Assembly: GCA_047639455.1 (NCBI GenBank)
Contig: JBLINS010000001.1
Coordinates: 179-64,178, forward strand
Source: Candidatus Omnitrophota bacterium
Lineage (GTDB): Bacteria > Omnitrophota > Gorgyraeia > 2-02-FULL-51-18 > JAGOUK01
Direction of reading: 5' to 3'
DNA length: 64,000 bases
Shown: piece after piece, positions 1 through 64,000 of the stretch
Position numbering within the stretch: position 1 is the stretch's first letter
How the letters are laid out: every line of letters begins with the position of its first letter
Notes under the pieces: generated by a model
What the model was told of the DNA's origin: nothing
Seen by the model: only the letters and a program-made list of their open reading frames with translations
The model's database searches: none
Position numbers and translations under genes: made by a program

Positions 1-571
1 AGAATAAATTGATTCACGCACTTTGGGGAGGTAATATGACTTCTATCAAATTAGAAATTATAGAGCTTAAATTTGAAGGGGTCTGTCCATGATGCGCTTG
101 GTGACGTCAATTGAACACACTTAAAATTATAATAATTATTGGCTTCTTTGGGGTGTTGTGTGTTGCGTCGTTTGGAGTGGTTTCATAAAGGGGTCAAATC
201 GTAATTTGGCTACATTAACGCTTCGCGTTAAAGTTTTTGTAGAAGCGAACCGATTCCAAATAAAAAAGCGACCGTATAAATGGTCGCTAAACTCTAATGG
301 GTTACCTAGCGCCATCCAGGCGCAACTACCACGATCATGCAGTGATCGTAAGACTCAATCTTCATTTTCCAGTTATTTTTAGTTGTGGCGAGGCGCAAGA
401 ATTTTTTATGCGTGAGCAGTATTGATTTATACGCGAACGCTTCAAAAATTAGCAGCAACGAAGCCACAGTTAAAAAAAGGAAAATGGTAGTGAGTGTGCG
501 ACGAATAAGGAGCACGTGCTACGAACGGGGCCGAGACAGTGAGGCCCCAATTCTAAACCGCTTCCACCATA

Positions 572-607
572 TTAAAAAAGGCGACCGTAAAAACGGTCGC
601 CTTTTTT
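572..607. terminator. bidirectional intrinsic terminator hairpin immediately 3' of tmRNA
   Basis: GGCGACCG-taaaaa-CGGTCGCC stem (580-601) flanked by A6 and T6. It sits at the centre of a roughly 70-bp perfect palindrome (556-625) that includes the tmRNA 3' terminal nucleotides. Confidence 0.65.
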
Positions 608-611
608 AATA

Positions 612-1037
612 TGGTGGAAGCGGTGGGAATCGAACCCACGTGTCTACGAACCTCACCTATAGTCTCTACATGCATAGTCGCTCATTTAATCTCACATCAA
701 AGATCTCCGAGCGACAGGATATCGATGATGCCAGCCCTCTTGAATTTCACTCAATAAAGAAAAGGCACCTTTATAGAGCTAACCCGCTAAGTTACGCCAG
801 ATTTCCTGCCGCAGGTGGTCAGAAAGTGACGATGGCTAGTTTATATAGCCATTGGACTCATTACAGGAAGGCGAAAAGCTGGAACCTGAAATGAGTTAAC
901 GCTTGTTGTTTTGGCGTTTATGTTTGTGTAAGGTGTTTTTTTACCCGAGGGTAAATCCGCGAACGGAGAGAGGCCTCCTTACAACCTCTGCATGGCCACT
1001 ATAAGAACGATAGCACAGATCGATACCAGTCGCCCCC
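612..1037 (-). ncRNA. ssrA: tmRNA (transfer-messenger RNA)
   Basis: Minus-strand transcript reads 5'-GGGGGCGACUGGUAUCG...GUGGGUUCGAUUCCCACCGCUUCCACCA-3'. tRNA-like T-arm (GGUUCGAUUCC) and an acceptor stem with a G3:U70 pair (Ala identity). The 3' end is UCCACCA. About 426 nt. A hairpin with UAA in its loop (AUGGCUAUAUAAACUAGCCAU) resembles the stop-containing helix 5. The tag reading frame is not resolved with certainty. Confidence 0.8.
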
Positions 1038-1226
1038 ATATGGAGTAGTTTTGAGTATACTCTAAATAATGCTATTTTTCTAGCTTGAGGTCTGAAGAGA
1101 ATATTTATTCCTAACCTTTTCCATGATTAGTGCAAAAAAATCTCAGATTGCTATGTATTCGTATATCTTGTTACAATAACGGCTTATACATATTAAGTAA
1201 TATAAGTAGAGAATTGGTGAATAATT

Positions 1227-2255
1227 ATGAGTTTTGAATATATACAAAGAATCCCACGCGTTGAAGAAATCAAAGCTGAGATTCCTTTATCGAATGAATT
1301 AATGCAAGTAAAAAAGCAATATGACGCAGATTTGAAAAAGATCTTTTTGGGCGAAGATGATCGATTTTTGCTCATTATAGGCCCATGTTCGGCTGACAAT
1401 GAAGACGCGGTCATTGATTATATGAACCGTTTGCGAGGTGTTTATGAGCGCGTCAAAGAAAAGATTTTTATTATTCCACGGGTTTATACAAATAAGCCTA
1501 GGACCACAGGCGAAGGTTATAAAGGTATGGCGCATCAGCCCGACCCGAATGATAAACCTAATATAGTTGAAGGTCTCAAAGCTATTCGAAGAATGCATGT
1601 TCGAGTATTGGCCGAATCCGGTTTTGCCTCTGCCGACGAAATGTTATACCCAGCTAATTATCCCTATTTAGAAGACATATTGGGTTATGTCGCTGTTGGT
1701 GCTAGATCTGTCGAAAATCAACAACATCGCTTGACTGTGAGTGGATTCGATATTCCTGTCGGTATGAAAAACCCCACTAGTGGCGACTTGACTGTGATGC
1801 TCAATTCTGTCCAAGCGGCACAATTACCACATGAGTTTATTTATTCTGGCTCAGAGGTCAAAACTTCAGGCAATCCATTGGCACACGCAATTTTGAGAGG
1901 TGCCTTTAATAGCTATGGAGTTAATGTCCCTAATTACCACTATGAAGAGGTTGATTGTCTCATGGGTGAATATGTTAAACGCGGATTAGAGCATCCAACG
2001 ATTATTGTTGATTGTAATCATGCTAACTCAGGTAAGAAATACAAAGAGCAGCCTCGTATTGCTAAAGAAATTCTTAATAGTCGTCGTTATTCTGAACAAT
2101 TCAATAAGATGGTTAAGGGATTGTTAATTGAGAGTTATATCGAAGGTGGTGCTCAAAAAGTTGAAGAGGGCACTTACGGTAAATCAATCACTGACCCTTG
2201 TTTGAGCTGGGATGATTCAGAGAAATTAATCTACGAATTAGCTGAATTACTTTAG
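1227..2255 (+). CDS. aroG: 3-deoxy-7-phosphoheptulonate (DAHP) synthase, class I
   Basis: 342 aa. Motifs GPCS...VIDY...RVYxxKPRT and KxxCNHANS are typical of AroF/G/H-type DAHP synthases. Confidence 0.85.
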   Translation: MSFEYIQRIPRVEEIKAEIPLSNELMQVKKQYDADLKKIFLGEDDRFLLIIGPCSADNEDAVIDYMNRLRGVYERVKEKIFIIPRVYTNKPRTTGEGYKGMAHQPDPNDKPNIVEGLKAIRRMHVRVLAESGFASADEMLYPANYPYLEDILGYVAVGARSVENQQHRLTVSGFDIPVGMKNPTSGDLTVMLNSVQAAQLPHEFIYSGSEVKTSGNPLAHAILRGAFNSYGVNVPNYHYEEVDCLMGEYVKRGLEHPTIIVDCNHANSGKKYKEQPRIAKEILNSRRYSEQFNKMVKGLLIESYIEGGAQKVEEGTYGKSITDPCLSWDDSEKLIYELAELL

Positions 2256-2323
2256 GAGTTAAGGCGGACGTTTCTAATAACTTAGATAGCAAACGTATTT
2301 TAATCGTTGATGACGATGAAGTT

Positions 2324-2674
2324 ATGGTTAGATCTATCCAAGAAGTTTTGGAATCAGAACCCGATATTAAATATGAATTCGATCACGGCTATGACGGCCA
2401 AGTGGTTGAAGAAAAAATCCAAAGTTTTAAGCCCGATATGGTGATTGTGGATGTATTAATGCCGCATGTGAATGGTTTTCAGGTATGTAAAAATATCAAA
2501 GCCGATAAACAAGCAGAATCTATCAAAATAATTGTCATATCTAGTTTAATGTCCAGGTCTCAAAAAGAAAATGCTCTATCATGGGGTGCGGATTATTTTT
2601 TAGCCAAACCTTTTGATGGACATGTATTAAAAACTCAGGTTAAGAAGTTGTTATTACCAGCAGAAAAACTATAG
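2324..2674 (+). CDS. single-domain response regulator (CheY-like receiver)
   Basis: Receiver-domain pattern (ILIVDD ... D..MP..NG ... K). The in-frame receiver N-terminus (SKRILIVDDDEV) extends upstream to 2279 with no ATG/GTG/TTG, so the true start is probably non-canonical. Confidence 0.7.
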   Translation: MVRSIQEVLESEPDIKYEFDHGYDGQVVEEKIQSFKPDMVIVDVLMPHVNGFQVCKNIKADKQAESIKIIVISSLMSRSQKENALSWGADYFLAKPFDGHVLKTQVKKLLLPAEKL

Positions 2675-2682
2675 GACAATAT

Positions 2683-3318
2683 ATGACTAATCCAATCCGA
2701 CTATTAAACTTATTCACAATCTCCATAATCGCCACTTTTTTATGCACTAATTCATCATTCGCGTCTTCAGAGCCTATAGGCAAGCCGATTTTAGTTAAGG
2801 CTTCCGGACAAGTTTTTGCAGGCAAAACTTTAGTGGACAAAGCGACTGAGTTACCTTTGATATTGAGAAGAGGCGACACGGTTGTGACTGGGCCTAATGG
2901 CAATGCAGAAGTGATTTATAATCAAGTCGTGGGTATGCACTTAGCTCCTAAGACAGTTATCACCATTTCTAATTTTGAACGCGGGGATTATGTTGCACGA
3001 ATCATTAAGGGGAAAATATTGTTTAATTCTCCCGAATTGCCTCAGAATTCAAAGTTCACTGCTACAGCTTATGGAACAGAAATAGAGGCGCGTGGTGCAC
3101 ATTGGTGGGGTAGTTTTAAATATAATACTGATGAAATGAAATTATTAGTTCAAGATGGTGAAATATTTGTTAGGCATTTTGAATCTGGTGAGAATTTTAG
3201 TCTATTGGATGGTCAAGCTGCCGAAATATTGAGCGATCATCGCGTGAGACACCGCCCAGCCAGAAAACCCGAATTAAAACCCCTAAAATTAGCGGTATCC
3301 ATACCAACCACAGTATAA
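2683..3318 (+). CDS. secreted FecR-domain protein
   Basis: Signal peptide followed by a FecR-like beta-rich region (GDTVVTGPNGNAEVIY ... TVITI). Confidence 0.55.
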   Translation: MTNPIRLLNLFTISIIATFLCTNSSFASSEPIGKPILVKASGQVFAGKTLVDKATELPLILRRGDTVVTGPNGNAEVIYNQVVGMHLAPKTVITISNFERGDYVARIIKGKILFNSPELPQNSKFTATAYGTEIEARGAHWWGSFKYNTDEMKLLVQDGEIFVRHFESGENFSLLDGQAAEILSDHRVRHRPARKPELKPLKLAVSIPTTV

Positions 3319-3322
3319 AACT

Positions 3323-3745
3323 ATGAATTCAACCGATGGCGCCTCGCCCATGTTACGTTTGTGGGCCAAAATCATAGATCGCTTTATCGTGCCACTACCC
3401 TTTATTTTAATATGGGTTATAGGTGATATGGCGGGCGCGCTGACGAATAGTATGGTTATCATTATTTTTATATGCGGCGTGATTGTTTTTGGGGTGCAAA
3501 CGTATTTATTGGCCACTTGCGGCCAGACTTTGGGTAAAAAAGTATCCGGCATTCAAATTATTGCGCTAACAACGGGTCGTGATCCTTTCGTAACTAATGT
3601 ATTAATTCGTTCCTGGTTTAATTTTATTCTTTGCCTAATACCAGGCTATTCAATTATAGATAGTTGTTTTATATTTGGATCTGATCGACGATGTTTGCAT
3701 GACATTTTTGCTCAAACAAAAGTTGTTACTTTGTTAAAGAATTAG
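3323..3745 (+). CDS. RDD-family membrane protein
   Basis: Three TM segments and a C-terminal ...DRRCLHDIFAQTKVV motif typical of the RDD family. Confidence 0.6.
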   Translation: MNSTDGASPMLRLWAKIIDRFIVPLPFILIWVIGDMAGALTNSMVIIIFICGVIVFGVQTYLLATCGQTLGKKVSGIQIIALTTGRDPFVTNVLIRSWFNFILCLIPGYSIIDSCFIFGSDRRCLHDIFAQTKVVTLLKN

Positions 3746-3841
3746 CTTGGGTTAGATTGCGAACAGCAACGAAGCAATCCAAAAGTAATAGTAACCTTTA
3801 GATTGCCGCGTTGCTGCTACGCGCGCCTCGCAATGACGGGC

Positions 3842-4039
3842 CTATCCGGGTGCGCGTCTTGGATCTTCGAGCAAGAGTTTTAGCTCCATATCAGTGGCGC
3901 CAAAGTCTCGCGCGATGCGAACCAATTGCTCGCATTGCTCATAAGCCTCATTTAAAAGGGCATCTCTTAAATAAAGCAACGCGGTCATTTTGACCGGATG
4001 TCTCTTCCAGATCTTATTATTCGGTTTAATTGCTTTCAT
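3842..4039 (-). CDS. small hypothetical protein (about 65 aa)
   Basis: Internal ATG of the 3842..4216 ORF, preceded by a strong SD (aaaaGGAGGaagtATG). The C-terminal codons lie inside a dispersed repeat element. Confidence 0.4.
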   Translation of the reverse strand: MKAIKPNNKIWKRHPVKMTALLYLRDALLNEAYEQCEQLVRIARDFGATDMELKLLLEDPRRAPG

Positions 4040-4067
4040 ACTTCCTCCTTTTTGGTGTGTGAACAAA

Positions 4068-4112
4068 AAAAACCCATTATCAAAATTAATATTTTGATAA
4101 TGGGTTTTTGGT
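4068..4112. terminator. bidirectional intrinsic terminator
   Basis: aaaaaaCCCATTATCAAAATtaatATTTTGATAATGGGttttt perfect hairpin with flanking A/T runs. Confidence 0.6.
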
Positions 4113-4395
4113 AAAAAAATTGTTTTTAAATTAGTTAATTTATAATTTTCCTCGCAACCCATTATCCAATGGAATGTGTTTTGTGCACATGCACCATAGA
4201 GCGCACGTATGCACATTCACGGCACCCAATAAGGGTGCTGCTATAATATATTCTGATTTGGATTGTTTGAGTTGTTCTCTATACATTTTTATACCTTGGA
4301 TATATTCTAAGACCAGGCCTTATTGGAGTCAAGTTTTCATTCAAAAGATAGGATTACTCTGATATCATAAGTGTTCACAAAAAAGGGGTATAAAC

Positions 4396-5496
4396 ATGGC
4401 TAAGTTGGACGATATGCTTAAGAAAATAGTTGAACTAGGAGCTTCAGACCTACATTTTTCATCTGATATTGCCGCTATGTGCAGGATAGATGGATCTATG
4501 CAGCTTTTGGAAGAGGGGTCTAAGCCTATACCACCCAATGAAATGCGTGTGTTTTTGAAAGAAGTTTGTACTGAAGAAGCGTGGGCTGAGTTTGAAGAAA
4601 CTCATGATACTGATTTTGCTTATGAAATTGCAGACGTTGGTAGATTTCGGGCCAATTATTTTTATGATAATCGTGGTCCCGGAGGTGTTTTTCGCGTCAT
4701 TCCTTCCAAAATTCCGACGGCTGAAGAGCTTAATCTACCCAAGTCTATTCTAAGATTCTGCGAATTACGCAAGGGTTTGGTTGTTGTGACTGGTCCGACA
4801 GGTAGTGGCAAGTCAACCACCTTGGCCGCCATGATGGATCATATATTAAAAACGCGCACTGACCATATCATCACAATTGAAGATCCTATTGAATTTGTGT
4901 ATCCCAGTGGTAAGAGTTTGGTTAATCAGCGGCAAGTTGGTAAACATACGGGTAGTTTTAAGCGCGCTCTACGCGCGGCATTGCGTGAAGATCCGGATAT
5001 TGTACTGGTTGGCGAAATGCGCGATTTGGAAACAGTCGAAATAGCTATAGAAACAGCGGAGACAGGCCACTTGGTTTTTGGTACTTTGCATACAACTACG
5101 GCCTCATCGACGATTAATCGCATTGTTGATCAATTTCCGGCTGATAGACAAGCTCAAATTAGAACGATGCTGGCTGATTCTCTAAAAGGTGTGGTTGCCC
5201 AAAACTTGTGTAAGAAAGTAGGCGGTGGACGTGTAGCAGCGCTCGAAATATTAGTCACTAATTTGGCGGTTGCAGCCAACATTAGAGAAAGCAAAATTCA
5301 CGCTATTGCTAATGCCATGCAAGTCGGCAGGTCTATAGGTATGCAAACATTGAATGATCACTTAATGGAGCATGTACAGAATAATTTAGTCGAGCCAAAT
5401 GAAGCTTATAGCCGTGCTGCGGATAAAAGTGATATGCAAAATAAACTTAATACGGCTGGTTTTGCTGTTGATGCCAGCGGGCTCAATGAAGCGTAG
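4396..5496 (+). CDS. pilT: type IV pilus retraction ATPase PilT
   Basis: 366 aa. Walker A GPTGSGKST and PilT/PilU family signatures (ITIEDPIE, GEMRD.ET). No pilB/pilC nearby, so it is an orphan. Confidence 0.85.
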   Translation: MAKLDDMLKKIVELGASDLHFSSDIAAMCRIDGSMQLLEEGSKPIPPNEMRVFLKEVCTEEAWAEFEETHDTDFAYEIADVGRFRANYFYDNRGPGGVFRVIPSKIPTAEELNLPKSILRFCELRKGLVVVTGPTGSGKSTTLAAMMDHILKTRTDHIITIEDPIEFVYPSGKSLVNQRQVGKHTGSFKRALRAALREDPDIVLVGEMRDLETVEIAIETAETGHLVFGTLHTTTASSTINRIVDQFPADRQAQIRTMLADSLKGVVAQNLCKKVGGGRVAALEILVTNLAVAANIRESKIHAIANAMQVGRSIGMQTLNDHLMEHVQNNLVEPNEAYSRAADKSDMQNKLNTAGFAVDASGLNEA

Positions 5497-6475
5497 TCTC
5501 ACAGTCCTTCTATTGGGACTACTAAGCATTAGCAATATAGGCTCAGCTAATGCCGAAATGGTTGCTCCAAATGATTTTGGGGATAGGCACTTATTAATTT
5601 CTCGTAATGCAAGCCTAGCCTTGAAGCTCAACCATCCCAAGGACAGGGCTGAGGTTGTTCTAAAAGACCTGACGAATAGATTGCGCAAGCGTCTTAAAAA
5701 AGCCAAAACACCACAACAAATCATTGATGCCATGGCTTGGGTTGTATTCAAGGACGCCGGATTTGAAGCGGATTTTAGCGCTGCGGCTAATGCTGACTTA
5801 GATAATGTTTTGTTTCACCGAGTTTTGGAGCGAAAAAAAGGTGTTTGTATGAGCCTGAGCTTAATATACATAACATTAGCACAACGTTTGGACTTACCTA
5901 TATACGGCGTGTCCGTACCCGACCATTTTTTTGCACGTTATGACGATGGCGTGACACAGATTAATATAGAAACTTTAAAAAATGGTCAAATTGTTGGCGG
6001 TGATGACATTTATCGCCGTGATTTTTATATACGTGACGGTGAGCCATTTTATATGGAAAATTTGAGCAAAGAACAAACAACGGGTGTTGTGCTTTCGAAT
6101 TTGGGTGCTATATTTTTGAGAGAAGATAGGGCTGGAGATGCTATTTATTTCTTAGAAGGCGCTAAGTCGCTTAACCCTACAGATGTTGAGTCTTATACTA
6201 ATTTGGGCATGGCGTATTCACGCGCTGATAGATACGATGATGCCAAGCAAGAGTTTTTGGGTGCGGTGGCATTAAACGGTTATGATGATAAGGCCCATTA
6301 TCAATTAGCGAACCTTTTTTATTCTGAGCAGAACTATGAATTGGCGATTATGCATTATGATCAATCCTTGAGATTAGGTCATATTGTTGACTATGTTTTA
6401 TTACGTGCATTAGAACCTCACCGAAAGGATAGTTTAGTCAAAGCAGCATCACCCGATGGTGCAGGCATTTCTTGA
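5486..6475 (+). CDS. secreted transglutaminase-like / TPR protein (SirB1/YchA-like)
   Basis: An internal ATG gives a signal peptide MKRSLTVLLLGLLSISNIGSANA. Transglutaminase-like core GVCMSLSLIY..LAQRL.LP..GV..P.HFF, and C-terminal TPR-like repeats. The ORF-track start 5399 overlaps pilT and is unlikely. Confidence 0.6.
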   Translation: MKRSLTVLLLGLLSISNIGSANAEMVAPNDFGDRHLLISRNASLALKLNHPKDRAEVVLKDLTNRLRKRLKKAKTPQQIIDAMAWVVFKDAGFEADFSAAANADLDNVLFHRVLERKKGVCMSLSLIYITLAQRLDLPIYGVSVPDHFFARYDDGVTQINIETLKNGQIVGGDDIYRRDFYIRDGEPFYMENLSKEQTTGVVLSNLGAIFLREDRAGDAIYFLEGAKSLNPTDVESYTNLGMAYSRADRYDDAKQEFLGAVALNGYDDKAHYQLANLFYSEQNYELAIMHYDQSLRLGHIVDYVLLRALEPHRKDSLVKAASPDGAGIS

Positions 6476-7053
6476 AAAACAAACCACCCAAGCGTCAGTT
6501 TTTTGATTCCAAATATATATCCAACGAAAAACGTCAGTCGACTCTCTTACTTTGCATTCTCATTTGGTCCATTATTGTCTATTTAATTTGTAGCCAATGG
6601 GTTCTAGGTTCTATTAGCATTGATGGAAACAGCATGTCGCCAACTTTAGCGCATGGCGACTTTTATATTTTTCATCGTTGGGTCTATAAGATCAAGAAGC
6701 CTAAGCGAGGGGATGTGGTTGTTATCAAAGATCCTAATGATGGCATTATTTCGATCAAGCGCGTCATAGGGCTACCGGATGAAATCATTCAATTCAAGAA
6801 CTCTTCTGTGTATATCAATGCTCATAAGCTTAAAGAGCCGCATTTGGGTGTCGGCCAAGTCACGTCCCCAGGACGTCTGACAAGTAAGCAGTACAAAATT
6901 GCACCCAATGCTTATTTTGTTTTGGGTGATAATCGTAATGAAAGTTATGATAGCCGCGATATAGGTGCCATTAGTCAGCATTATGTATTAGGCAAAATCA
7001 ATCATGCTACTGAAGAGGATTGGATTACCAATAGTTTAGATGCCCAAAAATAA
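6472..7053 (+). CDS. lepB: signal peptidase I
   Basis: S26 motifs GNSMSPTL, KRVIGLPGD-like (KRVIGLPDE) and YFVLGDNRNES.DSR. Confidence 0.85.
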   Translation: MKNKPPKRQFFDSKYISNEKRQSTLLLCILIWSIIVYLICSQWVLGSISIDGNSMSPTLAHGDFYIFHRWVYKIKKPKRGDVVVIKDPNDGIISIKRVIGLPDEIIQFKNSSVYINAHKLKEPHLGVGQVTSPGRLTSKQYKIAPNAYFVLGDNRNESYDSRDIGAISQHYVLGKINHATEEDWITNSLDAQK

Positions 7054-8533
7054 AGCCAATCAATATATCCTTGCCCTAGATTGTGGCACAACAGGTAATC
7101 GAGCCATTATTTTTGATTCGAAGCTTAGAATCAAGGCCCAGGCCTACCAAGAATTCACACAATATTTTCCGGAGTCAGGGTGGGTTGAACACGATGCCGA
7201 AGAAATATGGCTCTCTGTTAAAAAAGTTATTAAAGCAGCGCTTAAAAAATGCCCACAAAATAAGTTAACGAGCATGGGTATAACGAACCAAAGAGAGACA
7301 TTGGTGATTTGGGATAAACAAACAGGCCAACCCGCTATGCGAGCCATTGTTTGGCAATGTCGCCGCACAACTGACTTATGCATGCGAATGAAGAAAAAAG
7401 GTTTGGATAAAAAGCTGCATCAAAAGACGGGTTTATTTTTGGACCCTTATTTTTCCGGATCCAAAATTAAATGGGCTGTCGAAAAATACCCCAAATTAAA
7501 ACAAGGTTTGCAATCAGGTAGGCTTCTACTCGGCACAATTGATACTTGGATTATCTGGAAGCTAACTCAGGGCCAAAGTTATGTAACTGACCCGACGAAT
7601 GCATCGCGAACATTATTATTTGATATACATAAGGGAGCCTGGGACAAGGATTTATGTCGACTATTTAAGGCACCCATTAAGTATCTTCCGAGTGTTTTGC
7701 CATCATGTGGTATTTTTGGCAAAACATCTAAAAAAACCATCGGCATCGAACTCATAATTGCAGGGGTTGCCGGAGATCAACAAGCTGCTGCGTTTGCTCA
7801 AGGATGCTCACCTCAAGGCGTTGTTAAGAATACCTATGGCACGGGTTTGTTTGTTATGGCGGATACGGGTTTTAGGGCCAAGATAGCACCTGATTTAGTG
7901 ACGACTATAGCCGCTTCAGATAATAAACGCCTTAAATACGCTATTGAGGGATCTGTATTTGTAGGCGGTTCTGCCATTCAATGGTTACGAGATGGATTAC
8001 AAATTATTCAATCAGCTAGCCAATCCGAATCAATCGCTAAACAATTACCAGATAATCAAGATTTGTACTTTGTGCCTGCATTGGCGGGTTTAGGCTGTCC
8101 ACACTGGGATCCTAATGCAAGAGGTTTGCTCATAGGTATGACGCGTCGCACCAATCAGGCTCATGTGGTGAGAGCTGCATTGGAATCGATGGCTTATCAA
8201 ACGCGTGATGTTTTAGAGGTGCTTAATCGCAAACTCAAATTACCTATTAAGCGTTTAAGGGTTGACGGTGGAGCTGCAGCAAATAATTGGTTAATGCAAT
8301 TTCAGGCTGATGTCTTAGGTTGCGAAGTTGAACGGCCCAAGATTATCGAAACGACCGCTCTTGGAGCAGTAGCCTTAGCTGGTATAGCCAGCGGGGTTTG
8401 GAAAGATCAAAAAGATTTTTTAACCCACATTAAAATAGACAAAGTCTTCAAGCCCAAAATGACGGCTACCCAACGTAACCGCTTATACGCCAAGTGGACT
8501 GAGGCCGTTAAACGCTCACTCAATTGGGCTTAG
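7040..8533 (+). CDS. glpK: glycerol kinase
   Basis: 497 aa. FGGY family; ALDCGTTGNRAIIFD, NQRETLVIWDK and GTIDTWIIWKLT are typical of GlpK. Confidence 0.9.
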   Translation: MPKNKANQYILALDCGTTGNRAIIFDSKLRIKAQAYQEFTQYFPESGWVEHDAEEIWLSVKKVIKAALKKCPQNKLTSMGITNQRETLVIWDKQTGQPAMRAIVWQCRRTTDLCMRMKKKGLDKKLHQKTGLFLDPYFSGSKIKWAVEKYPKLKQGLQSGRLLLGTIDTWIIWKLTQGQSYVTDPTNASRTLLFDIHKGAWDKDLCRLFKAPIKYLPSVLPSCGIFGKTSKKTIGIELIIAGVAGDQQAAAFAQGCSPQGVVKNTYGTGLFVMADTGFRAKIAPDLVTTIAASDNKRLKYAIEGSVFVGGSAIQWLRDGLQIIQSASQSESIAKQLPDNQDLYFVPALAGLGCPHWDPNARGLLIGMTRRTNQAHVVRAALESMAYQTRDVLEVLNRKLKLPIKRLRVDGGAAANNWLMQFQADVLGCEVERPKIIETTALGAVALAGIASGVWKDQKDFLTHIKIDKVFKPKMTATQRNRLYAKWTEAVKRSLNWA

Positions 8534-8572
8534 TAATATTATAAATACATAGCTGGATTACTGTAGTGGCGT

Positions 8573-8810
8573 GTGAACAAGCGCGTCACCCTGAGCCACG
8601 CCTGCCTGCCGGCAGGCAGGCGAAGCAAGTGGCGTGAGGATCTCACAAAAATAGTTTGTAATAGTCAGCTATCATTAAGTTTAAAAGCATTCTGGTGGAT
8701 CCTTACAGCTCTTGCTCCGCAGAGCTTCACGATGACGCTATCATCTTTCAGCTACACAGAATTTCACACGCATGCATTCCTGCTGAGACGCCGAGCACTT
8801 CACTAATGAT
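8573..8810. repeat. dispersed intergenic palindromic repeat (MITE/REP-like family A plus a GCCTGCCTGCCGGCAGGCAGGC palindrome)
   Basis: Contains ...GGCGTGAGGATCTCACA... and aaaagcATTCTGGtGGATCCTTAC...CACGATGAC modules. These recur at 11155-11290, 25700-25845, 39640-39705 (inverted), 58040-58145 and 54135-54200. Confidence 0.7.
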
Positions 8811-8815
8811 TTAAA

Positions 8816-10042
8816 TTAAAGTTTAGTTTGGCCTGTGGTTGATTTGGGGCTGATATTTGCATTAAACTTGATCAGATCAGGATGAATTGTATTCATGAAT
8901 TCTTCAGCCGCGCGACGATGATCTGTTAATTTTACGCCAACCATATTCCATATCCCCGTAGTTGTCCGCATGATTTCGTGATCTCTCGAAATTGAATTAG
9001 CATTTTTGGCCTGCTTTGTTTTGAACAAGGGACGTATGCCAGCATCAGACTTAAGGATATCATCCACGCCGATATTTACTTTGGGAAAATAACGCTTAAT
9101 TGAATCTAATAAATATTCGATTTCATGGGTTGTGGCATGTACGAGATCAGGATTGGATTGAGAAGTTTCTGTTGTTCCAATGCGTACTTTGTCACCCATA
9201 TTTATGCAGAAGAAAATTCGCTTGTCCTTAGCTTGTAGCAAAACCGATGTGGCTAAAAATGGCTTGGTTTCGATATGACATCCACTCACAGGTGAGACCA
9301 AAGCTGGTGATGGATCTGACCCGCTCTTTAATATTTGGTCAATCCACGGCCCACCCGCATTGACTAATACCCGACCTTTATATTCTTTTTGCTCACCTTT
9401 AGAATTTTCAGTGCAGACTGTGTAAACTTGTTTTTGGACATCATGCTTATATTCAATGAGTCGTTCATATTCTTTTATGATTGCGCCGTTCTCACTGGCA
9501 GATCGTCCAACCGCTTTGACTAATTCTTGGTCAGTGGTCAGCCTATCCCAAAATTGAATACCACCAATTAGGCCATGTTCATCCAGCTGAGGCATTTTTT
9601 GTAGCATGCTTTTTTTTGTCCAATAAGCCGTCGGCGCTGTAGCTCGCCCAGAAAAACGAGCTAAGAAGTAATATAAATAAACACCCAGCATTGTAGTGAT
9701 TTTGCCTCGAGGGCTATGTTTGTATATAGGAATGATTATAGGTAGAGGTTTGACTAACTTGGGAGCTATGTATTCCAATAGACGACATTCGCCTAAGGAG
9801 AGGAAGACAAAACGAAAATTCTTATAAAAAACATCCAAGCGACCTTTTAGCAGCCCATCCCAAGCCAATTCCATATAACGAATGCCACCATGAATGAGTT
9901 TGGAGCTTTTGGAGCTGGTGCCCGACCCCAATAGGTTTTTTTCGATTAAAAGTGGCTTAGCACCCCTTAAAGCCGCATCTCGAGCAATGCCTGTGCCTGC
10001 AATTCCACCACCTATGATGATTAAGTCAAATATTTGTGCCAT
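8816..10042 (-). CDS. glpD: FAD-dependent glycerol-3-phosphate dehydrogenase
   Basis: N-terminal FAD fold DLIIIGGGIAGTGIARDAALRG and the GlpA/GlpD family. Convergent with glpK. Confidence 0.8.
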   Translation of the reverse strand: MAQIFDLIIIGGGIAGTGIARDAALRGAKPLLIEKNLLGSGTSSKSSKLIHGGIRYMELAWDGLLKGRLDVFYKNFRFVFLSLGECRLLEYIAPKLVKPLPIIIPIYKHSPRGKITTMLGVYLYYFLARFSGRATAPTAYWTKKSMLQKMPQLDEHGLIGGIQFWDRLTTDQELVKAVGRSASENGAIIKEYERLIEYKHDVQKQVYTVCTENSKGEQKEYKGRVLVNAGGPWIDQILKSGSDPSPALVSPVSGCHIETKPFLATSVLLQAKDKRIFFCINMGDKVRIGTTETSQSNPDLVHATTHEIEYLLDSIKRYFPKVNIGVDDILKSDAGIRPLFKTKQAKNANSISRDHEIMRTTTGIWNMVGVKLTDHRRAAEEFMNTIHPDLIKFNANISPKSTTGQTKL

Positions 10043-10197
10043 ATTAGTAGTCTAATTCCACTTGGTTATATGTATAAAAAGTATCAAAATCTTGTAATTA
10101 GGGCCTATATAGTGTAATTAAAAGGTAACAATCTTAAATATTGTTGATAGATTATAACAAATTTTAACTGATTTTAACAAAAAAATTATCTAAAATT

Positions 10198-11073
10198 ATG
10201 GCACAGACTAATATCATTGGATATAGAAAAAAACCAGCCTGGATTTATGTTGTAGCGACGTTTTTAATCCTCATTCCGCTACTTTCATACATTGAGCTTC
10301 ATTTGCGTGGAGGGGGATTCGCCACTATTCCCAAAGAGTTATTCTATCAAGAAATATTTTGTTCAGCATCTGCTGCACTAGCCATTTTGATTGTCACTCG
10401 TTTTAGTCTGCTCTATTTTTTAGGCCTTAGTACTTATTTCATTGGCTTTAAGTTAATTCAGGTTTATTCGGGTGGTTGGGGTACGCCATTTGAGTTGGCC
10501 GTGATTGTCTTTTGGCTGACGGCACCCCTTTTATTTGTAACCACTTCGCTCAAAATTCCGTATTTAAACCCCGCAGCACGTTGGTGGACGCAAGAAAAGC
10601 GTTTTACGCATATGAGTCGTGGAACTTTGAATTACAAAGGTATTAAATACCCTATTGTCATGATTGATTTTTCTGCTGGTGGCGCTTTTATTAAATTAGA
10701 TGAGCGTATTTTTAAAGAAGTTCCAAAGGATGATAAAGACAAGCGTGATGAAAAATCGATTGGTATTCGCCACCCATTTTTGGATGCCAAAGAAAGGCTT
10801 GTTGCTAAGAATTCTATGGAAGATTACCCGTCTGTTGAAGACGGCATTAAATTAAAAGTTCAAACATTACCAGGTTTAGACATTCCCTACAAAGAGGGTT
10901 ATTATGAAGTTAATGCAGAGGTGGTCTGGGCGACAAAAGCCACAGACCCAATTCAATACGGGCTAGGACTCAGATTCAAACATGATAGCTTAATCGAAAA
11001 GTTAAAGCTCAGTCGATATCTCTACGTTTTGCAACCCCGCTCTCGGCAACGCAATCACCGCGACCACACGTAA
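10198..11073 (+). CDS. membrane protein with C-terminal PilZ (c-di-GMP binding) domain
   Basis: Four N-terminal TM helices, then the RxxxR...D.S.GG PilZ signature (QEKRFTHMSRG ... IDFSAGGAFIK). Confidence 0.6.
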   Translation: MAQTNIIGYRKKPAWIYVVATFLILIPLLSYIELHLRGGGFATIPKELFYQEIFCSASAALAILIVTRFSLLYFLGLSTYFIGFKLIQVYSGGWGTPFELAVIVFWLTAPLLFVTTSLKIPYLNPAARWWTQEKRFTHMSRGTLNYKGIKYPIVMIDFSAGGAFIKLDERIFKEVPKDDKDKRDEKSIGIRHPFLDAKERLVAKNSMEDYPSVEDGIKLKVQTLPGLDIPYKEGYYEVNAEVVWATKATDPIQYGLGLRFKHDSLIEKLKLSRYLYVLQPRSRQRNHRDHT

Positions 11074-11154
11074 TAACATCCAACAACACACAACAACACT
11101 TTAGCTCTTATTTACCAGAATTAAATACAAAAACTTGCTACAATAAGTTTTGTT

Positions 11155-11290
11155 CAGCGCTCCTCATCGTGAGTGGAGCTGAAAAAAATGCTCCGACGTA
11201 ACGATCTAACACTAAAAGCATTTCTGGGAGATCCTCACGTCGCTGCTACGCGCTCCCCAGGATGACACATGCTGCTGACGCGTCATTTAA
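11155..11290. repeat. MITE/REP-like dispersed repeat, family A copy
   Basis: atgctccgacgtaaCgatctaacactaaaagcatttctgggagatcctcacg...ccaggatgac. About 85% identical to the copy at 25734-25807. Confidence 0.75.
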
Positions 11291-11317
11291 ACTTTTTATT
11301 AAGATAGCGAGAAAATT

Positions 11318-11779
11318 ATGCCCGAGCCATTTTTACCACCTGTAAAAGAATACAATGCCAGTGATGCTAACCCTTGCGAGGGATGTAGTAATTGTTGCGA
11401 ATACCTAGCTATCGAAATAGATAAGCCATCAACCGTCCCCGATTTTGAACAAATACTTTGGTATGTCATTCACAAAAATATTTGGGTTTATGTTTGCCAT
11501 GATAGTGATTGGCATATTCAATTCAATACTCCTTGCGAAAAGCTAGATAATCGACGCTGCACCTTTTATGTCAACCGTCCATCAATTTGTAGAGATTATG
11601 AGCCTGTTACATGCCCACGTTACGATGATGGGCCGGCGGAAAAGTATATGTTCAAAAATGAACATGATCTTTTTGCTTATTTAGCCAAACGCCGCCCAAA
11701 GACATTTGAAAAATTGCGCGTTAATATTAATTTGGCAGATTATCCGCCTAAGAAAAATAGCTCACCATTAGTGAAATAG
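11318..11779 (+). CDS. YkgJ-family Fe/Zn-binding protein (CxxCxxCC)
   Basis: CEGCSNCC motif plus a second Cys cluster; YkgJ/UPF0153 pattern. Confidence 0.6.
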   Translation: MPEPFLPPVKEYNASDANPCEGCSNCCEYLAIEIDKPSTVPDFEQILWYVIHKNIWVYVCHDSDWHIQFNTPCEKLDNRRCTFYVNRPSICRDYEPVTCPRYDDGPAEKYMFKNEHDLFAYLAKRRPKTFEKLRVNINLADYPPKKNSSPLVK

Positions 11780-11837
11780 ATTTAACTTCACGCAATATAA
11801 CTAAATGGTAACTTTCACCACAACTTAAGGAAAGCAT

Positions 11838-12059
11838 ATGCCTAGTCCAGCCGCTAATCAAAAATCCCTTAAAAAGCTTAAGGGTTCCAAAGTTAGAATA
11901 TTCAAAATCACTAATCGAGTCGGATATGCAGCTATTGCTGAAAATAATTTGACTGAGGGAGGCTCTCCGGCAGAAGCTTATGATCGTATGACCAAAGCCT
12001 TGAAGCGATCTGGCTTCGAAGTAATTGGTGCGGCACCCAAGGTTAGTAAGCACATTTAA
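11838..12059 (+). CDS. small protein, possibly YegP/DUF1508-like
   Basis: 73 aa with a good RBS (aaggaaagcatATG). Weak pattern similarity to the YegP repeat. Confidence 0.35.
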   Translation: MPSPAANQKSLKKLKGSKVRIFKITNRVGYAAIAENNLTEGGSPAEAYDRMTKALKRSGFEVIGAAPKVSKHI

Positions 12060-12217
12060 CTCTATAGAGTTCAGCAATATTGATATAGCCTTAGATTGTG
12101 CCCGTGCCTGACCGCAAAGGCAGGACACTAATGCCGGTGTAGTTGGGGTGAAACCGGCCCACGTCGCTTGCTTCTCGCTTCTCGCAATGACGTTACTTTG
12201 CAAGCGCGTTTTAATTA

Positions 12218-12258
12218 AAAAAGCCTTAGACTTCGCGAGAAGTCTAAGGCTTTTTTAA
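12218..12258. terminator. bidirectional intrinsic terminator
   Basis: aaaaaaGCCTTAGACTTCtcgcgaGAAGTCTAAGGCtttttt, lying between convergent genes. Confidence 0.65.
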
Positions 12259-12275
12259 GTTTAATAATTAGCGAA

Positions 12276-12908
12276 TTAACTTTTGATCGAAACCTTAACC
12301 ATTTTGATTTCTTCGCGTGGCTTGTCACTGCCATCCTTATCGGCGCCGGCTATTTTGTGGACTACGTCCATACCCGCTGTGACTTTACCAAAAACAGCAT
12401 GCTTGCCGTCTAACCAAGGTGTCGCCGCTTCAGTGATGAAGAATTGGCTTCCATTTGTATTGGGTCCGGAATTAGCCATAGAGAGAACTCCAGCTTCTGA
12501 ATGCGAGAGCTCAGAAACAAATTCATCCTCAAACGAATAGCCTGGACCACCCATGCCGGTACCCGTTGGGTCACCGGTTTGAATCATGAATTGTGGTATC
12601 ACGCGATGAAAGATGATTCCATCATAAAAGCCTTCATTGGCTAATTTAACGAAGTTAGCAACCGTTTTGGGGGCTTGACCAGAATAGAGTTCTATATCGA
12701 TCACGCCTTTATTTGTTTCTATTTGAGCGAGGGTTACAGAAGTGTCTTGAGCATTATTTGTCATGAGTGGGGCATCCTTTGTTTTGGGTTCAGGAGCATT
12801 TCCGGAACCAGATAGTACCAATAAACAGGTTAGAACAGTGAACACAGAAAGAATTGGTTTTATTTTCATCACAAGAGTTTGCAAAAACATCGTAATTTTG
12901 TCAATCAC
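12276..12908 (-). CDS. ppiA: periplasmic cyclophilin-type peptidyl-prolyl isomerase
   Basis: Signal peptide plus the cyclophilin core [18 protein letters not shown]...G.SQFFIT. Confidence 0.85.
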
Positions 12909-12968
12909 TAATGTAGTTTATGCCTCAATATTTGCTATAATTGTGGATAATTCAAATAGGGGAATGAT

Positions 12969-13556
12969 ATGAAAAAAATATTTGCGGTTTTAGTGTCTTT
13001 GGGAGTTTGTTTGAGTTCTGTGCTTGCTATGGCCGCTGCACCTGATTTCACATTGAGTGATACGCATGGGCAGACGCATTCATTGGCTGACTTTGGCGGT
13101 AAGCATGTGGTTCTGGAGTGGTTTAATCCTGATTGCCCGTATGTGCGTAAACATTATGATAGTGGCAATATGCAGGCGTTACAAGGTAAGTATGTAGAAC
13201 AAGGTGTTGTTTGGCTGTCTATTAATTCTTCTGCGCAAGGTAAGCAGGGTCATTATCAGCCTGGGGAGTATAATGAGATTTTGAGCCAGCGAGATTCACA
13301 AGCCACGGCTTTGTTATTGGATCATGACGGAGTTGCAGGACATACCTTTGGAGCAAAGACGACACCACATATGTTCATTATTGATCCTAAGGGTCGGATC
13401 ATTTATAGCGGGGCTATTGATGATAATTCATCAGCCAATCCTAGAGATGCGCTCACAGCCGACAATTATGTAGCTCAAGCCTTAGATGAAGCCTTAGGTG
13501 GAGATGAGGTTTCACTACCCAAAACACGTTCTTATGGCTGTTCAGTCAAATACTAG
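12969..13556 (+). CDS. secreted thioredoxin-fold (redoxin/TlpA-like) protein
   Basis: Signal peptide. WFNPDCPYV motif with a single Cys. AhpC/TSA/redoxin-like fold pattern. Confidence 0.5.
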   Translation: MKKIFAVLVSLGVCLSSVLAMAAAPDFTLSDTHGQTHSLADFGGKHVVLEWFNPDCPYVRKHYDSGNMQALQGKYVEQGVVWLSINSSAQGKQGHYQPGEYNEILSQRDSQATALLLDHDGVAGHTFGAKTTPHMFIIDPKGRIIYSGAIDDNSSANPRDALTADNYVAQALDEALGGDEVSLPKTRSYGCSVKY

Positions 13557-13568
13557 CAGGGAGAAATA

Positions 13569-14951
13569 ATGCCACCAAAACAAAAAGCCAAATTTCGCAA
13601 ATCCAAAGATTCTATGGGCCAAATGTTAATACCCGCAGATATGCTTTATGGAGCCTCAACCCAAAGAGCAGTATTGAATTTTCCTGTAAGTGGTTACCGC
13701 ATGTCGCGCGCATTCCTCAAGGCCTTGGGCCAATTAAAGGTTTCTTGCGCCAAAGCTAATTTAAAACTCAAATGTTTACCCACTAAACAAGTCGGGCCGA
13801 TCGTCAAAGCTGCTAGCGCTGTGCGTGATGGTGCTTATGACAAACATTTTGTGGTTGATGTATTTCAAACAGGTTCTGGCACATCAACGAATATGAATGC
13901 GAATGAAGTCATTGCTAATTTGGCTAATCGCAAATTTAAGGGTAAGAGGATTCATCCCAATGATCATGTGAATAAAGGTCAATCGTCTAATGACATCATA
14001 CCCACCACAATTCATATTTCGAGCGTATTAGAGATTCAGCAAGAACTCATCCCAAGCTTAGGTGCTTTGGCCAAAGCCTTGGCGAAAAAAGAAAAACAAT
14101 TTGCCAAAGTTTATAAAATTGGCCGTACACATTTGCAAGATGCAACACCAATGACTTTAGGTCAGGAGTTTGGTGGTTATGCCGAACAGATGCGCAAAGG
14201 TATTGTGAGGCTGAATGCTTGTTTGATTCATTTGAGAGAATTGCCTATCGGCGGCACAGCTATAGGCACGGGAATTAATACACATAAGCGCTTCGCTAAA
14301 GAGGTGTGTCGTGATTTGAACACCGCCCTTAAGACACAATTCCGTGAAGCTAAGAATCACTTTGAAGCTCAAGCCGCCAAGGACGCATGTGTCGAAGCGA
14401 GTGGTGTTATGAAGACCATTGCTGTGTCTTTGATGAAAATTGCTAATGATATTCGTTGGTTGGGATGTGGTCCTCGGGCGGGCATTTCTGAAATTTTGGT
14501 TCCGGCAGTTCAGCCTGGTTCATCGATTATGCCAGGTAAAGTTAATCCAGTCATTGCAGAGTCAGTGACGCAAGTTGCCGCCCAAGTCATTGGCAATGAC
14601 GCAACGATTACGATCGCCGGTCAATCAGGCAATTTTGAATTGAATGTCATGATGCCTTTGATTGCACATAACTTATTGGAACAAATTCGTTTATTGGCTA
14701 ATGTGAGTGGCGTTTTTAGAACGCAGTGTATTGATGGGCTCCAAGCTGATAAAAAGAAATGTGAGTCACAAATAGAAACAAGCTTGATGTTATCAACTCC
14801 ATTGGTTCCTGTATTGGGCTACGATAAAGCTGCGGCTTTAGCGAAGGAAGCGTTTAAAGCTGGATTGACTATACGTGAAGTTGTTTTGAAGCATCAATTA
14901 TTATCAGAAAAGGATTTAAGGCGTATTCTTGCTGTTAATAATTTGGTGTAG
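13569..14951 (+). CDS. fumC: class II fumarate hydratase / aspartate ammonia-lyase family enzyme
   Basis: QTGSGTSTNMNANEV and GSSIMPGKVNP signatures of the fumarase/aspartase superfamily. The choice between FumC and AspA is not resolved. Confidence 0.8.
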   Translation: MPPKQKAKFRKSKDSMGQMLIPADMLYGASTQRAVLNFPVSGYRMSRAFLKALGQLKVSCAKANLKLKCLPTKQVGPIVKAASAVRDGAYDKHFVVDVFQTGSGTSTNMNANEVIANLANRKFKGKRIHPNDHVNKGQSSNDIIPTTIHISSVLEIQQELIPSLGALAKALAKKEKQFAKVYKIGRTHLQDATPMTLGQEFGGYAEQMRKGIVRLNACLIHLRELPIGGTAIGTGINTHKRFAKEVCRDLNTALKTQFREAKNHFEAQAAKDACVEASGVMKTIAVSLMKIANDIRWLGCGPRAGISEILVPAVQPGSSIMPGKVNPVIAESVTQVAAQVIGNDATITIAGQSGNFELNVMMPLIAHNLLEQIRLLANVSGVFRTQCIDGLQADKKKCESQIETSLMLSTPLVPVLGYDKAAALAKEAFKAGLTIREVVLKHQLLSEKDLRRILAVNNLV

Positions 14952-14953
14952 TC

Positions 14954-16138
14954 ATGCGTTATAAAGGGCTGTATTTTGTAATGGCTTTTTTGCAAGGTAT
15001 TTGCTTGCCCCTAATATCTGCATCTAGCTTTATTTTTCACTCCGAACCCTATCAATTAAGCCATTCTCAATATGGGCTTGTTTTTTTATTCATGGTTTTT
15101 GCTAGCTTGAGCATCGCTTTATGCTTTAGGGCCATTTCGAGATTTTGTGGACGACCTTTGTGTTTCTTAATGGGTTGGGCAGGCCACTTAGTCTTTTTAG
15201 CCCTATTAGCTTGGTCATCACGTTTTGAGAATAATTCTGATGCATTATTTTATTTATTGCTAATAGCCAATATCTTTTTTGGGGGTGGCTTTAGTTTATT
15301 GCTCACGGTCATAAGTGCAGAATTAGTGGATAGATTTCCGCTAAAGCGAGAAGTGAATTTAACCTTATTACATGGAATATTGGGCTTGGGAGCTGCTTTG
15401 AGCCCGACTCTCGTGGCGTATTTCTTCAATATCAAATTGTGGCCAAGTGTATTTCTGTTTTGGTGTGGCGTGATGTTTGTCGTCGGCATTGCCACAATTG
15501 TAACAAAAACATTACCTTGCCTGGTTGAGGAGCCGGTTAGTAACGGACTCCCTAAAGTACGTGTGAATATTTTGGCTTATGGATTTGGACTAGCCTTAAT
15601 TGTGTACGGTACAGCTGAAGCCATGGCAGCTAATTGGACCATTCTCTTTATTACCCAAGCTAAGCAATTAGACTTTGGATTCGCGTCTTTATGCCTGACT
15701 TTATTTTGGGCATCGGTCACCGCTGGGCGTTTATGCTTGCCTCTACTTATCAAAATAATTCCCGTCAAAATATTGTATTTAAACTCGCCTTGGATTATGG
15801 CGGTCGGTTTATTTGGTCTTTGCAATTCATCCAATACGCTTTCAATCGCAGCTTCTATAGCCATCACTGGCTTAGGATGTTCTTATTTTTATCCTTTGTC
15901 AGTTAGTTTTGCTACTCAATATTTTGATCAGCATCGCGAATTCATGATTAGCCTAACTTTGGCGGGTTTAATGATTGGAGTTGGCATTGGTAGTTCGGGC
16001 ATAGGTTGGTTGCGAGATGCGAATTATTTGGATCTAGATAAAGTATTCTATGTCGCCGCATGGAGTGCAGCGGCTTTGGGGTTAATTGCTTTCACATTAA
16101 TCCACTGCATAACAAAAGTTAAGGGGAAGATGGCATGA
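14954..16138 (+). CDS. MFS-type transporter (about 12 TM)
   Basis: 394 aa polytopic membrane protein with an MFS-like duplicated six-TM organisation. Confidence 0.5.
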   Translation: MRYKGLYFVMAFLQGICLPLISASSFIFHSEPYQLSHSQYGLVFLFMVFASLSIALCFRAISRFCGRPLCFLMGWAGHLVFLALLAWSSRFENNSDALFYLLLIANIFFGGGFSLLLTVISAELVDRFPLKREVNLTLLHGILGLGAALSPTLVAYFFNIKLWPSVFLFWCGVMFVVGIATIVTKTLPCLVEEPVSNGLPKVRVNILAYGFGLALIVYGTAEAMAANWTILFITQAKQLDFGFASLCLTLFWASVTAGRLCLPLLIKIIPVKILYLNSPWIMAVGLFGLCNSSNTLSIAASIAITGLGCSYFYPLSVSFATQYFDQHREFMISLTLAGLMIGVGIGSSGIGWLRDANYLDLDKVFYVAAWSAAALGLIAFTLIHCITKVKGKMA

Positions 16139-16866
16139 AATCAAAAATTCTTTATTGTGGAGATGAAGACTTGAATCATGCGGCCAAATACTTGGCTTGT
16201 GTCCTCAAATTTTTGAACCACAAATATGATTATGTTCGTTCAAACGACAAAATCCCTAGTAAATATAATCACCCATATGCATTAGTGATTTTGAGCGATT
16301 ATCCGAGTGCACGCTGGAGCAAGAAAGCCATGCAGCTATTAAAAGACAATATTTATGCAGGTAGCTCATTGCTAATGATAGGAGGGTGGGGCTCTTTTTC
16401 TGGCAACGACGGAAATTATGCTGCGACATCTTTAGCCGAGGCCTTGCCCGTAAAAATAAAGAAAACAGATGATAGATGTCAGGGGTCAGTGGCTTACCGG
16501 ATACGTAGAACGACCACAAAAAATAATTTTGGTAAACTTGATTTTAAATATGCCCCAACAATTGCTGGATTTAATCATGTCCAATTAAAAAAAACAGCCC
16601 ATCAAATATTGGCGGTTGACACGCTCAAAAATAATCCTAAAACAAATCAACTAGTCACGCAGTCATCGAGTCCTTTGCTGGCCTATGGTGAATATGGCTT
16701 AGGTCGCGTAGCCACCTTAATGACAGACTTAGCACCGCATTGGTCGGGTGGCTTTGTTGATTGGGGGCACAAGCGCCACGATCTCAAAATCGCTCCCAAA
16801 ATAGGTATTGATGTGGGCGTACACTATATTCAATTCATTGAAGAGCTGATTGGTAGCCTGCTATAA
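16135..16866 (+). CDS. hypothetical protein, class I glutamine amidotransferase-like fold
   Basis: YALVILSDYP ... LLMIGGWGSF pattern resembling ThuA/GATase1-like proteins. Overlaps the upstream gene by 4 nt. Confidence 0.4.
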   Translation: MKSKILYCGDEDLNHAAKYLACVLKFLNHKYDYVRSNDKIPSKYNHPYALVILSDYPSARWSKKAMQLLKDNIYAGSSLLMIGGWGSFSGNDGNYAATSLAEALPVKIKKTDDRCQGSVAYRIRRTTTKNNFGKLDFKYAPTIAGFNHVQLKKTAHQILAVDTLKNNPKTNQLVTQSSSPLLAYGEYGLGRVATLMTDLAPHWSGGFVDWGHKRHDLKIAPKIGIDVGVHYIQFIEELIGSLL

Positions 16867-17368
16867 TAACGCTATGAAAAAATGCCCTTTTTGTTATGAA
16901 GAAATTCAAGACGAAGCGATTAAATGTCGCTATTGTCACGAAATGCTAAAAGAACCCATTCGTGATGATACTAAAGATGAAAAATATTTGGATGAGCGCC
17001 GCCCGGCTTGGAGAGCCTATTCCAAACAATTATTTTTTGGAACATTATTACTACCTTTATTCGGTCTTGGGTTGCTATTTTACCTTTATGCATACGTCCA
17101 TCGTTCTGGCAGCTTATATGTAGTAACAAGCACTCGAGTGATAATACGCAGTGGTTTGGTCAGTAATGTGATTGATGAAATTAGCATATCGGATATCAAA
17201 AGCATGACATTGATTCAAAATTTCTTTGATCGCTTAGTTGATTGTGGCGATATTTATATGGCTACGGCAGGCACGTCAAAAATCGAAATCAAGATAAAGA
17301 ATATTTATCGCCCCCAAGAATTCAAAGATATGATTTCTAATCAAAAATCTTTTTTAATATTAAAGTAG
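16850..17368 (+). CDS. zinc-ribbon + bacterial PH (bPH_2/DUF304) domain membrane protein
   Basis: CPFC...CRYCHE zinc ribbon, a two-TM hairpin, then a YdbS/T-like PH domain (VVTSTRVIIRSG...). Confidence 0.55.
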   Translation: MVACYNNAMKKCPFCYEEIQDEAIKCRYCHEMLKEPIRDDTKDEKYLDERRPAWRAYSKQLFFGTLLLPLFGLGLLFYLYAYVHRSGSLYVVTSTRVIIRSGLVSNVIDEISISDIKSMTLIQNFFDRLVDCGDIYMATAGTSKIEIKIKNIYRPQEFKDMISNQKSFLILK

Positions 17369-17378
17369 GTAAGAATTA

Positions 17379-17954
17379 ATGCAGCAATTTAATATGATGC
17401 GTTTTGCAGCTGGCGGCATATCGGGCTGCCTTATGGGTTTTTTATTGGTGGGCTTGGTTTACGTAGTGCCGCAGCATATTCCCAAGCTACATCTTCAAGC
17501 GCCTAAGGTCAAAATTCAACAAGGCATTCAAGAGAAGACAGATTTATTTGGTTTGGTCGAGGGTCAATGGACTGTTGATCGTGGCATTATGCATGGCGAT
17601 GCATTGCAATACTATTCTTCAGGAGCGCTTCTTAGAGAAATGACTTATGTTGAAGGTGAATTAGATAATATCGTACGTGAGTATTATGAAAAAAAAGGTT
17701 ATCGCAGACGACCGCCCACTGGATCAATTATTCCAAGAAATATGCGCGGCCAAATCGCCGGAGAGCAAAAAGCGATTTGGACTTATGTTCAGGGGCGTAA
17801 ACAGGGTCTTTATGAATTATATTATGAAAATGGCATTCTAAAGGAGCAAGGTAACTTTGTGAATGATAAATTAGATGGTAGGCAACGCAAATTTAATACG
17901 AATGGAGAATTGATTCGTGAAAAAACATATGGAGATCGCTTAAATGGGTTCTAA
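17379..17954 (+). CDS. MORN-repeat (YwqK-like) protein with N-terminal TM
   Basis: Repeated Y.(E/D)NG.l..e..y..g MORN-variant repeats. Confidence 0.5.
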   Translation: MQQFNMMRFAAGGISGCLMGFLLVGLVYVVPQHIPKLHLQAPKVKIQQGIQEKTDLFGLVEGQWTVDRGIMHGDALQYYSSGALLREMTYVEGELDNIVREYYEKKGYRRRPPTGSIIPRNMRGQIAGEQKAIWTYVQGRKQGLYELYYENGILKEQGNFVNDKLDGRQRKFNTNGELIREKTYGDRLNGF

Positions 17955-18165
17955 TCAAAAGATCTTATTGATTTTGGGCGTGGTTTTGATGGTTATGGGC
18001 GCCTTCATGAATATAACTACACGTAAAATACACTCAAACACTCAATCGGCATCAAGGAGTGCGGCAGAAACTACACAAAGCTCATCATTGAACGGGAATT
18101 GGGGTGATTCGGACCCCACATCCAAGACTGATAATGCATCAACCAAGTCCTATTTTGGTAGCTAG
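17944..18165 (+). CDS. small membrane protein with a Ser/Thr-rich tail
   Basis: 73 aa, one TM. Overlaps the upstream gene by 11 nt. Confidence 0.35.
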   Translation: MGSNQKILLILGVVLMVMGAFMNITTRKIHSNTQSASRSAAETTQSSSLNGNWGDSDPTSKTDNASTKSYFGS

Positions 18166-18342
18166 ATGGCAGGTTTGCCTCAAACCCAGAATATACGTTT
18201 TTTGCCAGAACCTAGAAAACTGGCTCAAAATCGTATAGACTAGTAGTAGCTAGTAGTAACTAGTAATAGTTATCAACATCGAGTGATGTATGATTATTTG
18301 ACTAAATACTTTGCGCTATATAAAACAATAAATGACTAATAA

Positions 18343-18717
18343 ATGAATACGGATGAAACAATGCATAGATTATTAATATTCTTTTTAGTGGCAATGGCTC
18401 TAGGTGTATATTTAAGGTATTTTGCACGGGGTGCGGCACATGCAAAACCTTTGGGTTTGAAGATCAAAAAGAAAATACGACCCATTAAAGCCAAGGCGAT
18501 TGGCATTGACGAATTATGGGGACAGGTCTATGATACCGAATCGATTGACGATGCGCGCAAAGTTCAACAGAGTTTTATGGATCTCGGAATTCAGTGTTTT
18601 GTATACACTCAAGGTAAGAAAGATGTATACGGTGAATTATTAAAGCATTTTGGGGTTTCAGTTCCTCAGAAGTCCCTAGGAAAAGCCCAGGCCATTCTGT
18701 CCGAAATTGTGTTTTGA
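18343..18717 (+). CDS. hypothetical membrane-anchored protein
   Basis: 124 aa with an N-terminal TM. No recognisable domain. Confidence 0.4.
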   Translation: MNTDETMHRLLIFFLVAMALGVYLRYFARGAAHAKPLGLKIKKKIRPIKAKAIGIDELWGQVYDTESIDDARKVQQSFMDLGIQCFVYTQGKKDVYGELLKHFGVSVPQKSLGKAQAILSEIVF

Positions 18718-18837
18718 TGCAAAGCTTATTAATTGTTAAACCTTTATTTGTTTTCCAGTAATGGGACACTCAATCGTCGCCATCCTCGAAATCGAATTGG
18801 ACGCAAAATTAACTACTTCAGGCCATAGGAATAGAAC

Positions 18838-20103
18838 ATGTTAGATTATAGAAATACATTATGTATCATCATGGGTGGTGGGCGCGGCAAGCGTATGTTT
18901 CCATTAACCAGCTATCGTTCTAAGCCTGCGGTTCCTTTTGGCGGTCGCTATAGATTAATTGATGTGCCTATATCCAATTGTTTGAATTCAGGCTTGAACA
19001 AAATCCTCATATTGACTCAGTATAATTCAGAATCTCTTAATAAACACATCTTTCGCACGTACAAATTAGACACCTATCATGGCGGTTATGTCGAGATATT
19101 GGCTGCAGATCAGTCTTATGGCAAGAATGATTGGTTTCAAGGAACCGCTGATAGTGTTAGGCGTAGCATGCCACATGTGCATGATCCCAAAATAGAAGAA
19201 GTTGTTATTTTGTCAGGTGATCAATTGTATAATTTGGATTTAAGTGTTTTACAAAGCGCTCATCGAGAAACGAATGCTGATGTGACCATAGCCTGTCACC
19301 CTGAACCAGCTGAGCAAATTCATAATTTTGGCATTATGAGTATGGATGAAGATAAGACTATCAAAAGCTTTATAGAAAAACCAAAAGACCCAGCTTTAGT
19401 AGAGGGGCAAACGGTTTCGATTAACAATAAGCCCCATTATTTGGCTAGTATGGGAATTTATATATTTAAAAAGGAAGTCTTGAATAAGCTTTTGGAAGAC
19501 AACCCAGACTCAGATGATTTTGGCCATCAAATTATTCCAGCAGCCATTAAAACTTTAAACGTTAAAGCATATGTTTTTAATGGCTATTGGTCTGACATAG
19601 GAACAGTATCTTCTTATTTTAATGCTAATTTGATGCTGGTGGAACCTTTGCCAGAATTCGATTTATACAATGAGTCTTGGCAATATTATACTCGACCACG
19701 TTATTTACCTCCTGCCAAATTAAAGCATTGTCACATTGAAGATTCATTTGTCACCGAAGGTTGCATTATCGAAGAGGCATCGATAAAGCGGTCAGTTATT
19801 GGCGTGCGTAGTCGCATAGGCCAAAGGGCGGATATTCAGGAGTCCTTGATTAATGGCAATGACTATTTTGAATCTGAAGATAAACGCCGAGTTCACTCTA
19901 GCAGTAGTAGGCCCTCATTAGGCATTGGCAATGATTGTGTGATTAAAAAAGCAATTATTGATAAGAATGTATTTATTGGTAATAATGTATCCATTATCAA
20001 TGCTGATAATGTTGAAGAAGCGGATGGTGAATTCTATTCTATTCGAGATGGAATTGTCGTTATTCATAAAGGAGCAATTATCCCCGATGGCACAGTAATT
20101 TAG
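18838..20103 (+). CDS. glgC: glucose-1-phosphate adenylyltransferase
   Basis: GGGRGKRMFPLT...KPAVPFGGRYRLIDVPISNCLNSG is the classic GlgC N-terminus, followed by a left-handed beta-helix C-terminus. Confidence 0.85.
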   Translation: MLDYRNTLCIIMGGGRGKRMFPLTSYRSKPAVPFGGRYRLIDVPISNCLNSGLNKILILTQYNSESLNKHIFRTYKLDTYHGGYVEILAADQSYGKNDWFQGTADSVRRSMPHVHDPKIEEVVILSGDQLYNLDLSVLQSAHRETNADVTIACHPEPAEQIHNFGIMSMDEDKTIKSFIEKPKDPALVEGQTVSINNKPHYLASMGIYIFKKEVLNKLLEDNPDSDDFGHQIIPAAIKTLNVKAYVFNGYWSDIGTVSSYFNANLMLVEPLPEFDLYNESWQYYTRPRYLPPAKLKHCHIEDSFVTEGCIIEEASIKRSVIGVRSRIGQRADIQESLINGNDYFESEDKRRVHSSSSRPSLGIGNDCVIKKAIIDKNVFIGNNVSIINADNVEEADGEFYSIRDGIVVIHKGAIIPDGTVI

Positions 20104-20114
20104 ATTTATCATAA

Positions 20115-20444
20115 ATGGAGAAAAAAATGAAAACAAAACTTATAACAATTTTATCAATATTAACCTTTGCTGCTTCTAGTGGGTATGCGGCTACAATGAA
20201 CTTTTCTTCAGACAATGAGTCTGCAGGTAATTACGTGTCGCGCAAAGATCGCGGTTTGGTTAAACAGGGGCCTTCAGTTTTTGAATCAGAATTTTTTAAA
20301 AAAGAAATGAAGCGTTCTGGCTTAGATCAGACCGGACGTCGGATTAAAGGCGCATTCAAAAATTTGCTATTGCCAGACATCGGCGGTTTTTTAAAGAGCA
20401 AAGAAGAAGATTATAAAGCTCGAAATCCCGGCAGCACTTCTTAA
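20115..20444 (+). CDS. small secreted hypothetical protein
   Basis: Signal peptide. 109 aa. Confidence 0.4.
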   Translation: MEKKMKTKLITILSILTFAASSGYAATMNFSSDNESAGNYVSRKDRGLVKQGPSVFESEFFKKEMKRSGLDQTGRRIKGAFKNLLLPDIGGFLKSKEEDYKARNPGSTS

Positions 20445-20680
20445 TGAATCCAGACCAAATAATTCAATGGGTTAAGGATAAATTGCCCGAATCAGAAGTC
20501 GTCGTCAACGATATGACAGGTGGCGGAGACCATTGGGAAATCAAAGTTGTTTCAGGTCAATTTGAAGGTAAAAAGTTATTAGAAAGACATCGCATCATGC
20601 ATGCTATTATGTCCGAACCGATGGCATCGGGTGCAGTGCATGCCGTCAAGTTTAAGACTTTGACACCGCAAGAATTGTGA
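20444..20680 (+). CDS. BolA-family protein
   Basis: 78 aa BolA/IbaG pattern (GGGDHWEIKVVS..F.G...L.RHR.). Confidence 0.7.
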   Translation: MNPDQIIQWVKDKLPESEVVVNDMTGGGDHWEIKVVSGQFEGKKLLERHRIMHAIMSEPMASGAVHAVKFKTLTPQEL

Positions 20681-21069
20681 TCAAGGTGTTAAGCCGTTTA
20701 AAGGAGCTATTCATGAGTTACAAAGGAGGATCAGACGAAGTGGAACAAGATCAAGCTGAGATTATAAAAGATATTGAAAAAGAAGTTAATGACCATAAAG
20801 TCTTAATTTATATTAAGGGCACTAAAGAACAGCCAATGTGCGGATTTTCTGCGGCAACTATTGGTTTGTTCAAAGCCATAGGTCACCCATTTGAAACAGT
20901 GGACATATTAAGCCATCCTAATAGGCGCCAGTTTGTTCCGCAGTATTCTAATTGGCCGACATTCCCTCAAATTTATATTAAGGGAGAGTTTATTGGTGGT
21001 TGTGACATCATGCATGAATTACAAGAGCAGGGTGAGTTAAAGAAAATAGTCGATGCGGCCTTTGAATAG
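20677..21069 (+). CDS. grxD: monothiol glutaredoxin (Grx4-type)
   Basis: CGFS active site (PMCGFSAA) and a KGEFIGGCDI tail. The bolA-grxD pairing is canonical. Confidence 0.85.
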   Translation: MIKVLSRLKELFMSYKGGSDEVEQDQAEIIKDIEKEVNDHKVLIYIKGTKEQPMCGFSAATIGLFKAIGHPFETVDILSHPNRRQFVPQYSNWPTFPQIYIKGEFIGGCDIMHELQEQGELKKIVDAAFE

Positions 21070-21103
21070 TAATCTAGACAATCATAAAACTAGGAATTAA
21101 AAT

Positions 21104-21460
21104 ATGCATATGAAAAATCTTAACATCTGCCAGTTTGGTTTAATTCTATTTGTGTGCGTCGGTTTTAGCATGTACGGTCAAAACGTTTTTGCTGGAATAG
21201 ATAAGCTACCTGAATCACATTCAGAGCTCAAGGCAATAACTAATGGCGAAACAGGCACCAATGTTCGTGGCGAAAGCACTCAGTTTAATGATTATTTGAA
21301 TGATGATCGGTATAAAGTTAAAGATGGCGATATTCGCATTATGAAGTTTGATGATCCCGATCAATCTGTTGTCTTGGGTGCAGAGGATGCACCTGCTGGA
21401 GTTTCTTATAAGATGGGTTTTGAAGAAACACCTTTAGAAAAGACAATCCTCCAAAGCTAA
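21104..21460 (+). CDS. secreted hypothetical protein
   Basis: Signal peptide. 118 aa. Confidence 0.4.
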   Translation: MHMKNLNICQFGLILFVCVGFSMYGQNVFAGIDKLPESHSELKAITNGETGTNVRGESTQFNDYLNDDRYKVKDGDIRIMKFDDPDQSVVLGAEDAPAGVSYKMGFEETPLEKTILQS

Positions 21461-21894
21461 TGCCCAAAGCATTTTGGCTGCTTAAAACAGAACCTAATGC
21501 TTATCATTACGATGATCTTATGCGTGATGGATCAACGCATTGGGATGGCGTCAGGAACTATCAAGCTCGTAATAATATAAAAATCATGAGCCCTGGTGAT
21601 ATAGCTTTTATTTATCATAGTGTTGGACCTAAAGAGGTTGTGGGCATTGCGCAAGTGACCAGCAAGCATTATCCCGATCCGACTGATAAAGAAGACAAAG
21701 GTTGGGTTGTTGTTGATATTAAGCCCCGCAAAAAACTTACCACACCTATTCATTTAGAAGTTTTTAAAAACGATAAAGTATTGTCTCAAACACCCCTAGT
21801 TAAACAATCACGTCTTTCAGTTGTTCCGCTTACGTTAGTGCAAGCTAAACGTTTACTTTCTATATGCGGGCAAGAATCATTCGCCTCTAAATAA
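21460..21894 (+). CDS. EVE (PUA-like) domain protein
   Basis: WLLKTEPNAYHYDDL...W.GVRNYQARN is typical of EVE/DUF55. Confidence 0.75.
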   Translation: MPKAFWLLKTEPNAYHYDDLMRDGSTHWDGVRNYQARNNIKIMSPGDIAFIYHSVGPKEVVGIAQVTSKHYPDPTDKEDKGWVVVDIKPRKKLTTPIHLEVFKNDKVLSQTPLVKQSRLSVVPLTLVQAKRLLSICGQESFASK

Positions 21895-21906
21895 ACATAT
21901 ATAAAT

Positions 21907-22719
21907 ATGCCCAAAACCAAAAGTATATTTGCGAATCAATTAGCTTTGATCACAGGACCGACAGAAGGTATTGGTCTTGATTTGGCGCATCTTTTCGCCA
22001 AAGAAAAGTGTGATTTGGTTTTGGTGTCGCGCGACCTCGGCAAACTCCAAAAATTACAAAGCGAATTACAAAAACAATACAATATAAAAGCCACGGTTTT
22101 TTCTTATGATTTGTCATTACTCGAGTCAGCAAATCAATTAATTGCTGATTTGGAACGCCAAAGTCTTCAAATCGATATACTCATTAATAATGCTGGGTTT
22201 GGCGTCTATGGCGCTTTTGGCGACTCACCCTTAGAGCCTCAATTGGGTATGCTCGAATTGCATATTAATAGCCCCATGAAATTGGCTTATGCTTTTTTAC
22301 CGGGAATGCGTAAGAGAAAAAGGGGTGGCGTATTAAATGTGGGTTCTACAGCAGGTTTTCAACCCGTGCCATTACAAAGTGTTTATGGCGCCAGCAAAGC
22401 TTTCACCTTGCAATTCACTGAAGGTTTGGCTGAAGAGCTGCATGATTCAGGTGTGCGCGTGACTTGCCTTTGCCCAGGACCAACTGACACACCTTTTTTT
22501 AGTAAAGAGCATATGCGCAAGCGCGGGCCAGCCACAAGAATACGCATGCCATCAAAGGAAGTTGCTGAATACGGCCTAGCGGCTTTTAAGGCCTATCAAG
22601 TCGTTGCGATTCCCGGATGGACTAATAGAGCCATAACCATAGGCGTCCGCCTAGCTCCCAGATCCGCCGTCCGCAAGGCTGCCCGCAAAGTAGTCGAAAG
22701 CCTCCCCAAAGTACAGTAG
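21907..22719 (+). CDS. SDR-family oxidoreductase
   Basis: TGPTEGIG Rossmann motif, NNAG, and YxxxK (YGASK). Confidence 0.8.
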   Translation: MPKTKSIFANQLALITGPTEGIGLDLAHLFAKEKCDLVLVSRDLGKLQKLQSELQKQYNIKATVFSYDLSLLESANQLIADLERQSLQIDILINNAGFGVYGAFGDSPLEPQLGMLELHINSPMKLAYAFLPGMRKRKRGGVLNVGSTAGFQPVPLQSVYGASKAFTLQFTEGLAEELHDSGVRVTCLCPGPTDTPFFSKEHMRKRGPATRIRMPSKEVAEYGLAAFKAYQVVAIPGWTNRAITIGVRLAPRSAVRKAARKVVESLPKVQ

Positions 22720-22822
22720 TCCTAGATTGTCACAGGACTTGCTCCGCGCCCTTCGCAACGACGTGATTTGTTCGGTAACCAGCACCCCATAATTTGCAGA
22801 ATTTTGTTAGACTCTTTATCTA

Positions 22823-24214
22823 ATGAAACAAACTAATCATACTCTTTGCTGTGAGATTGTTACGCACGACAAAAAACGTCGTGCTCACAATGACATGATT
22901 GTATTAGCCGCAATTTTCTATTTCCTAATTAATTTGATTCATCCGCTGCAAATAATTTTTGCTGATGAAAGCAACCCTATCAATTTTGAGTCTATGATTT
23001 CATTGGAACATGCATCTGTCGTTGAGACTTATAAAGGCTATTCTGATTATTATATTTTTCATATACAGGATGCGCATGCCCATTATGGAGCTCAAAAGAA
23101 TTTAGCCAAAATTCTGGATGACATGATTCGACAATTTGGAATTAAATGGGTTTTTATCGAGGGTGGAGTTGGTAACGACTCATTATCTTTTTTAAGAACA
23201 CTAGCCACTAAGGAGATACGAACCAAAGTAGCAGATCGATATTTGGAGTCTGGCAATATATCGGGTGCTGAGTATTTAGACATAGTGTCAGACTTGGATA
23301 TTAAGTTATGGGGTATGGAGGATCAGGATTTGTATAAGGAGTCCAGACTCCTTTATAGGCAGGTCTTAGAGAGCCGCTCTACAATTCTCACGTATTTAGA
23401 CGATATGGCCAATTTGGTTGACGAATTTAAAGACGCTCACAAAAACTCAGCACTTAAAGAATTAGAAATTCAAATAGACGCCTTGAATGCCAATGATGGT
23501 GGCTTTGAATCTTATTTAAATCTATTGATCAAAACGCATCCCCAAAAAGAATTATTACTAGAAGATTATGACATGGCGGATCGGTTTGATCGTAGCCAAC
23601 GTTTGCAGAAAGAAATTCTAAATGAGTCGTCAATACTTAAGCGCAATGAATTGCAATTAATGTATAGCAAAATATCACAAGGCTTAGACATCGGCACATT
23701 ATGGTCAGAAGCAAACCTTTTGGAATCTGATTTGATCCATGAAATGGCAAAGAATGAAGATTTGGAAAAGCTCACGATTCTCTCGAGGCGCATTCGTTTG
23801 CTTAGAGAATATTTTTTAATACAAGTAAGGCCATATGAATTGGATTTTTATCAAAATAACCCTTCTGAATTTAGGGCTGAGGAATGGGTGGTTTTTTTGA
23901 ACCGCTTAATCAAAGACCGCAAGATGAATAGAGATTTCATTTATTATAGGCCATCCATCGAGCTCGCCCAAAAACGCATCAATAGTTTTTATGCCAATAC
24001 TGAGAAACGTGACATAGCTTTTATTAAAAACAGCTTAAAAAAAATGGATGAGGTTAATGAGTCCAAGGCCGTCATTATTAGTGGCGGGTACCATACGCCA
24101 CATTTAACTAAGCGCTTACGGGAGAAAGGCGTCTCATATGTTGTTATGGCACCACATATTGAGGGTCCTTGGAGTAAGTCTAAGTATGACGATTTGCTAC
24201 TGAGCGCCCTCTAG
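22823..24214 (+). CDS. membrane-anchored TraB/GumN (Tiki-like) family protein with a long helical insert
   Basis: N-terminal TM. YIFHIQDAHAHYG near the N-terminus and VIISGGYHTPHL near the C-terminus resemble the split TraB/GumN signature motifs. Confidence 0.4.
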   Translation: MKQTNHTLCCEIVTHDKKRRAHNDMIVLAAIFYFLINLIHPLQIIFADESNPINFESMISLEHASVVETYKGYSDYYIFHIQDAHAHYGAQKNLAKILDDMIRQFGIKWVFIEGGVGNDSLSFLRTLATKEIRTKVADRYLESGNISGAEYLDIVSDLDIKLWGMEDQDLYKESRLLYRQVLESRSTILTYLDDMANLVDEFKDAHKNSALKELEIQIDALNANDGGFESYLNLLIKTHPQKELLLEDYDMADRFDRSQRLQKEILNESSILKRNELQLMYSKISQGLDIGTLWSEANLLESDLIHEMAKNEDLEKLTILSRRIRLLREYFLIQVRPYELDFYQNNPSEFRAEEWVVFLNRLIKDRKMNRDFIYYRPSIELAQKRINSFYANTEKRDIAFIKNSLKKMDEVNESKAVIISGGYHTPHLTKRLREKGVSYVVMAPHIEGPWSKSKYDDLLLSAL

Positions 24215-24346
24215 GTTCAATAAATTAAAGCACTTATGTATTCTGACTTTTTATATTCATTTACGAATTGGCTGTATTCTTAAATATTATTAGTGGCCGT
24301 GGGCAGTTTACGCTATACTGTGCGTTCTTTAAAAGGAGTAGATGTA

Positions 24347-25654
24347 GTGATAGAACGATATAGCCTCCCCCAAATGAGCGGTTTATGGACTGATGAGAGC
24401 CGATTTCAGCATATGTTAGATGTTGAAATTGCGGCGTGTGATGCTATGGCTGATGCCGGCCTCATTCCTAAAAAATCAGCAGTTAATATCCGTAAAAAAA
24501 GTGGGTTTAATATTGCTGAAATTAGAAGAATTGAAGCCAAAACCAAGCATGATGTCACCGCCTTTTTGCAAAGCGTCGGAAATCGTGTGGGTGATGATGC
24601 TAGATACATCCACAAAGGCTTAACTTCAAGCGACGTATTAGATACCGCATTATCCATTCAAATACTCAAAGCCTTAGACTTAATTATTGTTAGAACCAAA
24701 AAATTCCAAAGTGTGCTCAAAAAGCAGAGTTTGCGTTATAAAGACACAGTCACCATGGGGCGAACGCATGGAATTCATGCAGAGCCCACTACGTTTGGTT
24801 TGCGCATACTTCTATATTATGAAGATATGAAACGTGCATTAGATCGTTTAGAGCGAGCTAAAGCTGTTATGTCATATGGCAAGCTATCGGGCGCTGTAGG
24901 CACTCATGCTGCATTTTCTCCAGCAATGGAAAAACGCACCTTAAAAAAACTTAAGTTAAAAGCCGCTGCAGTGTCGACGCAAGTATTGCAAAGAGATCGT
25001 CATGCTGAAGTCATGAGCGCATTAGCTTTATTGGCTGCCTCACTCGAAAAAATTGCTATAGAAATTCGTCATTTACAAAGAACTGAAGTACGTGAAGTTG
25101 AAGAGAGTTTTTCTAAGGGGCAAACAGGCTCAAGCGCAATGCCACATAAAAAGAATCCGGTCAATTGTGAGCGCGTGAGTGGACTAGCGCGTATTGTACG
25201 AACGAATATGCTAGCTGCTTATGAGAACATTGCCTTGTGGCATGAGCGTGATATTAGTCATTCTTCTGTAGAGCGTGTGATTATCCCGGATAGCTTTGCT
25301 TTGACAGACTTTATGTTAGATGAAATGACACGCATAATTACGAATATGCGCGTGTATCCTAAGCGCATGCTTCGCACTATCGAAAATAATCGCGGTTTGA
25401 TTTTCTCGCAGAGGTTTTTACTAGCTTTGATTGATAAGGGGCTAGCTAGATTTGATGCTTATGCCATTGTGCAAGAATTGGCTATGCGTGTATGGAATGA
25501 GGAAGAGTATACTTTGCGCAGCTTAGCTGAATTAGATTCGCGGGTTAAGAAATTATTTAAGAAATCAGATTTGGACAAAATATTTGATTTGAATGCCTAC
25601 TTAAAGCATGTTGATGCCATATACGGCAAAGCTGGCATAAAGATTAAGAAGTAA
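24347..25654 (+). CDS. purB: adenylosuccinate lyase
   Basis: IERYSLPEM...class II lyase family with the PurB signature GSSAMPHKKNP. The GTG start at 24347 has an AAGGAG 9 nt upstream. The ORF-track start 24293 is less likely. Confidence 0.85.
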   Translation: MIERYSLPQMSGLWTDESRFQHMLDVEIAACDAMADAGLIPKKSAVNIRKKSGFNIAEIRRIEAKTKHDVTAFLQSVGNRVGDDARYIHKGLTSSDVLDTALSIQILKALDLIIVRTKKFQSVLKKQSLRYKDTVTMGRTHGIHAEPTTFGLRILLYYEDMKRALDRLERAKAVMSYGKLSGAVGTHAAFSPAMEKRTLKKLKLKAAAVSTQVLQRDRHAEVMSALALLAASLEKIAIEIRHLQRTEVREVEESFSKGQTGSSAMPHKKNPVNCERVSGLARIVRTNMLAAYENIALWHERDISHSSVERVIIPDSFALTDFMLDEMTRIITNMRVYPKRMLRTIENNRGLIFSQRFLLALIDKGLARFDAYAIVQELAMRVWNEEEYTLRSLAELDSRVKKLFKKSDLDKIFDLNAYLKHVDAIYGKAGIKIKK

Positions 25655-25699
25655 CGTAGTTATTTGCTTCAAAATATTTTTGATAATAACATGATAATC

Positions 25700-25845
25700 A
25701 TATCGTCATCATGAGTTGGAGCTAATAAATTATATGCTCCGACGTAATGATCTCACAGCCAAAAGCTCTTCTGGGAGACCCTCACGTCGCTACGCTCCTC
25801 AGGATGACATGAGTGCGCCTGAGAGATTCCCAGGATGACGTCAGT
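25700..25845. repeat. MITE/REP-like dispersed repeat, family A copy
   Basis: Near-duplicate of 11155-11290, with two CAGGATGAC ends. Confidence 0.75.
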
Positions 25846-25863
25846 TGGTTTAAGGAGAAATAA

Positions 25864-26112
25864 ATGTTAGCTAAAGTTTTTATCACATTAAAAAAATCAG
25901 TTCAGGACCCTCAAGGTTCAGCTGTCAAACATTCACTTGAATCAATGAACTTTGATGCTGTCGAAAGTGTGCGTATAGGCAAAATGATAGAAGTAACTTT
26001 GAAGGACAATATTGAACAGTCTGTTGCCGAAAGTCAATTGAAGGAAATGTGCGATAAGTTATTGGCTAATCCAGTCATTGAAGATTATCGCTATGAATTC
26101 ACAAAACCATGA
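25864..26112 (+). CDS. purS: phosphoribosylformylglycinamidine synthase subunit PurS
   Basis: 82 aa PurS fold. Directly precedes purQ/purL. Confidence 0.85.
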
Positions 26113-26810
26113 GCAAACCTAAAGTGGGCGTTGTTGTTTTTCCCGGTTCCAATTGTGATCAAGACTGCTTGCATGCGATTCAAGATGTTATTGGCTATGA
26201 AGCCATACCGATATGGCATAAAGAGTCCGATTTGGGTTCAATCGATGCCTTGGTTTTACCAGGTGGATTTAGCTATGGCGACTATTTGAGAGCGGGAGCC
26301 ATTGCTCGATTCTCGCCTGTGATGAAAGCAGTAGTTCAATTTGCTAATTCTGGTAAACCCGTCATTGGTATTTGTAATGGTTTTCAAGTATTGCTCGAAT
26401 CAGGATTGTTACCCGGCGCCATGCTCCGTAATAGCAGCCTGAACTTTGAATGTTCTTATGTAAACCTCAGAGTCGAATCCGTTGACAGCACTTTTACTCA
26501 AGGTTATACCCAAAATCAAATTTTGCGCATACCTGTTGCGCATGGCGAAGGTAGTTATGTGGCTGAGCCAGACACATTGAAGCAATTGAATGACAATCAA
26601 CAAGTTTTGGTACGTTATGTGAATGCGGATGGAGTGCCAACGCCTGAATCAAACCCTAATGGATCTTTAGAAAATATTGCTGGTATATGTAATCAAAAAC
26701 GTAATGTTTTTGGCCTCATGCCTCATCCAGAGAGAGCTTCAGAAGTTGAATTGGGTTCAGTAGATGGATATGCCATGTTACAAAGTCTTGTGCATGAGGT
26801 GGGGGTGTGA
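26109..26810 (+). CDS. purQ: FGAM synthase glutaminase subunit PurQ
   Basis: GATase1 with catalytic GICNGFQ and HPE. Confidence 0.9.
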
Positions 26811-29032
26811 CCGTGGCTGAATCTCCCAAAATCACTATGGACATGGTCATTGAATTAGGTTTGACAGAGGATGAATACACGCATATTCAAAAAGTTTTGG
26901 GTCGCGTGCCCACCTTTACTGAATTAGGTGTATTTAGCGTTATGTATTCTGAGCATTGCTCTTATAAAAATTCAAAAAATATTCTCAAACTTTTGCCAAA
27001 AACTGGCGAGCGTGTATTAATTGGCGCAGGTGAAGAGAATGCGGGCGTTATCGATATTGGTGATGATTGGTGTATATCATTCAAAATCGAATCGCATAAT
27101 CACCCTTCAGCCATTGAACCTTTTCAAGGTGCCGCTACCGGCGTTGGTGGCATACTGCGTGATATTTTCACTATGGGTGCGAGACCTGTGCTTTTGATGA
27201 ATAGTCTTCGTTTTGGGAGTTTGGAGAGCAATAAGACCAAACATTTACTCAAAGGTGTGGTGAGCGGCATAGGATTTTATGGTAATTGTATTGGTGTTCC
27301 CACAATTGGTGGTGAGGTTTATTTTGATGAGTCTTTTGAGGGTAATCCTTTGGTGAATGCGCTTGCTTTGGGTGTCTGTAAGAAAAAAGATATCGCGCGT
27401 GGTGAGGCTAAGGGCGTTGGTAATCCAGTTTATTATTTAGGCGGCACAACGGGTCGCGATGGTATAGGCGGTGCTAGTTTTGCCTCCAAAGAAATCACAG
27501 AAGCTTCGCATGAAGATAGGCCAGCCGTTCAAGTTGGTGATCCCTTTATGGAAAAGTTACTTATGGAAGCCGTATTAGAGCTATTGCAAACAGATGCTGT
27601 TGTCGGCATTCAAGACATGGGCGCTGCAGGCTTAACTTGTGGTACTTGCGAGACAGCCGCACGCGGTAATTCGGGTATAGAAATTGAGACTAATCTCGTA
27701 CCTCAGCGCGAAACGCATATGACTCCATACGAAATCTTACTTTCTGAATCACAAGAGCGTATGCTCGTGATTGTTAAGGCTGGTCGCGAATCAGAAGTAT
27801 TGAGCATATTTGATAAATGGGATTTGCATGCGGTCAAAATCGGCCAAGTCACTGATACTGGTGACATGGTTGTCAAACAAAATGGCGAAATTGTCGTCCA
27901 AATTCCTGCTAAAGAATTAGCTGATGAAGGGCCCGTCTATATTCGCGAAGAATCCAAACCTGCTTATATGGACGCATTAAAAGTTATTGATTTAAAAAAT
28001 TATGGCCCTACAGGTGACTTGAATGCCGCTTTATTAAAAATTCTGGATCATCCGTCTATTGGTTCTAAGGAATGGGTATGGAAACAATATGATCATATGG
28101 TGGGTACTGCCAATATTCTTTTACCTGGATCTGATAGCGCTGTCATTCGTTTAAAAGGCACTAAGAAAAAAATAGCCATGACGACTGATTGTAATAGCGG
28201 CTATTGTTATCTCGACCCTTATGAAGGCGGCAAAATTGCTGTTGCTGAAGCCGCTCGAAATATTGTTTGTAGCGGTGCGTCGCCCTTAGCTGTAACCGAT
28301 GGGCTTAACTTTGGTAACCCAATGAAGCCTGAAGTATTTTGGACATTTCGAAAATGCATTGAAGGCATACGCGACGCTTGTTTGGCTTTTGATACGCCTG
28401 TGACCGGAGGCAATGTTTCCTTTTACAATGAGAGTCCTGAGGGTGCTGTTGATCCCACACCTATTATTGGTATGGCTGGCCTAATTGAAGATCGTAATCC
28501 TATACCTGCGGCATTCCAAAATGATGGTGATCAAATATATTTAATTGGTAAGAGTATGGAAGAATTGGGCGGTAGTATTTTTCTAAAAGTATTACATGCT
28601 AAAAAAGAAGGTATTCCGCCAATCTTAGAATTGGAAGATGCTAAAAAATTCAACCAAACAGTTTTGGCCGCGGCGGATTTGAATTTACTCACCTCAGCGC
28701 ACGACTTGTCTGAGGGCGGATTAGCTGTTGCTTTGGCTGAATGTTGTATTGTGAATCAGGATAAGAATTTGGGTGCTCGGGTTACGGTGCAAGCCGACGG
28801 CATATCAACCGAAGCTTTATTATTTGGCGAAAGTCAATCCAGAGCAATTTTGACAACGCATACGCTAAATGCAGAAAAGTTAGAAAATTTATTGAATCAA
28901 AGTGGTTTTGTATGGCAAAAAATCGGCCAAGTTGGCGGTCAAGTCATGTCTATTAATGACAAAATTGAAATCCCCTTGACTGTTATGAAAGAAGCTTTTT
29001 TCAGAGCATTACCAAGGCGATTAGAAGTTTAA
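26807..29032 (+). CDS. purL: FGAM synthase subunit PurL (small form)
   Basis: 741 aa. AIR-synthase-related duplicated domains; ESHNHPS motif. Confidence 0.9.
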
Positions 29033-29045
29033 GGGATGTGTATCA

Positions 29046-30446
29046 ATGGCTGATGAAGTAAAAGATCATTGTGGTGTATTTGCAATTCATGGAGATGACG
29101 AAGCGGCGTATACGGCTTATTTGGGTTTGTATGCCTTGCAGCATCGAGGTGAGGAATCTTGCGGGATAGTCACATCTAACGGTAAAAAATTTATATCCCA
29201 TAAAGGTATGGGCCATGTTCAAGATGTATTTGTTCCTAAGGTGCTTAAGGGATTTAGTGGTCATTCAGCTATTGGTCATGTTAGGTATTCAACAACGGGT
29301 TCAAGTAATATTAAAAACGCACAACCTTTGCATGTAGATTATTCCAAAGGTGAAGTCGCTATAGCCCATAATGGGAATTTGACCAATGCTGATCTATTAA
29401 GATCTACATTAGAGGCTTATGGCGCTATATTCCAAACGACAACGGATAGTGAAATTATCATTCATTTAATGGCTAAGCCTGCGCTAAATTCTATTCGCGA
29501 AGGCATAGTGGATGCACTCAAACGCATTGAAGGTGCTTATAGCCTAGTTTTTTTAACACATGATTATATTGCTGCAGCGCGAGATCCACAGGGATTTAGG
29601 CCTTTATGGATTGGTAAGACACCTGCTGGTGCTTGGGTGTTTGCCTCAGAGACATGTGCATTGGATTTGATTGATGCAGAACTTATTCGAGAAGTTGAGC
29701 CGGGCGAATTAGTTATTGCTAATAAAGATGGGCTTATTTCTGAAAAGATTAATACAGGTAAACAACACGCGCATTGCATTTTTGAACACGTGTATTTTTC
29801 ACGTCCAGATTCGGTGATTTTTGATGAGAGCGTTCATGCGGTTCGAAAAAAATTCGGTCAGCAATTAGCTAGAGAACACGCAGTCGATGCCGACGTTGTT
29901 ATCGCTGTACCTGATTCAGGCAATTCCGCCGCATTGGGTTATTCTCAAGAATCTGGCATTCCATTAGAGATTGGCATTATACGCAATCACTATGTAGGTA
30001 GAACTTTTATTCAACCTGAGCAACAACAACGTAATTTTAAGGTCAAAATAAAGTTTAATTTACTAAAGGATGTTTTGAAGGGTAAGCGCGTGGTTGTTGT
30101 AGATGACTCCATTGTCCGAGGCACGACGTCTAAATTAAGAATTAAGACTTTGCGAGAAGCAGGTGCTAAAGAAGTGCATTTGCGCATTAGCTGTCCGCCG
30201 CACAAATTTCCTTGTGCTTATGGAATTGATTTTCCGACGGCTAGCGAATTACTTGCCTCCACAAAAACGCTTGATGAAATTAGAGATTATTTGGAATGCG
30301 ATACATTGGGCTATTTGTCGCTCGACGGGATGTTGGACAGTGTTAAAAAAGATAAATCAGAGTACTGCACAGCTTGCTGGTCGGGCCAATACCCATTGGC
30401 ATTCGATGCTCCTAATAAATATTTTGCAGAAAATATAACGAATTAA
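29046..30446 (+). CDS. purF: amidophosphoribosyltransferase (propeptide/Fe-S type)
   Basis: The catalytic Cys comes after an 8-residue propeptide (MADEVKDH-CGVFAI). C-terminal Cys cluster as in B. subtilis-type PurF. Confidence 0.9.
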   Translation: MADEVKDHCGVFAIHGDDEAAYTAYLGLYALQHRGEESCGIVTSNGKKFISHKGMGHVQDVFVPKVLKGFSGHSAIGHVRYSTTGSSNIKNAQPLHVDYSKGEVAIAHNGNLTNADLLRSTLEAYGAIFQTTTDSEIIIHLMAKPALNSIREGIVDALKRIEGAYSLVFLTHDYIAAARDPQGFRPLWIGKTPAGAWVFASETCALDLIDAELIREVEPGELVIANKDGLISEKINTGKQHAHCIFEHVYFSRPDSVIFDESVHAVRKKFGQQLAREHAVDADVVIAVPDSGNSAALGYSQESGIPLEIGIIRNHYVGRTFIQPEQQQRNFKVKIKFNLLKDVLKGKRVVVVDDSIVRGTTSKLRIKTLREAGAKEVHLRISCPPHKFPCAYGIDFPTASELLASTKTLDEIRDYLECDTLGYLSLDGMLDSVKKDKSEYCTACWSGQYPLAFDAPNKYFAENITN

Positions 30447-30459
30447 TTCAAAGGTAATT

Positions 30460-31455
30460 ATGGCTAAACTCACTTATAAGAAAAGCGGCGTTGATATTGA
30501 TAAAGCTAATAGCTTCATCGAACAAGTTAAACCCATGATTAAAAAAACCCAAAGAGAAGAAGTTATGGGTGGGGTTGGCGGTTTTGGCGCTTTGTTTAAG
30601 CTACCTCTTGGCAAATACAAAAACCCAGTCTTAGTTAGTGCAACAGATGGCGTTGGCACAAAGCTTAAGTGCGGCAAATTAGCCAAAAAATATGAAATGT
30701 TGGGCATTGATCTCGTGGCCATGAATGTGAATGATATTGTTACGTGCGGCGCCGAACCCTTATTCTTTTTAGATTATTTTGCCGTCGGCAAAATTGAAAT
30801 CGATTATATGAAAGATGTTATGAAGGGTATTACGGGCGCTTGTAAGGAGTCTGGGTGTGCGTTAATTGGCGGCGAGACTGCTGAGATGCCCGGCCTTTAT
30901 CGTACTGGTGATTTTGATTTGGCTGGATTCTGCGTTGGCATTGTCGAAGAGGACAAGCGCATTGACGGGTCTAAGGTTCAAGAAGGGGACGTCATTATTG
31001 GTTTGGCTTCAACCGGATTTCATTCCAATGGATTCTCTTTTGTGCGCAAAGCTTTGACTAATCAATTTATTATGGAACATGCAGATGAGATTTTGAGGCC
31101 CACGCAATTATATGTCAAAGTTGCTTTGGAATTAATGAAAAAAGTTGATGTGCGTGCCATGGCGCATATTACGGGTGGTGGATTCTATGAGAATATCCCG
31201 CGCGTTTTACCTAAAGGGTTGGGTGCTATATTGCATGCCGAAAGTTGGAAGATTCCATCTGTATTTCAATGGGTATCAGAAAAAGCTAAAGTGAGCTTCA
31301 AAGAAATGTACCGGACTTTTAATATGGGTATTGGCTATGTTGTTGTGGTTCCACAGGCAGATGCACACAAGGCGTTAAAAACTATTAGTCGCATGGATAT
31401 CGATGCTTGGGTTATTGGCGAAATCAATAAGGGTGACGGAGTTGTGATTCAGTGA
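30460..31455 (+). CDS. purM: phosphoribosylformylglycinamidine cyclo-ligase
   Basis: AIR synthase family. Confidence 0.9.
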   Translation: MAKLTYKKSGVDIDKANSFIEQVKPMIKKTQREEVMGGVGGFGALFKLPLGKYKNPVLVSATDGVGTKLKCGKLAKKYEMLGIDLVAMNVNDIVTCGAEPLFFLDYFAVGKIEIDYMKDVMKGITGACKESGCALIGGETAEMPGLYRTGDFDLAGFCVGIVEEDKRIDGSKVQEGDVIIGLASTGFHSNGFSFVRKALTNQFIMEHADEILRPTQLYVKVALELMKKVDVRAMAHITGGGFYENIPRVLPKGLGAILHAESWKIPSVFQWVSEKAKVSFKEMYRTFNMGIGYVVVVPQADAHKALKTISRMDIDAWVIGEINKGDGVVIQ

Positions 31456-32720
31456 AAGTCTTAATTGTTGGCCAAGGCGGCAGGGAGCATGTTTTGGCAG
31501 CAAAGGCCGCTCAAAGCCGCGGTGTTGAACAGGTTTATTGCGCACCTGGAAATGCGGGTATGTCTGAAATTGCTGAGTGCGTTCATGTCGAGGGCAATCA
31601 AGCTTTATTAGACTTCGCTAAAACACAAAAAATTGACTTAACCATTATTGGTCCCGAAGCACCATTAGTTGATGGCATTGTTGATTTATTTAAAGAAGCT
31701 GGACTATGTGTTTTTGGCCCTAATAAATACGCCAGTCAATTAGAAGGCTCAAAAATATTTTCAAAAGAAATTATGCAGGCTTTAAATATACCGACAGCAG
31801 AATATGCGCAATTTAGTGAAATTGAGACCGCAATTAAGCATTTGGATACAATTTCTTTTCCGTCAGTGATTAAAGCGGATGGATTAGCCGCAGGCAAAGG
31901 CGTGACTATCGCGCAAAATAAAGCTGAGGCCGAGGCGGCTATTACTTCAGCTATGCAGGATAAGACCTTTGGATCAGCTGGCGATAATATTATTATTGAA
32001 GAGTTTCTTGAAGGTGAAGAAGCTTCGTTGATTGCTATCGCTGATGGCGAAACTGTCAAATTGCTAGCATCGAGCCAAGATCACAAACGCATATTTGATG
32101 GTGATGAAGGGCCTAATACTGGCGGAATGGGAGCTTATTCACCCGCACCCATAGTGACTGAATCTATTAGCCGTGAAGCGGAAGAAAAAGTGTTTAAGCC
32201 TATTATTGCCGAAATGAAAAGATTGGGTCATCCCTTTATTGGTTTTTTATATGCTGGCATTATGGTCACGGATAAGGGTATGCGTGTTTTGGAATTCAAT
32301 GTACGTTTTGGCGATCCAGAAGCGCAAGTTGTTTTGGAGCGCTTGGATTCTGACCTCATTGAATTGATTCTTGCTTGTACGAATGTTGAATTGAGTCAAT
32401 TTGATATAGCTTGGAAGCCAGAATCTGCAGTCACAGTTGTTTTGGCATCAGCTGGTTATCCAGCTTCTTCCACAAAGGGCGCTGTCATTGAAGGCATAAG
32501 TAAAATCAAGGATTTGGAAAATACGGCTATTTATCATGCGGGCACTCGCAAGAATGGCGATGCTGTAGAGACAGATGGTGGGCGTGTATTGAGCATTGTT
32601 GGTACTGGTTCAGACATTGAAGAGGCTGTGAAGCGAGTCTATGTGGGCGTTGACCAAATCAAATTTGAAGGTATGCAATTTAGGCGAGATATTGCTCACC
32701 GAGCATTATCGCGCGTATAA
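31452..32720 (+). CDS. purD: phosphoribosylamine-glycine ligase
   Basis: ATP-grasp GAR synthetase. Confidence 0.9.
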   Translation: MKVLIVGQGGREHVLAAKAAQSRGVEQVYCAPGNAGMSEIAECVHVEGNQALLDFAKTQKIDLTIIGPEAPLVDGIVDLFKEAGLCVFGPNKYASQLEGSKIFSKEIMQALNIPTAEYAQFSEIETAIKHLDTISFPSVIKADGLAAGKGVTIAQNKAEAEAAITSAMQDKTFGSAGDNIIIEEFLEGEEASLIAIADGETVKLLASSQDHKRIFDGDEGPNTGGMGAYSPAPIVTESISREAEEKVFKPIIAEMKRLGHPFIGFLYAGIMVTDKGMRVLEFNVRFGDPEAQVVLERLDSDLIELILACTNVELSQFDIAWKPESAVTVVLASAGYPASSTKGAVIEGISKIKDLENTAIYHAGTRKNGDAVETDGGRVLSIVGTGSDIEEAVKRVYVGVDQIKFEGMQFRRDIAHRALSRV

Positions 32721-32737
32721 TTTAAGAGGGAATTCAT

Positions 32738-33232
32738 ATGACAAACAATAATATTCGTGTAGGCATTATTATGGGTAGCACATCGGACGAAGAGCAAATG
32801 AAGCCTTGCGGTCAAGTTCTTAGAGATTTTGATATTGCTTTTGAAGCCAGGGTGTTATCTGCGCATCGTACGCCAGATGAAACGGTTGAATTTGTCTCTA
32901 CAGCTAAAGCGCGCGGTATTCAGGTGATTATTGCAGCCGCTGGAGGAGCCGCTCATTTAGCGGGTGTTGCTGCAGCACATACCGATTTGCCCGTAATTGG
33001 CATACCTATTGAATCAAAAAGCTTAAAGGGCATGGACTCCCTTTTGTCTACAGTTCAAATGCCTCCTGGCATACCTGTTGCCTGTGTTGCCATTGGGACT
33101 ATGGGATCGAAGAATGCCGCTCACTTAGCCATTCGCATTATGGCTTTGGGCGATGAGGTACTCACAGCCAAACTCAAAACATTCAAAGAAAAAATGCGCA
33201 CAGATATTTTGTCGTCTACGGTTAATCTATGA
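32738..33232 (+). CDS. purE: (N5-)carboxyaminoimidazole ribonucleotide mutase
   Basis: PurE family (GSTSDEE..., AHRTP..., AGGAAHL). No purK is adjacent. Confidence 0.85.
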   Translation: MTNNNIRVGIIMGSTSDEEQMKPCGQVLRDFDIAFEARVLSAHRTPDETVEFVSTAKARGIQVIIAAAGGAAHLAGVAAAHTDLPVIGIPIESKSLKGMDSLLSTVQMPPGIPVACVAIGTMGSKNAAHLAIRIMALGDEVLTAKLKTFKEKMRTDILSSTVNL

Positions 33233-33729
33233 GTAGTGAATTAGCCCACCCAATCAAAGCAATACTTTTTGTTTGTACTGGTAATAGCTGTCGCAGTGTT
33301 ATGGCTGAACAATTAGCTGCTAAATTAATTCGAGATGCGGATTATCCAATTGAGGTTGATTCAGCTGGGACTATGCGTGGAGGTGGCTTAACTGCTAGTC
33401 CTGAAACTCGCGTGGTTTTGAGACGCGACGATATAGACGCTAGCGAACATCTTTCCAAGCCTTTATCTCAAGACTTATTGGATAAAGCGGACTTGGTATG
33501 TGTAATGACCAAAGGTCATTACCAAATCATTGCTGATAGTTTTCCTGAAGCAGTGATAAAAACACGTATTCTTGCTGAATTTTATGAGGGTGAATACGCA
33601 TCTCAAATGGGCGATGGTATTCCTGATCCTATTGGCATGGGGCAAGTGTTTTATGATCGCGTTTATGGTGTAATTCAAAATTCCTTAAAAAATATGTTTC
33701 AGTCTATAGAAGCTGGAGCTCAGAAATGA
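33229..33729 (+). CDS. low-molecular-weight protein tyrosine phosphatase
   Basis: ILFVCTGNSCRSVMAE P-loop and a DP motif. Confidence 0.85.
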   Translation: MSSELAHPIKAILFVCTGNSCRSVMAEQLAAKLIRDADYPIEVDSAGTMRGGGLTASPETRVVLRRDDIDASEHLSKPLSQDLLDKADLVCVMTKGHYQIIADSFPEAVIKTRILAEFYEGEYASQMGDGIPDPIGMGQVFYDRVYGVIQNSLKNMFQSIEAGAQK

Positions 33730-34166
33730 AGATAGCGATTGGTGCTGATCATAGGGGTTATCAAGTCAAAAATAGCATTGGCGACTACCTAAAGAAAGAA
33801 CAATATGTAGTCATTGATTGCGGTACGAATTCTGATGAGTCTTGTGATTACCCTGGAATTGCTTACGCTGTTGCTAAAGCAGTGCAAACTAAAGAAGCAG
33901 ATTATGGCATTTTAATTTGTAATAGCGGCATTGGAATGGCTATTGTTGCTAATAAAGTCAGCGGAATTCGGGCTGCATTATGCCACAATGAAAATAGTGC
34001 AACTCTATCGAAACAACATAATAATGCTAATGTATTGGTTTTGGCTGCTGGAGAAATAAGTAGCGGCATGAACGATATTATAAAGACCTGGTTGAATACG
34101 AAGTTTGAGGGTGGGCGTCACGAAAGACGCGTAAACCAAATCACTGATATTGAAACACGTGTGTAA
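33726..34166 (+). CDS. rpiB: ribose-5-phosphate isomerase B
   Basis: RpiB/LacAB family (MKIAIGADHRGY...ICNSGIGM). Confidence 0.85.
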   Translation: MKIAIGADHRGYQVKNSIGDYLKKEQYVVIDCGTNSDESCDYPGIAYAVAKAVQTKEADYGILICNSGIGMAIVANKVSGIRAALCHNENSATLSKQHNNANVLVLAAGEISSGMNDIIKTWLNTKFEGGRHERRVNQITDIETRV

Positions 34167-34178
34167 AAGGGAGCCGAA

Positions 34179-35453
34179 GTGGAAAGTTTAAAGTCACAAG
34201 ATCCAGATATTTTTGATGCTATTAGCAAAGAAGCTAGGCGTCAGCACGATAATATTGAACTCATTGCGAGTGAGAATTTTACTAGCCCCGCTGTTATGGA
34301 ATGTTGCGGCACCGTTTTGACTAATAAATACGCTGAAGGTTACCCTGGTAAGAGATGGTATGGCGGTTGCCAACACGTAGATATAATTGAAGACTTGGCT
34401 ATTAAGCGCGCTAAGGATTTGTTTGGAGCTGAGCATGCTAATGTGCAACCACATTCAGGCTCGCAGGCTAATATGGCGGCATATTTTGCCTTAATTAAGC
34501 CGGGTGACACTGTTATGGCTATGAATTTGGCTCATGGCGGTCATTTGACGCATGGGCATCCGATGAATTTTAGCGGGAATTTATTTAATATTATTCCTTA
34601 TGGAGTTAGTGAAGCGGATGAGTACATTGATTATGATGCTTTGGAAAAACTAGCTCTCGAACATAAGCCGCATTTATTATTAGCGGGTGCTTCAGCGTAT
34701 TCTCGAACAATTGACTTCAAACGCTTTAGAGCAATAGCTGATAAGGTGGGTGCCAAACTAATGGTCGATATGGCCCACATAGCTGGCTTAGTTGCCACTG
34801 GCTTACATCCTAGCCCGATACCATATTCTGATATAGTCACGACAACAACGCATAAAACTTTGCGTGGTCCAAGAGGTGGTTTAATTCTATGCAAAGCGGA
34901 ACACGCTAAGGCTGTTGATGCTCAAGTTTTTCCAGGCGGTCAAGGCGGACCATTAATGCATATTATTGCTGGCAAAGCTGTGGCGCTTAAAGAAGCGGCG
35001 ACTGAAGAATTCAAAGATTATCAAAAACAAGTTATTCAAAATGCTCAAGTAATGGCAAAAGTATTGTCAGATAAAGGTTTTAGAATTATTTCTGGTGGCA
35101 CTGATAATCATCTATTCATGGTTGATGTCACCATTAAGGGTCTGACAGGTAAAGCCGCGGCCAATATTTTGGACGAAGCTCGTATAACGGTTAATAAAAA
35201 TACCATTCCATTTGATAAAAACTCTCCCTTTGTGGCTTCTGGCATTCGTATCGGAACCCCTGCAATCACGACGCGTGGTATGAAAATTGAAGAGATGAAG
35301 CTGATTGGCGAATTGATTGCGCGAGTTTTGACAAGTGGTGAGGATGAGTCTGAAATAAAGGCCGTATCTAATGAAGTTGGTCAATTGACCGAAAAATTCC
35401 CCTTATACTCCGAGCTTTGGGAAAAATATGCTATCGCAAAGACTAATTGCTAA
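34179..35453 (+). CDS. glyA: serine hydroxymethyltransferase
   Basis: SHMT signature ([13 protein letters not shown]). GTG start with a GGGAG SD. Confidence 0.9.
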
Positions 35454-35465
35454 GGAAGTATTGAT

Positions 35466-35921
35466 ATGAAGTGTCCATTTTGCGCATGTTTAAAAGATAA
35501 AGTCATTGATTCTAGATCTGCTAACGAAAATCGTTCGGTTAGGCGCAGACGTGAGTGCCTCAAATGTCATAAACGCTTCACGACTTATGAATCTATCGAA
35601 GAAATTTCAATTATGGTCGTTAAGCGTGATGGTCGCAGAGAAGTTTTTGATAAACAAAAAATTATTGGCGGTATCTTAAAATCTTGCGAAAAGCGCGCCG
35701 TTAGCATCCAACAGGTAGATGAATTAGTTGATCGTGTTGAGCGTGAATTACACGAAAACTTTGAAAAAGAAGTGCCTGTACAACAAGTTGGCGAATTGGT
35801 CATGCGTTTTTTACATGATTTGGACGAAGTTGCATATGTGCGCTTTGCCTCAGTTTACCGCTCCTTCAAGGATATTAATCAATTCATGGGTGAACTAAAA
35901 GACCTATTGAGTAAACCCTAG
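35466..35921 (+). CDS. nrdR: transcriptional repressor NrdR
   Basis: N-terminal CPFC...C..C zinc ribbon plus an ATP-cone. Confidence 0.9.
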   Translation: MKCPFCACLKDKVIDSRSANENRSVRRRRECLKCHKRFTTYESIEEISIMVVKRDGRREVFDKQKIIGGILKSCEKRAVSIQQVDELVDRVERELHENFEKEVPVQQVGELVMRFLHDLDEVAYVRFASVYRSFKDINQFMGELKDLLSKP

Positions 35922-35949
35922 ATTCTTAGAAGCCATTGACTGTGATGCT

Positions 35950-37560
35950 GTGAGCTTCAAAATAAGCAAGCATTCCATTGCACCATCAAACAGTTCGTCC
36001 TGGACTGTTTTAGACACAGTGCTTTCAGGATTACTTTTCGCACTAGCACTTTATTTGTATTTTGTTCAATTGAATAGCCCTATGGTTTGGGAGTCTGATG
36101 AAACCAAGGCCTATTTAAACTTCTTTCCTCCTACACCTGGCCTATATATGTTTTCTAGAGACGCTATTATTCTCTTCAAGTCGTTCACGGCACCATATTA
36201 TGTGAATGCTTTTTTTGGTTTATTTAGCTCAATGCTTATTTTTGGCATCGTACGCATGTTGTATTCACATAGGTTCGCTATGCTAGTTGCATTGGCTTAT
36301 ATTACTTTAGACCTACCCTTGGCATATGCCCGCATCCTTTTCTATTCGACTCTGGTTACCTTTTTTGCATTATTGGCTATTTGGTTATTTTTAAAAGCCG
36401 AGAAACTGAATAAGCCATGGCTGTATATTCTGGCAGGATTTTGTCAGGGCATGATGCTGATGATGCATCCATCAGCTTATGCAAGTGTTTTAGGTGTTGG
36501 GTTGGGGCTAATGTTTTTAAAATTCAGTCATAACCCCTATGAGTCAACCAATGCTTGGTGGCTGTACCCTATATTAGCTTTTTTAGGTTTTGTTGCAGCG
36601 ATACTTTTGGTTGACCATTGTTTTTTTATGCCCATAGACTCAATGAATCGGTCGTATTTTGTACATATGGGCTATCATCAACAAAATTCTTCTACAGAAC
36701 TTTATGCGGGGGCCATGGGTTGGAATGCTATCAAACATGCTTATAGCGCCTTAATTAATTCAGAATTAAGATCCCCTGAACGACTCATTCGGCATGCCAT
36801 TGTGTATATTGGCATTTTGTCTTCCATATCGTTCGCATGGCGTTCTAAGGATAAAAAGGCACTAGGCTTGATGCTTATATCAATCGCCACACTCGTGATT
36901 ATATTCACGGCGGGATTATTTAATAAGCACACGGTTTTTTTGCGACACTATACAGTCATTGCAATGAGTATTAGCTTTTGTATTGCCTATTCTTTGGCGG
37001 GCTTATTTTCTTCGCGAAGAAATGGTTTGAAAATAGCCGCAGTAATTCTGGCTTTGGTGTATTTTACAATGAGCGGCATAAGTTCTTATAAAATTGCACA
37101 TTCACTACTAAGTTTGGACGATATAGACTCTTATTTGCATGAGCAAAATATTGAAAAAAAAGATATAGTGACTGCTTTTTATACCATCAACCGCCTCCAC
37201 AATTACTTAGAGGGTAGTATATCGACACATACGCCGACAATTAAAAAAGGGCATAATAGCCCACCTGATTGGGAGAAGATTTTTTATTCATATTTGACTG
37301 GGCAACACCATTATTATATTTCATCTGGAATTGGCGGGGAACATATTCGACCCGCTTTAAAGGACGTGATCATAAAATACACCGAACCGCTTCAAACATG
37401 GCGCCATCCTCACGATAACCCTTATTTAACTCGGCAGTCTAAGGATGGGCTAACTATGAGCCTATATCGCATAGAAGATCTGTTGGCAACGTATAAACGT
37501 TTAAAAGTGGCGCTCGATATTCAACAATCCCGATCTATTGCAGGTAAAAATGTTAAATAG
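35950..37560 (+). CDS. GT-C fold membrane glycosyltransferase-like protein (PMT/ArnT-like), paralog 1
   Basis: 536 aa, about 11-13 TM. A DE motif in the first extracytoplasmic loop (WESDETKAY). A C-terminal soluble domain with W(R/K)HPHD(N/T)PY that is shared with the next gene. Confidence 0.55.
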   Translation: MSFKISKHSIAPSNSSSWTVLDTVLSGLLFALALYLYFVQLNSPMVWESDETKAYLNFFPPTPGLYMFSRDAIILFKSFTAPYYVNAFFGLFSSMLIFGIVRMLYSHRFAMLVALAYITLDLPLAYARILFYSTLVTFFALLAIWLFLKAEKLNKPWLYILAGFCQGMMLMMHPSAYASVLGVGLGLMFLKFSHNPYESTNAWWLYPILAFLGFVAAILLVDHCFFMPIDSMNRSYFVHMGYHQQNSSTELYAGAMGWNAIKHAYSALINSELRSPERLIRHAIVYIGILSSISFAWRSKDKKALGLMLISIATLVIIFTAGLFNKHTVFLRHYTVIAMSISFCIAYSLAGLFSSRRNGLKIAAVILALVYFTMSGISSYKIAHSLLSLDDIDSYLHEQNIEKKDIVTAFYTINRLHNYLEGSISTHTPTIKKGHNSPPDWEKIFYSYLTGQHHYYISSGIGGEHIRPALKDVIIKYTEPLQTWRHPHDNPYLTRQSKDGLTMSLYRIEDLLATYKRLKVALDIQQSRSIAGKNVK

Positions 37561-39115
37561 GCAAAATTCCCAAATCTTTGCATTGCGTGTTTGTATATGC
37601 ATCGGATTGATGTGCATGCTCTACTTTAATTTTTACAAATTATCCGGCGTAGTGATAACGCATTCAGATGAGAATAGAGCTTTTCACTTTCAATTATTTG
37701 CACCCCTAATTTATTTTGTCAACAAGCCCTTGATTACATATTTTAATAGTTTTGATGCAGCTTATTATCTTCAGGGTTTTGTGGGCTGCATGAATATTAT
37801 TTTGATTTATGGCGTTGGGCGCAGATACTTTTCGAAGGCCATAGGGCTAATAACTGCATCTTTTTATCTTTTTTATGATTATCAATTAGCTTTTGTCAAA
37901 ATGCTATATTACTCAAATTATATGGTTTTTCTTTGTTTAATCAGCATCTTACTATGCAGAATTGCATTGAATCGAAGATCTTATGTAATAAGCTTCTTAG
38001 CCGGCACACCATTAGCGCTGATGTTTTTTTCTCATCCAGCGGCTTTTGCGCCCATTAGTATGTTGTTTATTTTTATGATTTTGGCTATATACGTCGAGAG
38101 GGATGAGATAGGTTTTAGAGGGATTTGGTTATTGAGCTTATTTGGCTTAGGTGCTTTGAGCGCCTTGGTTAGTCTCGAAGCCTTGAATCTATATTACCAA
38201 ACGTATATTTTAAAAGTGGACGCAATGCCGTATCTTTTAGATATATTTCAATTCAAAACTATCACTCAAGGATTCGAGTCAAAGAACTCAACCCAACAAA
38301 TTATACAATTTGCTAATACCTATGGACGCGCGCTATTTTGGACCTCAGCGTTGGTGACTTTTAGAAATACAATGATTCTATTTTGCTTTGTATTTGCGCT
38401 TGTATCTGCCATATGCAGACGCCAAAGAAATATGTTACTTTTCCTAAGTCTTGCGTTGTCGGGCATTACTGTTTGGATTATGGCTATGTATTTATTAGAC
38501 ATGCCTATATTTAGGAGATCCTTGGTCTGGATGTCTATACCAATATCTTTCTCATTCGCATATACAGTGCAGCGCTTGTGGTGTCTGGGGATAAAAGCGC
38601 TTAAATTGGCCATGCTGATTATTCTAGCGATTTATTTCATGTCAGCCGCATGGCAATGTCATTTGATCACACAAGAATTATGGACCATGCAACCTATAGA
38701 GAAATATTTGGATCAGCGCGGAATTAGTAAAAAGGATATAGTTTCAGATTTTCCGCTATTCAGAAGACAGGATATTACTAATAAAAATATTCCACGTGGA
38801 GTTCCTAAAAAGACTACTACGGTTCAATTGAATGGGGCGGATGAATTAAAATATCATTTGGATTGGCAAAAAATATACGCCATGTATAAATATGGCATGA
38901 TTAGTCATTATTTATCTACTAGCCTTGGGGCTTTGCTTGATTTTTACCATGATGATCCATTATTGAATCGTGTTGAACCTATGATGGAGTGGAAGCATCC
39001 ACATGATACTCCATATATCAATATGCTGGGGCGTCCAGGACAAAAGATAAAGCTATATGACTTAGATGAAGTATTCGCTCCCGTGAATGCTCTAGCAGAT
39101 AAAAAAGCTCAATAA
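37538..39115 (+). CDS. GT-C fold membrane glycosyltransferase-like protein, paralog 2
   Basis: 525 aa. DEN in the first loop. The C-terminal domain is clearly homologous to paralog 1 (HYLS.S.G...W.HPHD.PY). Overlaps paralog 1 by 23 nt. Confidence 0.55.
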   Translation: MQVKMLNRQNSQIFALRVCICIGLMCMLYFNFYKLSGVVITHSDENRAFHFQLFAPLIYFVNKPLITYFNSFDAAYYLQGFVGCMNIILIYGVGRRYFSKAIGLITASFYLFYDYQLAFVKMLYYSNYMVFLCLISILLCRIALNRRSYVISFLAGTPLALMFFSHPAAFAPISMLFIFMILAIYVERDEIGFRGIWLLSLFGLGALSALVSLEALNLYYQTYILKVDAMPYLLDIFQFKTITQGFESKNSTQQIIQFANTYGRALFWTSALVTFRNTMILFCFVFALVSAICRRQRNMLLFLSLALSGITVWIMAMYLLDMPIFRRSLVWMSIPISFSFAYTVQRLWCLGIKALKLAMLIILAIYFMSAAWQCHLITQELWTMQPIEKYLDQRGISKKDIVSDFPLFRRQDITNKNIPRGVPKKTTTVQLNGADELKYHLDWQKIYAMYKYGMISHYLSTSLGALLDFYHDDPLLNRVEPMMEWKHPHDTPYINMLGRPGQKIKLYDLDEVFAPVNALADKKAQ

Positions 39116-39460
39116 GAGTCTGTGCCCGCATAATCGATATGCCCTCCACAATCTGATTGTTGAAACTAATTTTGTGAACGCAGCTCCTACAGAAATGGCG
39201 TGAACATCAATCTATTAAACAACACGCCATCTCAGTGCGAGCTGTCTTAATCACAAAATACGTCAACAATCAAAATTGTTCCGGATATACCGATTATGCG
39301 GACACTAATTATCAATGTACTAAAACTCCTCAAAAAATATAATTAATGGAAAATAAAATTAAGACAAAAGGATGCGCCTATAGGCAGCGGGTATCCTCAC
39401 CGCCGCAAAGTCTAAAAGCGGTTAACCCATTAAGAGTTTAGGCTGTTTAAAACCTGGCGG
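39116..39460. repeat. composite structured repeat element, copy 1 (candidate ncRNA / non-autonomous element)
   Basis: A long imperfect hairpin of about 180 nt (39124-39300; arms caatctgattgttga / tcaacaatcaaaattg; inner stems cagctc/gagctg and ggcgtg/cacgcc). Then a gcgcctataggcagcgggtatcc module and an aaaaccTGGCggtttt hairpin. A second copy lies at 61965-62400. Confidence 0.6.
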
Positions 39461-39625
39461 TTTTAAAGACGCAGCTTAGACAAGGAATCCTGAAAACCTG
39501 GCGGTTTTAAAGACGCAGCTTAGACAAGGAATCCTGAAAACCTGGCGGTTTTAAAGACGCAGGCTATAACAAGGAATCCTGAAAACCGGGCGGTTTTAAA
39601 GGCACGGGTTTGAAACAGATTACGA
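39457..39625. repeat. 44-bp tandem direct repeat x about 3.5
   Basis: Unit gaaaacctggcggttttaaagacgcagcttagacaaggaatcct. Each unit contains the small hairpin AAAACC-tggc-GGTTTT. Confidence 0.85.
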
Positions 39626-39639
39626 AAACCCTTGTTCGC

Positions 39640-39705
39640 CACAGTCATCCTGAGCCACCACGTAGTAGGTGGCGTGAGGATCCCACAGAATGTCTTTAGA
39701 CTATG
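39640..39705. repeat. MITE/REP-like dispersed repeat, family A copy (inverted orientation)
   Basis: gtcatcctgagccaccacgtagtaggtggcgtgaggatcccacagaatg is the reverse complement of the cattctg..gatcctcacg...caggatgac consensus. Confidence 0.7.
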
Positions 39706-39836
39706 TTTTTGACAACTTTTTGCATGTTTGAAAGCGGTTAACCCATTAAGAGTTTAGGCTGTTTAAAACCTCGCGGTGTTAATGACGCAGGCTTTATAAA
39801 ATGGAATTCTAAAAACTTGTAGTTGAAGCTGTGAAT

Positions 39837-41291
39837 TTATTGAGTTGGGATTGGGTTTGGTCCGGAGACCGCGGCTTGTTGTTGGGCGAGTAATTCGTAT
39901 TTTTTAGGGAAGAGGCCTTGCATGGCTTTGGTATTGACGCTTAGTTTTTCGAAGAGTGAGGTGATATTAGCTTCAAAGACTTCGACTTCATAATTGAATT
40001 TGAGTTCTTTTTGGAGCTCATCTTTTTTGCTGTCCCATAATGATTCAATCGGATCACCTATGCGGCGTATATTAAAAAGAGCGTATCCGGATTGGATGCG
40101 TATGGGTTGCGAAATTTCGTTATAGGCGAGTTCACTGAGTGCTTTGTTGATGCCGGGGATTTGGCCTATGCCATTGATTTCTTGGTCGGGTTGATATCCG
40201 TCTAGGGCAGTGATGGTTTTGCCCAGATCGTCCGCAGCGGATTCAAAACCTTTTTCTTTAGCTGACGTGTAGAATTGATTAGCTTCGTCCTTTAGGGCTT
40301 TGGATTTCTTTTTTTGAGTTAAGTCATTGATTAAGATATTGCGCGCGTCGTCTAGTGACATGGGTGCTTGTTTTTGTTTGATGATGAGTTCAAAGAGATA
40401 TTGTTTACCATCGTGCGCTAACCATTCAGTGTGGTCGCCCGGATTAGACAATGCGAAGATCGCTTGAGATAATTCTGGGGCAATACCAATATTGGGAATG
40501 GCGTCATTGCGGCCAAAGAAAGGCGTTCGACTTCCAGTGTCATGAATCAACTCATGTAATACATCCCCATCAGCAGGTGCGGTTACGCCATCAGGCAATA
40601 CTACAATGGAAACTTGGATCATTTCGGGAGACAATAGTCTGTCCTTGATCCAATCGTAGTATTGTTCTAACTCTTCATCCGTAACCTCAGGCACTTCTGA
40701 TATTTCTGTGGATAAAAATGTTAAATAATCAATGTCACGCAGGACAAAGCGTGAATTGAATAGTTCGCGGATTTTATCATCCGTTATATCCGCATCACCA
40801 CGCATATTGTCTCTAACTTTCTGCAGAGCCATAAAGTCCCTGACATCTTCTTCGAAAGACCTTGGCTCAACGCGTAAATATTGTTTGAGAACTTGATCGT
40901 AAAAAGCTGGGTCAAAGGACTCACCTTTATTAAAGAAGACTTTTTGGGTTTGTAGCCATTCAATAACTTCAGTATTGCTAATCTTAATATTGCGATTTTT
41001 AGCTTCGTGAACTAATAATATGCGTTGCCAGGTGAGTTCTTCAAAGTCGGCTTGGGCTGATAGTAAGTTGGGATCAATTTGGTGAAATAATTCTAATTCG
41101 CGGCGCAAGGCATTGTAGTTATCAATAAAGGCTTGTGTCGAAACCTTCTTTTTACCTATAGACCCGGCAACCTTAGAACCGCCAAGTCCGTCGAGAGAGA
41201 CGCCAAATAGCAAAAAGCCAGGGATAATCAGGCAAGCAGCCCCTATAACAACAAATCTTTGAGTTTTTTTATGCCGCAACCATTTAATCAT
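39837..41291 (-). CDS. periplasmic chaperone / PPIase-like protein (PpiD/SurA N-domain family)
   Basis: N-terminal TM anchor and a SurA_N-like region. Size and architecture resemble PpiD. A bona fide parvulin motif is not clear. Confidence 0.5.
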   Translation of the reverse strand: MIKWLRHKKTQRFVVIGAACLIIPGFLLFGVSLDGLGGSKVAGSIGKKKVSTQAFIDNYNALRRELELFHQIDPNLLSAQADFEELTWQRILLVHEAKNRNIKISNTEVIEWLQTQKVFFNKGESFDPAFYDQVLKQYLRVEPRSFEEDVRDFMALQKVRDNMRGDADITDDKIRELFNSRFVLRDIDYLTFLSTEISEVPEVTDEELEQYYDWIKDRLLSPEMIQVSIVVLPDGVTAPADGDVLHELIHDTGSRTPFFGRNDAIPNIGIAPELSQAIFALSNPGDHTEWLAHDGKQYLFELIIKQKQAPMSLDDARNILINDLTQKKKSKALKDEANQFYTSAKEKGFESAADDLGKTITALDGYQPDQEINGIGQIPGINKALSELAYNEISQPIRIQSGYALFNIRRIGDPIESLWDSKKDELQKELKFNYEVEVFEANITSLFEKLSVNTKAMQGLFPKKYELLAQQQAAVSGPNPIPTQ

Positions 41292-41392
41292 CGGAAAATT
41301 ATAGCATACGGACGCTAATTAAACCGTTGTTTTTAGTGCGAAATAAAATATTTTTTGATTAGCGGGGGTATGCCCACAATCAGATTACACCC

Positions 41393-41436
41393 ACGTCATT
41401 GCGAGTTACGCGTAGCAGTAACGCGGCAATCTAGGG
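41393..41436. repeat. dispersed repeat family B (CGTCATTGCGAG...GCGTAGCAG.AACGCGGCAATC)
   Basis: Reverse-complement match to 3801-3842. The related short motif CT(C/T)CGCAA(T/C)GA(C/T)G recurs at 12181, 22751, 47984, 41513, 54180 and 8726. Confidence 0.7.
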
Positions 41437-41817
41437 TAAATTAGATTCTGGACGTCAGATATCAATGGATTTGGGTAGTTATTAGACCTAGATTACCGCG
41501 GCCACAAAACGGCCTCGTAATGACGGGGTGCTGTGACATGCATGGTATTTGGTTGCGGGGTGTGGTTGATTAATAGTACAGAAACTAAGTTAAATTAAGC
41601 AATAATAAGTATAATTGACGCATACTTTCGAGGATGATACAATCTTATTTCACTGATTTATAGCTTTGCGGACAATCTTTTGGAATGCGCATTTAAATCT
41701 TTCATATTCTTATAATTTATATATAATAGGGCTCTTTTCATTGAGCACCCCACCTTTATTTTAAGGCGCTTTTGGGGTTATTTTAATAGATAATTAAACA
41801 TTTGATACAGGAAACAT

Positions 41818-42708
41818 ATGGCAAAGCAGGCAGAATTTAAACTGAAATTCGGTTTACCATCAGGCTCCTTACAGGAAGCCACCATAAAGATGTTAAGCAG
41901 AGCTGGGTTTAAGGTGAGTGTGAGATCACGCTCTTATTTTCCTTCTATAGACGACCATGAATTAGACCCTGTTTTATTACGCGCACAAGAAATGTCTCGT
42001 TATGTTGAGCAAGGAGCGCTGGATTGCGGTATAACGGGTGAGGATTGGATACTCGAAAATGGCTCGGATGTTGTCCGTATTCAAGATATGGTTTATGGCA
42101 AAACGGGCCGCAGTCCAGTTCGTTGGGTTTTGGCTGTGCCTAATGAATCCAAAATAAAGTCGATTAAAGACCTTAAGGGTAAGCGCATTGCGACAGAGCT
42201 CAAGGGGTTTACCCAAGCATATTTTAAAAAACATGGCGTGCCAGTAGATGTTGAGTTTTCTTGGGGCGCTACTGAAGTTAAAGTTGGTTACGGTTTAGTT
42301 GACGCAATTGTTGATATCACTGAAACGGGATCGTCTTTGAGAGCGAATAATTTACGTATTGTGGAAACGCTTTGTCACTCGACTACCAAATTCATTGCGA
42401 ATAAGGCAGCTTGGGATAATCCAAAGAAGCGCAAAAAAATCGAAGCCATGGCGCTTCTTTTCAAAAGTGCCATTGAAGCTCAAAGTAAAGTTGGCCTTAA
42501 GATGAATGTTGAAGCTAAAGACTTGGATAAGATTTTGAAAAAATTACCGGCTTTAAAAAAGCCAACGGTGGCTGAATTGTCAGCTAAAGGTTGGCTAGAT
42601 GTAGACACTATCGTTGATGATAGTGAGGTTAAGCACTTAATACCGGCACTCAAAGCTGCTGGTGCATCTGGCATTATTGAGTATCCTCTTAATAAAGTAG
42701 TTGATTGA
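41818..42708 (+). CDS. hisG: ATP phosphoribosyltransferase, long form
   Basis: 296 aa. GKRIAT...LVDAIVDITETGSSLRANNL plus a C-terminal regulatory domain. No other his genes are adjacent. Confidence 0.8.
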   Translation: MAKQAEFKLKFGLPSGSLQEATIKMLSRAGFKVSVRSRSYFPSIDDHELDPVLLRAQEMSRYVEQGALDCGITGEDWILENGSDVVRIQDMVYGKTGRSPVRWVLAVPNESKIKSIKDLKGKRIATELKGFTQAYFKKHGVPVDVEFSWGATEVKVGYGLVDAIVDITETGSSLRANNLRIVETLCHSTTKFIANKAAWDNPKKRKKIEAMALLFKSAIEAQSKVGLKMNVEAKDLDKILKKLPALKKPTVAELSAKGWLDVDTIVDDSEVKHLIPALKAAGASGIIEYPLNKVVD

Positions 42709-42801
42709 TAAAATAATAACCCAGTTCTAAGTATAGCGTCGCACCAAATAATATTTTGATCGAACGCTAACGTATATAGGATTGAACCAAAGGAAAAGCA
42801 T

Positions 42802-42891
42802 ATGCCTTGTGGCAAGAAACGCAAACGTCATAAGATGTCTGTTCACAAACGTCGCAAACGTCGTCGTCGTGATAGACACAAGAAAAAATAA
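42802..42891 (+). CDS. 29-aa highly basic protein, probably ribosomal protein bS22-like (AURKAIP1/DUF1713-like)
   Basis: MPCGKKRKRHKMSVHKRRKRRRRDRHKKK, with an AGGAAAA SD 5 nt upstream. Not in the ORF track because it is under 60 aa. Confidence 0.6.
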   Translation: MPCGKKRKRHKMSVHKRRKRRRRDRHKKK

Positions 42892-42910
42892 ATCGCATTT
42901 AGATGATTAA

Positions 42911-44488
42911 TTGGCTTGGACAAATACGCTTTGTCCAAGCCAGAAGTGCATTCTCAAGATTGAAAGGTTGCCTTTGAAAGAGAAAACTTCGATTATCATA
43001 TCTTGTCTAGCTGGAGCGCTTTTTTCAATTGGCTTATTGTGGTTGAATTCTCACCCAATGTCATTTGGAATTAAAGGCGGTTTGCACAAGATTAGTACGC
43101 CTATAAATCTCAGCCAAGAGCAGCATAACAAATCCAAAGCTTATGCAAACTTTGTTATGGGACTTTTGTATGAAAAAAAAGGCGACTCAGCCCGCGCCGC
43201 TCAAAAGTTTAAATCCACAACTCAATTGGACCCAAAGGCCACATTAGCCAAAATTCATTATGGCGTGATGCTCACACATATGGGCATGCAGGCTAAAGCT
43301 GATCGCGTCTTAGATGAGGCTACCGCACTTAGTGATAAACGTTTTCATACGCGTGCATTAGCGGCGCTTATATTTGTAAGCCAAGGCAGATATGATGACG
43401 CTATCCGACAATTAACTTTAGCGCATGAAGAAAACCCTGAAGATGCGTTTGTGATTTCTTCATTAGCTGAAATATACGTTGTGTCTAATCGACTTTCTGA
43501 TGCCATTGATTCCTTTAATCAATTACTCATAGTCAAACCTAATTCAGCCATAACTTATTTTAATCTAGCTATCATTGAATCTAGATTGAGACGTTTGGAT
43601 GATGCTGCAAGTCATTTACTTAAGGCCATAGATTTGGACCCAAATTCTTTAAAAGCTTGGGTGGCATTGGGTTTGATATACGAAAAACAAGACAATGTAG
43701 CCTTGGCGGTTGACGCCTATGAAAAGGCTCTCAAGCTCACGCCCATAGATCCGCGCGTATATCATAATTTAGCGCGGCTCCATAATAAACAAAATGACAC
43801 AAATGCTGCGTTAAGTCAGTACGAAGCTGCCTTGGCTTATAATCCAAAAGATGTGGACGCAGCCCTAGACGCAGCTCTGTTGTGCATTCAGTTGCAAAAG
43901 ACCGAAGAAGCTATGCGATTTCTAAACATACCCTTGGCGAATGGAATGCAACACCACAAAATTTATTTCATGATGGGTTATATTCAATCTGAAACCAAAG
44001 TATTCGACCAAGCTATTAAGTATTATCTCCGATCTCTAGAGCTGAATCCAAACTTTGCTGAAACATATTTCTATTTAGGTGTATTATATGATGACATTAA
44101 CGATATAGATAAAGCTCTAGTATATTTACAAAGAGCAATAGAGCTTGATCCTTGGAATGCAGAAGCATACAATTATTTAGGTTTCTTATTAGTTGAGACA
44201 GGTTCAGATTTAAATCTCGCCGTTGAATACATAAGCAAGGCTCTAAAACTCGAACCGCGGAATGCATCTTTTGCTGATTCCCTTGGTTGGGCATATTATA
44301 AGAAAGGTTTATACAATCAGGCTGTTGCACAGCTCGAAAAGGCCGTGGCCATTGATGGCGGTGATATTGTGATTCGCCAACATTTGGTTGACGCCTACGG
44401 CAAGCTTGGTGAGAAGAATAAAGCGTTAGAATTAATTAATCAAGACCCTAGTGTCAAAGATCAAAATTTATCAGTATTAGCTTTATAA
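42911..44488 (+). CDS. TPR-repeat protein with N-terminal TM anchor
   Basis: Ten or more TPR-like 34-aa repeats (AxxYxxLGxxYxxxGxxxxAxxxYxxALxLxP). Confidence 0.7.
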   Translation: MAWTNTLCPSQKCILKIERLPLKEKTSIIISCLAGALFSIGLLWLNSHPMSFGIKGGLHKISTPINLSQEQHNKSKAYANFVMGLLYEKKGDSARAAQKFKSTTQLDPKATLAKIHYGVMLTHMGMQAKADRVLDEATALSDKRFHTRALAALIFVSQGRYDDAIRQLTLAHEENPEDAFVISSLAEIYVVSNRLSDAIDSFNQLLIVKPNSAITYFNLAIIESRLRRLDDAASHLLKAIDLDPNSLKAWVALGLIYEKQDNVALAVDAYEKALKLTPIDPRVYHNLARLHNKQNDTNAALSQYEAALAYNPKDVDAALDAALLCIQLQKTEEAMRFLNIPLANGMQHHKIYFMMGYIQSETKVFDQAIKYYLRSLELNPNFAETYFYLGVLYDDINDIDKALVYLQRAIELDPWNAEAYNYLGFLLVETGSDLNLAVEYISKALKLEPRNASFADSLGWAYYKKGLYNQAVAQLEKAVAIDGGDIVIRQHLVDAYGKLGEKNKALELINQDPSVKDQNLSVLAL

Positions 44489-44508
44489 AAAGGAGAGGTT
44501 AGTAATAT

Positions 44509-46152
44509 ATGTGGAAACGAAGAATGAAGTATTTTTTTATTAAGCATTGGATCAAACTCGCTGTTGTGATTGCATTGGCATTTTCGATTGCATTACCTTG
44601 GGCTGTATTAGGCCGCATTGATTCTTATCAAAGAATATATTTAATGGCATGGTTGTCGATTATGCCCATTCAATCCATAGTGTCTGCGGCTATATTTGTT
44701 GTGCTGCTTTATTGGTTGCATTATGGCGGTGGTTTTCAAAAAATTAAGAAAAAAAATATCAATGCATCCTTGGTGAATATTCATTGGGAAGATGTTATTG
44801 GTATGGAACAACCCAAATTAGAAGCTAAAGAAATCGTGAAGCTCATCAAGGACCATTTAAAAGTAGAAAAAATAGGCGGCAAAATGTTGCGTGGCCTATT
44901 GATGATGGGACCTCCAGGTTGCGGTAAAACCTATTTAGCTAAGGCTATTGCGACTGAATCTGGCGTGCCATTTTTGTCTATGTCGGGTGCTGAATTCGTT
45001 GAGATGTTTGTAGGTGTGGGAGCATCACGCGTGCGCCAAATCTTTAAGACAGCTCGCATGCAAGCCGATGAACATGGCGGCTGTATTATATTCCTAGACG
45101 AAATGGACACCATTGGTCGTCGACGTGTTTTTAACGCCTTTGGTGGTAGTGAAGAAACAAATTCCACATTGAATCAATTACTTGCAGAAATGGATGGGTT
45201 GTCTGATTCATCTAGCAATATTGTGGTGATTGGTGCTACGAATGCGGGTGAAGAAACATTAGATGAGGCTTTATTGCGTCCAGGCCGTTTTGACCGTAAG
45301 GTTATGGTCCAAAAGCCCGACGCCACTGAACGTGAAGCTATACTTAAATTCTATTTGAATAAAATCACATATGATAAAACCATGGATATTGCACGCATAG
45401 CTCGTAAAGCTATATATAAGACTCCATCGGACTTAAATAATATCGTTCAAGAGGCCGCTTTGATTTCTGCTCGTGAAGATAAAAAGACAGTCGACTATAA
45501 AGACATCATGAATGCAATGGACCGCATAGACTTGGGCTTTAAGCATAGGCTCAAAATGACTGATAGAGAAAGAACTATGACGGCTTATCATGAAGCTGGT
45601 CACGCAGTTGCGCTTTATTACTTACATCCAGAAAAAGAAGCCAATTATGCGACGATTATCAGCCGTGGTGGTGCGCTCGGACATGTGCAGCCCTTAAATA
45701 TCTCAGAATTATATTCACAAGATAGTGAGCATTTGATTGCCGAAATTAAAGTCGCCTTAGCGGGTTATGTTGCTGAGAAAACTAAGTTTGGCGTCACCAC
45801 TAATGGCGTATCAAGTGATTTTAAAGCTGCGATGTTTTATGCTCATAATATGGTGTGGAGATATGGTATGGGTGCAAGTGGCCTGGTTGGTGACTATACG
45901 GCCATTCCTAAGACACAAATCTCTGATGATATTAAGAACAAACTAAACGCTGACACGCAAGTCATGATTGACACCTCGTTAAAAGAGGTTGAAGAATTAT
46001 TGACTACTGAAAGTAATGTGTTTGATAAATTTGCTCAAGAATTATTATCCAAAGAAGAGTTGGATTATGACACCATCGTTGAGATCTTCAAAACAAACGG
46101 TGGTGATAGAGTGCGCAAACTGCGTAATAAACCTGGTGAAGCAATCGAATAA
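44509..46152 (+). CDS. FtsH-like AAA+ zinc metalloprotease with minimal periplasmic loop
   Basis: Two TM helices about 25 aa apart. Walker A GPPGCGKT, SRH, HEAGH zinc motif, and an FtsH-like C-terminal region. At 547 aa it is shorter than canonical FtsH. Confidence 0.75.
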   Translation: MWKRRMKYFFIKHWIKLAVVIALAFSIALPWAVLGRIDSYQRIYLMAWLSIMPIQSIVSAAIFVVLLYWLHYGGGFQKIKKKNINASLVNIHWEDVIGMEQPKLEAKEIVKLIKDHLKVEKIGGKMLRGLLMMGPPGCGKTYLAKAIATESGVPFLSMSGAEFVEMFVGVGASRVRQIFKTARMQADEHGGCIIFLDEMDTIGRRRVFNAFGGSEETNSTLNQLLAEMDGLSDSSSNIVVIGATNAGEETLDEALLRPGRFDRKVMVQKPDATEREAILKFYLNKITYDKTMDIARIARKAIYKTPSDLNNIVQEAALISAREDKKTVDYKDIMNAMDRIDLGFKHRLKMTDRERTMTAYHEAGHAVALYYLHPEKEANYATIISRGGALGHVQPLNISELYSQDSEHLIAEIKVALAGYVAEKTKFGVTTNGVSSDFKAAMFYAHNMVWRYGMGASGLVGDYTAIPKTQISDDIKNKLNADTQVMIDTSLKEVEELLTTESNVFDKFAQELLSKEELDYDTIVEIFKTNGGDRVRKLRNKPGEAIE

Positions 46153-47116
46153 GCCTTTTCTTAATTTACTCTCGCTAAGCCTATGTTTATCGCTCATTGC
46201 CCTATCGGGATGCGCTGTTGAACCTTCGTTTCCTGGGAGCCAAATTGAAGAAAAGATCAAATCCATTTGTAAGGAATTGTACGGCTTAGATGTTTTGAGC
46301 CAAAATGCTGGCGGAACCATTGGTGCCATGCTCTATTTAGATAGCATGCTGGATGAAGCTGGCACACAAATCCCCAAGGATATCCACGTAAAATTAGGTA
46401 ATTTAACTTCTGTTGTTTCGCGTGTAGCCCTATCAACTGATCAAGACATTAACTTCATCGTCGTAGGTATACGTGGTCGTAGTGAGGGTATTGAATTGCT
46501 GATTATTCGCAATATTTATGACATCAAAAAAGCGCAAACCGAAGCTTTGTCGATTACTGAATCGATGAAGCGGACTGTCTTCAAGCAATCGCGCTACGAT
46601 GTTAAAGATGTTAAGGGTGAGGTGTTTGAATTAAAGGACCTTTCTTTAGAGGACTTTGTTATTCAGCAGATTTTGCAGAGAGTCCGCTATGCTGACGATG
46701 GCAAAACTGAGAAAAAAGATGATGATGAGGAAGAGGCGCCAGCTCCAGAAGCACCTCAAGAGCTCTTTGATGGTAGACATATCGAAACATCTGAAGGAAT
46801 TGTATTCGACCTCTCATTATTATCTTTTGATACCAATAACTCATTAAGTAAATTGCAGCAAATGCTTATCGATAGTAAAGACGTTTTTGAGGGTTATAAA
46901 TTCAAAGATTATGACAAACTAATTGTTCGTGATCTTTTGAATGGCCGTAAAGTCGAGCTTGATAGGCAGACTATGGATATGTACATCAGTAAACAAATTA
47001 CTATCGAAAGCATTATGGATCAATACTTGGAAATGGACACGAATCGATCATCTATGTTCAAGAATGCTTTAGAGGTATTCGGCGTTGATGGCATTACCTC
47101 GAATGCCCAAAAGTAA
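46136..47116 (+). CDS. lipoprotein of unknown function
   Basis: A GTG start gives a textbook lipoprotein signal VKQSNKPFLNLLSLSLCLSLIALSG|C. The alternative ATG at 46016 overlaps ftsH by 137 nt. Acidic Ala/Pro-rich linker. Confidence 0.5.
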   Translation: MKQSNKPFLNLLSLSLCLSLIALSGCAVEPSFPGSQIEEKIKSICKELYGLDVLSQNAGGTIGAMLYLDSMLDEAGTQIPKDIHVKLGNLTSVVSRVALSTDQDINFIVVGIRGRSEGIELLIIRNIYDIKKAQTEALSITESMKRTVFKQSRYDVKDVKGEVFELKDLSLEDFVIQQILQRVRYADDGKTEKKDDDEEEAPAPEAPQELFDGRHIETSEGIVFDLSLLSFDTNNSLSKLQQMLIDSKDVFEGYKFKDYDKLIVRDLLNGRKVELDRQTMDMYISKQITIESIMDQYLEMDTNRSSMFKNALEVFGVDGITSNAQK

Positions 47117-47975
47117 GTACACCCTTCACAAAAAAGCCTATGCCAAAGTTAATTTGGTTCTCAAAGTTTTAAATAAGAGACCCGACGGTTTTAATAATAT
47201 CCAAACATTGTTTGAACGCATCAGCCTCTATGATGAATTATCTTTTGGCCTTAAAAAAGAGGGCATAACTCTCACCACCAATGCTAAGGGGCTGCCCACT
47301 GATTCCAAAAACTTAGTCGTCCAGGCAGCGCTCAAATTGCAATCCGTTTGCAAAGTTAATCGGGGCGCCTATATTCACTTAAAAAAGAATTTGCCTATTG
47401 CCTCTGGAGTTGGCGCGGGTTCGAGTGACGCGGCCGCAACATTAATGGCCCTCAATCAACTTTGGAAACTCAAATTAAGCACTAAGCAATTAGCGCAATT
47501 AGGGTCTGAATTTGGGAGTGATATATCTTTTTTTACATTGAATACACCATTTGCCATTGGCCAAGGACGCGGAGAAAAGCTAAAAGCTCTGAATAGCAAA
47601 AGAAGGTTTCACCACGTATTTTTAACGCCCCGCTTAGAAGTATCTGCGGGCTCTGTTTATAAATCTCTTCGCTCACAGTGGCACACACCTAATGTATCCA
47701 CGACTGAAATAGCACATGGACTCAAATCTGTTACAAACTCGAATGTACGCGATTTTGTGTGGAATATTTTAGAATTACCCATTCTAGCCAAATACCCACA
47801 AATAGGAATACTCAAGCAAGACTTCCTCAAAGCGGGCGCCGATTTCGCCTGCGTATCCGGAAGTGGCCCAACCCTATTCACCATTTGTAATACGCCTAAA
47901 CAAGCTCAAAATATAGCCCATAAACTAAGCCAAACCCACCCCAAAGCCTATATCGCTACTGCCACCACTATGTAA
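47085..47975 (+). CDS. ispE: 4-diphosphocytidyl-2-C-methyl-D-erythritol kinase
   Basis: GHMP kinase. AYAKVNLVLKVL... and PIASGVGAGSSDAAA motifs. The true start is probably the internal ATG (MPKSKY...). Confidence 0.85.
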   Translation: MMALPRMPKSKYTLHKKAYAKVNLVLKVLNKRPDGFNNIQTLFERISLYDELSFGLKKEGITLTTNAKGLPTDSKNLVVQAALKLQSVCKVNRGAYIHLKKNLPIASGVGAGSSDAAATLMALNQLWKLKLSTKQLAQLGSEFGSDISFFTLNTPFAIGQGRGEKLKALNSKRRFHHVFLTPRLEVSAGSVYKSLRSQWHTPNVSTTEIAHGLKSVTNSNVRDFVWNILELPILAKYPQIGILKQDFLKAGADFACVSGSGPTLFTICNTPKQAQNIAHKLSQTHPKAYIATATTM

Positions 47976-48082
47976 TTCGCGTCCTTCGCAATGATGCTAG
48001 TTAAAAATAATTCAGACACACAGAATTGCACACTCTCAAACTACGGTTTAACGCACCACTTGCTTCTACGATGTTCCGTAAT

Positions 48083-48922
48083 CTAAACTTCGAATGTTTC
48101 TGGGTCTAGGGTCTCGGTGACCTTCATTTCAGACTCAAGTATTGATCCATCTGGATTGTAGGTGATCTTAATCCGCATAGTTGCTTTAGACCAATCCGTT
48201 TCTCCATCTGCAAGTTTGAGCCAAGTTTCGACGTATGTGCCGTCGGGTGCCGTGCTCACGAGCACTAATTCCATACCATCCAAAACAGGCTTTTCGGTCG
48301 ATGTGGTCGTGGTTGTGGCGGAAACCGATTCAATTATGTTCGTTTCAGCTGATGATATGATGAGAATATAGTCATAATTATATTCGGAGTCAGCTGGTGG
48401 ATTGAAATAAGTATTTAACTTTCCATCACTACTTAAGAATTGATTTTTTAATTCCCAGGTCGACAAATCAATTGTTTGTATTTCGGGCTCTACGACAACG
48501 TCAGCCCGCTCCCTCTGTTTTAGAGAGTGATATCGATTTTCAGATTTATGATAGGTTGTTTTTGGGTCGCCATGATAGAGCTTGGCTTCGACTGTATTGA
48601 GATGAGTCTTTTTTATAGGCGTATAGTTAATCGATTTAAATCTGTTACTGCTTATATCATTGAATACATTTTGGCCTAATCGCCGGAGTGATTCGATAAT
48701 CGATTTTGAATTGGCTTTAACTTTAGCCTTATTGCCCAAAGCCGTATTTCTGTCCGATATTTGTTTGATTTTTTTATACTTTTGTAATTGCTTGGGGGTA
48801 TGAATGGGCATTACATTATTTTTATTCTGAACATGCCCTTTGGGACCAGCTATACTTGGACAGGCGATGATTAATGTGCTCAATGTGAAGATTATTGCTG
48901 TGAGTGTTGAGATACGTTTCAC
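48083..48922 (-). CDS. secreted hypothetical protein with a Thr-rich segment
   Basis: Signal peptide. SATTTTTSTEKP stretch. No recognisable domain. Confidence 0.45.
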   Translation of the reverse strand: MKRISTLTAIIFTLSTLIIACPSIAGPKGHVQNKNNVMPIHTPKQLQKYKKIKQISDRNTALGNKAKVKANSKSIIESLRRLGQNVFNDISSNRFKSINYTPIKKTHLNTVEAKLYHGDPKTTYHKSENRYHSLKQRERADVVVEPEIQTIDLSTWELKNQFLSSDGKLNTYFNPPADSEYNYDYILIISSAETNIIESVSATTTTTSTEKPVLDGMELVLVSTAPDGTYVETWLKLADGETDWSKATMRIKITYNPDGSILESEMKVTETLDPETFEV

Positions 48923-49222
48923 TTTACACCTCTTTTCTATTGGTAGCCTGGCTGACCTTCCTTCATTGTAAGGGGAGGTTCCATGGTTTTGCGTCCCATG
49001 TTTTCACATGGTTTGCCAGCATATAAATGCTTTTGCTACCCCTGTTAGGGGTTTTTTCTTTAAAAGAGCTTTGAGAGCACCCATATTGTGCCCTAATAAG
49101 AGTATAGGCGACAAAATAGGAGAATTCAAGGCAACTAATCTAAATATAACCTAAATTAAATCTAAATATTGACTATTATTAAGCAATTCTAAGCAGTGGC
49201 AACTACAGGTGTTGTTTCGGCT

Positions 49223-49831
49223 CTAGACATTGGCTATTGTGGCTGAGGGTGCGTCTGGGTGCACGGTGTCATCAGCTTCAATGACAAGTGCATTAGAAAC
49301 ATCAAAAGATAATCTAAAAGTTGCGGGGCCCAAGTCTGAGTTGATGGTGAAGGTGTTGGTGGTATCCAAAATTGTGATTGTGCCATCACCAACACTAAGT
49401 GTGAAGCCAGCCGGAAAGCCTGTATCACTAGTGATGGTGAAGGCTTGTTCCTCAGACACGCAAGCCCCACCCGTAGTCGGAGTGCCATCATCATCTGTAC
49501 AAAATTGGGTACCCGTATTAACGCCAGCATCCTGTGTAATAGCACCCTGTAATGTGAAGCTATTAGAGATCGTGGCACGAATATTTGTGTAGGTGCCATC
49601 AGGCAAGTCTACATTGCCCACATATTGTGCTGCAGCTATGCCAGAGCTAACGGAGGCAATATCAATCACAGCATCATTTTCAGCAAGGGTGATGAAAATT
49701 GATCCATCTGTCGAAACTTCAATTTTTTTCATGGTTATTTTGTAAACGGTGGGATCGGCCGTAGCTGCTAAAGCTGTATATGAATACAAACTCATAAAAA
49801 TGAGTGTTAGGCAAAAAAGACCATATTTCAT
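49223..49831 (-). CDS. secreted Thr/Gly-rich beta-rich protein (possibly SCPU/DUF4402-like)
   Basis: Signal peptide. Composition and periodicity suggest a beta-sandwich. GC is locally higher than in the surroundings. 4-nt overlap with the upstream gene. Confidence 0.45.
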   Translation of the reverse strand: MKYGLFCLTLIFMSLYSYTALAATADPTVYKITMKKIEVSTDGSIFITLAENDAVIDIASVSSGIAAAQYVGNVDLPDGTYTNIRATISNSFTLQGAITQDAGVNTGTQFCTDDDGTPTTGGACVSEEQAFTITSDTGFPAGFTLSVGDGTITILDTTNTFTINSDLGPATFRLSFDVSNALVIEADDTVHPDAPSATIANV

Positions 49832-50760
49832 ACTCGCCCAACCTCAAAGCTGATCCCACTGGACTTAGCAACTCCAAAACGCTCTGTGTGAATTCTATTA
49901 TTACGCTCAACTCGTATAAGCGATTTGTCGCGGGGATCATTATTGGAAAAAGCACGCTCTGATAGGTTTAGTGGTTTGAACGCATCTTGATCAAGGTGGA
50001 GTTCGAATGTTATATCAACACCCCATTCAATGTCTTCGATTTTGTTATTGTCTTTAATATATAGATTAATAATTGTATTTTTTAAAGGTTGAATTTCTAT
50101 TCGGCTCGTCCAGCCATATAGATTATCTTCAGCAATTTTATAATCATAAATTTCACCACCACCAAAAATCTTGATCCAAGGCACATGGGGTATAGGCATG
50201 CCAAATTCAAAGTCAAAACCATTAACCGCCTTTTCATAAAGCACGCTGAGTTCAGTTTCTTCAATGCGCCGTCTTGGGCTGAGGCGTATATAGCTATTCA
50301 TGCGGATGTCGTAATTGGATCCCAAAACCTCTGACCCAAAACCAATTCTCGCATGCCCTGGATCGCGCTGATAGTCACCAAAGACATTGAATCCTATTAA
50401 TGCGTTTAATGATTCAATATACCGTCTATAACCTGTGCCAATATTGTAGACATCATCATCAGTTCCATTGTAGCTAACTCTGGATTGTAAAAAGAGAGTT
50501 TGATTGCGCAATTCATCTTGTTGCAATGCATAAACGGATTGTAGGTAGAATTGAGGTTTTAAGCTTTCTTCAAAGCTTAAGCCATAGTCTATTTGACCTA
50601 GAGGACCACTAATTTTTTTAGGCAGAGGATTTAGAATCCATGTCGCAGCTTGTGTTAGATTTGATTGTATGTCTTGGGTAGTAATATCATTCACCTCAGC
50701 CGCATAAGTAGATGCAGAAAAAATGAAGATAGAGATTAACGCAATTAATTGTTTGGCCAT
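49828..50760 (-). CDS. putative outer-membrane beta-barrel protein
   Basis: Signal peptide. Alternating amphipathic strands and frequent Y/G/N/D turns. Loose resemblance to MipA/OmpV or inverse-autotransporter beta domains. Confidence 0.45.
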   Translation of the reverse strand: MAKQLIALISIFIFSASTYAAEVNDITTQDIQSNLTQAATWILNPLPKKISGPLGQIDYGLSFEESLKPQFYLQSVYALQQDELRNQTLFLQSRVSYNGTDDDVYNIGTGYRRYIESLNALIGFNVFGDYQRDPGHARIGFGSEVLGSNYDIRMNSYIRLSPRRRIEETELSVLYEKAVNGFDFEFGMPIPHVPWIKIFGGGEIYDYKIAEDNLYGWTSRIEIQPLKNTIINLYIKDNNKIEDIEWGVDITFELHLDQDAFKPLNLSERAFSNNDPRDKSLIRVERNNRIHTERFGVAKSSGISFEVGRV

Positions 50761-50822
50761 GACTTACGTTAATTATAACAGTAAATAACTGATACCGCAT
50801 TTTAAAGTAGTAGAATGTTCAA

Positions 50823-52094
50823 ATGCATAATCGAATGAATATGAATTTGGTTTATTTAGCTATTATTCCGTTATTGGGGTTAATGGGGATGCTATGGGTT
50901 GTGGGTCCGTATCAATTGGGTTTGACTGAGGACTCATTGCGTTATATGTCTATAGCTGAGCATGTTGCCGCGGGGAAGGGTGTAGCGATATTTAATCGCA
51001 CGACGGGTGGAGTGTCGATGCCTGTTGTGAACTTTCAGCCATTTTTCTCGCACCTATTAGCGGTGTTTAGATTATGCGGAGTGGGCTTACAGGCGGGCTC
51101 CTTGTACTTAGTGTCAGGTATATTTTTTGCTAATCTATTTATGGCGGGTTTACTTGTTTTATTAGCTACGCGGAGTTTGGGGGCGGGGTTTGTGATTCAA
51201 ATCATGCTCTTATTGGATAGACGTATATTCATGCACCATATTTATGTTTTGACTGAGTCTTTATTTGTGCTTTGGATTCAGATAAGTGTTTTTTGCATAT
51301 GGAAATACTTTAAGCATGCGTCTAAGAAGTGGTTGTTTTTGACCTACTTGGCCTTAATTTGTATGAGTTTTACGCGTTATGCGGCTACTAGTTATGTCTT
51401 TGGCTTTGGCTTATGTTTATTATTGTGGGACAAAAATAACTTCGGGACCCGCTGTAAAAAGATCATCCTTGGTACGGGCTTAGCTTTATTGCCACTAGGC
51501 GTTTGGTTTGGACAGCATTTTTTAAAAACGGGCAAAGCTTTTGAAAGAGGTGTTGGCGGCACACATGATATGAGCCAATTCGAGCCTTTGTCTGTGGCGC
51601 AAAGTGTTTTTAAGAATGTATGCAATTACGTTATTGAAATTGGCTGGCTACCAGCCTGGCCGGCAACTACCTATATTGCAGGGATTGTCTTATTAGGAGT
51701 TGGCTGCTTACTCATGATTAAAAGGTTTAAGCATCGCGACAATCCTATTTCTATTGAAGAAATCTTATACTTATTAACCGCTAATTACATTGTTTTTCTA
51801 ATCATGCTCTGGTCGTGGAGGCATGTCACATTCATGCCAGACCCTTATCGCTTTTTGATGCCTGCTTATTATTCCATATGGATAATACTCCTAATCGTGA
51901 TTTGGAATATAACCCAAAAATGGCCTATTATTTATCGTGGCGCATTGTTAATGCTTTTATTAGCCTGCTTAAGCCCCCAAGTGCCAAATACCATTGAATG
52001 GGCGCAAGCGGGCCACAAAACCGGCCTCTACGGAATGCCCGGCCAATTCTCCTGGCGCTTCGCCAACAGCCTCACCTGGCTCCCTCCACAATAG
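50823..52094 (+). CDS. polytopic membrane protein, GT-C glycosyltransferase-like (third copy)
   Basis: 423 aa, about 11 TM. The first loop LTEDSLRYMSIAEHV resembles the DExRYAEI motif of ArnT/PMT-type enzymes. Confidence 0.4.
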   Translation: MHNRMNMNLVYLAIIPLLGLMGMLWVVGPYQLGLTEDSLRYMSIAEHVAAGKGVAIFNRTTGGVSMPVVNFQPFFSHLLAVFRLCGVGLQAGSLYLVSGIFFANLFMAGLLVLLATRSLGAGFVIQIMLLLDRRIFMHHIYVLTESLFVLWIQISVFCIWKYFKHASKKWLFLTYLALICMSFTRYAATSYVFGFGLCLLLWDKNNFGTRCKKIILGTGLALLPLGVWFGQHFLKTGKAFERGVGGTHDMSQFEPLSVAQSVFKNVCNYVIEIGWLPAWPATTYIAGIVLLGVGCLLMIKRFKHRDNPISIEEILYLLTANYIVFLIMLWSWRHVTFMPDPYRFLMPAYYSIWIILLIVIWNITQKWPIIYRGALLMLLLACLSPQVPNTIEWAQAGHKTGLYGMPGQFSWRFANSLTWLPPQ

Positions 52095-52188
52095 CAAAGA
52101 GTAGACGCCGGATTTCCCCCATAACCCCTTATTGATTGACCCCAAAACACTCCAATGCTAAAATTACCGCTCTTACACACAACTTTAA

Positions 52189-52262
52189 TGCCTGATGGTG
52201 TAATGGTAACACACGGCCCTTTGGAGGCTGTATTCTAGGTTCGAGCCCTAGTCGGGCAACCA
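52189..52262 (+). tRNA. tRNA-Gln (anticodon TTG), CCA encoded
   Basis: Acceptor TGCCTGA/TCGGGCA (U1:A72). D arm GTG-taatggtaa-CAC. Anticodon arm CGGCC-cuUUGga-GGCTG. T arm CTAGG-TTCGAGC-CCTAG. Discriminator A followed by CCA. Confidence 0.8.
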
Positions 52263-52277
52263 CTTACAAACGGCCAG

Positions 52278-52640
52278 TCAAATTTGACTGGCCGTTTGTA
52301 ATTTGGATTGTGCCCAACAGGACGTAAAAAGTCCTGTCTCGGCCGGTTCCCTTCTAGGGGCCTCACTGACTCGGCCCGCTCGTAGCATGGGCTCTTTATT
52401 CATCGCCCACTCGCTACCAGCATTTGGTGTCCTGATTGGGAAATCAGGCACCAGCACAACCAAATTAAAATAATGGGCTGTGCCCCAAATAAGGGGGTAG
52501 GTTCTGAAATGGTAATATGTGTTTATTAGCACAAGACCGAGCCAGACTTGTGAGTCAAATTTGACTGGCTGTTTGTAATTTGGATTGTGCCCAACAGGAC
52601 GTAAAACGTCCTGTCTCGGCCGGTTCTCTTTTGGTTCACC
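52278..52640. repeat. two approximately 90-bp direct repeats (52278-52365, 52553-52640) flanking a 187-bp palindrome-rich spacer
   Basis: Unit tcaaatttgactggcYgtttgtaatttggattgtgcccaacaggacgtaaaaMgtcctgtctcggccggttc. Each unit has a perfect CGGCCAGTCAAATTTGACTGGCCG palindrome. Confidence 0.8.
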
Positions 52641-52708
52641 AGCATAAAGAGATTGGTGTATGCTGGGGTTAAAGAAGACCATATTAAATACTTTGAGGGT
52701 GGAAATTA

Positions 52709-53170
52709 TTGATGAATGAATTTGCTAGAGGATGGAATAAGTGGAATAAACGACCTTGGGGTAGGCAATTATTCAGTTTGAATTTGGGTTGTCGTATTCC
52801 TTACACAGGTAGTATTCAGGCTATGATATTGGAGATGCGATCTGGGTACGCGCGGATTCAAATGCAGGATAGGAAGTCTATACGTAATCATTTGGACTGC
52901 ATCCATGCAATTGCTTTGACTAACTTGGGTGAATTAGCAACAGGCATGGCTTTGCAAATGGGATTACCTGAATCACATAGATGCATAGCCACGCATATAG
53001 ACATTGATTTTTTAGCTAAAGCTAGAGGTGCTTTGATTGCCGAATGTGATTTTGAATTACCACTAGTTTGGGATCCTGTCACTTTGCCCATGCGGTCTAT
53101 TATTCGTAATAGCGAGAATGTAGACGTCGCCATTGTCACAACACATTGGCAAATCGATAAACGTAAATGA
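52709..53170 (+). CDS. hotdog-fold thioesterase-like protein (DUF4442/YiiD_C-like)
   Basis: 153 aa. Pattern consistent with PaaI/DUF4442 hotdog proteins. Confidence 0.45.
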   Translation: MMNEFARGWNKWNKRPWGRQLFSLNLGCRIPYTGSIQAMILEMRSGYARIQMQDRKSIRNHLDCIHAIALTNLGELATGMALQMGLPESHRCIATHIDIDFLAKARGALIAECDFELPLVWDPVTLPMRSIIRNSENVDVAIVTTHWQIDKRK

Positions 53171-54132
53171 TCAAAGACCGTACGCATTTAGAAAATTATA
53201 TTGGGCTTGAATCTTTTGAAAGTGAATTGAGACCTTTAATAGAAGCTGCCTGGAATGTTGAGGCAAATGGCCATATTCCTTTGTGGCTTGACGCCCTCAA
53301 CAACTTACCGCAAGTATTGCCTAGCTCATTTGACTTAAGCTCTAATGCCATACGTATTGGACATGCGAATGATATTGATACGGAACAAAATCAAGATTTG
53401 CTCAAATCTTTACGAACAATAATGCCCTGGCGCAAAGGTCCTTATGATTTTTTTGGCAACGAAATAGACACAGAGTGGCGCTGTTGGGTGAAATGGGATC
53501 GATTAAAGAACGCTTTGCCATCACTACAAGGTAAACGCATTATTGATATTGGGTGTGGGAATGGTTATTTTTTGTGGCGTCTTATGGGTGAGGGTGCAGC
53601 AAGTGCTTTGGGCATTGAGCGGCATATTCTTTATCAGACACAATTATTAATGGTGCAACATTATTTAAAGCATAATGACGTTAATTTATTACCAATTACT
53701 TTGGAGCAAATCCCTCAGAATTTTGACACCTTTGATATGGTGCTTTCTATGGGCGTTCTTTATCATGCCAAAGATCCTATTGAGCATTTGGAGCGTCTTA
53801 AAAGACTGTGTCATAAGGGCTCCACGCTAGTTTTAGAAACTTTGATGATTGATGAGCCGGGCGATGCGTGTTTAAGGCCCGAGGGACGTTATGCCAAGAT
53901 GCGGAACGTATATACAATACCATCGCTGCTTTTGTGTGAATCGTGGCTAGCCAAAGTTGGCTTTAAGAACATAGCATTAGTCGATGTGAATCAAACCTCT
54001 TTTGAAGAGCAGCGCATGACCGAGTGGATGGACTACGAATCTTTGCCACAATTTTTGTATCCAACTGATGTGAATCGAACCATAGAGGGGTATCCCGCTC
54101 CTAAAAGAGCTATGTTCATTTGTGAAGTATGA
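53167..54132 (+). CDS. cmoB: tRNA U34 carboxymethyltransferase
   Basis: Near-collinear with E. coli CmoB (MPWRKGP, DTEWR..WKWDR, D.GCGNGY, SMGVLYH, EGYPAPKRA). cmoA is not adjacent. Confidence 0.85.
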   Translation: MIKDRTHLENYIGLESFESELRPLIEAAWNVEANGHIPLWLDALNNLPQVLPSSFDLSSNAIRIGHANDIDTEQNQDLLKSLRTIMPWRKGPYDFFGNEIDTEWRCWVKWDRLKNALPSLQGKRIIDIGCGNGYFLWRLMGEGAASALGIERHILYQTQLLMVQHYLKHNDVNLLPITLEQIPQNFDTFDMVLSMGVLYHAKDPIEHLERLKRLCHKGSTLVLETLMIDEPGDACLRPEGRYAKMRNVYTIPSLLLCESWLAKVGFKNIALVDVNQTSFEEQRMTEWMDYESLPQFLYPTDVNRTIEGYPAPKRAMFICEV

Positions 54133-54134
54133 TA

Positions 54135-54200
54135 TGAGATGGCCACGCCTGCCGCGCTTGCCTGCCGAGAGGCAGGCGACTCGCCATGACGGGGCTGGGG
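54135..54200. repeat. dispersed palindromic repeat (GCCTGCC...GGCAGGC module plus family B motif)
   Basis: ccacgcctgccgcgcttgcctgccgagaggcaggcgactcgccatgacgggg; compare 8573-8640. Confidence 0.6.
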
Positions 54201-54259
54201 GCAATGTGTGATAAAATTGCTGATTAATTTACGCGCGGGTTGACTTGGGGGAATGAGAA

Positions 54260-54649
54260 ATGAAGAAAATATTTGGTTTAGTATTAATGATCGCAGTTGT
54301 AGGTGTTAGCGTTCCAAGTGTTGTTTGTGCTGAAGCGCCAGGATGGGCTGCAAAGGCCAAAGCTGACGCTAAAGGCAAAATGGGCAATGTTAAAAAGGCT
54401 GCCAAAAAAATGGCTAAAAAAGAGTTTAAGAATGTTCGAAAAGAAGCCAAGGTTCAATTCAAAGCTGCCAAACAATCTGCTAAATCCGCGTTTGCTCAAG
54501 CTAAAGTAGCCGCTAAGCAATTAGACGGTGAAGCGCGTAAAGCTGCAATGAAACAAGCTAAAGTTGTTAAAAATAGGGCTGTAGGCAAAGCTAAAGAAAT
54601 GAAGTCCAAAGCCGTTCAAAGAGCTAAAGACGCTATTAATAAAATGTAA
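54260..54649 (+). CDS. secreted Lys/Ala-rich low-complexity protein
   Basis: Signal peptide, then about 100 aa of AKxAxK-type repeats. Histone H1/LEA-like composition. Confidence 0.5.
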   Translation: MKKIFGLVLMIAVVGVSVPSVVCAEAPGWAAKAKADAKGKMGNVKKAAKKMAKKEFKNVRKEAKVQFKAAKQSAKSAFAQAKVAAKQLDGEARKAAMKQAKVVKNRAVGKAKEMKSKAVQRAKDAINKM

Positions 54650-54654
54650 TTAGA

Positions 54655-54785
54655 TTGTCATCCCCGCGGAGGCGGGGATCTAACAATTATTGCGTAGTGC
54701 AGGTTCTGGATCCCCGCCTTCGAGGGGATGACATTGTTCGCGGGGATGACATTGTTCGCGGGGATGACAAGAGTTTGATTTTGGG
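54655..54785. repeat. GGGGATGAC/GTCATCCCC palindromic and 18-bp tandem repeat array
   Basis: atccccgc-gga-gcggggat hairpin plus cgaggggatgacattgtt / cgcggggatgacattgtt / cgcggggatgac. This accounts for the spurious N-terminus of ORF 54655. Confidence 0.8.
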
Positions 54786-54798
54786 ATACAATTCGCAT

Positions 54799-55296
54799 AT
54801 GAATAAATATACGATTATTGGCATATTGGCCATTGGTTTTTTGAGTCGCTTGATTCCACATATGTGGAATTTTACGCCTGTATTGGCATTGGCATTGTTT
54901 GCCGGCATTCATTTGCCTAAGAAGCAAATGTTCTTAGTGCCTCTAGCGCTAATGTTCATGTCCGATATATTTTTGGGCATATATCCCGGAATACTTTTTA
55001 CCTGGGTGGCTGTACTCGGAAGCGTGTGCGTTGGTTTATTGCTGCGCGAGAATCGTACTTTATTAAAATTAACCTTGGGCGGCTTCGGCGCGGCCCTTGT
55101 ATTCTTCTTTATTTCAAATCTCGGTGTTTGGGTGTTTCAATATCCCAAGACAGTTACCGGTTTATCTAATTGCTATATGATGGCGATACCATTTTTTAGA
55201 AATACTTTATTCAGCACGATTTGCTATAGCATCGTTTTGGTTGGCGGTTATGATTGGGTTCTTAATCGTATTGTGGTTCGTCAGGTAGCTAAATAG
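54799..55296 (+). CDS. small polytopic membrane protein (5 TM), possible substrate-capture / ECF-S-like transporter component
   Basis: Start at MNKYTIIG. Hydrophobic throughout. Lies immediately upstream of the B12 riboswitch-btuB unit. Confidence 0.4.
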   Translation: MNKYTIIGILAIGFLSRLIPHMWNFTPVLALALFAGIHLPKKQMFLVPLALMFMSDIFLGIYPGILFTWVAVLGSVCVGLLLRENRTLLKLTLGGFGAALVFFFISNLGVWVFQYPKTVTGLSNCYMMAIPFFRNTLFSTICYSIVLVGGYDWVLNRIVVRQVAK

Positions 55297-55374
55297 TTTT
55301 TAAGCATTAAAATAGTTCTTTAATAAATTAAATATATTTTGGCACCTAGCTTATTTGTATTCGTTGATAAGTGA

Positions 55375-55550
55375 GGTTTAATGAGGGAATTGGGTGAGAA
55401 TCCCAGACGGTCCCGCCACGGTAAGGTTATTACAACCAAGTCCGAATACCACCAAAATATGAAGTGATCATGATTCACGCAAGATGAGCATGATTGTAGT
55501 CGAGACCAAGATTAACGGGTATGCTCTCCAGAGCATACCCGTTTTTTTGT
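55375..55550 (+). promoter_or_regulatory. cobalamin (B12) riboswitch with terminator expression platform
   Basis: GGGAAuuGGGUGagAAUCCC ... CCCGCCACgGUAA ... AAGUCCGAAUACC core. Followed by the hairpin AACGGGTATGCTCTCCAGAGCATACCCGTT plus T7, upstream of a TonB-dependent receptor. Confidence 0.75.
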
Positions 55551-55573
55551 ATGGAAAAAGTGAGTGTTACATA

Positions 55574-57598
55574 ATGAAAAAAAGAAAAAGAATTATAGTT
55601 GGTGTGCTAATCGGGCAATTATTTTGTGCCCATATTTTGAGAGCAGAAATGACTTTTGAACCATCGAAAGTGGTTGTGGATGAGCGAGTTGATAAGGTGA
55701 TCGTTACAGGCACACGCATTGCCAATTATGCTTATGAATTGACTGGGGACATGACTGTGATAGATGCTGAACAAATTTCGGCATCTGGAGCTCATAGCGT
55801 AGCCGATGTATTGGAGCAAGTCGCCGGAGTGAATGTTTACGATCGGAGCACGCCTAAGACGTCCATTGTCGATATACGTGGGTTTGGAGATGCATCTGTG
55901 AGCAATGTCCTCATTCTTGTGAATGATCGGAAGCTCAATTCAGTTGATTTGTCAGGGCCAGACCTGATTCAAATACCCATAGAAGCTGTTGAGCGCATAG
56001 AAATACTTAGAGGGGCTGGTAGTGTTTTGTATGGTGACAATGCTGTTGCTGGCGTTATCAATATCATCACCAAAAAAGGTTCTGGAGATTTGGCTATTGA
56101 ATGGACAAATCAATACGGTAGTTATGATCGCTACAAATCCTCAGGTCAAATTTCGGGTCAAGTAGATGCATTGGGGTATTATGCCTATATGAGTTATGAC
56201 GATTACAAGGGTTATAGAGATCGAAGTGATGTATTGGCACGAAATTTTAATTCACGATTCACCTATGAATGGGGTGATCGCGTTGACGTTGATATTGAAA
56301 TAGGCGGACATAATGATTCAACTAAATTACCTGGTGGTTTAGATGAAGCTGAACTTGTAGGGTTTGGGCGAAGGGGTGCCGCCGATACTAACTTCTCCAA
56401 AACCGAAGACTTTTTTACGCGTTTAGGCGTGGATATAGCTATAGGCCCTGAAGCTGGGCAATGGGGTAGTTTTGTTTTTGATTTGACTTATAAGGATAGG
56501 GATGTTCTCGATTCGTTCTTTGGCACATTTAATTCTAATCGAACTATAAAGCAATGGGGTTTATTGTCTAAGTATGTGTTTGATCACGAATTATTTGGTA
56601 AGGATATAGATTTTGTATTAGGTTTTGATTTATATGATACGGATAATGATATCCTTGGCAGTGGCACAAATTCAGACGATATCACGATATCCAAAAGTGA
56701 AATCGGCTTTTATGGATTCCTAGAATTCGAAACATTAGATAATTTGTATTTGAATTTGGGATCGCGCTATCAAGAAGCAGAGTATGACTTTGATGATAGA
56801 GGTAGCTCTGAATTCACATCCCAAAACCCGGATGAATGGTCCTCACTTGTAGGGATGAAGTATATGTTGGCGCCAGGATCGAATATTTTCCTTAACTATC
56901 AGAAGACCTTTAGGTTTTTGGCAACGGATGAATGGTATAGCACTTTTTCGGGGCTTAATACGACACTCAAACAACAAACAGGTGAACAGTTTGAATTTGG
57001 GATTAAGTACAGTCTTAATGAATGGGCTGAAGGTAGTGTCACGCCCTATCGTATGGATATCACGGATGAAATCTATTTTGATCCGAGCACATTTGTGAAT
57101 GATAATTACGAACAGACTCGTCGTGATGGAATAGAATACGCGCTTAATTTGAATCTATTAGAATTCATAGATTCTAAATCTGTGAATAAGTTAGACTTGC
57201 GTTTAGCCTATGCCTATCAAGATCCTGAGTTTAGAGGTGGGGTGAGTGACGGTAATGTTATTCCATTAGTGCCCAAACATTTATTTACGCAACAAATTGT
57301 GCTTAAATGCTGGGACAACTTCCTATTCTCATTACAAGGACGTCATGTGGGTGATAGGGTGATAGGAAATGATTTGGATAATAATAAGGCTAAGGCAAGG
57401 GATTATTATATTGCTGATGCACGTTTTGCCTATCAACAAAAGAATGTGGAGATATTCATTGAATTAAATAATCTCTTTGATACCAAGTATAATACTTATG
57501 AGATTGAGAAAACTGTAATCGCGAATACAGGCATCACACGTGACGTTTATCCAGCTGAAGAGTTTAATATGAACTTTGGAGTCAAGGTTAAGTTTTAG
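55574..57598 (+). CDS. btuB: TonB-dependent outer-membrane receptor (BtuB-like, B12 uptake)
   Basis: Signal peptide, TonB box DKVIVTGTR, plug plus a 22-strand barrel, and a C-terminal Phe. Riboswitch-controlled. The ORF-track start 55484 lies inside the riboswitch. Confidence 0.8.
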   Translation: MKKRKRIIVGVLIGQLFCAHILRAEMTFEPSKVVVDERVDKVIVTGTRIANYAYELTGDMTVIDAEQISASGAHSVADVLEQVAGVNVYDRSTPKTSIVDIRGFGDASVSNVLILVNDRKLNSVDLSGPDLIQIPIEAVERIEILRGAGSVLYGDNAVAGVINIITKKGSGDLAIEWTNQYGSYDRYKSSGQISGQVDALGYYAYMSYDDYKGYRDRSDVLARNFNSRFTYEWGDRVDVDIEIGGHNDSTKLPGGLDEAELVGFGRRGAADTNFSKTEDFFTRLGVDIAIGPEAGQWGSFVFDLTYKDRDVLDSFFGTFNSNRTIKQWGLLSKYVFDHELFGKDIDFVLGFDLYDTDNDILGSGTNSDDITISKSEIGFYGFLEFETLDNLYLNLGSRYQEAEYDFDDRGSSEFTSQNPDEWSSLVGMKYMLAPGSNIFLNYQKTFRFLATDEWYSTFSGLNTTLKQQTGEQFEFGIKYSLNEWAEGSVTPYRMDITDEIYFDPSTFVNDNYEQTRRDGIEYALNLNLLEFIDSKSVNKLDLRLAYAYQDPEFRGGVSDGNVIPLVPKHLFTQQIVLKCWDNFLFSLQGRHVGDRVIGNDLDNNKAKARDYYIADARFAYQQKNVEIFIELNNLFDTKYNTYEIEKTVIANTGITRDVYPAEEFNMNFGVKVKF

Positions 57599-57611
57599 AA
57601 TGGTTTAATTT

Positions 57612-57950
57612 ATGTGGAAAAAACAAAACCAACATCCGAATTGCAAAGAAATCAATTGCCCTCCTCATAATCCGATTAAGGATTATGAGGAGGATCCGGG
57701 TTGTTATGTATTAATCCGAATTGACATGCAAAAAAAGAATATCGAAATAGCTCTATGTAATTACGAGCATAAAATCACGCATATCTTCATTGGCAAAACA
57801 GCCCAATCTATTTACCACACTCTATTCGAATCTGAAAAGCAAGAGCCTCAAGCTTGGTTCACCAATAAAGAGCATATAGCCTATTTAGGTAAAGAACTTA
57901 AAAAAGCTGAAGTTGCTTTAGCTGGTAATACTGAATATATACAGGAATAA
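57612..57950 (+). CDS. hypothetical protein (112 aa)
   Basis: Follows btuB by 13 nt. CKEINCPPH motif. No known domain. Confidence 0.4.
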   Translation: MWKKQNQHPNCKEINCPPHNPIKDYEEDPGCYVLIRIDMQKKNIEIALCNYEHKITHIFIGKTAQSIYHTLFESEKQEPQAWFTNKEHIAYLGKELKKAEVALAGNTEYIQE

Positions 57951-58039
57951 TTGAGAAGGTCTGATTTTAGGTGTCCAAAATATATGGATGACTCATTTTC
58001 AAGATTGTCATTGTGAGACACTCTAATAAATTATAATGG

Positions 58040-58145
58040 GTGTCGTAACAATCTCACAGCAAAAGTCTTTTAATTGGTTATTTGCATTGAGTCTGAAAGC
58101 ATTCTGGGAGATCCTTACGCCAAAAGCGGCTCAGGATGACAGTCT
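58040..58145. repeat. MITE/REP-like dispersed repeat, family A copy
   Basis: gtcgtaacaatctcacagcaaaagtc...aaagcattctgggagatccttacg...ctcaggatgac. Confidence 0.7.
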
Positions 58146-58202
58146 CAAAATTAGTTTCAAATATTTTTTAGACACACAAAAGTGACAGTTGCGTAGCTTT
58201 AC

Positions 58203-61200
58203 TTAGTACGCGAGGTTGGGTCGGAGCCATTTTTCGGCTTGGGGGATGGTCATGCCTTTGCGTTTGGCATAATCTTCGACTTGGTCTTTTTGGATTCGGC
58301 CTAGGCTAAAATAAACGCTTTCGGGATGGGCAAAGTATAGACCGCTAACTGATGCACCTGGAAACATGGCGGTGCTTTCGGTTAATTTGATCTGAACCTG
58401 TTCTTCTATGTGGCATAGGTCCCACATATGATTTTTTTCGGTGTGATCGGGGCAAGCTGGATATCCGGGTGCTGGACGTATGCCGCGATATTTGCAAGAA
58501 ATGAGTTCTTCATTACTCAAACTTTCATTCGGACTAAAACCCCAGAATTCATTGCGCACGCGCTCATGCATATGTTCAGCTAAGGCTTCGGCCAAACGAT
58601 CTGCAATTGCTTTGACCATAATGCTGCGATAGTCATCATGCTCGGCATCGTATTGAGCCGCTAAAGCTTCCGCTCCCATGCCAGCAGTCACAGCAAAGAC
58701 ACCAATGTAATCTTTGACACCAGAATCTTTAGGTGCAATAAAATCAGCTTGGGCTAAATAAGGTTTGGCATTAGTTTTGAGCGCTTGCTGTCTAAGTGAA
58801 TGTAAGGTGCTAATCACTTCTTGTCTAGTGTCGTCAGCATAAATTTCTATGTCATCACCAATGCTATTGGCTGGGTATAAACCAATAATAGCATTGGCTT
58901 GAAGCTGTTTTTTGGCAATGATTTCTTTGAGCATGGTCTTAGCATCATTGAATAATTTGGTCGCCTCTACACCGAGTTTAGGATCGGTGAGGATATTGGG
59001 GTATTTAGCTTTCATTTCCCAAGTGAGGAAGAAAGGTGACCAGTCAATTCGCTGGGTTAAGGCTTCCAAGTCATAATCAATGAATGTTTTGGTGCCTAAA
59101 AAAGACGGCTTGGTGATGGATACTTTGGACCAATCAGATTGCATGCCTTTTTGTCGCGCATTTTGAATAGATTCATAAGGAATTTTGCCTGAGCGACTAG
59201 CATGTAAGTCTCTTAATTCTTGGTATTGCAAATGAATGTCTTTGATTAGGTCTGCTTTTTTGACCGGATCCATGAGTTGGCTACACACGCCCACACTTCG
59301 TGAAGCATCTTTAACATGAATGGTGATGTCACGCGTGTATGTTGGTTGAATTTTGACAGCTGTGTGATTTCGGGATGTGGTAGCCCCTCCGATTAAGAGG
59401 GGGACATTAAAGCCTTGGCGCTCCATTTCCGAAGCCACCGTAACCATTTCATCTAAAGACGGCGTGATGAGGCCACTTAAGCCAATAATATCAGCATTAT
59501 GTTCTTTGGCGGCTTTGAGTATTTTGTCATATGACACCATGACACCCAAATCAATGATCTTAAAATTATTACAAGCCAAGACCACGCCCACAATATTTTT
59601 GCCTATATCATGCACATCACCCTTAACCGTGGCCATGATGATGACGCCCGCACCCTTGTTATCACCTTTAGCTTTGCCGGCTTCAATGAAGGGGTTGAGA
59701 TAGGCCACAGCCTTTTTCATGACTCTGGCACTCTTAACGACTTGAGGTAAGAACATCTTGCCATCACCGAATAAGTCTCCAACCACATTCATGCCATCCA
59801 TTAAGGGGCCTTCAATCACATCGATTGGGCGCGTAGCACTTTGACGCGCTTCTTCTGTATCGGCTTCAATATATTCAGTGATGCCTTTGACTAGGGCATG
59901 CTCTAAGCGTTTATTGGCACTTTGTTCACGCCAGCTTAAGTCATCCACTATTTTTTTGCCTTCGGACTTATAACTTTCGGCAAAGTCGATTAATGCTTCG
60001 GTGGCATTGGGATTGCGATTGAGAATCACATCTTCGACTTTGACTAATAAATCGGGTGGTATTTGGTCATAGACTTCAATCATGCCAGCATTAACTATGC
60101 CCATATCCAAACCAGCTTTAATAGCATAGTAGAGGAAAACAGAATGCATAGCCTCGCGTAGAGGGTTATTGCCTCTAAAAGAAAAGGATACATTGCTCAC
60201 ACCACCGCTAATACGCGCATAGGGGAGATTAGCTTTGACGAATTTGCAGGCTTCAATAAAGTCGACAGCATAATTATTGTGTTCCTCTATACCTGTGGCT
60301 ACGGCAAAGATATTGAGGTCAAAAATAATGTCTTGAGGCGGGAAGTGAACTTCTTTAGTCAAAATATCATAGGCGCGTTGGCAAATGGCTTGGCGTTTTT
60401 TTAAGTTATCCGCTTGACCGTTTTCGTCAAAGGCCATGACTACAGCCGCGGCACCATAGCGGCGCAGAAGTATGGCGTGTTTTTTAAAAATTTCTTCACC
60501 TTCTTTGAGGCTAATTGAATTGACAACCGACTTGCCTTGGCAACATTGGAGTCCCGCCTCAATCACATCCCATTTGGACGAATCAATCATTATAGGCACG
60601 CGTGCAATATCAGGCTCAGACGCGATTAAGTTTAAGAATTGAACCATAATGGCCTTGGAGTCCAACATAGCCTCGTCCATATTAATATCAATGACTTGGG
60701 CGCCTGCATCGACTTGTTGTCGGGCAACAGTTAAGGCCTCATCTAATAGACCCTCTTTAATTAGACGCGCAAACTTGAGTGAACCGGTGATATTGGTGCG
60801 TTCGCCTATATTCACGAATATAGAATCTTCTTTAATACGCAAAGGCTCCAAGCCACTTAAGGTTGTGTGAATAGGCTTATCAGTTACTTGTCTGGGCGGC
60901 AGGCCTTTGGCAGCTTGAACCATGGCCGCAATATGGCCAGGCGTTGTGCCGCAGCATCCGCCTAAGATATTAATAAAGCCACTATCGGCAAAGTCTTTGA
61001 CGAGTGCCGCCATTTGATCGGGCGTTTGATCATATTCTGCGAATTCATTGGGCAACCCTGCATTGGGATAACAACTAATATGACAATCCGCCAATTTGGA
61101 TAATTCAGAAATATAAGGGCGCATTTCCTCAGCGCCTAAAGCGCAATTCAAACCTATAGACAAAGGCTTGGCATGTTGTAGAGATAACCAAAAGGCTTCT

Positions 61201-61880
61201 GTAGTTTGACCTGAAAGAGTGCGACCACTTGCGTCAGTGATTGTTCCAGAAATCATAACCGGTAGATAATTCTGAGTGTCCGCAGCATATTGGTCAATAG
61301 CAAAAAGGGCGGCCTTTGCATTCAAAGTATCAAATATGGTTTCGACTAAGAGTAAGTCAGAACCACCATCTACAAGACCTTTGATTTGTTCCGTGTATAC
61401 CTCTACTAATTGTTGAAAGGTGACGGCTCGATTGCCTGGGTCATTCACATCTTGCGACATGGAGGCCGTTCGATTAGTGGGCCCTATAGCTCCAGCAACA
61501 AAGCGCGGTGACTTGGGATCTCTAGCTTGCATGGCATCACAAGCGGCGCGGGCGATTTTGGCAGATTCAAAATTAAGTTCATAGACGATTGTTTGCATAG
61601 CATAATCAGCCATACTTATGGCATTAGCGCTAAAGGTATTGGTTTCGACTATATCTGACCCTGATTCCAGATATTCCATGTGAATACTTTGGATAATGTC
61701 GGGTTGGGTTAGGGACAATAAGTCATTATTGCCTTTAAGGTCTTGAGTGTAGTCCTTAAAGCGCTCACCACGATATTCAGCTTCACCGAGTTTGTGGCGC
61801 TGAATCATAGTGCCCATAGCGCCATCTAAGAATACAATTCGTTCTTTGAGTAGTTTATATATAGGATGATTAGAATTCAT
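58203..61880 (-). CDS. metH: cobalamin-dependent methionine synthase
   Basis: 1225 aa with Hcy-binding, pterin-binding, B12-binding (DxHxxG ... GG) and AdoMet activation domains in MetH order. Confidence 0.9.
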
Positions 61881-61964
61881 ATCAAGAAATTATAACAGAT
61901 GTTCTCAATTAGGATGAAATAATGCATAAGAAGTAAGAGGATGATATCTGGTAGGTTGACTAGC

Positions 61965-62400
61965 AAAAGCCTGTACTCACATAATCACTATACCCTCCAT
62001 AATATGATTGTTTAGACTTAATTTCATTGCTACGCATGGATCCAGTTACACGGCTTTATGACGGGCTCCTACCGATATGGTGTGAACATAATTCTGAACA
62101 ACAACACACCATATCTGTGGAGCTGCCTTATTCACAAAATACGTCAACAATCAAAATTATTCCGGATATAGTGATTATGTGAGTACAAAAAAATTAGACA
62201 ATATACAAAAGGTAGAAGATATTAGTTTTTATAAAAAGATAAGGTGGCGCCTATACGCAGCGGGCATCCTGCACCGCTACGGAGTCTATGAAAGAAGAGA
62301 TCCTATAAAGCCTCCGGCTAATGAGTGTAGTCTTTATAATAATGAAACACCTGGATGACTTTTGGGACTCTCTTAAACCTGGCGGTTTAAGATTCGTCAG
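61965..62400. repeat. composite structured repeat element, copy 2
   Basis: Homologous to 39116-39460. Hairpin arms cacataatcactata / tatagtgattatgtg, with compensatory changes relative to copy 1. Inner GGTGTG/CACACC versus GGCGTG/CACGCC. Ends with ttAAACC-tggc-GGTTTaa. Confidence 0.6.
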
Positions 62401-62540
62401 TTTAGAAGCGTAGGTTTTTTTTGATGTTAGTTTGGGGGTGCAATGTATTAGGGGGATTTTGGGACGTTTTTTTTGAATTGGTGTAGAGACAGTGAGAAGG
62501 TATAGGCATGTGCAACAAAATAGGCTAAAATAAGTGACTT

Positions 62541-63560
62541 ATGAAATTAGCAACTAGCGAAGATAGCTTTCAAAAGCTTTGTTTATTTATTCTCACAGTA
62601 GTCGCGTCGGCCTTTGCGTTGTATTGGCTGAGGCCTGTGATGATACCCTTTGTATTAGCCATATTTTTTAGCTCTATGCTAACGCCATTACTAGATGCTC
62701 AAAAAAAATACTTACGCTTTCCCAAAGCATTAGCCTTAGTTACTACATTAACCTTGGGTGTATTGATTCTAATCCTCATTTGGCTTGTGATCACGTCGTC
62801 CATTAGTCAAATCGCCCAGAACACAGCTCAATATCAGCAAAAGATAGAAGTATTTTTGAGCAATATTGTTTCTAATGTGCATTTGGAACAATTTGGCATT
62901 GATGTCAAGGCTCTGAGTGGACCAATATTGCGGAATATGGGTGAGAATGCCGGAGCCATGATTCGTACTGTGATTAATGCGATCTTAGGAATTTTTAGCC
63001 AAGGCTTTTTGGTTCTTATCTTTGTTATTTTTTTAGTATTAGGCAAAGCACGTTCACCTAGAATTGTGAATAAAGATTGGCTAGAAGGCGAACGTCGCAT
63101 TAAGCGTTATATTGCGACCAAGTTCATAACATCAGCTTCGACGGGTATTTTGGTGGCTGCGGTATTGAATTTCTTTCAAGTTGATATGGCGACACTATTT
63201 GGTTTATTTGCCTTCATATTGAATTTTATACCGAGTGTTGGATCTATTGTTGCAACGCTTTTGCCTCTGCCAGTTGTCTTAGCTAGCCCCCACTTATCGC
63301 CATTGACAGGTACATTGGCTATAGTTATTCCAGGTGTGATCCAATTCATTATCGGCAATATATTGGAGCCTCAAATTATTGGCGATTTATTGGACTTACA
63401 CCCAGTTACGATCTTGATGGCCTTGATATTTTGGGGTATGATTTGGGGTATTGTTGGGATGTTTTTAGCAGTTCCATTGACAGTTGTGATGCATATAGTT
63501 CTTTCAAGAATATCGCTTACGGTACCGATTGCTAATTTATTAGCTGGCCGCATCGAATAG
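62541..63560 (+). CDS. AI-2E family (PerM/UPF0118) transporter
   Basis: 339 aa, 8 TM, AI-2E family pattern. Confidence 0.7.
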   Translation: MKLATSEDSFQKLCLFILTVVASAFALYWLRPVMIPFVLAIFFSSMLTPLLDAQKKYLRFPKALALVTTLTLGVLILILIWLVITSSISQIAQNTAQYQQKIEVFLSNIVSNVHLEQFGIDVKALSGPILRNMGENAGAMIRTVINAILGIFSQGFLVLIFVIFLVLGKARSPRIVNKDWLEGERRIKRYIATKFITSASTGILVAAVLNFFQVDMATLFGLFAFILNFIPSVGSIVATLLPLPVVLASPHLSPLTGTLAIVIPGVIQFIIGNILEPQIIGDLLDLHPVTILMALIFWGMIWGIVGMFLAVPLTVVMHIVLSRISLTVPIANLLAGRIE

Positions 63561-63621
63561 CGATATAGACAAAACGAATTACTTTAACTAGAGACACTAT
63601 GAAAATTATAAAGGGTTCTTT

Positions 63622-64000
63622 ATGAAAATAAAATACATAGCTTTATGTCTAGCCGCTCTACTCTTAACCGTGAGCGCAAGTGGTTGGGCTTCTCCGCGAG
63701 ATGAGAATTTGTTTAAGCGCTATCAAGGTAAGGCCGTGAACATTTACATTCAAGATTTTGGCACAGATGTAGATAGTGCAGATTTGGATTTGACTCAATT
63801 ACGTCTTAATTTGGATACAGCATTGAGCGATCGAAAAAGCATTAATTTTACTGTAGTTGACGATGTAGATAGAGCTGATATCATTGTGTCAGCGAGAGTT
63901 ACGGAGTTTTTGTATACTGATGATGATCCGATAGATACATTGATGTCATTACCTATGGCAGCTTATGACGCCATGACAAAAGAGGGTTATTCGCGCTTAC
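63622..64000 (+). CDS. secreted hypothetical protein (5' partial, runs off window)
   Basis: ATG at 63622 with a signal peptide MKIKYIALCLAALLLTVSASGWA. The frame stays open to the window end. Confidence 0.4.
   Translation, partial: MKIKYIALCLAALLLTVSASGWASPRDENLFKRYQGKAVNIYIQDFGTDVDSADLDLTQLRLNLDTALSDRKSINFTVVDDVDRADIIVSARVTEFLYTDDDPIDTLMSLPMAAYDAMTKEGYSRL

Follow-up and report, generated by a model that had tools for sequence, protein, structure and literature searches.

Short oriented hairpin repeats of the GTCAT...ATC class between the genes of a Candidatus Omnitrophota genome, candidate targets of an Ssn-like GIY-YIG nuclease

The window analysed here (the whole 64-kb stretch of DNA) contains a dispersed repeat consisting of a single oriented hairpin unit of 24–60 nt, with ~22 copies and fragments at 12 loci, all of which are intergenic. 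On balance, we favor the interpretation that these units represent an expansion of the widespread GTCAT...ATC class, which includes the NTS/dRS3 repeats of Neisseria and the Ssn-related motifs (SRM), and that they are probably targeted by an Ssn-like GIY-YIG nuclease encoded elsewhere in the genome. Since the units resemble the NTS/dRS3 repeats, they provide another example of an already known kind of repeat, and the family does not amount to a new kind of system.

The 5′ side of the unit consists of GTC, a stem arm of 5–6 nt that starts with AT, and GAG. The 3′ side consists of C-G-Y-R, the complementary arm with AT as its last bases, and C-T, giving a consensus of GTC-AT-NNN-GAG-(inner hairpin)-C-G-Y-R-N′N′N′-AT-C-T. 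The inner hairpin is variable, with a length of 4–40 nt, or ~85 nt in one degenerate copy. Among 20 aligned units, T5, C6, T26 and C27 are invariant, conservation is 90% or higher at G4, A7, T8 and A25, and the unit starts with GTCA in all but one, which starts with GTCG. Eight outer-stem sequences are present (ATTGC, ATCCT, ATTGT, ATCGT, ATCAT, ATGGC, ATTAC and ATCCCC). The three inner pairs of this stem covary in the 20 units, with GTC, AT...AT and the 3′ C nearly invariant. In the alignment of the arms, 97% of the cells are paired, compared to 76.7% in shuffles, and 28 cells contain double-sided changes, a number matched by none of 500 shuffles. The interiors are unrelated between copies, whereas the short arms covary. 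A subset of the units, family A, carries an additional 3′ tail of ~15 nt (ATC-TC(A/C)CAG-AATGCTTTT) and is mostly arranged in tail-to-tail inverted doublets with the GTC ends facing outward. Single and tandem units are present as well, in addition to half-units and minimal hairpins of 24 nt. In DNA folding, single units form two-tier hairpins and doublets form long hairpins, with z-scores down to −8.3. The single units show a strand bias, with one locus on the + strand and seven on the − strand.

The seed GTC-A[TC]NNN-GAG occurs 13 times in the window, compared to 1.7 expected. Nine of these 13 seeds are followed within 60 nt by the exact reverse complement of the stem and then C, compared to 0.015 expected; this seed-plus-partner expectation was obtained from 200 first-order Markov simulations and serves as a non-circular test. 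A strict palindrome definition gave 16 matches (2.0 ± 1.5 in 100 dinucleotide shuffles). The covariance model has 18 hits in the window with E ≤ 0.0065, and two weak hits in 908 kb of unrelated control DNA. No Rfam family is matched by the units, with only chance-level hits in E-value mode, and the hits in the window at gathering score are restricted to tmRNA, tRNA and two riboswitches.

The original prediction described a single element of 85–130 bp with terminal inverted repeats at six or more intergenic sites. Related sequence is present at all six sites listed, each of them between called genes, and the repeats do form a dispersed, REP-like palindromic family. Two copies claimed to be ~85% identical over ~80 bp (11188–11270 and 25734–25809) align with an identity of 84% over 81 nt (E 5e-16). 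The copy at 58040–58145 matches 8629–8706 (72%, 79 nt, E 5e-9), 25762–25809 and 39641–39702, and the site at 54135–54200 matches 8599–8645 (77% over 47 nt). The ends GTCATCC/GGATGAC are, as proposed, common to these copies and to the array at 54655–54785, which belongs to the same family. The supposed single element is actually composed of two autonomous units of 24–60 nt, inverted and separated by a spacer. Its sites are real, but several limits were misplaced: the copies span 8585–8736 (not 8573–8810), 11163–11266, and 25705–25808 plus a partial unit to 25839, and the doublet placed at 58040–58145 extends over 58007–58140, the 5′ arm of its first unit having been missed. The list was also short of six loci (3754–3837, 12088–12194, 22725–22894, 41395–41524, 47975–47996 and 54657–54768). 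Nor is the repeat restricted to the window, as related units are found in a sister species and the same unit type in other phyla.

Six doublets each consist of a + unit followed by a − unit (8585/8698, 11163/11230, 25705/25777, 41395/41491, 54657/54709 and 58007/58110). The left unit at 8585–8642 (+, E 1e-8) comprises GTCACCCTGAG, the inner palindrome GCCTGCCTGCCGGCAGGCAGGC and CGTGAGGATC, with the tail TCACAA; its inner module is common to 54138–54190 and to the sister genome (L142, 16077–16139). Its partner at 8698–8736 (−, E 2e-7) has an ATCGT/AGGAT stem with one mismatch and the tail CACCAGAATGCTTTT. The next doublet combines a unit whose first base is C instead of G (11163–11206, +, ATCGT/ACGAT stem, E 4e-7) with one that has an ATCCT/AGGAT stem, the inner module GCGTAGCAGC and the tail TCCCAGAAATGCTTTT (11230–11266, −, E 4e-11). 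At 25705–25752 (+, E 3e-8), an ATCAT/ATGAT stem is followed by the tail TCACAGCCAAAAGC. The opposing unit at 25777–25808 (−, E 1.5e-8) has an ATCCT/AGGGT stem with one mismatch and the tail TCCCAGAAGAGCTTTT, and is directly adjoined by a partial third unit (25809–25839, −; GTCATCCTGGGAATCTCTCAGG...), which is collapsed, lacks an inner hairpin and was assigned from sequence reading and a nested hit. The doublet at 58007–58053 (+, E 2e-8) and 58110–58140 (−, E 3e-8) has ATTGT/ACAAT and ATCCT/AGGAT stems with tails TCACAGCAAAAGTCTTTT and TCCCAGAATGCTTTC, respectively. An ATTGC-type tail-to-tail doublet (z −3.93) occupies the divergent region upstream of hisG, with a left unit at 41395–41431 (+, E 2e-10) and a right unit at 41491–41524 (−, ATTAC/GTAAT stem, E 1.6e-5). 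The minimal unit at 54657–54680 (+; GTCATCCCCGCGGAGGCGGGGATC, E 2e-4) has no inner hairpin and forms a perfect long hairpin with its inverted partner at 54709–54732 (−, z −8.27, E 0.0065); two tandem 18-bp half-units follow at 54733–54768 (−; TTGTTCGCGGGGATGACA twice), based on sequence reading and nested hits.

The remaining copies are single, tandem or fragmentary. A full unit with an ATTGC stem at 3801–3837 (−; GTCATTGCGAG-GCGCGCGTAGCAGCAAC-GCGGCAATC, with a TAA/TAG-type 3′ flank) scores 51.4 bits with the covariance model (E 8e-12), is 90% complementary to 41394–41433, and is 95% identical to a unit at another locus of the sister genome. The degenerate symmetric hairpin 21 nt away (3754–3779; AGATTGC-N13-GCAATC) is a partial unit without the GTC end; at the corresponding position, the sister genome carries units as well. 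A long, degenerate unit at 12088–12194 (−) was found by the covariance model (E 6e-6) and is missing in the sister genome; its 5′ arm GTCATTGCGAG (12181–12191) and 3′ arm CACAATCTAA (12088–12097) enclose the inner part of ~85 nt. The tandem pair, both in the same orientation, consists of 22725–22762 (−; GTCGTTGCGAA...GTGACAATC-TAG, E 1e-7) and 22855–22894 (−, z −3.75, E 2e-7); the latter has an ATTGT/ACAAT stem, an inner CACGAC/GTCGTG stem and the family-A tail TCACAGCAAAG, and is 75% identical to 58044–58106 over 68 nt. This unit overlaps the upstream-most ATG of the ORF at 22823–24214, whose true start is probably the ATG at 22895. Single units are located at 39644–39682 (+; GTCATCCTGAG-CCACCACGTAGTAGGTGG-CGTGAGGATC, tail CCACAGAATGTCTTT; two-tier hairpin, z −3.35, E 7e-10) and at 54138–54190 (−; ATGGC/GCCAT stem, inner module GCCTGCC...GGCAGGC, E 3e-7). 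A 5′-arm remnant (47975–47996, −; ATCATTGCGAAGGACGCGAAT) lies immediately past the stop codon of the ORF at 47085–47975. In the short-read assembly of this strain, contigs break off within units: one stops at 3827, in the unit at 3801–3837, and one begins at 8700, in the right unit at 8698–8736. These breaks support the multi-copy status of the repeat and its presence beyond the window.

The NTS/dRS3 repeats and SRMs are bound and cut as single-stranded DNA by Ssn GIY-YIG nucleases (Chenal et al. 2025, PMC11893778). For SsnA of N. meningitidis, cleavage is controlled by the three nucleotides that precede the palindrome on its 5′ side, and no base matters more for binding than the C that immediately follows it (PMC11893778). 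The conserved non-palindromic bases of the window units, 5′ GTC and 3′ C, coincide with these determinants (PMC11893778). The NTS is CGTCATTCCCGCGMAVGCGGGAATCYRG, ending in ATCYRG (PMC11893778), which fits the ATCTAG end of the ATTGC-type units. The copy nearest to NTS is the minimal unit at 54657 (GTCATCCCCGCGGAGGCGGGGATCTAA), which agrees at 23 of 28 positions, two of the differences being a compensatory pair. Like NTS and SRM, the window units are oriented hairpins with (C)GTC 5′ of a palindrome AT...AT, followed by C and T/C-R-G, and are present in many, mostly intergenic copies. They differ in that most are two-tiered (a 5-bp outer stem, a conserved GAG/C-G-Y-R internal loop and a variable inner hairpin of 8–40 nt), in the family-A tail, in the coexistence of at least eight stem variants, and in their host. 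The published SRM pattern, HGTCWYN(0-2)YYVSBRHN(0-5)WNVSBRGN(0-2)RNCYNB, does not match anywhere in the window, as the interior of the units is longer and two-tiered. It also has no match in a Flavobacterium locus (L190) with 10 units around a GIY-YIG gene; thus, the objection from the pattern mismatch is weakened.

In that locus, from Flavobacterium beibuense, tail-to-tail doublets of GTCATTGCGAG...GCAATC units lie on either side of a 98-aa single-domain GIY-YIG gene. The arms of these units are identical to those of the window units at 3801 and 41395, and the window-derived covariance model hits seven of the units. The protein is classed as single-domain GIY-YIG and may fall outside cd10448, the Ssn-defining family. 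Inverted GTCACCCTGAG... units also bracket a second GIY-YIG gene (L136). Searches by regular expression, tblastn and profile HMM identified no GIY-YIG gene in the window, in the adjoining 2.3 kb past its end or in the 34 kb of sister-genome sequence covered. As neither a nuclease nor a transposase is found in the window, the partner enzyme is one that we only infer. Altering the Neisseria palindrome, even with the hairpin kept, abolished SsnA activity (PMC11893778). Eight different stems side by side in one genome would call for an enzyme of relaxed specificity or for more than one enzyme.

Our preferred explanation is that the window represents a lineage-specific expansion of this short, oriented, hairpin-forming repeat. 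Each unit would fold into a hairpin in single-stranded DNA and would be recognized by a small single-domain, Ssn-like GIY-YIG nuclease encoded elsewhere in the genome. Binding would depend on the stem and the 3′ C, and cleavage on the 5′ GTC. The activity of the nuclease, or recombination between copies, may then spread and replace the units. In the literature, the mechanism of dissemination is not established for the NTS/SRM class.

Comparison with the sister species (GCA_041294365.1, 86% nucleotide identity) reveals rapid turnover of the units. At orthologous sites, the flanking sequence is conserved and the units are not. At glpK-glpD and purB-purS, the units of the sister differ from those of the window; its PilZ site contains no more than a half-unit, and its 73aa-PPIase site lacks a unit. 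It also has units at other, non-corresponding sites. At purB-purS (the doublet beginning at 25705), two more distant relatives have an empty site with a spacer of 0–1 bp; in 64 kb of DNA from these relatives, no unit is detected by the covariance model. Relative to the sister, the window contains an extra segment of ~105 nt at the PilZ site, bounded by a 10-nt direct repeat of unit sequence, and the unit at 11163–11206 lies within this segment.

All three family-A doublets that can be compared are at sites with a different unit or a half-unit in the sister, which suggests replacement at pre-existing units. Tentatively, and with the odds against it, we propose that new units replace or nest into existing units of the class rather than land at random, with a hairpin nick of the Ssn type in single-stranded DNA triggering copying from another unit. 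The same three doublets are also consistent with passive sequences that have no dedicated enzyme and are homogenized by gene conversion or recombination, or serve as targets for integration by IS110/IS1111-type elements or phages, as dRS3 is reported to do in Neisseria for a phage recombinase (PMC11893778). We regard this as quite unlikely, as no IS or phage gene is found beside any unit in ~100 kb of the lineage, and as the asymmetric GTC and 3′ C are strictly conserved over eight stem variants and in different phyla, which speaks for a protein that recognizes them.

It is likewise improbable that the units are REP or REPIN elements mobilized by a REP-associated tyrosine transposase (RAYT) related to IS200/IS605 and encoded elsewhere, the partner suggested by the original prediction. 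They share with the REP, BIME and REPIN elements of Pseudomonas, Enterobacteria and Stenotrophomonas the form of short intergenic palindromes, mainly in inverted doublets, as well as species-specific sequence classes and rapid turnover between relatives. Each of the six inverted pairs is a closely spaced doublet able to form a single long hairpin, as in REPINs (PMC3337134, PMC3116915), and the strand bias of the single units would be expected of processes that depend on single-stranded DNA. However, RAYT-associated REPs are defined by a conserved 5′ GT(A/G)G tetranucleotide beside the palindrome (PMC3686654), which is missing from the 20 aligned units, as these begin with GTCA or GTCG. In addition, the conserved 5′ ends of the window doublets face outward, no Y1 transposase is present among the annotated genes of the window or the sister loci, and units with identical arms elsewhere flank a GIY-YIG gene, not a RAYT.

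Bacterial MITEs, such as Correia elements, RPEs and Coxiella QMITEs, are small, non-coding, multi-copy sequences bounded by inverted repeats and located between genes. The original prediction called the repeats MITE/REP-like; as classical MITEs, the doublets of 100–150 bp would be internally deleted insertion sequences mobilized in trans by a DDE transposase. The doublets have inverted termini (GTCATNNNGAG ... CTCNNNATGAC) and a size within the MITE range, and the extra segment at the PilZ site has direct repeats at its bounds. That 10-nt repeat, however, is within unit sequence and is explained equally well by a slippage deletion. The 6-nt flanks of the four family-A doublets share no direct repeat; without target-site duplications, the classical MITE reading fails. 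The doublets vary in length and interior, what is repeated is the hairpin of 24–60 nt and not the composite (units being also single, tandem, half or minimal, with covarying arms), and no transposase is found near the units. We therefore consider a MITE origin very improbable. A role of the units mainly as RNA (3′-UTR stabilizers, attenuators or terminators selected in place rather than mobile or enzyme-targeted DNA) is also very improbable. Their stable hairpins would suit such a role, as would the position of most copies, which either follow + strand genes directly or separate convergent genes. However, units occur in both orientations, with one doublet in a divergent promoter region (41395–41524), are not conserved at orthologous sister sites with conserved flanks, and match no Rfam family. 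They have no T-tract, and of the units in 3000–13000, none is called terminator-like (an intrinsic terminator being a GC-rich hairpin with a T-run), whereas a genuine terminator hairpin conserved in the sister (12222–12255) adjoins the unit at 12088–12194 as a separate feature.

GTCAT...ATC hairpin repeats are very common in genomes and metagenomes. A function was first assigned to them in 2025, with the finding that Ssn GIY-YIG nucleases, which modulate transformation in Neisseria, target them as single-stranded DNA. Here, the class is expanded in an uncultivated Omnitrophota lineage, in the gaps between housekeeping genes, and the published SRM pattern misses a widespread two-tier variant that is also present around the Flavobacterium GIY-YIG gene. 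In practical terms, such repeats break short-read assemblies, create spurious ORFs and inflate intergenic regions. Between the two sister species, copies are replaced at the same intergenic sites. If units are indeed copied in by a nick-triggered process similar to homing or gene conversion, this Omnitrophota pair would provide the first handle on how repeats of the NTS/SRM class spread, and its footprint would be the modular, two-tier build of the units, in which one inner hairpin can be exchanged for another.

The repeat finding is real and broader than first described. The original prediction had placed a family-A element of 85–130 bp at six sites; related sequence is indeed present at all six, but a side-by-side comparison of the copies shows a composite structure, in which the repeating entity is an oriented hairpin unit of 24–60 nt. 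A sensitive BLASTN search of the window with the elements as queries supports the predicted similarity of two of the copies (11188–11270 and 25734–25809; 84% identity over 81 nt, E 5e-16), joins the remaining sites by weaker yet significant matches, and adds copies at 3769–3842, 12159–12192, 22797–22864, 41394–41433 and 41489–41527. Repeat detection was concordant (families D2, D3, D7, D10, D12 and D15; inverted pairs I1, I7 and I11).

Each unit consists, in order, of GTC, a 5–6-base arm beginning with AT, GAG, a variable interior, C-G-Y-R, the complementary arm ending in AT, and C-T. In most units the interior forms a separate hairpin, and its recurring modules are GCGTAGCAGC, GCCTGCC...GGCAGGC and T-rich loops. 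Two sub-families are distinguished by the 3′ flank: ATC-TC(A/C)CAG followed by AATGCTTTT-like sequence, which corresponds to family A, and ATC-TAG. The family-A doublets (8585–8736, 11163–11266, 25705–25808 and 58007–58140) each pair a plus unit with a following minus unit, their tails facing each other and their GTC ends outermost, and further pairs at 41395–41524 and 54657–54732 are arranged in the same way. Unit pairs are convergent in six cases, divergent in none and tandem in one (22725/22855). At 12088–12194, two arms were joined as one long unit by the covariance model described below. DNA folding gives a two-tier hairpin for single units, in which an internal loop separates a 5-bp outer stem from an inner stem-loop, and the doublets can fold into one long hairpin (fold z-scores for units and doublets, −0.2 to −8.3).

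A strict palindrome definition (GTC and AYNNN, followed by the exact reverse complement and C) matches the window 16 times, compared to 2.0 ± 1.5 times in 100 dinucleotide shuffles. With GAG and G-Y also required, the density is 0.30/kb in the window versus 0.037/kb in 1.27 Mb of unrelated bacterial DNA. The seed GTC-A[TC]NNN-GAG, which presupposes no pairing, occurs 13 times (1.7 expected), and nine of these seeds, with six stem sequences among them, are followed by an exact partner no more than 60 nt away (0.015 expected). In an arm alignment of 20 units (17 window units and three of a sister species), 97% of stem cells are paired, compared to 76.7% after shuffling, and three of the five pairs change on both sides (28 cells; none of 500 shuffles). 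The seed test carries more weight than this alignment, since most of the aligned units were chosen partly by complementarity. The 20 units were used to build a covariance model, which has 18 matches in the window (E 8e-12 to 0.0065, with the next best at 0.44), one of them outside the training set, and two weak matches in 908 kb of control loci. The control DNA comprises 0.9–1.3 Mb of metagenome loci found through GlpK, whose best relatives are at most 61% identical and therefore useless for empty-site analysis.

The arrangement of the doublets resembles that of REPINs. Repeats mobilized by REP-associated tyrosine transposases, however, need a 5′ GT(A/G)G (PMC3686654), which is absent from the units. 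The original prediction had also proposed a MITE, but target-site duplications, which classical MITEs require, were looked for and none was found around the four family-A doublets. A terminator scan called none of the units in 3000–13000 terminator-like, and no Rfam family matches the units. Inspection of the sequence speaks against integron attC sites (no RYYYAAC/GTTRRRY ends and no cassettes) and CRISPR arrays (no regular spacing).

Compared with family A, a second repeat of ~190–220 bp, unrelated to the units, more closely resembles a true MITE. Its copies at 39120–39306 and 61970–62188 have terminal inverted repeats of 31–32 nt (GTGCCCGCATAATCGATATGCCCTCCACAAT ... ATTGTTCCGGATATACCGATTATGCGGACAC) and share 160 identical positions in a 252-column alignment, with 92% identity over the last 60 nt. 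A third, partial copy lies just past the window end (4059–4143 of L141, the locus that reaches 2.3 kb further), and a short-read contig starts inside a copy at 62142.

The units are best filed as new, two-tiered, partly doublet-forming members of the class of oriented hairpin repeats that includes the Neisseria NTS and the Ssn-related motif (SRM). The arm sequences, looked up in full-text literature, pointed to the NTS, CGTCATTCCCGCGMAVGCGGGAATCYRG, which contains dRS3 and is bound and cut, as single-stranded DNA only and on one strand only, by SsnA, a 94-residue single-domain GIY-YIG nuclease (Chenal et al. 2025, PMC11893778). Cleavage depends on the three bases that precede the palindrome on its 5′ side and binding most of all on the C just 3′ of it, and ssn genes across phyla are typically flanked by NTS-like motifs (PMC11893778). 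The bases that govern cleavage and binding by SsnA are the ones that stay nearly invariant in the window units, and 23 of 28 NTS positions are shared by the minimal unit at 54657, two of the differences forming a compensatory pair. The published degenerate SRM pattern has no match in the window, because most units differ from it in having a longer, two-tier interior. We consider it somewhat probable that the units are single-stranded targets of an Ssn-like nuclease encoded elsewhere in the genome.

The two-tier variant is linked to GIY-YIG genes in two other loci. L190, one of the viral-labelled contigs with such units described below, encodes a 98-residue protein consisting of a GIY-YIG domain only (Pfam E 1e-14) and identical to a Flavobacterium beibuense entry. 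Arrays of tail-to-tail unit doublets lie on both sides of its gene, with 10 units over 13.6 kb; the SRM pattern misses all ten, and the window-derived covariance model matches seven. In control locus L136, inverted GTCACCCTGAG... units stand on either side of another GIY-YIG gene. By inference, the Omnitrophota genome would also contain such a gene. Regex, tblastn and profile-HMM searches found none in the window, in the 2.3 kb beyond its end or in the sister loci, and of the 7,897 relatives that the Flavobacterium protein has in a database search, none among the best 120 is labelled Omnitrophota.

The two-tier class is widespread, and populations with mixed stems are common. Scans of viral-labelled contigs yielded 65 stretches with GTCATTGCGAG-N(8–38)-CGSRGCAATCT and three with the ATCCT analogue, and both stem types can share one contig. 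They coexist as two-tier units in three IMG/VR contigs labelled viral (L143, L144 and L145; 57–60% G+C), again in tail-to-tail pairs and with ATC-TCGG tails.

The window has ~40% G+C, a GC skew that is positive throughout, and housekeeping genes including glpK, glpD, purB, purS-purQ-purL-purF-purM, hisG and metH. All 12 unit loci are intergenic by the gene calls: they are found 3′ of plus-strand genes and in convergent gaps, with a single locus in a divergent one. By Pfam and NCBIfam, the adjoining genes encode housekeeping or unknown proteins only. Two mechanical ORFs overlap units, one on the minus strand at 11748–12203 and the other, 22823–24214, through its first 24 codons; judging by gene calls on other contigs and by a downstream ATG, these overlaps do not seem to be real coding sequence. 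With the six doublets removed, single units and fragments are in the minus orientation at seven loci and in the plus orientation at one, small numbers with a binomial p of ~0.07 by locus. As GC skew and gene direction mark the plus strand as leading, the forward (putatively cleavable) strand of single units would not be the one that is exposed as template for the lagging strand.

The unit at 39644–39682 belongs to a dense repeat patchwork in one 720-bp spacer, between four 44-bp tandem repeats (39436–39632; ACAAGGAATCCTGAAAACCTGGCGGTTTTAAAGACGCAGCTTAG) and the second copy of a 65-nt direct repeat that frames them (39410–39474 and 39726–39790, 92% identical). RNA features in the window are a tmRNA gene, tRNA-Gln, a c-di-GMP-I riboswitch (48939–49027, minus strand) upstream of a 279-residue protein without a Pfam match (48083–48922, minus strand), and a cobalamin riboswitch (55323–55470, plus strand) upstream of a 704-residue ORF (55484–57598). 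The tag peptide predicted from the tmRNA gene (612–1037), AKTTSVNSFQVPAFRLPVMSPMAI, is unusual, its end differing from the common ALAA-type motif. Directly 3′ of tRNA-Gln (52189–52262), two 78-nt direct repeats (52276–52353 and 52553–52630, 96% identical), each opening with the palindrome TTACAAACGGCCAGTCAAATTTGACTGGCCGTTTGTAA, bracket ~200 nt; integration of an element could have left them as an att-like duplication. A ~55-nt sequence by the tmRNA gene (492–548) resembles, in reverse complement, 52357–52410 by tRNA-Gln (GGGGCCTCACTGACTCGGCCC..GTAGCA..; 21-nt core with 95% complementarity).

Two short-read contigs of the same strain break inside units, one ending at 3827 and one starting at 8700, the pattern that multi-copy repeats should produce. 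Two syntenic loci of the sister species GCA_041294365.1 (amino-acid identity 94% for PurB and 87% for GlpD; ~86% nucleotide identity) allow a comparison of five orthologous spacers. The purB-purS spacer contains a family-A doublet and a partial unit in the window (209 bp), and in the sister (94 bp) an ATTGC-type unit 95% identical to the window unit 3799–3839 of another locus. The glpK-glpD spacer is 282 bp in the window and 119 bp in the sister, which has a different, ATTGC-type tail-to-tail doublet. Between PilZ and the CxxCxxCC gene, the window spacer (244 bp) has an extra segment of ~105 nt bounded by GCGCTCCYCA and that of the sister (120 bp) only a half-unit, a difference that may reflect either insertion in the window or deletion in the sister. 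The 73aa-PPIase spacer (216 bp in the window) is 94 bp and without a unit in the sister, with the adjacent terminator hairpin conserved, and at the RDD site both have units with the same arms and different interiors. The family-A tail is absent from 34 kb of sister DNA. The family-A 18-mer TTCTGGGAGAYCCTYACG has 56 matches, none element-like, in 185,579 species-representative genomes, compared to ~70 estimated by chance (596 Gb, both strands, 1 in 1.7e10), and neither the source genome nor the family-A sub-family is therefore among these representatives. In two more distant Omnitrophota relatives (PurB 72% and 66%), the purB-purS spacers are 0–1 bp, and the covariance model found no units in 64 kb of their DNA. 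Given the differences at the sister sites and the unit-free distant relatives, the unit family is restricted to a narrow lineage and undergoes rapid turnover. New doublets appear to have been placed where older units of the class already stood.

Follow-up and report, generated by a model that had tools for sequence, protein, structure and literature searches.

Tandem paralogous genes for predicted GT-C-fold membrane glycosyltransferases behind nrdR in a Candidatus Omnitrophota bacterium

The tandem gene pair

The window analysed here is a 64-kb stretch of DNA (64,000 nucleotides) from a Candidatus Omnitrophota bacterium. Two adjacent, co-oriented open reading frames described in a sequence-only reading of this DNA were both recovered on its + strand, with lengths of 536 and 525 aa. 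Gene A (35950..37560) begins with GTG and encodes a predicted GT-C-fold membrane glycosyltransferase of 536 aa, listed publicly as hypothetical protein ACI9CF_000182 of a Candidatus Omnitrophota MAG. Gene B, its paralogue, starts either at an ATG (37550..39115, 521 aa), as in the public entry MFT5206443.1, or at an upstream TTG (37538-39115, 525 aa). BLASTP aligned the two products with 24% identity across 524 columns (E=8e-44), and the family HMM scored B at 463.8 bits, so that the paralogy suggested for the tandem pair extends over the full length of both proteins. Because an AGG precedes the ATG at 37550, with no such site before the TTG at 37538, and because the public annotation also starts at the ATG, an overlap of 11 nt between A and B is more likely than the 23 nt given previously.

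The spacing of 28 nt behind nrdR was reproduced exactly, from the nrdR stop at 35921 to the start of A at 35950, and nrdR may be co-transcribed with A and B. Promoter and terminator scans around nrdR-A-B remained at background level (24 vs 27.2 expected and 7 vs 8.2 expected, respectively). A functional tie of the pair to glyA-nrdR was not borne out, since linkage to nrdR occurs at no related locus. The region at 36-38 kb displayed a GC content of 0.374 and an AT skew of -0.146. Horizontal transfer was considered on account of these values and rejected: at -0.137, the AT skew around the other GT-C gene of the window is much the same, and the codon content usual for membrane proteins offers a simpler explanation.

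Family, fold and conserved residues

A and B belong to an uncharacterised GT-C subfamily of roughly 57 clusters, confined so far to Omnitrophota according to the source names of six members, and are new members of a well-known fold. Motif and conservation counts given below refer to 50 aligned members. The Pfam model PMT_2 (PF13231) scored 21 bits for A and 18 bits for B against a gathering score of 26.1, and matched 43/50 family members at E<=0.01, with a best value of 3.5e-13. No NCBIfam model matched A or B, and searches of PDB sequences with A and with B singly gave nothing useful; a word-indexed homology search with A returned A itself only, and with the family profile as query it retrieved generic PMT_2 proteins only. 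A pattern scan of GTDB genomes produced pattern matches, among which no relatives were confirmed.

A structure model was generated by AF2 from the 50-sequence alignment; a two-sequence alignment gave a pLDDT of 37.7 and was not used. The model contains 11 TM helices, with the N-terminus inside and a C-terminal domain of ~150 aa in the periplasm. It can be observed that the polytopic TM core carries a long first extracytoplasmic loop bearing juxtamembrane helices, as expected of the GT-C fold, and the positive-inside count places this loop in the periplasm. Foldseek returned AglB as the best match (E 1.6e-6), and oligosaccharyltransferase matches ranged from E 1.6e-6 to 1e-5, with TM-scores of 0.42-0.47 and in no case above 0.49. 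Family-level Pfam matches, fold searches, topology count and motif invariance agree with the earlier proposal of GT-C-type membrane glycosyltransferase paralogues, and the model supports A and B as probable inner-membrane glycosyltransferases of GT-C fold. Placement in a non-glycosyltransferase family with no conserved Asp/Glu had been named beforehand as the outcome that would speak against this assignment; the folds matched were those of GT-C enzymes, and the Asp and Glu were present in 50/50 members.

The DE motif noticed in the first extracytoplasmic loop of both proteins was confirmed. In A, the codons of D50-E51-T52-K53, putative catalytic and donor-binding residues, lie at 36097..36108 (+ strand), where the first periplasmic loop begins. 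The corresponding codons of B, D44-E45-N46-R47 in the numbering from TTG 37538, lie at 37667..37678 (+ strand), as located by alignments and a regex count. The Asp-Glu pair is invariant (50/50), and the fourth position is R in 48/50 members and K in 2/50; the motif continues as D-E-T-K-A-Y in A and as D-E-N-R-A-F in B. Apart from D50/E51, no acidic column is conserved at >=70% among the 50 members. Conserved basic residues facing the periplasm comprise R/K53, R128, R332, and H327/H333 in the numbering of A.

The C-terminal periplasmic alpha/beta domain of A, delimited by model secondary structure, topology and conserved columns, comprises about residues 385-536 (37102..37557, + strand) and conserves P429, W441, Y455, S459-G460, P480, W484-x-H486-P487, and Y506. 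Alignment with A and the family columns place the equivalent domain of B at about residues 380-525 (38675..39112, + strand), with W485-K-H487-P488. The longer motif W(R/K)HPHD(N/T)PY reported earlier occurs in A (484-492) and in B (485-493); family-wide only W-x-H-P is kept, in 45/50 members. The domain of A gave no Pfam and no PDB sequence match, and among the best 150 matches of an exhaustive search the C-terminal region was matched only by family-type proteins and short fragments.

Regarding donor synthesis, the absence of an undecaprenyl-phosphate sugar synthase next to the pair can be extended to the entire 64-kb window, in which no ArnC-like GT2 was found, either in Pfam searches of all ORFs >=150 aa or with four GT2 queries in tblastn, which gave only noise at E>=0.94; no other donor-synthesis or glycan genes were found there. 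At related loci, ArnC/AglJ/PpgS-like GT2 genes adjoin relatives at L003 and at L006/L007 and resemble monosaccharide-phosphate synthases, and heptose, GT9 or amino-sugar genes are often present. About half of the related loci (the window, L001, L005, L011, and L012) have no informative glycan neighbours. The ArnC/AglJ-type synthases and the heptose, GT9 and amino-sugar genes point to a polyprenyl-P-monosaccharide as the probable donor. As acceptor, for which the earlier proposal allowed either protein or lipid/glycan, the evidence somewhat favours a glycolipid or glycan of the envelope, possibly LPS; the neighbours fit protein or polysaccharide glycosylation equally as well as LPS modification. 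Two neighbours at L005 (519 and 539 aa) were considered as further paralogues and rejected by the family HMM, the first having only a weak PMT_2 match.

Comparison with known GT-C families and alternative explanations

The A/B family is a GT-C lineage separate from ArnT, PMT, and OST, since YFEKP (ArnT), WWD (OST) and the MIR domain (PMT) are all missing, and it likewise lies outside the ALG families. ArnT has 13 helices, compared with 11 in the A/B model. The resemblance to ArnT (GT83) lies in D31-E32-T33-R34 of the E. coli enzyme, which occupies the same position after TM1 as D-E-x-[R/K] in the A/B family; HMM alignment of this segment gave -3 bits, so the correspondence is positional and not statistically significant. 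In hhalign, the family aligned with the single sequence of E. coli ArnT over 78 columns only, in the TM3-TM5 core (E 0.032). The first periplasmic loop of ArnT carries the motifs RYA and YFEKP (PMC5377068). In the A/B family, YFEKP occurred in 0/50 members, also when the pattern was relaxed, and RYA occurred in 5/50 members, not including A or B, most members having R-A-[F/Y]. Furthermore, no curated NCBIfam ArnT model was matched, and no arn genes lie nearby in the window. ALG12 and ALG9 (GT22), which are eukaryotic ER Dol-P-Man mannosyltransferases, have no soluble C-terminal domain comparable to that of A and B; identity to them is 11-14%, and PF03901 matched none of the 50 members.

The DE motif in loop 1 is common to PMT (GT39) and the A/B family, and A and B could on this account be regarded as PMT/TMTC-like protein O-glycosyltransferases that pass sugar from polyprenyl phosphate to Ser/Thr residues in proteins of the outer membrane or in secreted ones, such as the Thr-rich products encoded at 48083-49831. 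This is unlikely. Sequence identity to PMT is 10-14%, and neither a MIR domain nor a PF02366 match was found in A, B or the 50 members, which carry instead a C-terminal periplasmic domain of their own; the TM7-TM8 loop of the model has only about 50 residues and no Pfam match. The candidate substrates, which lie on the opposite strand about 10 kb from A/B, adjoin a different GT-C gene. This third gene (50823-52094), about 12 kb from the pair, passes Pfam PMT (PF02366) with 25.8 bits vs a cut-off of 22.7, and its product falls outside the A/B family. Next to it, the product of 49223-49831 contains 15.3% Thr and that of 48083-48922 contains 10.8% Thr with a TTTTTST run. Both have hydrophobic N-termini that resemble signal peptides by eye. 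The earlier description of a third GT-C-like gene beside secreted Thr-rich proteins thus stands as regards the PF02366 match and the Thr content, the proteins being putatively secreted. Union of this gene and the Thr-rich proteins with A/B into one system is not supported, given the different GT-C family, the lack of any link found and an association that is not conserved. Moreover, LPS-core and amino-sugar genes are commoner at related loci than obvious protein substrates.

A further alternative is that the two proteins form a heterodimer in which B is catalytically impaired, as in Pmt1-Pmt2 or EmbA-EmbB, or that both are non-catalytic scaffolds like PIG-U. B is changed at two well-conserved His columns (H327->M, H333->S), and its activity may be altered or reduced because these columns are lost. 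However, B retains D-E-x-R, K121 (R128 column), R327 (R332 column), and W-x-H-P, and the invariant DE speaks against a purely structural role. At their loci, relatives mostly occur as one copy. Apart from A/B, a tandem pair is found only at L006/L007 (47% identity), which is a recent, independent duplication, so tandem duplication arose at least twice and a two-subunit architecture is not a trait of the family. Impaired or scaffolding partners are accordingly regarded as distinctly improbable.

Oligosaccharyltransferases of the AglB/PglB/STT3 type (GT66), which would transfer a preassembled glycan as one block from polyprenyl diphosphate, share with A and B the order of a TM core followed by an extracytoplasmic C-terminal domain with a conserved Trp-containing motif. 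AglB, the best structural match, was also the sole sequence-profile match in the PDB (E 0.0044). Despite this, WWD/WWDYG occurs in 0/50 members, the family motif being W-x-H-P, and no second acidic DxD/ExD motif exists among columns conserved at >=70%. PglB and AglB are longer than A and B by about 200-350 residues, the TM-scores are modest in value as given above, and the linked GT2s at related loci look like synthases of monosaccharide phosphates. Such an activity is therefore very improbable. Finally, a non-glycosyltransferase polytopic envelope protein (O-antigen or repeat-unit polymerase, flippase, or DUF2142-like) is in accordance with A and B alone falling below every curated family threshold, but is effectively refuted by the PMT_2 matches across the family and by the GT-C fold matches.

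Proposed mechanism and significance

The reading that we prefer, at a probability of roughly 0.55, is that A and B are periplasm-facing GT-C transferases of a polyprenyl-phosphate sugar onto an envelope glycoconjugate. Paralogy, fold, topology and motif conservation are established here, and the donor-synthase partner is seen in relatives only. During the first step, a GT2 of ArnC/GtrB/AglJ type, presumably encoded elsewhere in the genome, would load a single sugar on polyprenyl phosphate at the cytoplasmic face. Subsequently, the lipid-linked sugar would be flipped and, in the third step, transferred by A and B at the periplasmic membrane surface, where the Asp-Glu pair may activate or position the acceptor and R/K53, R128, R332, and H327/H333 may hold the donor phosphate. 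During the fourth step, the aromatic-rich C-terminal domain with W-x-H-P would bind the acceptor, most probably an envelope glycoconjugate, of which LPS lipid A/core and other lipid-linked glycans are examples. A and B may differ in the acceptor site or in the sugar. A tandem arrangement of GT-C paralogues is common to A/B and to EmbC-EmbA-EmbB, Rhizobium RgtA/RgtB, and Streptococcus PgfM1/PgfM2, which are adjacent paralogous GT-C genes using polyprenyl-phosphate sugar donors. In these sets, the paralogues act on a single envelope glycoconjugate but at different positions, and an ArnC-/GtrB-like GT2 makes the donor.

Bacteria commonly encode PMT_2-like GT-C proteins that are uncharacterised, and A and B represent fairly ordinary GT-C members with no new mechanistic category. 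It is tentatively suggested, as possible rather than probable, that the Omnitrophota family constitutes a new CAZy-level GT-C family, that the W-x-H-P domain is a previously unseen acceptor-recognition module, and that A and B attach two different sugars to, or act at two positions of, an envelope glycoconjugate specific to Omnitrophota, for example as lipid A/core decoration. If the preferred reading is correct, a well-delimited and structurally confident subfamily would be added to the GT-C superfamily, with a diagnostic signature of D-E-x-R after TM1, the periplasm-facing R128/R332/H327/H333, and W-x-H-P in the C-terminal domain, and hypothetical proteins of Omnitrophota MAGs would gain a usable annotation. 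The phylum Omnitrophota comprises ultra-small cells that are possibly attached to hosts. Envelope glycan modification would then stand out as a trait that was duplicated repeatedly in uncultured Omnitrophota and is, for that reason, probably diversifying.

Fold, topology and conservation of the paralogous pair

The tandem genes A (35950-37560, + strand, GTG start, 536 aa) and B (37538-39115, + strand, co-oriented with A, TTG start, 525 aa) align end to end in BLASTP with 24% identity over 524 columns (E=8e-44), so that the paralogy reported for these two open reading frames by the sequence-only reading lies far beyond chance. The reported overlap also exists, its length being more likely 11 nt than the proposed 23 nt, since the public annotation of B (MFT5206443.1, 521 aa) begins at the ATG at 37550, which is preceded by AGG, while the TTG at 37538 has no such site. 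A is listed in a Candidatus Omnitrophota MAG as 'hypothetical protein ACI9CF_000182'. Searched singly, A and B scored 21 and 18 bits against Pfam PMT_2, both below the cut-off of 26.1, and neither NCBIfam models nor PDB sequence searches gave a match to either protein. An exhaustive HMMER search of 1.84 billion cluster representatives with an A+B profile returned 195 matches with E<=1e-3, of which 56 reached E<=1e-10. Approximately 57 matches span the full length (~500 residues); beyond these, the weaker ones are confined to profile positions ~60-220, which represent the generic core of PMT_2. The six members for which a source is named all come from Omnitrophota/Omnitrophica MAGs, and two of these proteins are labelled 'glycosyltransferase family 39 protein'. 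In an alignment of 50 members, with a mean identity to A of ~20%, D50, E51, P429 and W441 (numbering of A) are invariant, and R/K53, G163, R332, I401, Y455, G460, P480, W484, P487 and Y506 nearly so. PMT_2 is matched by 43 of the 50 members (best E 3.5e-13).

The AlphaFold2 model of A built on this alignment reached a pLDDT of 90.9 and a pTM of 0.91; the model from a two-sequence alignment was useless (pLDDT 37.7). A Foldseek search of the former against the PDB, a check suggested by the sequence-only reading, gave 28 matches at E<=1e-3, all of them GT-C enzymes (AglB, PglB, STT3, Pmt4, ALG9/12, EmbC/EmbA-EmbB and ArnT), with identities of 10-14% and TM-scores of 0.42-0.57, among which no one family stands out. 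The agreement of the fold searches establishes a GT-C fold for the modelled protein. Eleven transmembrane helices are predicted (20-38, 81-104, 107-128, 132-153, 157-172, 174-193, 205-226, 276-298, 302-323, 337-353 and 358-383); loop 1 itself contains two short helices, and the chain from about residue 385 onward forms an alpha/beta domain. With these boundaries, the K+R density per residue across the family is 0.276 in predicted cytoplasmic loops versus 0.094 in short periplasmic loops, which supports an N-in, C-out orientation, so that all conserved polar residues would face the periplasm. These are D50-E51-x-R/K53 at the start of loop 1, R128 between TM3 and TM4, H327, R332 and H333 between TM9 and TM10, and the aromatic-rich C-terminal domain (W441, Y455, W484-x-H486-P487 and Y506). 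In the model, the Asp-Glu pair, present in 50 of 50 members, thus faces the periplasm with conserved basic residues nearby, and the soluble C-terminal domain is periplasmic as well. The latter has no match in Pfam or among PDB sequences and, among the best 150 of the 195 HMMER matches, is confined to proteins of the family type and to short fragments. B carries Met and Ser at the well-conserved columns H327 and H333, respectively, so an altered specificity, or a role as partner to A, may be conceived for it. Fold, topology and motif conservation together support the earlier GT-C interpretation, and the probability that A and B are GT-C glycosyltransferases is put at roughly 0.9.

Relation to known GT-C groups

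Directly after TM1, E. coli ArnT carries LLWQPDETRYAEI, so the D-E-x-R of the family occupies the same position as that of ArnT. The loop-1 signatures of ArnT are RYA and YFEKP (PMC5377068); in the family, YFEKP occurs in 0/50, and most members have R-A-[F/Y] in place of RYA. The OST motif WWD is likewise found in 0/50, no second conserved acidic motif of the OST type exists in the family columns, and both the MIR domain and PF02366 of PMT are missing. Judged by these missing signatures, the family is a GT-C lineage of its own, the putative function of which is most like that of the monosaccharide-transferring ArnT, PMT and ALG type.

Genomic surroundings in the window

Upstream of A lies an unbroken + strand string (purB...purE, LMW phosphatase, rpiB, glyA, nrdR) with gaps of at most 12 nt or small overlaps, and the nrdR stop is separated from the A start by the 28 nt noted earlier. 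Promoter- and terminator-type signal scans around A and B were at background level, hence co-transcription with nrdR is suggested by spacing only. Since nrdR, glyA, rpiB and the PpiD-like gene are found in 0/10 related loci, the adjacency to nrdR is lineage-specific and probably incidental, and a functional tie to glyA-nrdR is not supported. No ArnC-like synthase had been seen beside A and B; Pfam searches of all ORFs >=150 aa and tblastn with four GT2 queries detected no GT2 or other glycan gene anywhere in the 64-kb window.

Downstream of B, a 720-nt non-coding spacer precedes a convergent SurA/PpiD-like gene. The spacer (39116-39836) is rich in repeats, among them a tandem array (44 nt, 3.5-4 copies, 39436-39632; unit AAAACCTGGCGGTTTTAAAGACGCAGCTTAGACAAGGAATCCTG) in which each unit has a small AAAACC/GGTTTT hairpin. 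A 65-nt direct repeat (39410-39474 / 39726-39790, 92%) lies on either side of the array, and an inverted repeat of 31 nt is present as well (39122-39152 / 39275-39305). The array unit was not found elsewhere in the window, and there was no match to an Rfam family.

The third GT-C-like gene (50823-52094, 423 aa), which had been joined to A and B in one system, is GT-C-like by Pfam PMT (PF02366, 25.8 versus a cut-off of 22.7 bits) and has an E-D pair after TM1 (GLTEDSLRY). It is rejected as a family member: the family HMM does not match it, and it has a 36-residue tail after the last hydrophobic segment in place of the C-terminal domain. A tRNA-Gln gene follows downstream. Beside it, on the - strand, the region 48083-50760 encodes a passenger-less inverse-autotransporter beta-domain protein (310 aa) and a Thr-rich DUF4382 protein (15.3% Thr). 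Both lie upstream of a 279-aa protein that is likewise rich in Thr, has no Pfam match, and has an N-terminus that resembles a signal peptide when judged by eye. A c-di-GMP-I riboswitch (48939-49027, - strand, 64 bits) lies directly upstream of this last gene, and the region is possibly a surface or adhesion module under c-di-GMP control. Neither the third GT-C-like gene nor these neighbours show any link to A and B.

In both GT-C gene regions, 36001-38000 (0.374) and 50001-52000 (0.389), GC content is lower than in flanking stretches, with strongly negative AT skew (-0.146 and -0.137), most simply because of T-rich codons for hydrophobic residues, which need not mean foreign origin. Elsewhere, the region 55323-57598 holds a TonB-dependent receptor gene immediately preceded by a cobalamin riboswitch (52.8 bits), a standard BtuB-like arrangement, with a MetH-like 1225-aa ORF nearby on the opposite strand (58203-61880). 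The tmRNA gene (612-1037, - strand) has an unusually long predicted tag peptide, AKTTSVNSFQVPAFRLPVMSPMAI, the end of which is not the common ...LAA.

Related loci and putative function

Outside the window, an hldD-hldE-gmhA-type ADP-heptose operon lies divergently to the family member in L003 and L009, and L003 also encodes a GT2 of 312 aa which shares 34.6% identity with E. coli ArnC over the full length and, like ArnC, has two hydrophobic helices at the C-terminus. Immediately behind the pair of tandem family members in L006/L007 comes a GT2 of 347 aa, which among NCBIfam models best matches polyprenyl-phosphate sugar synthases (AglJ, PpgS, ArnC, PgfS and Dol-P-hexose transferase). In L002, the surroundings of the family member comprise a GT9-family gene, B12-radical-SAM genes and genes for a further PMT_2 protein and a GT2; in L008, the genes immediately upstream are of the DegT, WbqC and acetyl/methyltransferase types. 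L010 offers no more than a distant gene of the Kdo-transferase family and an adjoining radical-SAM gene; L001, L005, L011 and L012 have no informative glycan genes. B12-binding radical-SAM genes are common neighbours (L002, L003, L006). Furthermore, a module recurs close to the family genes of three Omnitrophota loci (L002 13387-17000, L003 1-3525, L009 878-4818), comprising a membrane protein of 583-593 aa (matched by PMT_2 at 36.7 bits in L002 and by no Pfam model in L003 and L009), two small proteins of ~172-187 aa with no Pfam matches, and a radical-SAM enzyme. In a distance tree, the L006 pair are sisters (47% identity), whereas A and B (24%) are not clean sisters, which indicates that tandem duplication arose independently at least twice and does not represent a fixed two-subunit design.

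GT-C chemistry and the GT2 genes linked in relatives suggest that an ArnC/GtrB-type GT2 elsewhere in the genome would make a polyprenyl-phosphate monosaccharide, which would be flipped and then used at the periplasmic face by A and B; a monosaccharide-phosphate donor is considered fairly probable. The acceptor would be an envelope glycoconjugate, the foremost but tentative candidate being LPS lipid A/core or another lipid-linked glycan, as suggested by the ArnT-like D-E-x-R and by the gene neighbourhoods of roughly half the related loci. A protein acceptor appears unlikely. The two paralogues may differ in acceptor site or in sugar.

The family adds a new, lineage-restricted member to an enzyme class that is very large and well known, and automatic annotation has already placed some relatives in GT39. 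Its significance would be greater if the C-terminal domain turned out to be a novel acceptor module, or the target an unusual surface structure of Omnitrophota.

Follow-up and report, generated by a model that had tools for sequence, protein, structure and literature searches.

Two intergenic loci in the genome of an uncultured Candidatus Omnitrophota bacterium carry related sequence that folds into long hairpins, and they raise the question of whether these loci encode a small RNA or are copies of a dispersed repeat. Both lie within a stretch of 64,000 nucleotides with a GC content of 0.41, which was analysed in full and is referred to here as the window. The loci are probably copies of a MITE-like, structured intergenic repeat family that is non-coding and dispersed, and the evidence for this reading, as well as for the alternatives, comes from the anatomy of the copies, from their exchange of sequence with one another and from the way in which pairing has been maintained in their stems.

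Architecture of the element and its genomic setting

The element is a composite mosaic unit of ~350-430 bp in which a long hairpin (H) is followed by two smaller modules (S1 and S2), their order and orientation being unchanged between the two complete copies (Table 1). The H copies are homologous imperfect palindromes of 184 nt (copy 1) and 216 nt (copy 2). BLAST aligns positions 39183-39414 with 62065-62288 at 73% identity over 238 nt (E 2e-31) and the 5′ arms, 39114-39172 and 61965-62024, at 78% identity, and the window contains two exact occurrences of a 26-mer from the 3′ arm, where 0.00 would be expected. The two arms of copy 1 are 70.5% identical to each other over 190 nt by the same method. 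Whichever strand is folded, and whether it is taken as RNA or as single-stranded DNA, each copy forms one long hairpin, with z scores from -8 to -12. In copy 1 the + strand reaches an RNA minimum free energy of -75.7 kcal/mol (z -12.4) and the - strand one of -94.9 kcal/mol (z -11.2), the corresponding values for copy 2 are -79.1 (z -10.6) and -85.4 kcal/mol (z -8.1), and the single-stranded DNA folds reach -42.4 kcal/mol (z -9.6) and -42.8 kcal/mol (z -8.9) for copies 1 and 2, respectively. A preliminary description of this DNA had proposed a pair of homologous long hairpins, which the alignments and folds (z -8.1 to -12.4) confirm, and the closing stems, inner stems and small AAACC-TGGC-GGTTT hairpins that it quoted all read in the sequence as described.

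The ends of H are near-perfect terminal inverted repeats of ~22 bp that read TGTRCYCRCATAATC ... GATTATGYGRGYACA and form an outer helix of 22 pairs in both copies; in copy 2 the terminal inverted repeat measures 32 nt at 88% complementarity. These repeats are confined to the ends of the element and were found nowhere else in the window or in the fetched loci. Directly 5′ of the palindrome lies a non-palindromic 12-13-mer resembling CTAGYAAAAGYC, as seen in an alignment of four left ends. Two features noted by eye were dropped, namely an IS5-like CTAG/TTAG duplication around the composite, whose inner ends are not inverted repeats, and an IHF consensus site in the conserved arm, which does not fit. 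The open reading frames of H are short and broken by stops.

Downstream of H, an AT-rich spacer of ~55-65 nt leads to S1 in both copies, and a variable segment separates S1 from S2, whose invariant core is AAACC-TGGC-GGTTT. All six occurrences of the S2 motif in the window fall at the two loci, where 0.32 would be expected by chance. The S1 stem pairs are invariant among three sequences and so give no covariation signal, S2 has double-sided changes at three pairs at least in the consensus fold, and the S1-S2 segment as a whole (module 2) folds marginally better than shuffled sequence, with a z score of about -2. At copy 1, the stretch at 39726-39819 reads as a local segmental duplication with a decaying S2 stem. 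A CRISPR was rejected as an explanation for the 44-bp array since its units are identical throughout and lack spacers, as was a type III toxin-antitoxin repeat array since no open reading frame follows on the same strand. An intrinsic terminator was likewise rejected for S1 and S2, as none is predicted.

Table 1. Positions of the element's parts within the window.
Feature	Position	Strand	Basis and remarks
Left extension, copy 1, CTCAATAAGAGTC	39108-39120	+	Non-palindromic; the stop codon (39113-39115) of the 525-aa PMT_2-like gene lies within it
H, copy 1, outer stem type I, GTGCCCGCATAATCG	39122-39305	.	Folds; covariance model 211.9 bits; identical in L017
AT-rich spacer, copy 1	39306-39369	+	Alignment; poorly conserved; equivalent spacer 59% identical between L002 and L003
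S1, copy 1, GC-rich stem-loop GCAGCGGG...CCGCCGC inside GGATGCGCC...	39370-39406	+	Alignment, consensus fold
S2, copy 1, small hairpin GGCTGTTTAAAACC-TGGC-GGTTTTAAA..CAGCTT	39440-39480	+	Consensus fold; first unit of the tandem array
44-bp minisatellite, 3.5 units, S2 hairpin in each	39449-39601	+	Tandem Repeats Finder, 96% matches, score 274
Degenerate second copy: 3′ part of module 2, S2, one array unit	39726-39819	+	92% over 65 nt; BLAST 86.5% over 89 nt
Left extension, copy 2, CTAGCAAAAGCC	61960-61971	+	Left-end alignment
H, copy 2, outer stem type II, GTACTCACATAATCAC	61972-62187	.	Folds, inverted repeat; covariance model 196.7 bits
Insertion of ~40 nt in the 5′ arm, copy 2	62025-62064	+	Alignments; side branch, disrupts helix 3
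Promoter-like site TCAACA-17-TATAGT in the conserved 3′ arm	62144-62172	+	Consensus scan only; faces S1, S2 and the AI-2E gene
S1, copy 2	62243-62280	+	Alignment; 83% identical to the orthologous S1 in L003
S2, copy 2, GGGACTCTCTTAAACC-TGGC-GGTTTAAGA..CAGTTT	62364-62406	+	Alignment, consensus fold

The open reading frame map bears out the contexts given in the preliminary description, with copy 1 between convergent genes and copy 2 between the divergent genes for metH and an AI-2E transporter (62541-63560). The genes flanking the two copies encode PMT_2-like, PpiD/SurA-like, MetH and AI-2E transporter proteins, among which the two PMT_2-like membrane proteins are lineage-specific and the PpiD/SurA-like protein is a chaperone. 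In copy 1, H begins 7 nt past the stop codon of the 525-aa PMT_2-like gene with no terminator between them, and no orthologue of the gene adjoining this copy is detectable. A domain check of the neighbouring open reading frames revealed no transposase, integrase or reverse transcriptase among the flanking genes, and a retron msr/msd element was rejected since the open reading frames adjoining either copy carry no reverse-transcriptase domain. An assembly artefact is excluded, because an independent Logan assembly of another run (L017) matches copy 1, its spacer and S1 without a single difference. Another Logan assembly (L002) reproduces the modules downstream of copy 2 together with the 3′ part of the copy itself.

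A third copy, mosaic structure and relatives

The element had been described as present in two copies, which proved to be wrong. A third copy of H lies ~3.6 kb downstream of the AI-2E gene, just past the end of the window, so that at least three copies occur within ~67 kb. It was located with the covariance model at positions 4064-4143 of L002, which derives from the same organism, and at 3940-4076 of L003, a contig from a relative with a 92%-identical AI-2E protein (metagenome assembly GCA_041294365.1), and both contigs end inside it. More generally, Logan short-read contigs repeatedly end inside or next to H copies, as is expected of a repeated sequence. Copy 2 is found 92 nt, and copy 3 29 nt, upstream of a gene on the - strand, and the block between these two copies comprises the AI-2E gene, a gene for a response regulator and four genes of unknown function.

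The copies are mosaics of shared variants. The outer stem exists as two haplotypes, GTGCCCGC and GTACTCAC, the first of which is carried by copies 1 and 3 of the window genome and the second by copy 2 as well as by copy 3 of the relative. The 40-nt insertion is common to copies 2 and 3 of the window genome and is lacking in copy 1 and in the L003 version of copy 3, and the final 30 nt of L002 match copy 2 exactly. This mosaic pattern indicates that copies have exchanged sequence, through gene conversion or because transposition replaced one copy by another.

In L003, S1 and S2 are kept upstream of the AI-2E gene and H is present at the site orthologous to copy 3, and the contig starts within a few bases 3′ of the expected right end of H at the copy-2 site. 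An empty site did not come to light, the copy-3 site in L003 being occupied and the copy-2 site visible only from just 3′ of where H would lie. Among relatives with 70-78% AI-2E identity, neither synteny nor, by BLAST and the covariance model, a copy in ~40 kb was seen. Between the window genome and L003, identity is 46-62% at 4-fold sites, 71-86% in coding DNA, 77-81% in ordinary intergenic DNA and 59% in the spacer, as compared with 83% in S1, 88% in the S1-S2 segment and ~88% in S2. The S1-S2 modules are thus at least as conserved as coding sequence. Such conservation agrees with constraint and might also reflect a local role ahead of the AI-2E gene, and the identity of 83-88% hints at a local function that would go beyond selfish spread.

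Searches for copies elsewhere returned little. A 20-mer of the conserved arm gave one chance match only among genome contigs, in a Parcubacteria MAG, a 19-mer gave three matches among metagenome contigs, all by chance, and scans of viral contigs gave nothing or chance matches within a phage gene. BLAST revealed no similar DNA in plasmid and phage collections, six-frame translations of the element, taken as a pseudo-protein so as to pick up spurious gene calls on other copies, matched nothing at E <= 10 among 5.8 billion proteins, and covariance model R1 detected no further copy in the window and nine related loci (130 kb). In Rfam, no family reaches its gathering score at either locus, and at E <= 10 with permissive filters the matches are generic hairpin matches to plant miRNA precursor models that fall far below gathering scores. 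The suggestion of a 6S-like RNA is not borne out, as no 6S match appears at the loci even under these permissive settings, and 6S RNA and the other Rfam families were rejected.

Maintenance of pairing and the readings it bears on

Covariation was counted on a structure of 65 pairs over the two complete copies together with the partial third copies. Double-sided changes that keep the pair occur at 12 of the 65 stem pairs and one-sided changes, through G-U, at three more, and 95.3% of cells are standard pairs. When the 3′ partners were slid by one to three columns as a control, only 0-2 double-sided changes and 29-41% paired cells remained, and none of 500 column shuffles matched the observed covariation values. 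These figures are counts over two to three sequences rather than a phylogeny-aware test, and they indicate that pairing has been maintained non-randomly, in good agreement with the earlier claim that the differences between copies preserve the stem. The inner stem illustrates the pattern, reading GGCGTG/CACGCC, GGTGTG/CACACC and GGGGCATG/CATGCCCC in the three copies.

Selection on a folded form would account for these changes, and so might mutation. Arm-to-arm copying by template-switching or mismatch correction is known in bacterial quasi-palindromes, and a neutral quasi-palindromic repeat could covary through such processes, by template-switching or by mismatch correction in an extruded hairpin, rather than through selection. 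In keeping with this, all double changes between copies 1 and 2, among them the four pairs that differ in the outer 22-pair helix, are transitions from G:C to A:T, the two outer-stem haplotypes recur across loci and species as conversion-like processes would yield, and strand asymmetry is lacking, with both strands folding as DNA. However, the same asymmetric loops and bulges are kept in all copies, among them a pyrimidine-rich 3x3 internal loop, CTC/TCC, beside CC/GG pairs, and arm identity is only ~70%, although correction of one arm by the other should erase such features. The third copy, moreover, carries a transversion covariation from G:C to C:G at columns 125/167 of the inner helix. A purely neutral origin of the covariation is considered unlikely.

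The strand on which a transcript might fold was assessed from the stem mispairs, since G.T is a wobble on the + strand and A.C is a wobble on the - strand. Their numbers are approximately equal (one against three in copy 1 and two against two in copy 2), so that neither strand is marked as transcribed or folded. The arms differ in conservation between copies 1 and 2: the 3′ arm has 38 matches and 3 mismatches, the 5′ arm 28 matches, 8 mismatches and 11 gap columns. In substitutions, indels aside, the difference falls short of statistical conviction over two copies (Fisher p = 0.10). The better conservation of the 3′ arm noted in the preliminary description is thus real but weakly supported, and its designation as the functional strand is not established. 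Promoter-like hexamers number 10 in copy 2 against 3.4 expected, and only one lies near copy 1, outside H; at the -10 position corresponding to that of the copy-2 site (Table 1), copy 1 has TATACC, which is the poorer match.

These observations bear on whether H, alone or together with S1 and S2, might be a true non-coding RNA gene family, either multi-copy sRNAs or a cis-regulatory leader, with its own promoter and no mobility. The strong covariation would fit such genes, as would promoter-like hexamers in the conserved 3′ arm that face S1-S2, a - strand RNA fold that is 6 to 19 kcal/mol more stable than that of the + strand, and the identity of S1-S2 upstream of the AI-2E gene in the relative, well above that of synonymous sites. 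Nevertheless, no terminator is predicted at either locus, the -10 element of copy 1 is poor, the mispairs carry no strand signal and the contexts are unrelated, with one copy after the 3′ end of a gene and two upstream of genes on the opposite strand. The copies are also mosaics with a helix-breaking 40-nt insertion, S2 is both amplified and decaying, the fold of module 2 is only marginally better than that of shuffled sequence, and no Rfam family matches. An RNA gene family of this kind is improbable. With respect to the alternatives of novel sRNA or structured MITE that had been raised originally, the second is supported in the form of a MITE-like repeat and the first is not supported: a repeat is favoured over a discrete sRNA gene by the occurrence of at least three copies in ~67 kb, the contig breaks, the mosaics, the shared insertion and the minisatellite, as well as by the folding of both strands, the lack of a strand signal and the absence of a predicted terminator and of an Rfam match.

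A broader version would hold that H and S1/S2 make up an undescribed, Omnitrophota-specific family, either of structured non-coding RNAs or of hairpin sites in single-stranded DNA, that is under purifying selection at conserved loci and is not selfish, and we judge this to be no less improbable. If true, it could be a long double-stranded RNA module controlling metH, the response regulator and the AI-2E operon or, alternatively, a site for a hairpin-binding recombinase that mobilises gene blocks. Very improbable is the remaining proposal, that the hairpins are sites of single-stranded-DNA recombination or transposition (cf. attC, IS200/IS605 and REP-RAYT) with copies 2 and 3 delimiting a mobile 4-kb block. 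In its favour, these copies bracket the block in direct orientation in the window genome, the relative has an equivalent block that runs from a contig start just 3′ of the copy-2 position to copy 3, structure is conserved over sequence as in attC, and S1 resembles REP. Against it, the RYYYAAC/GTTRRRY core sites are missing from the ends, H at 184-216 nt is longer than known attC (~57-141 bp), mobility genes such as those for an integrase or a Y1 transposase are absent from the block and its borders, the housekeeping neighbours have no integrase domain, the GC content of the block is an ordinary 0.39 against 0.41 for the window, and copy 1 has no partner copy; integron attC was rejected for the missing core sites and the unsuitable size.

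Comparison with known bacterial repeat families

The MITE-like reading agrees with several properties of the element, namely a size of 184-216 bp for H and 350-430 bp for the composite, the lack of coding capacity, the terminal inverted repeats, a position in intergenic DNA immediately beside gene ends, the exchange of segments between copies and the compensatory changes that keep the fold. Target-site duplications, proposed earlier as a check, could not be defined, there being no convincing direct repeat at three left and two right ends; since the element boundaries are uncertain, this is a weak negative. No cognate insertion sequence with matching terminal repeats was found in the window or in the fetched loci. 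The term MITE-like, rather than proven MITE, is used because no target-site duplication, empty site or partner insertion sequence was found; a simple MITE would also not typically have a conserved 12-mer on its left or modules in a constant order (H-S1-S2).

As a MITE-like repeat, H would have spread by transposition as a non-autonomous element, with a transposase supplied in trans. The form under selection would be the folded single-stranded hairpin, most likely as RNA, with H co-transcribed with neighbouring genes, where a perfect duplex of at least 20 bp could act as a determinant of mRNA fate, of the RNase III or exonuclease-barrier type, in a manner similar to Correia and ERIC elements. 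Template-switching at replication within the quasi-palindrome may have been a non-selective contributor to the concerted change of the arms.

Omnitrophota is a largely uncultured phylum, and no description of small repeat elements from it was found among the top results of a full-text literature search that combined Omnitrophota with MITE and repeat terms. A structured repeat of this kind could be useful as a marker of assembly fragmentation in Omnitrophota MAGs, and it is a possible regulator of adjoining genes as well as a small example of structure-constrained repeat evolution.

Bacterial MITEs are commonly ~100-400 bp long and fold into long stem-loops (PMC3184786), and bcr1 of the Bacillus cereus group is among the closest known parallels to H. 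This element of ~155 bp is likewise a small, non-coding, dispersed fold-back sequence that keeps its structure by base-pair compensatory changes and whose copies vary in structural integrity (PMC3184786). It differs in being cruciform-like, with two stem-loops and 5-bp direct repeats, and in being transcribed, whereas H forms one hairpin for which direct repeats were not found, and the two have no sequence similarity. Chunjie of Geobacter uraniireducens and Nezha of cyanobacteria are similar in size, in being AT-rich and in their stable folds, Chunjie having a length of 178-235 bp, terminal repeats of 21 bp and folds predicted at about -98 to -130 kcal/mol, as compared with -76 to -95 kcal/mol here (PMC3184786). 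They are distinguished by clear direct repeats of 9 bp or a matching insertion sequence, as well as by filled and empty sites, none of which could be demonstrated for H.

The hairpin modules in fixed order within intergenic regions recall the BIMEs, which are mosaics of REP units, and the tandem array recalls a minisatellite-containing MITE of Porphyromonas gingivalis, in which such an array lies inside or is attached to a MITE-like element (PMC2817692, PMC4596501). Unlike these, the present element shows no sign of a RAYT gene or of a copy number as high as that of REP units, and its module sequences are unrelated.

With regard to a possible effect on transcripts, the Correia/NEMIS elements of Neisseria and the ERIC/IRU elements of enterobacteria offer models. 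They too have terminal inverted repeats, lie near gene ends and form whole-element hairpins in transcripts, being co-transcribed with their neighbours, affecting mRNA processing and stability and containing putative outward promoters (PMC2229807). In contrast to H, with its 184-216 bp, its 12-nt non-palindromic left extension and its attached S1 and S2, they measure 105-155 bp and 127 bp, respectively, occur in tens to hundreds of copies and have TA target duplications, which were not seen here, and Correia carries an IHF site. Judged by these parallels, the H repeat opens no new mechanism, comparable behaviour being documented for bcr1, ERIC and Correia.

The gene block between H copies 2 and 3

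Copies 2 (61972-62187) and 3 (L002 4064-4143, L003 3940-4076) of H, the imperfect palindrome, lie in direct orientation and in the window genome, to which the contig L002 also belongs, flank a block of about 4 kb. The block contains the AI-2E transporter gene, a response regulator gene and four small genes without a Pfam match; its GC content is ordinary, and it contains no mobility genes. The relative with a 92% identical AI-2E protein, represented by contig L003, has the same block: copy 3 marks one end, and at the opposite end the contig begins immediately 3′ of the position of copy 2. Upstream of the AI-2E gene in the window genome, about 75 nt of G/T-rich sequence (62404-62478) separate S2, a short hairpin module 3′ of H, from the promoter region; about 20 nt take the place of this sequence in the relative (L003 ~205-235). 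The 66 nt preceding the AI-2E start codon are 86% identical between the two genomes.

Other genes and riboswitches of the window

The two neighbouring paralogous membrane proteins encoded upstream of H copy 1 both have PMT_2 matches only below threshold, and a search of 5.8 billion proteins at E <= 1e-30 returned no homologue of the second other than itself. The cobalamin riboswitch of the window is not immediately upstream of metH (58203-61880, - strand).

Features of the window outside H
Feature	Position	Strand	Remarks
tmRNA gene	612-1037	-	
REP-like palindromic units	3799-3838, 8590-8650, 11215-11270, 25761-25810, 39644-39685, 41394-41433, 58005-58150		
Two paralogous membrane proteins	35950-39115		~530 aa
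c-di-GMP-I riboswitch	48939-49027	-	64 bits
tRNA gene	52189-52259		
18-bp tandem repeat TTCGCGGGGATGACATTG	54719-54769		2.8 copies, 96% matches
Cobalamin riboswitch	55323-55470	+	52.8 bits

Other repeats in the window

Adjoining the tmRNA gene is a perfect 32-nt inverted repeat (region 557-624, arms 557-588 and 593-624) that duplicates the 3′ end of the gene in inverted orientation and may be either the scar of an integration into this gene or a terminator made from the acceptor end. After the tRNA gene comes a direct repeat of 78 nt whose copies (52276-52353 and 52553-52630) are 96% identical, and which may represent an attachment-site duplication left by an integrated element. A second palindromic family, unrelated to H, consists of short REP-like units whose ends read, for example, GTCATCCTGAG ... 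CGTGAGGATC or GTCATTGCGAG ... GCGGCAATC. Most of these units are located at gene ends, including one cluster directly downstream of the metH stop codon. Intergenic repeats are abundant in this genome.
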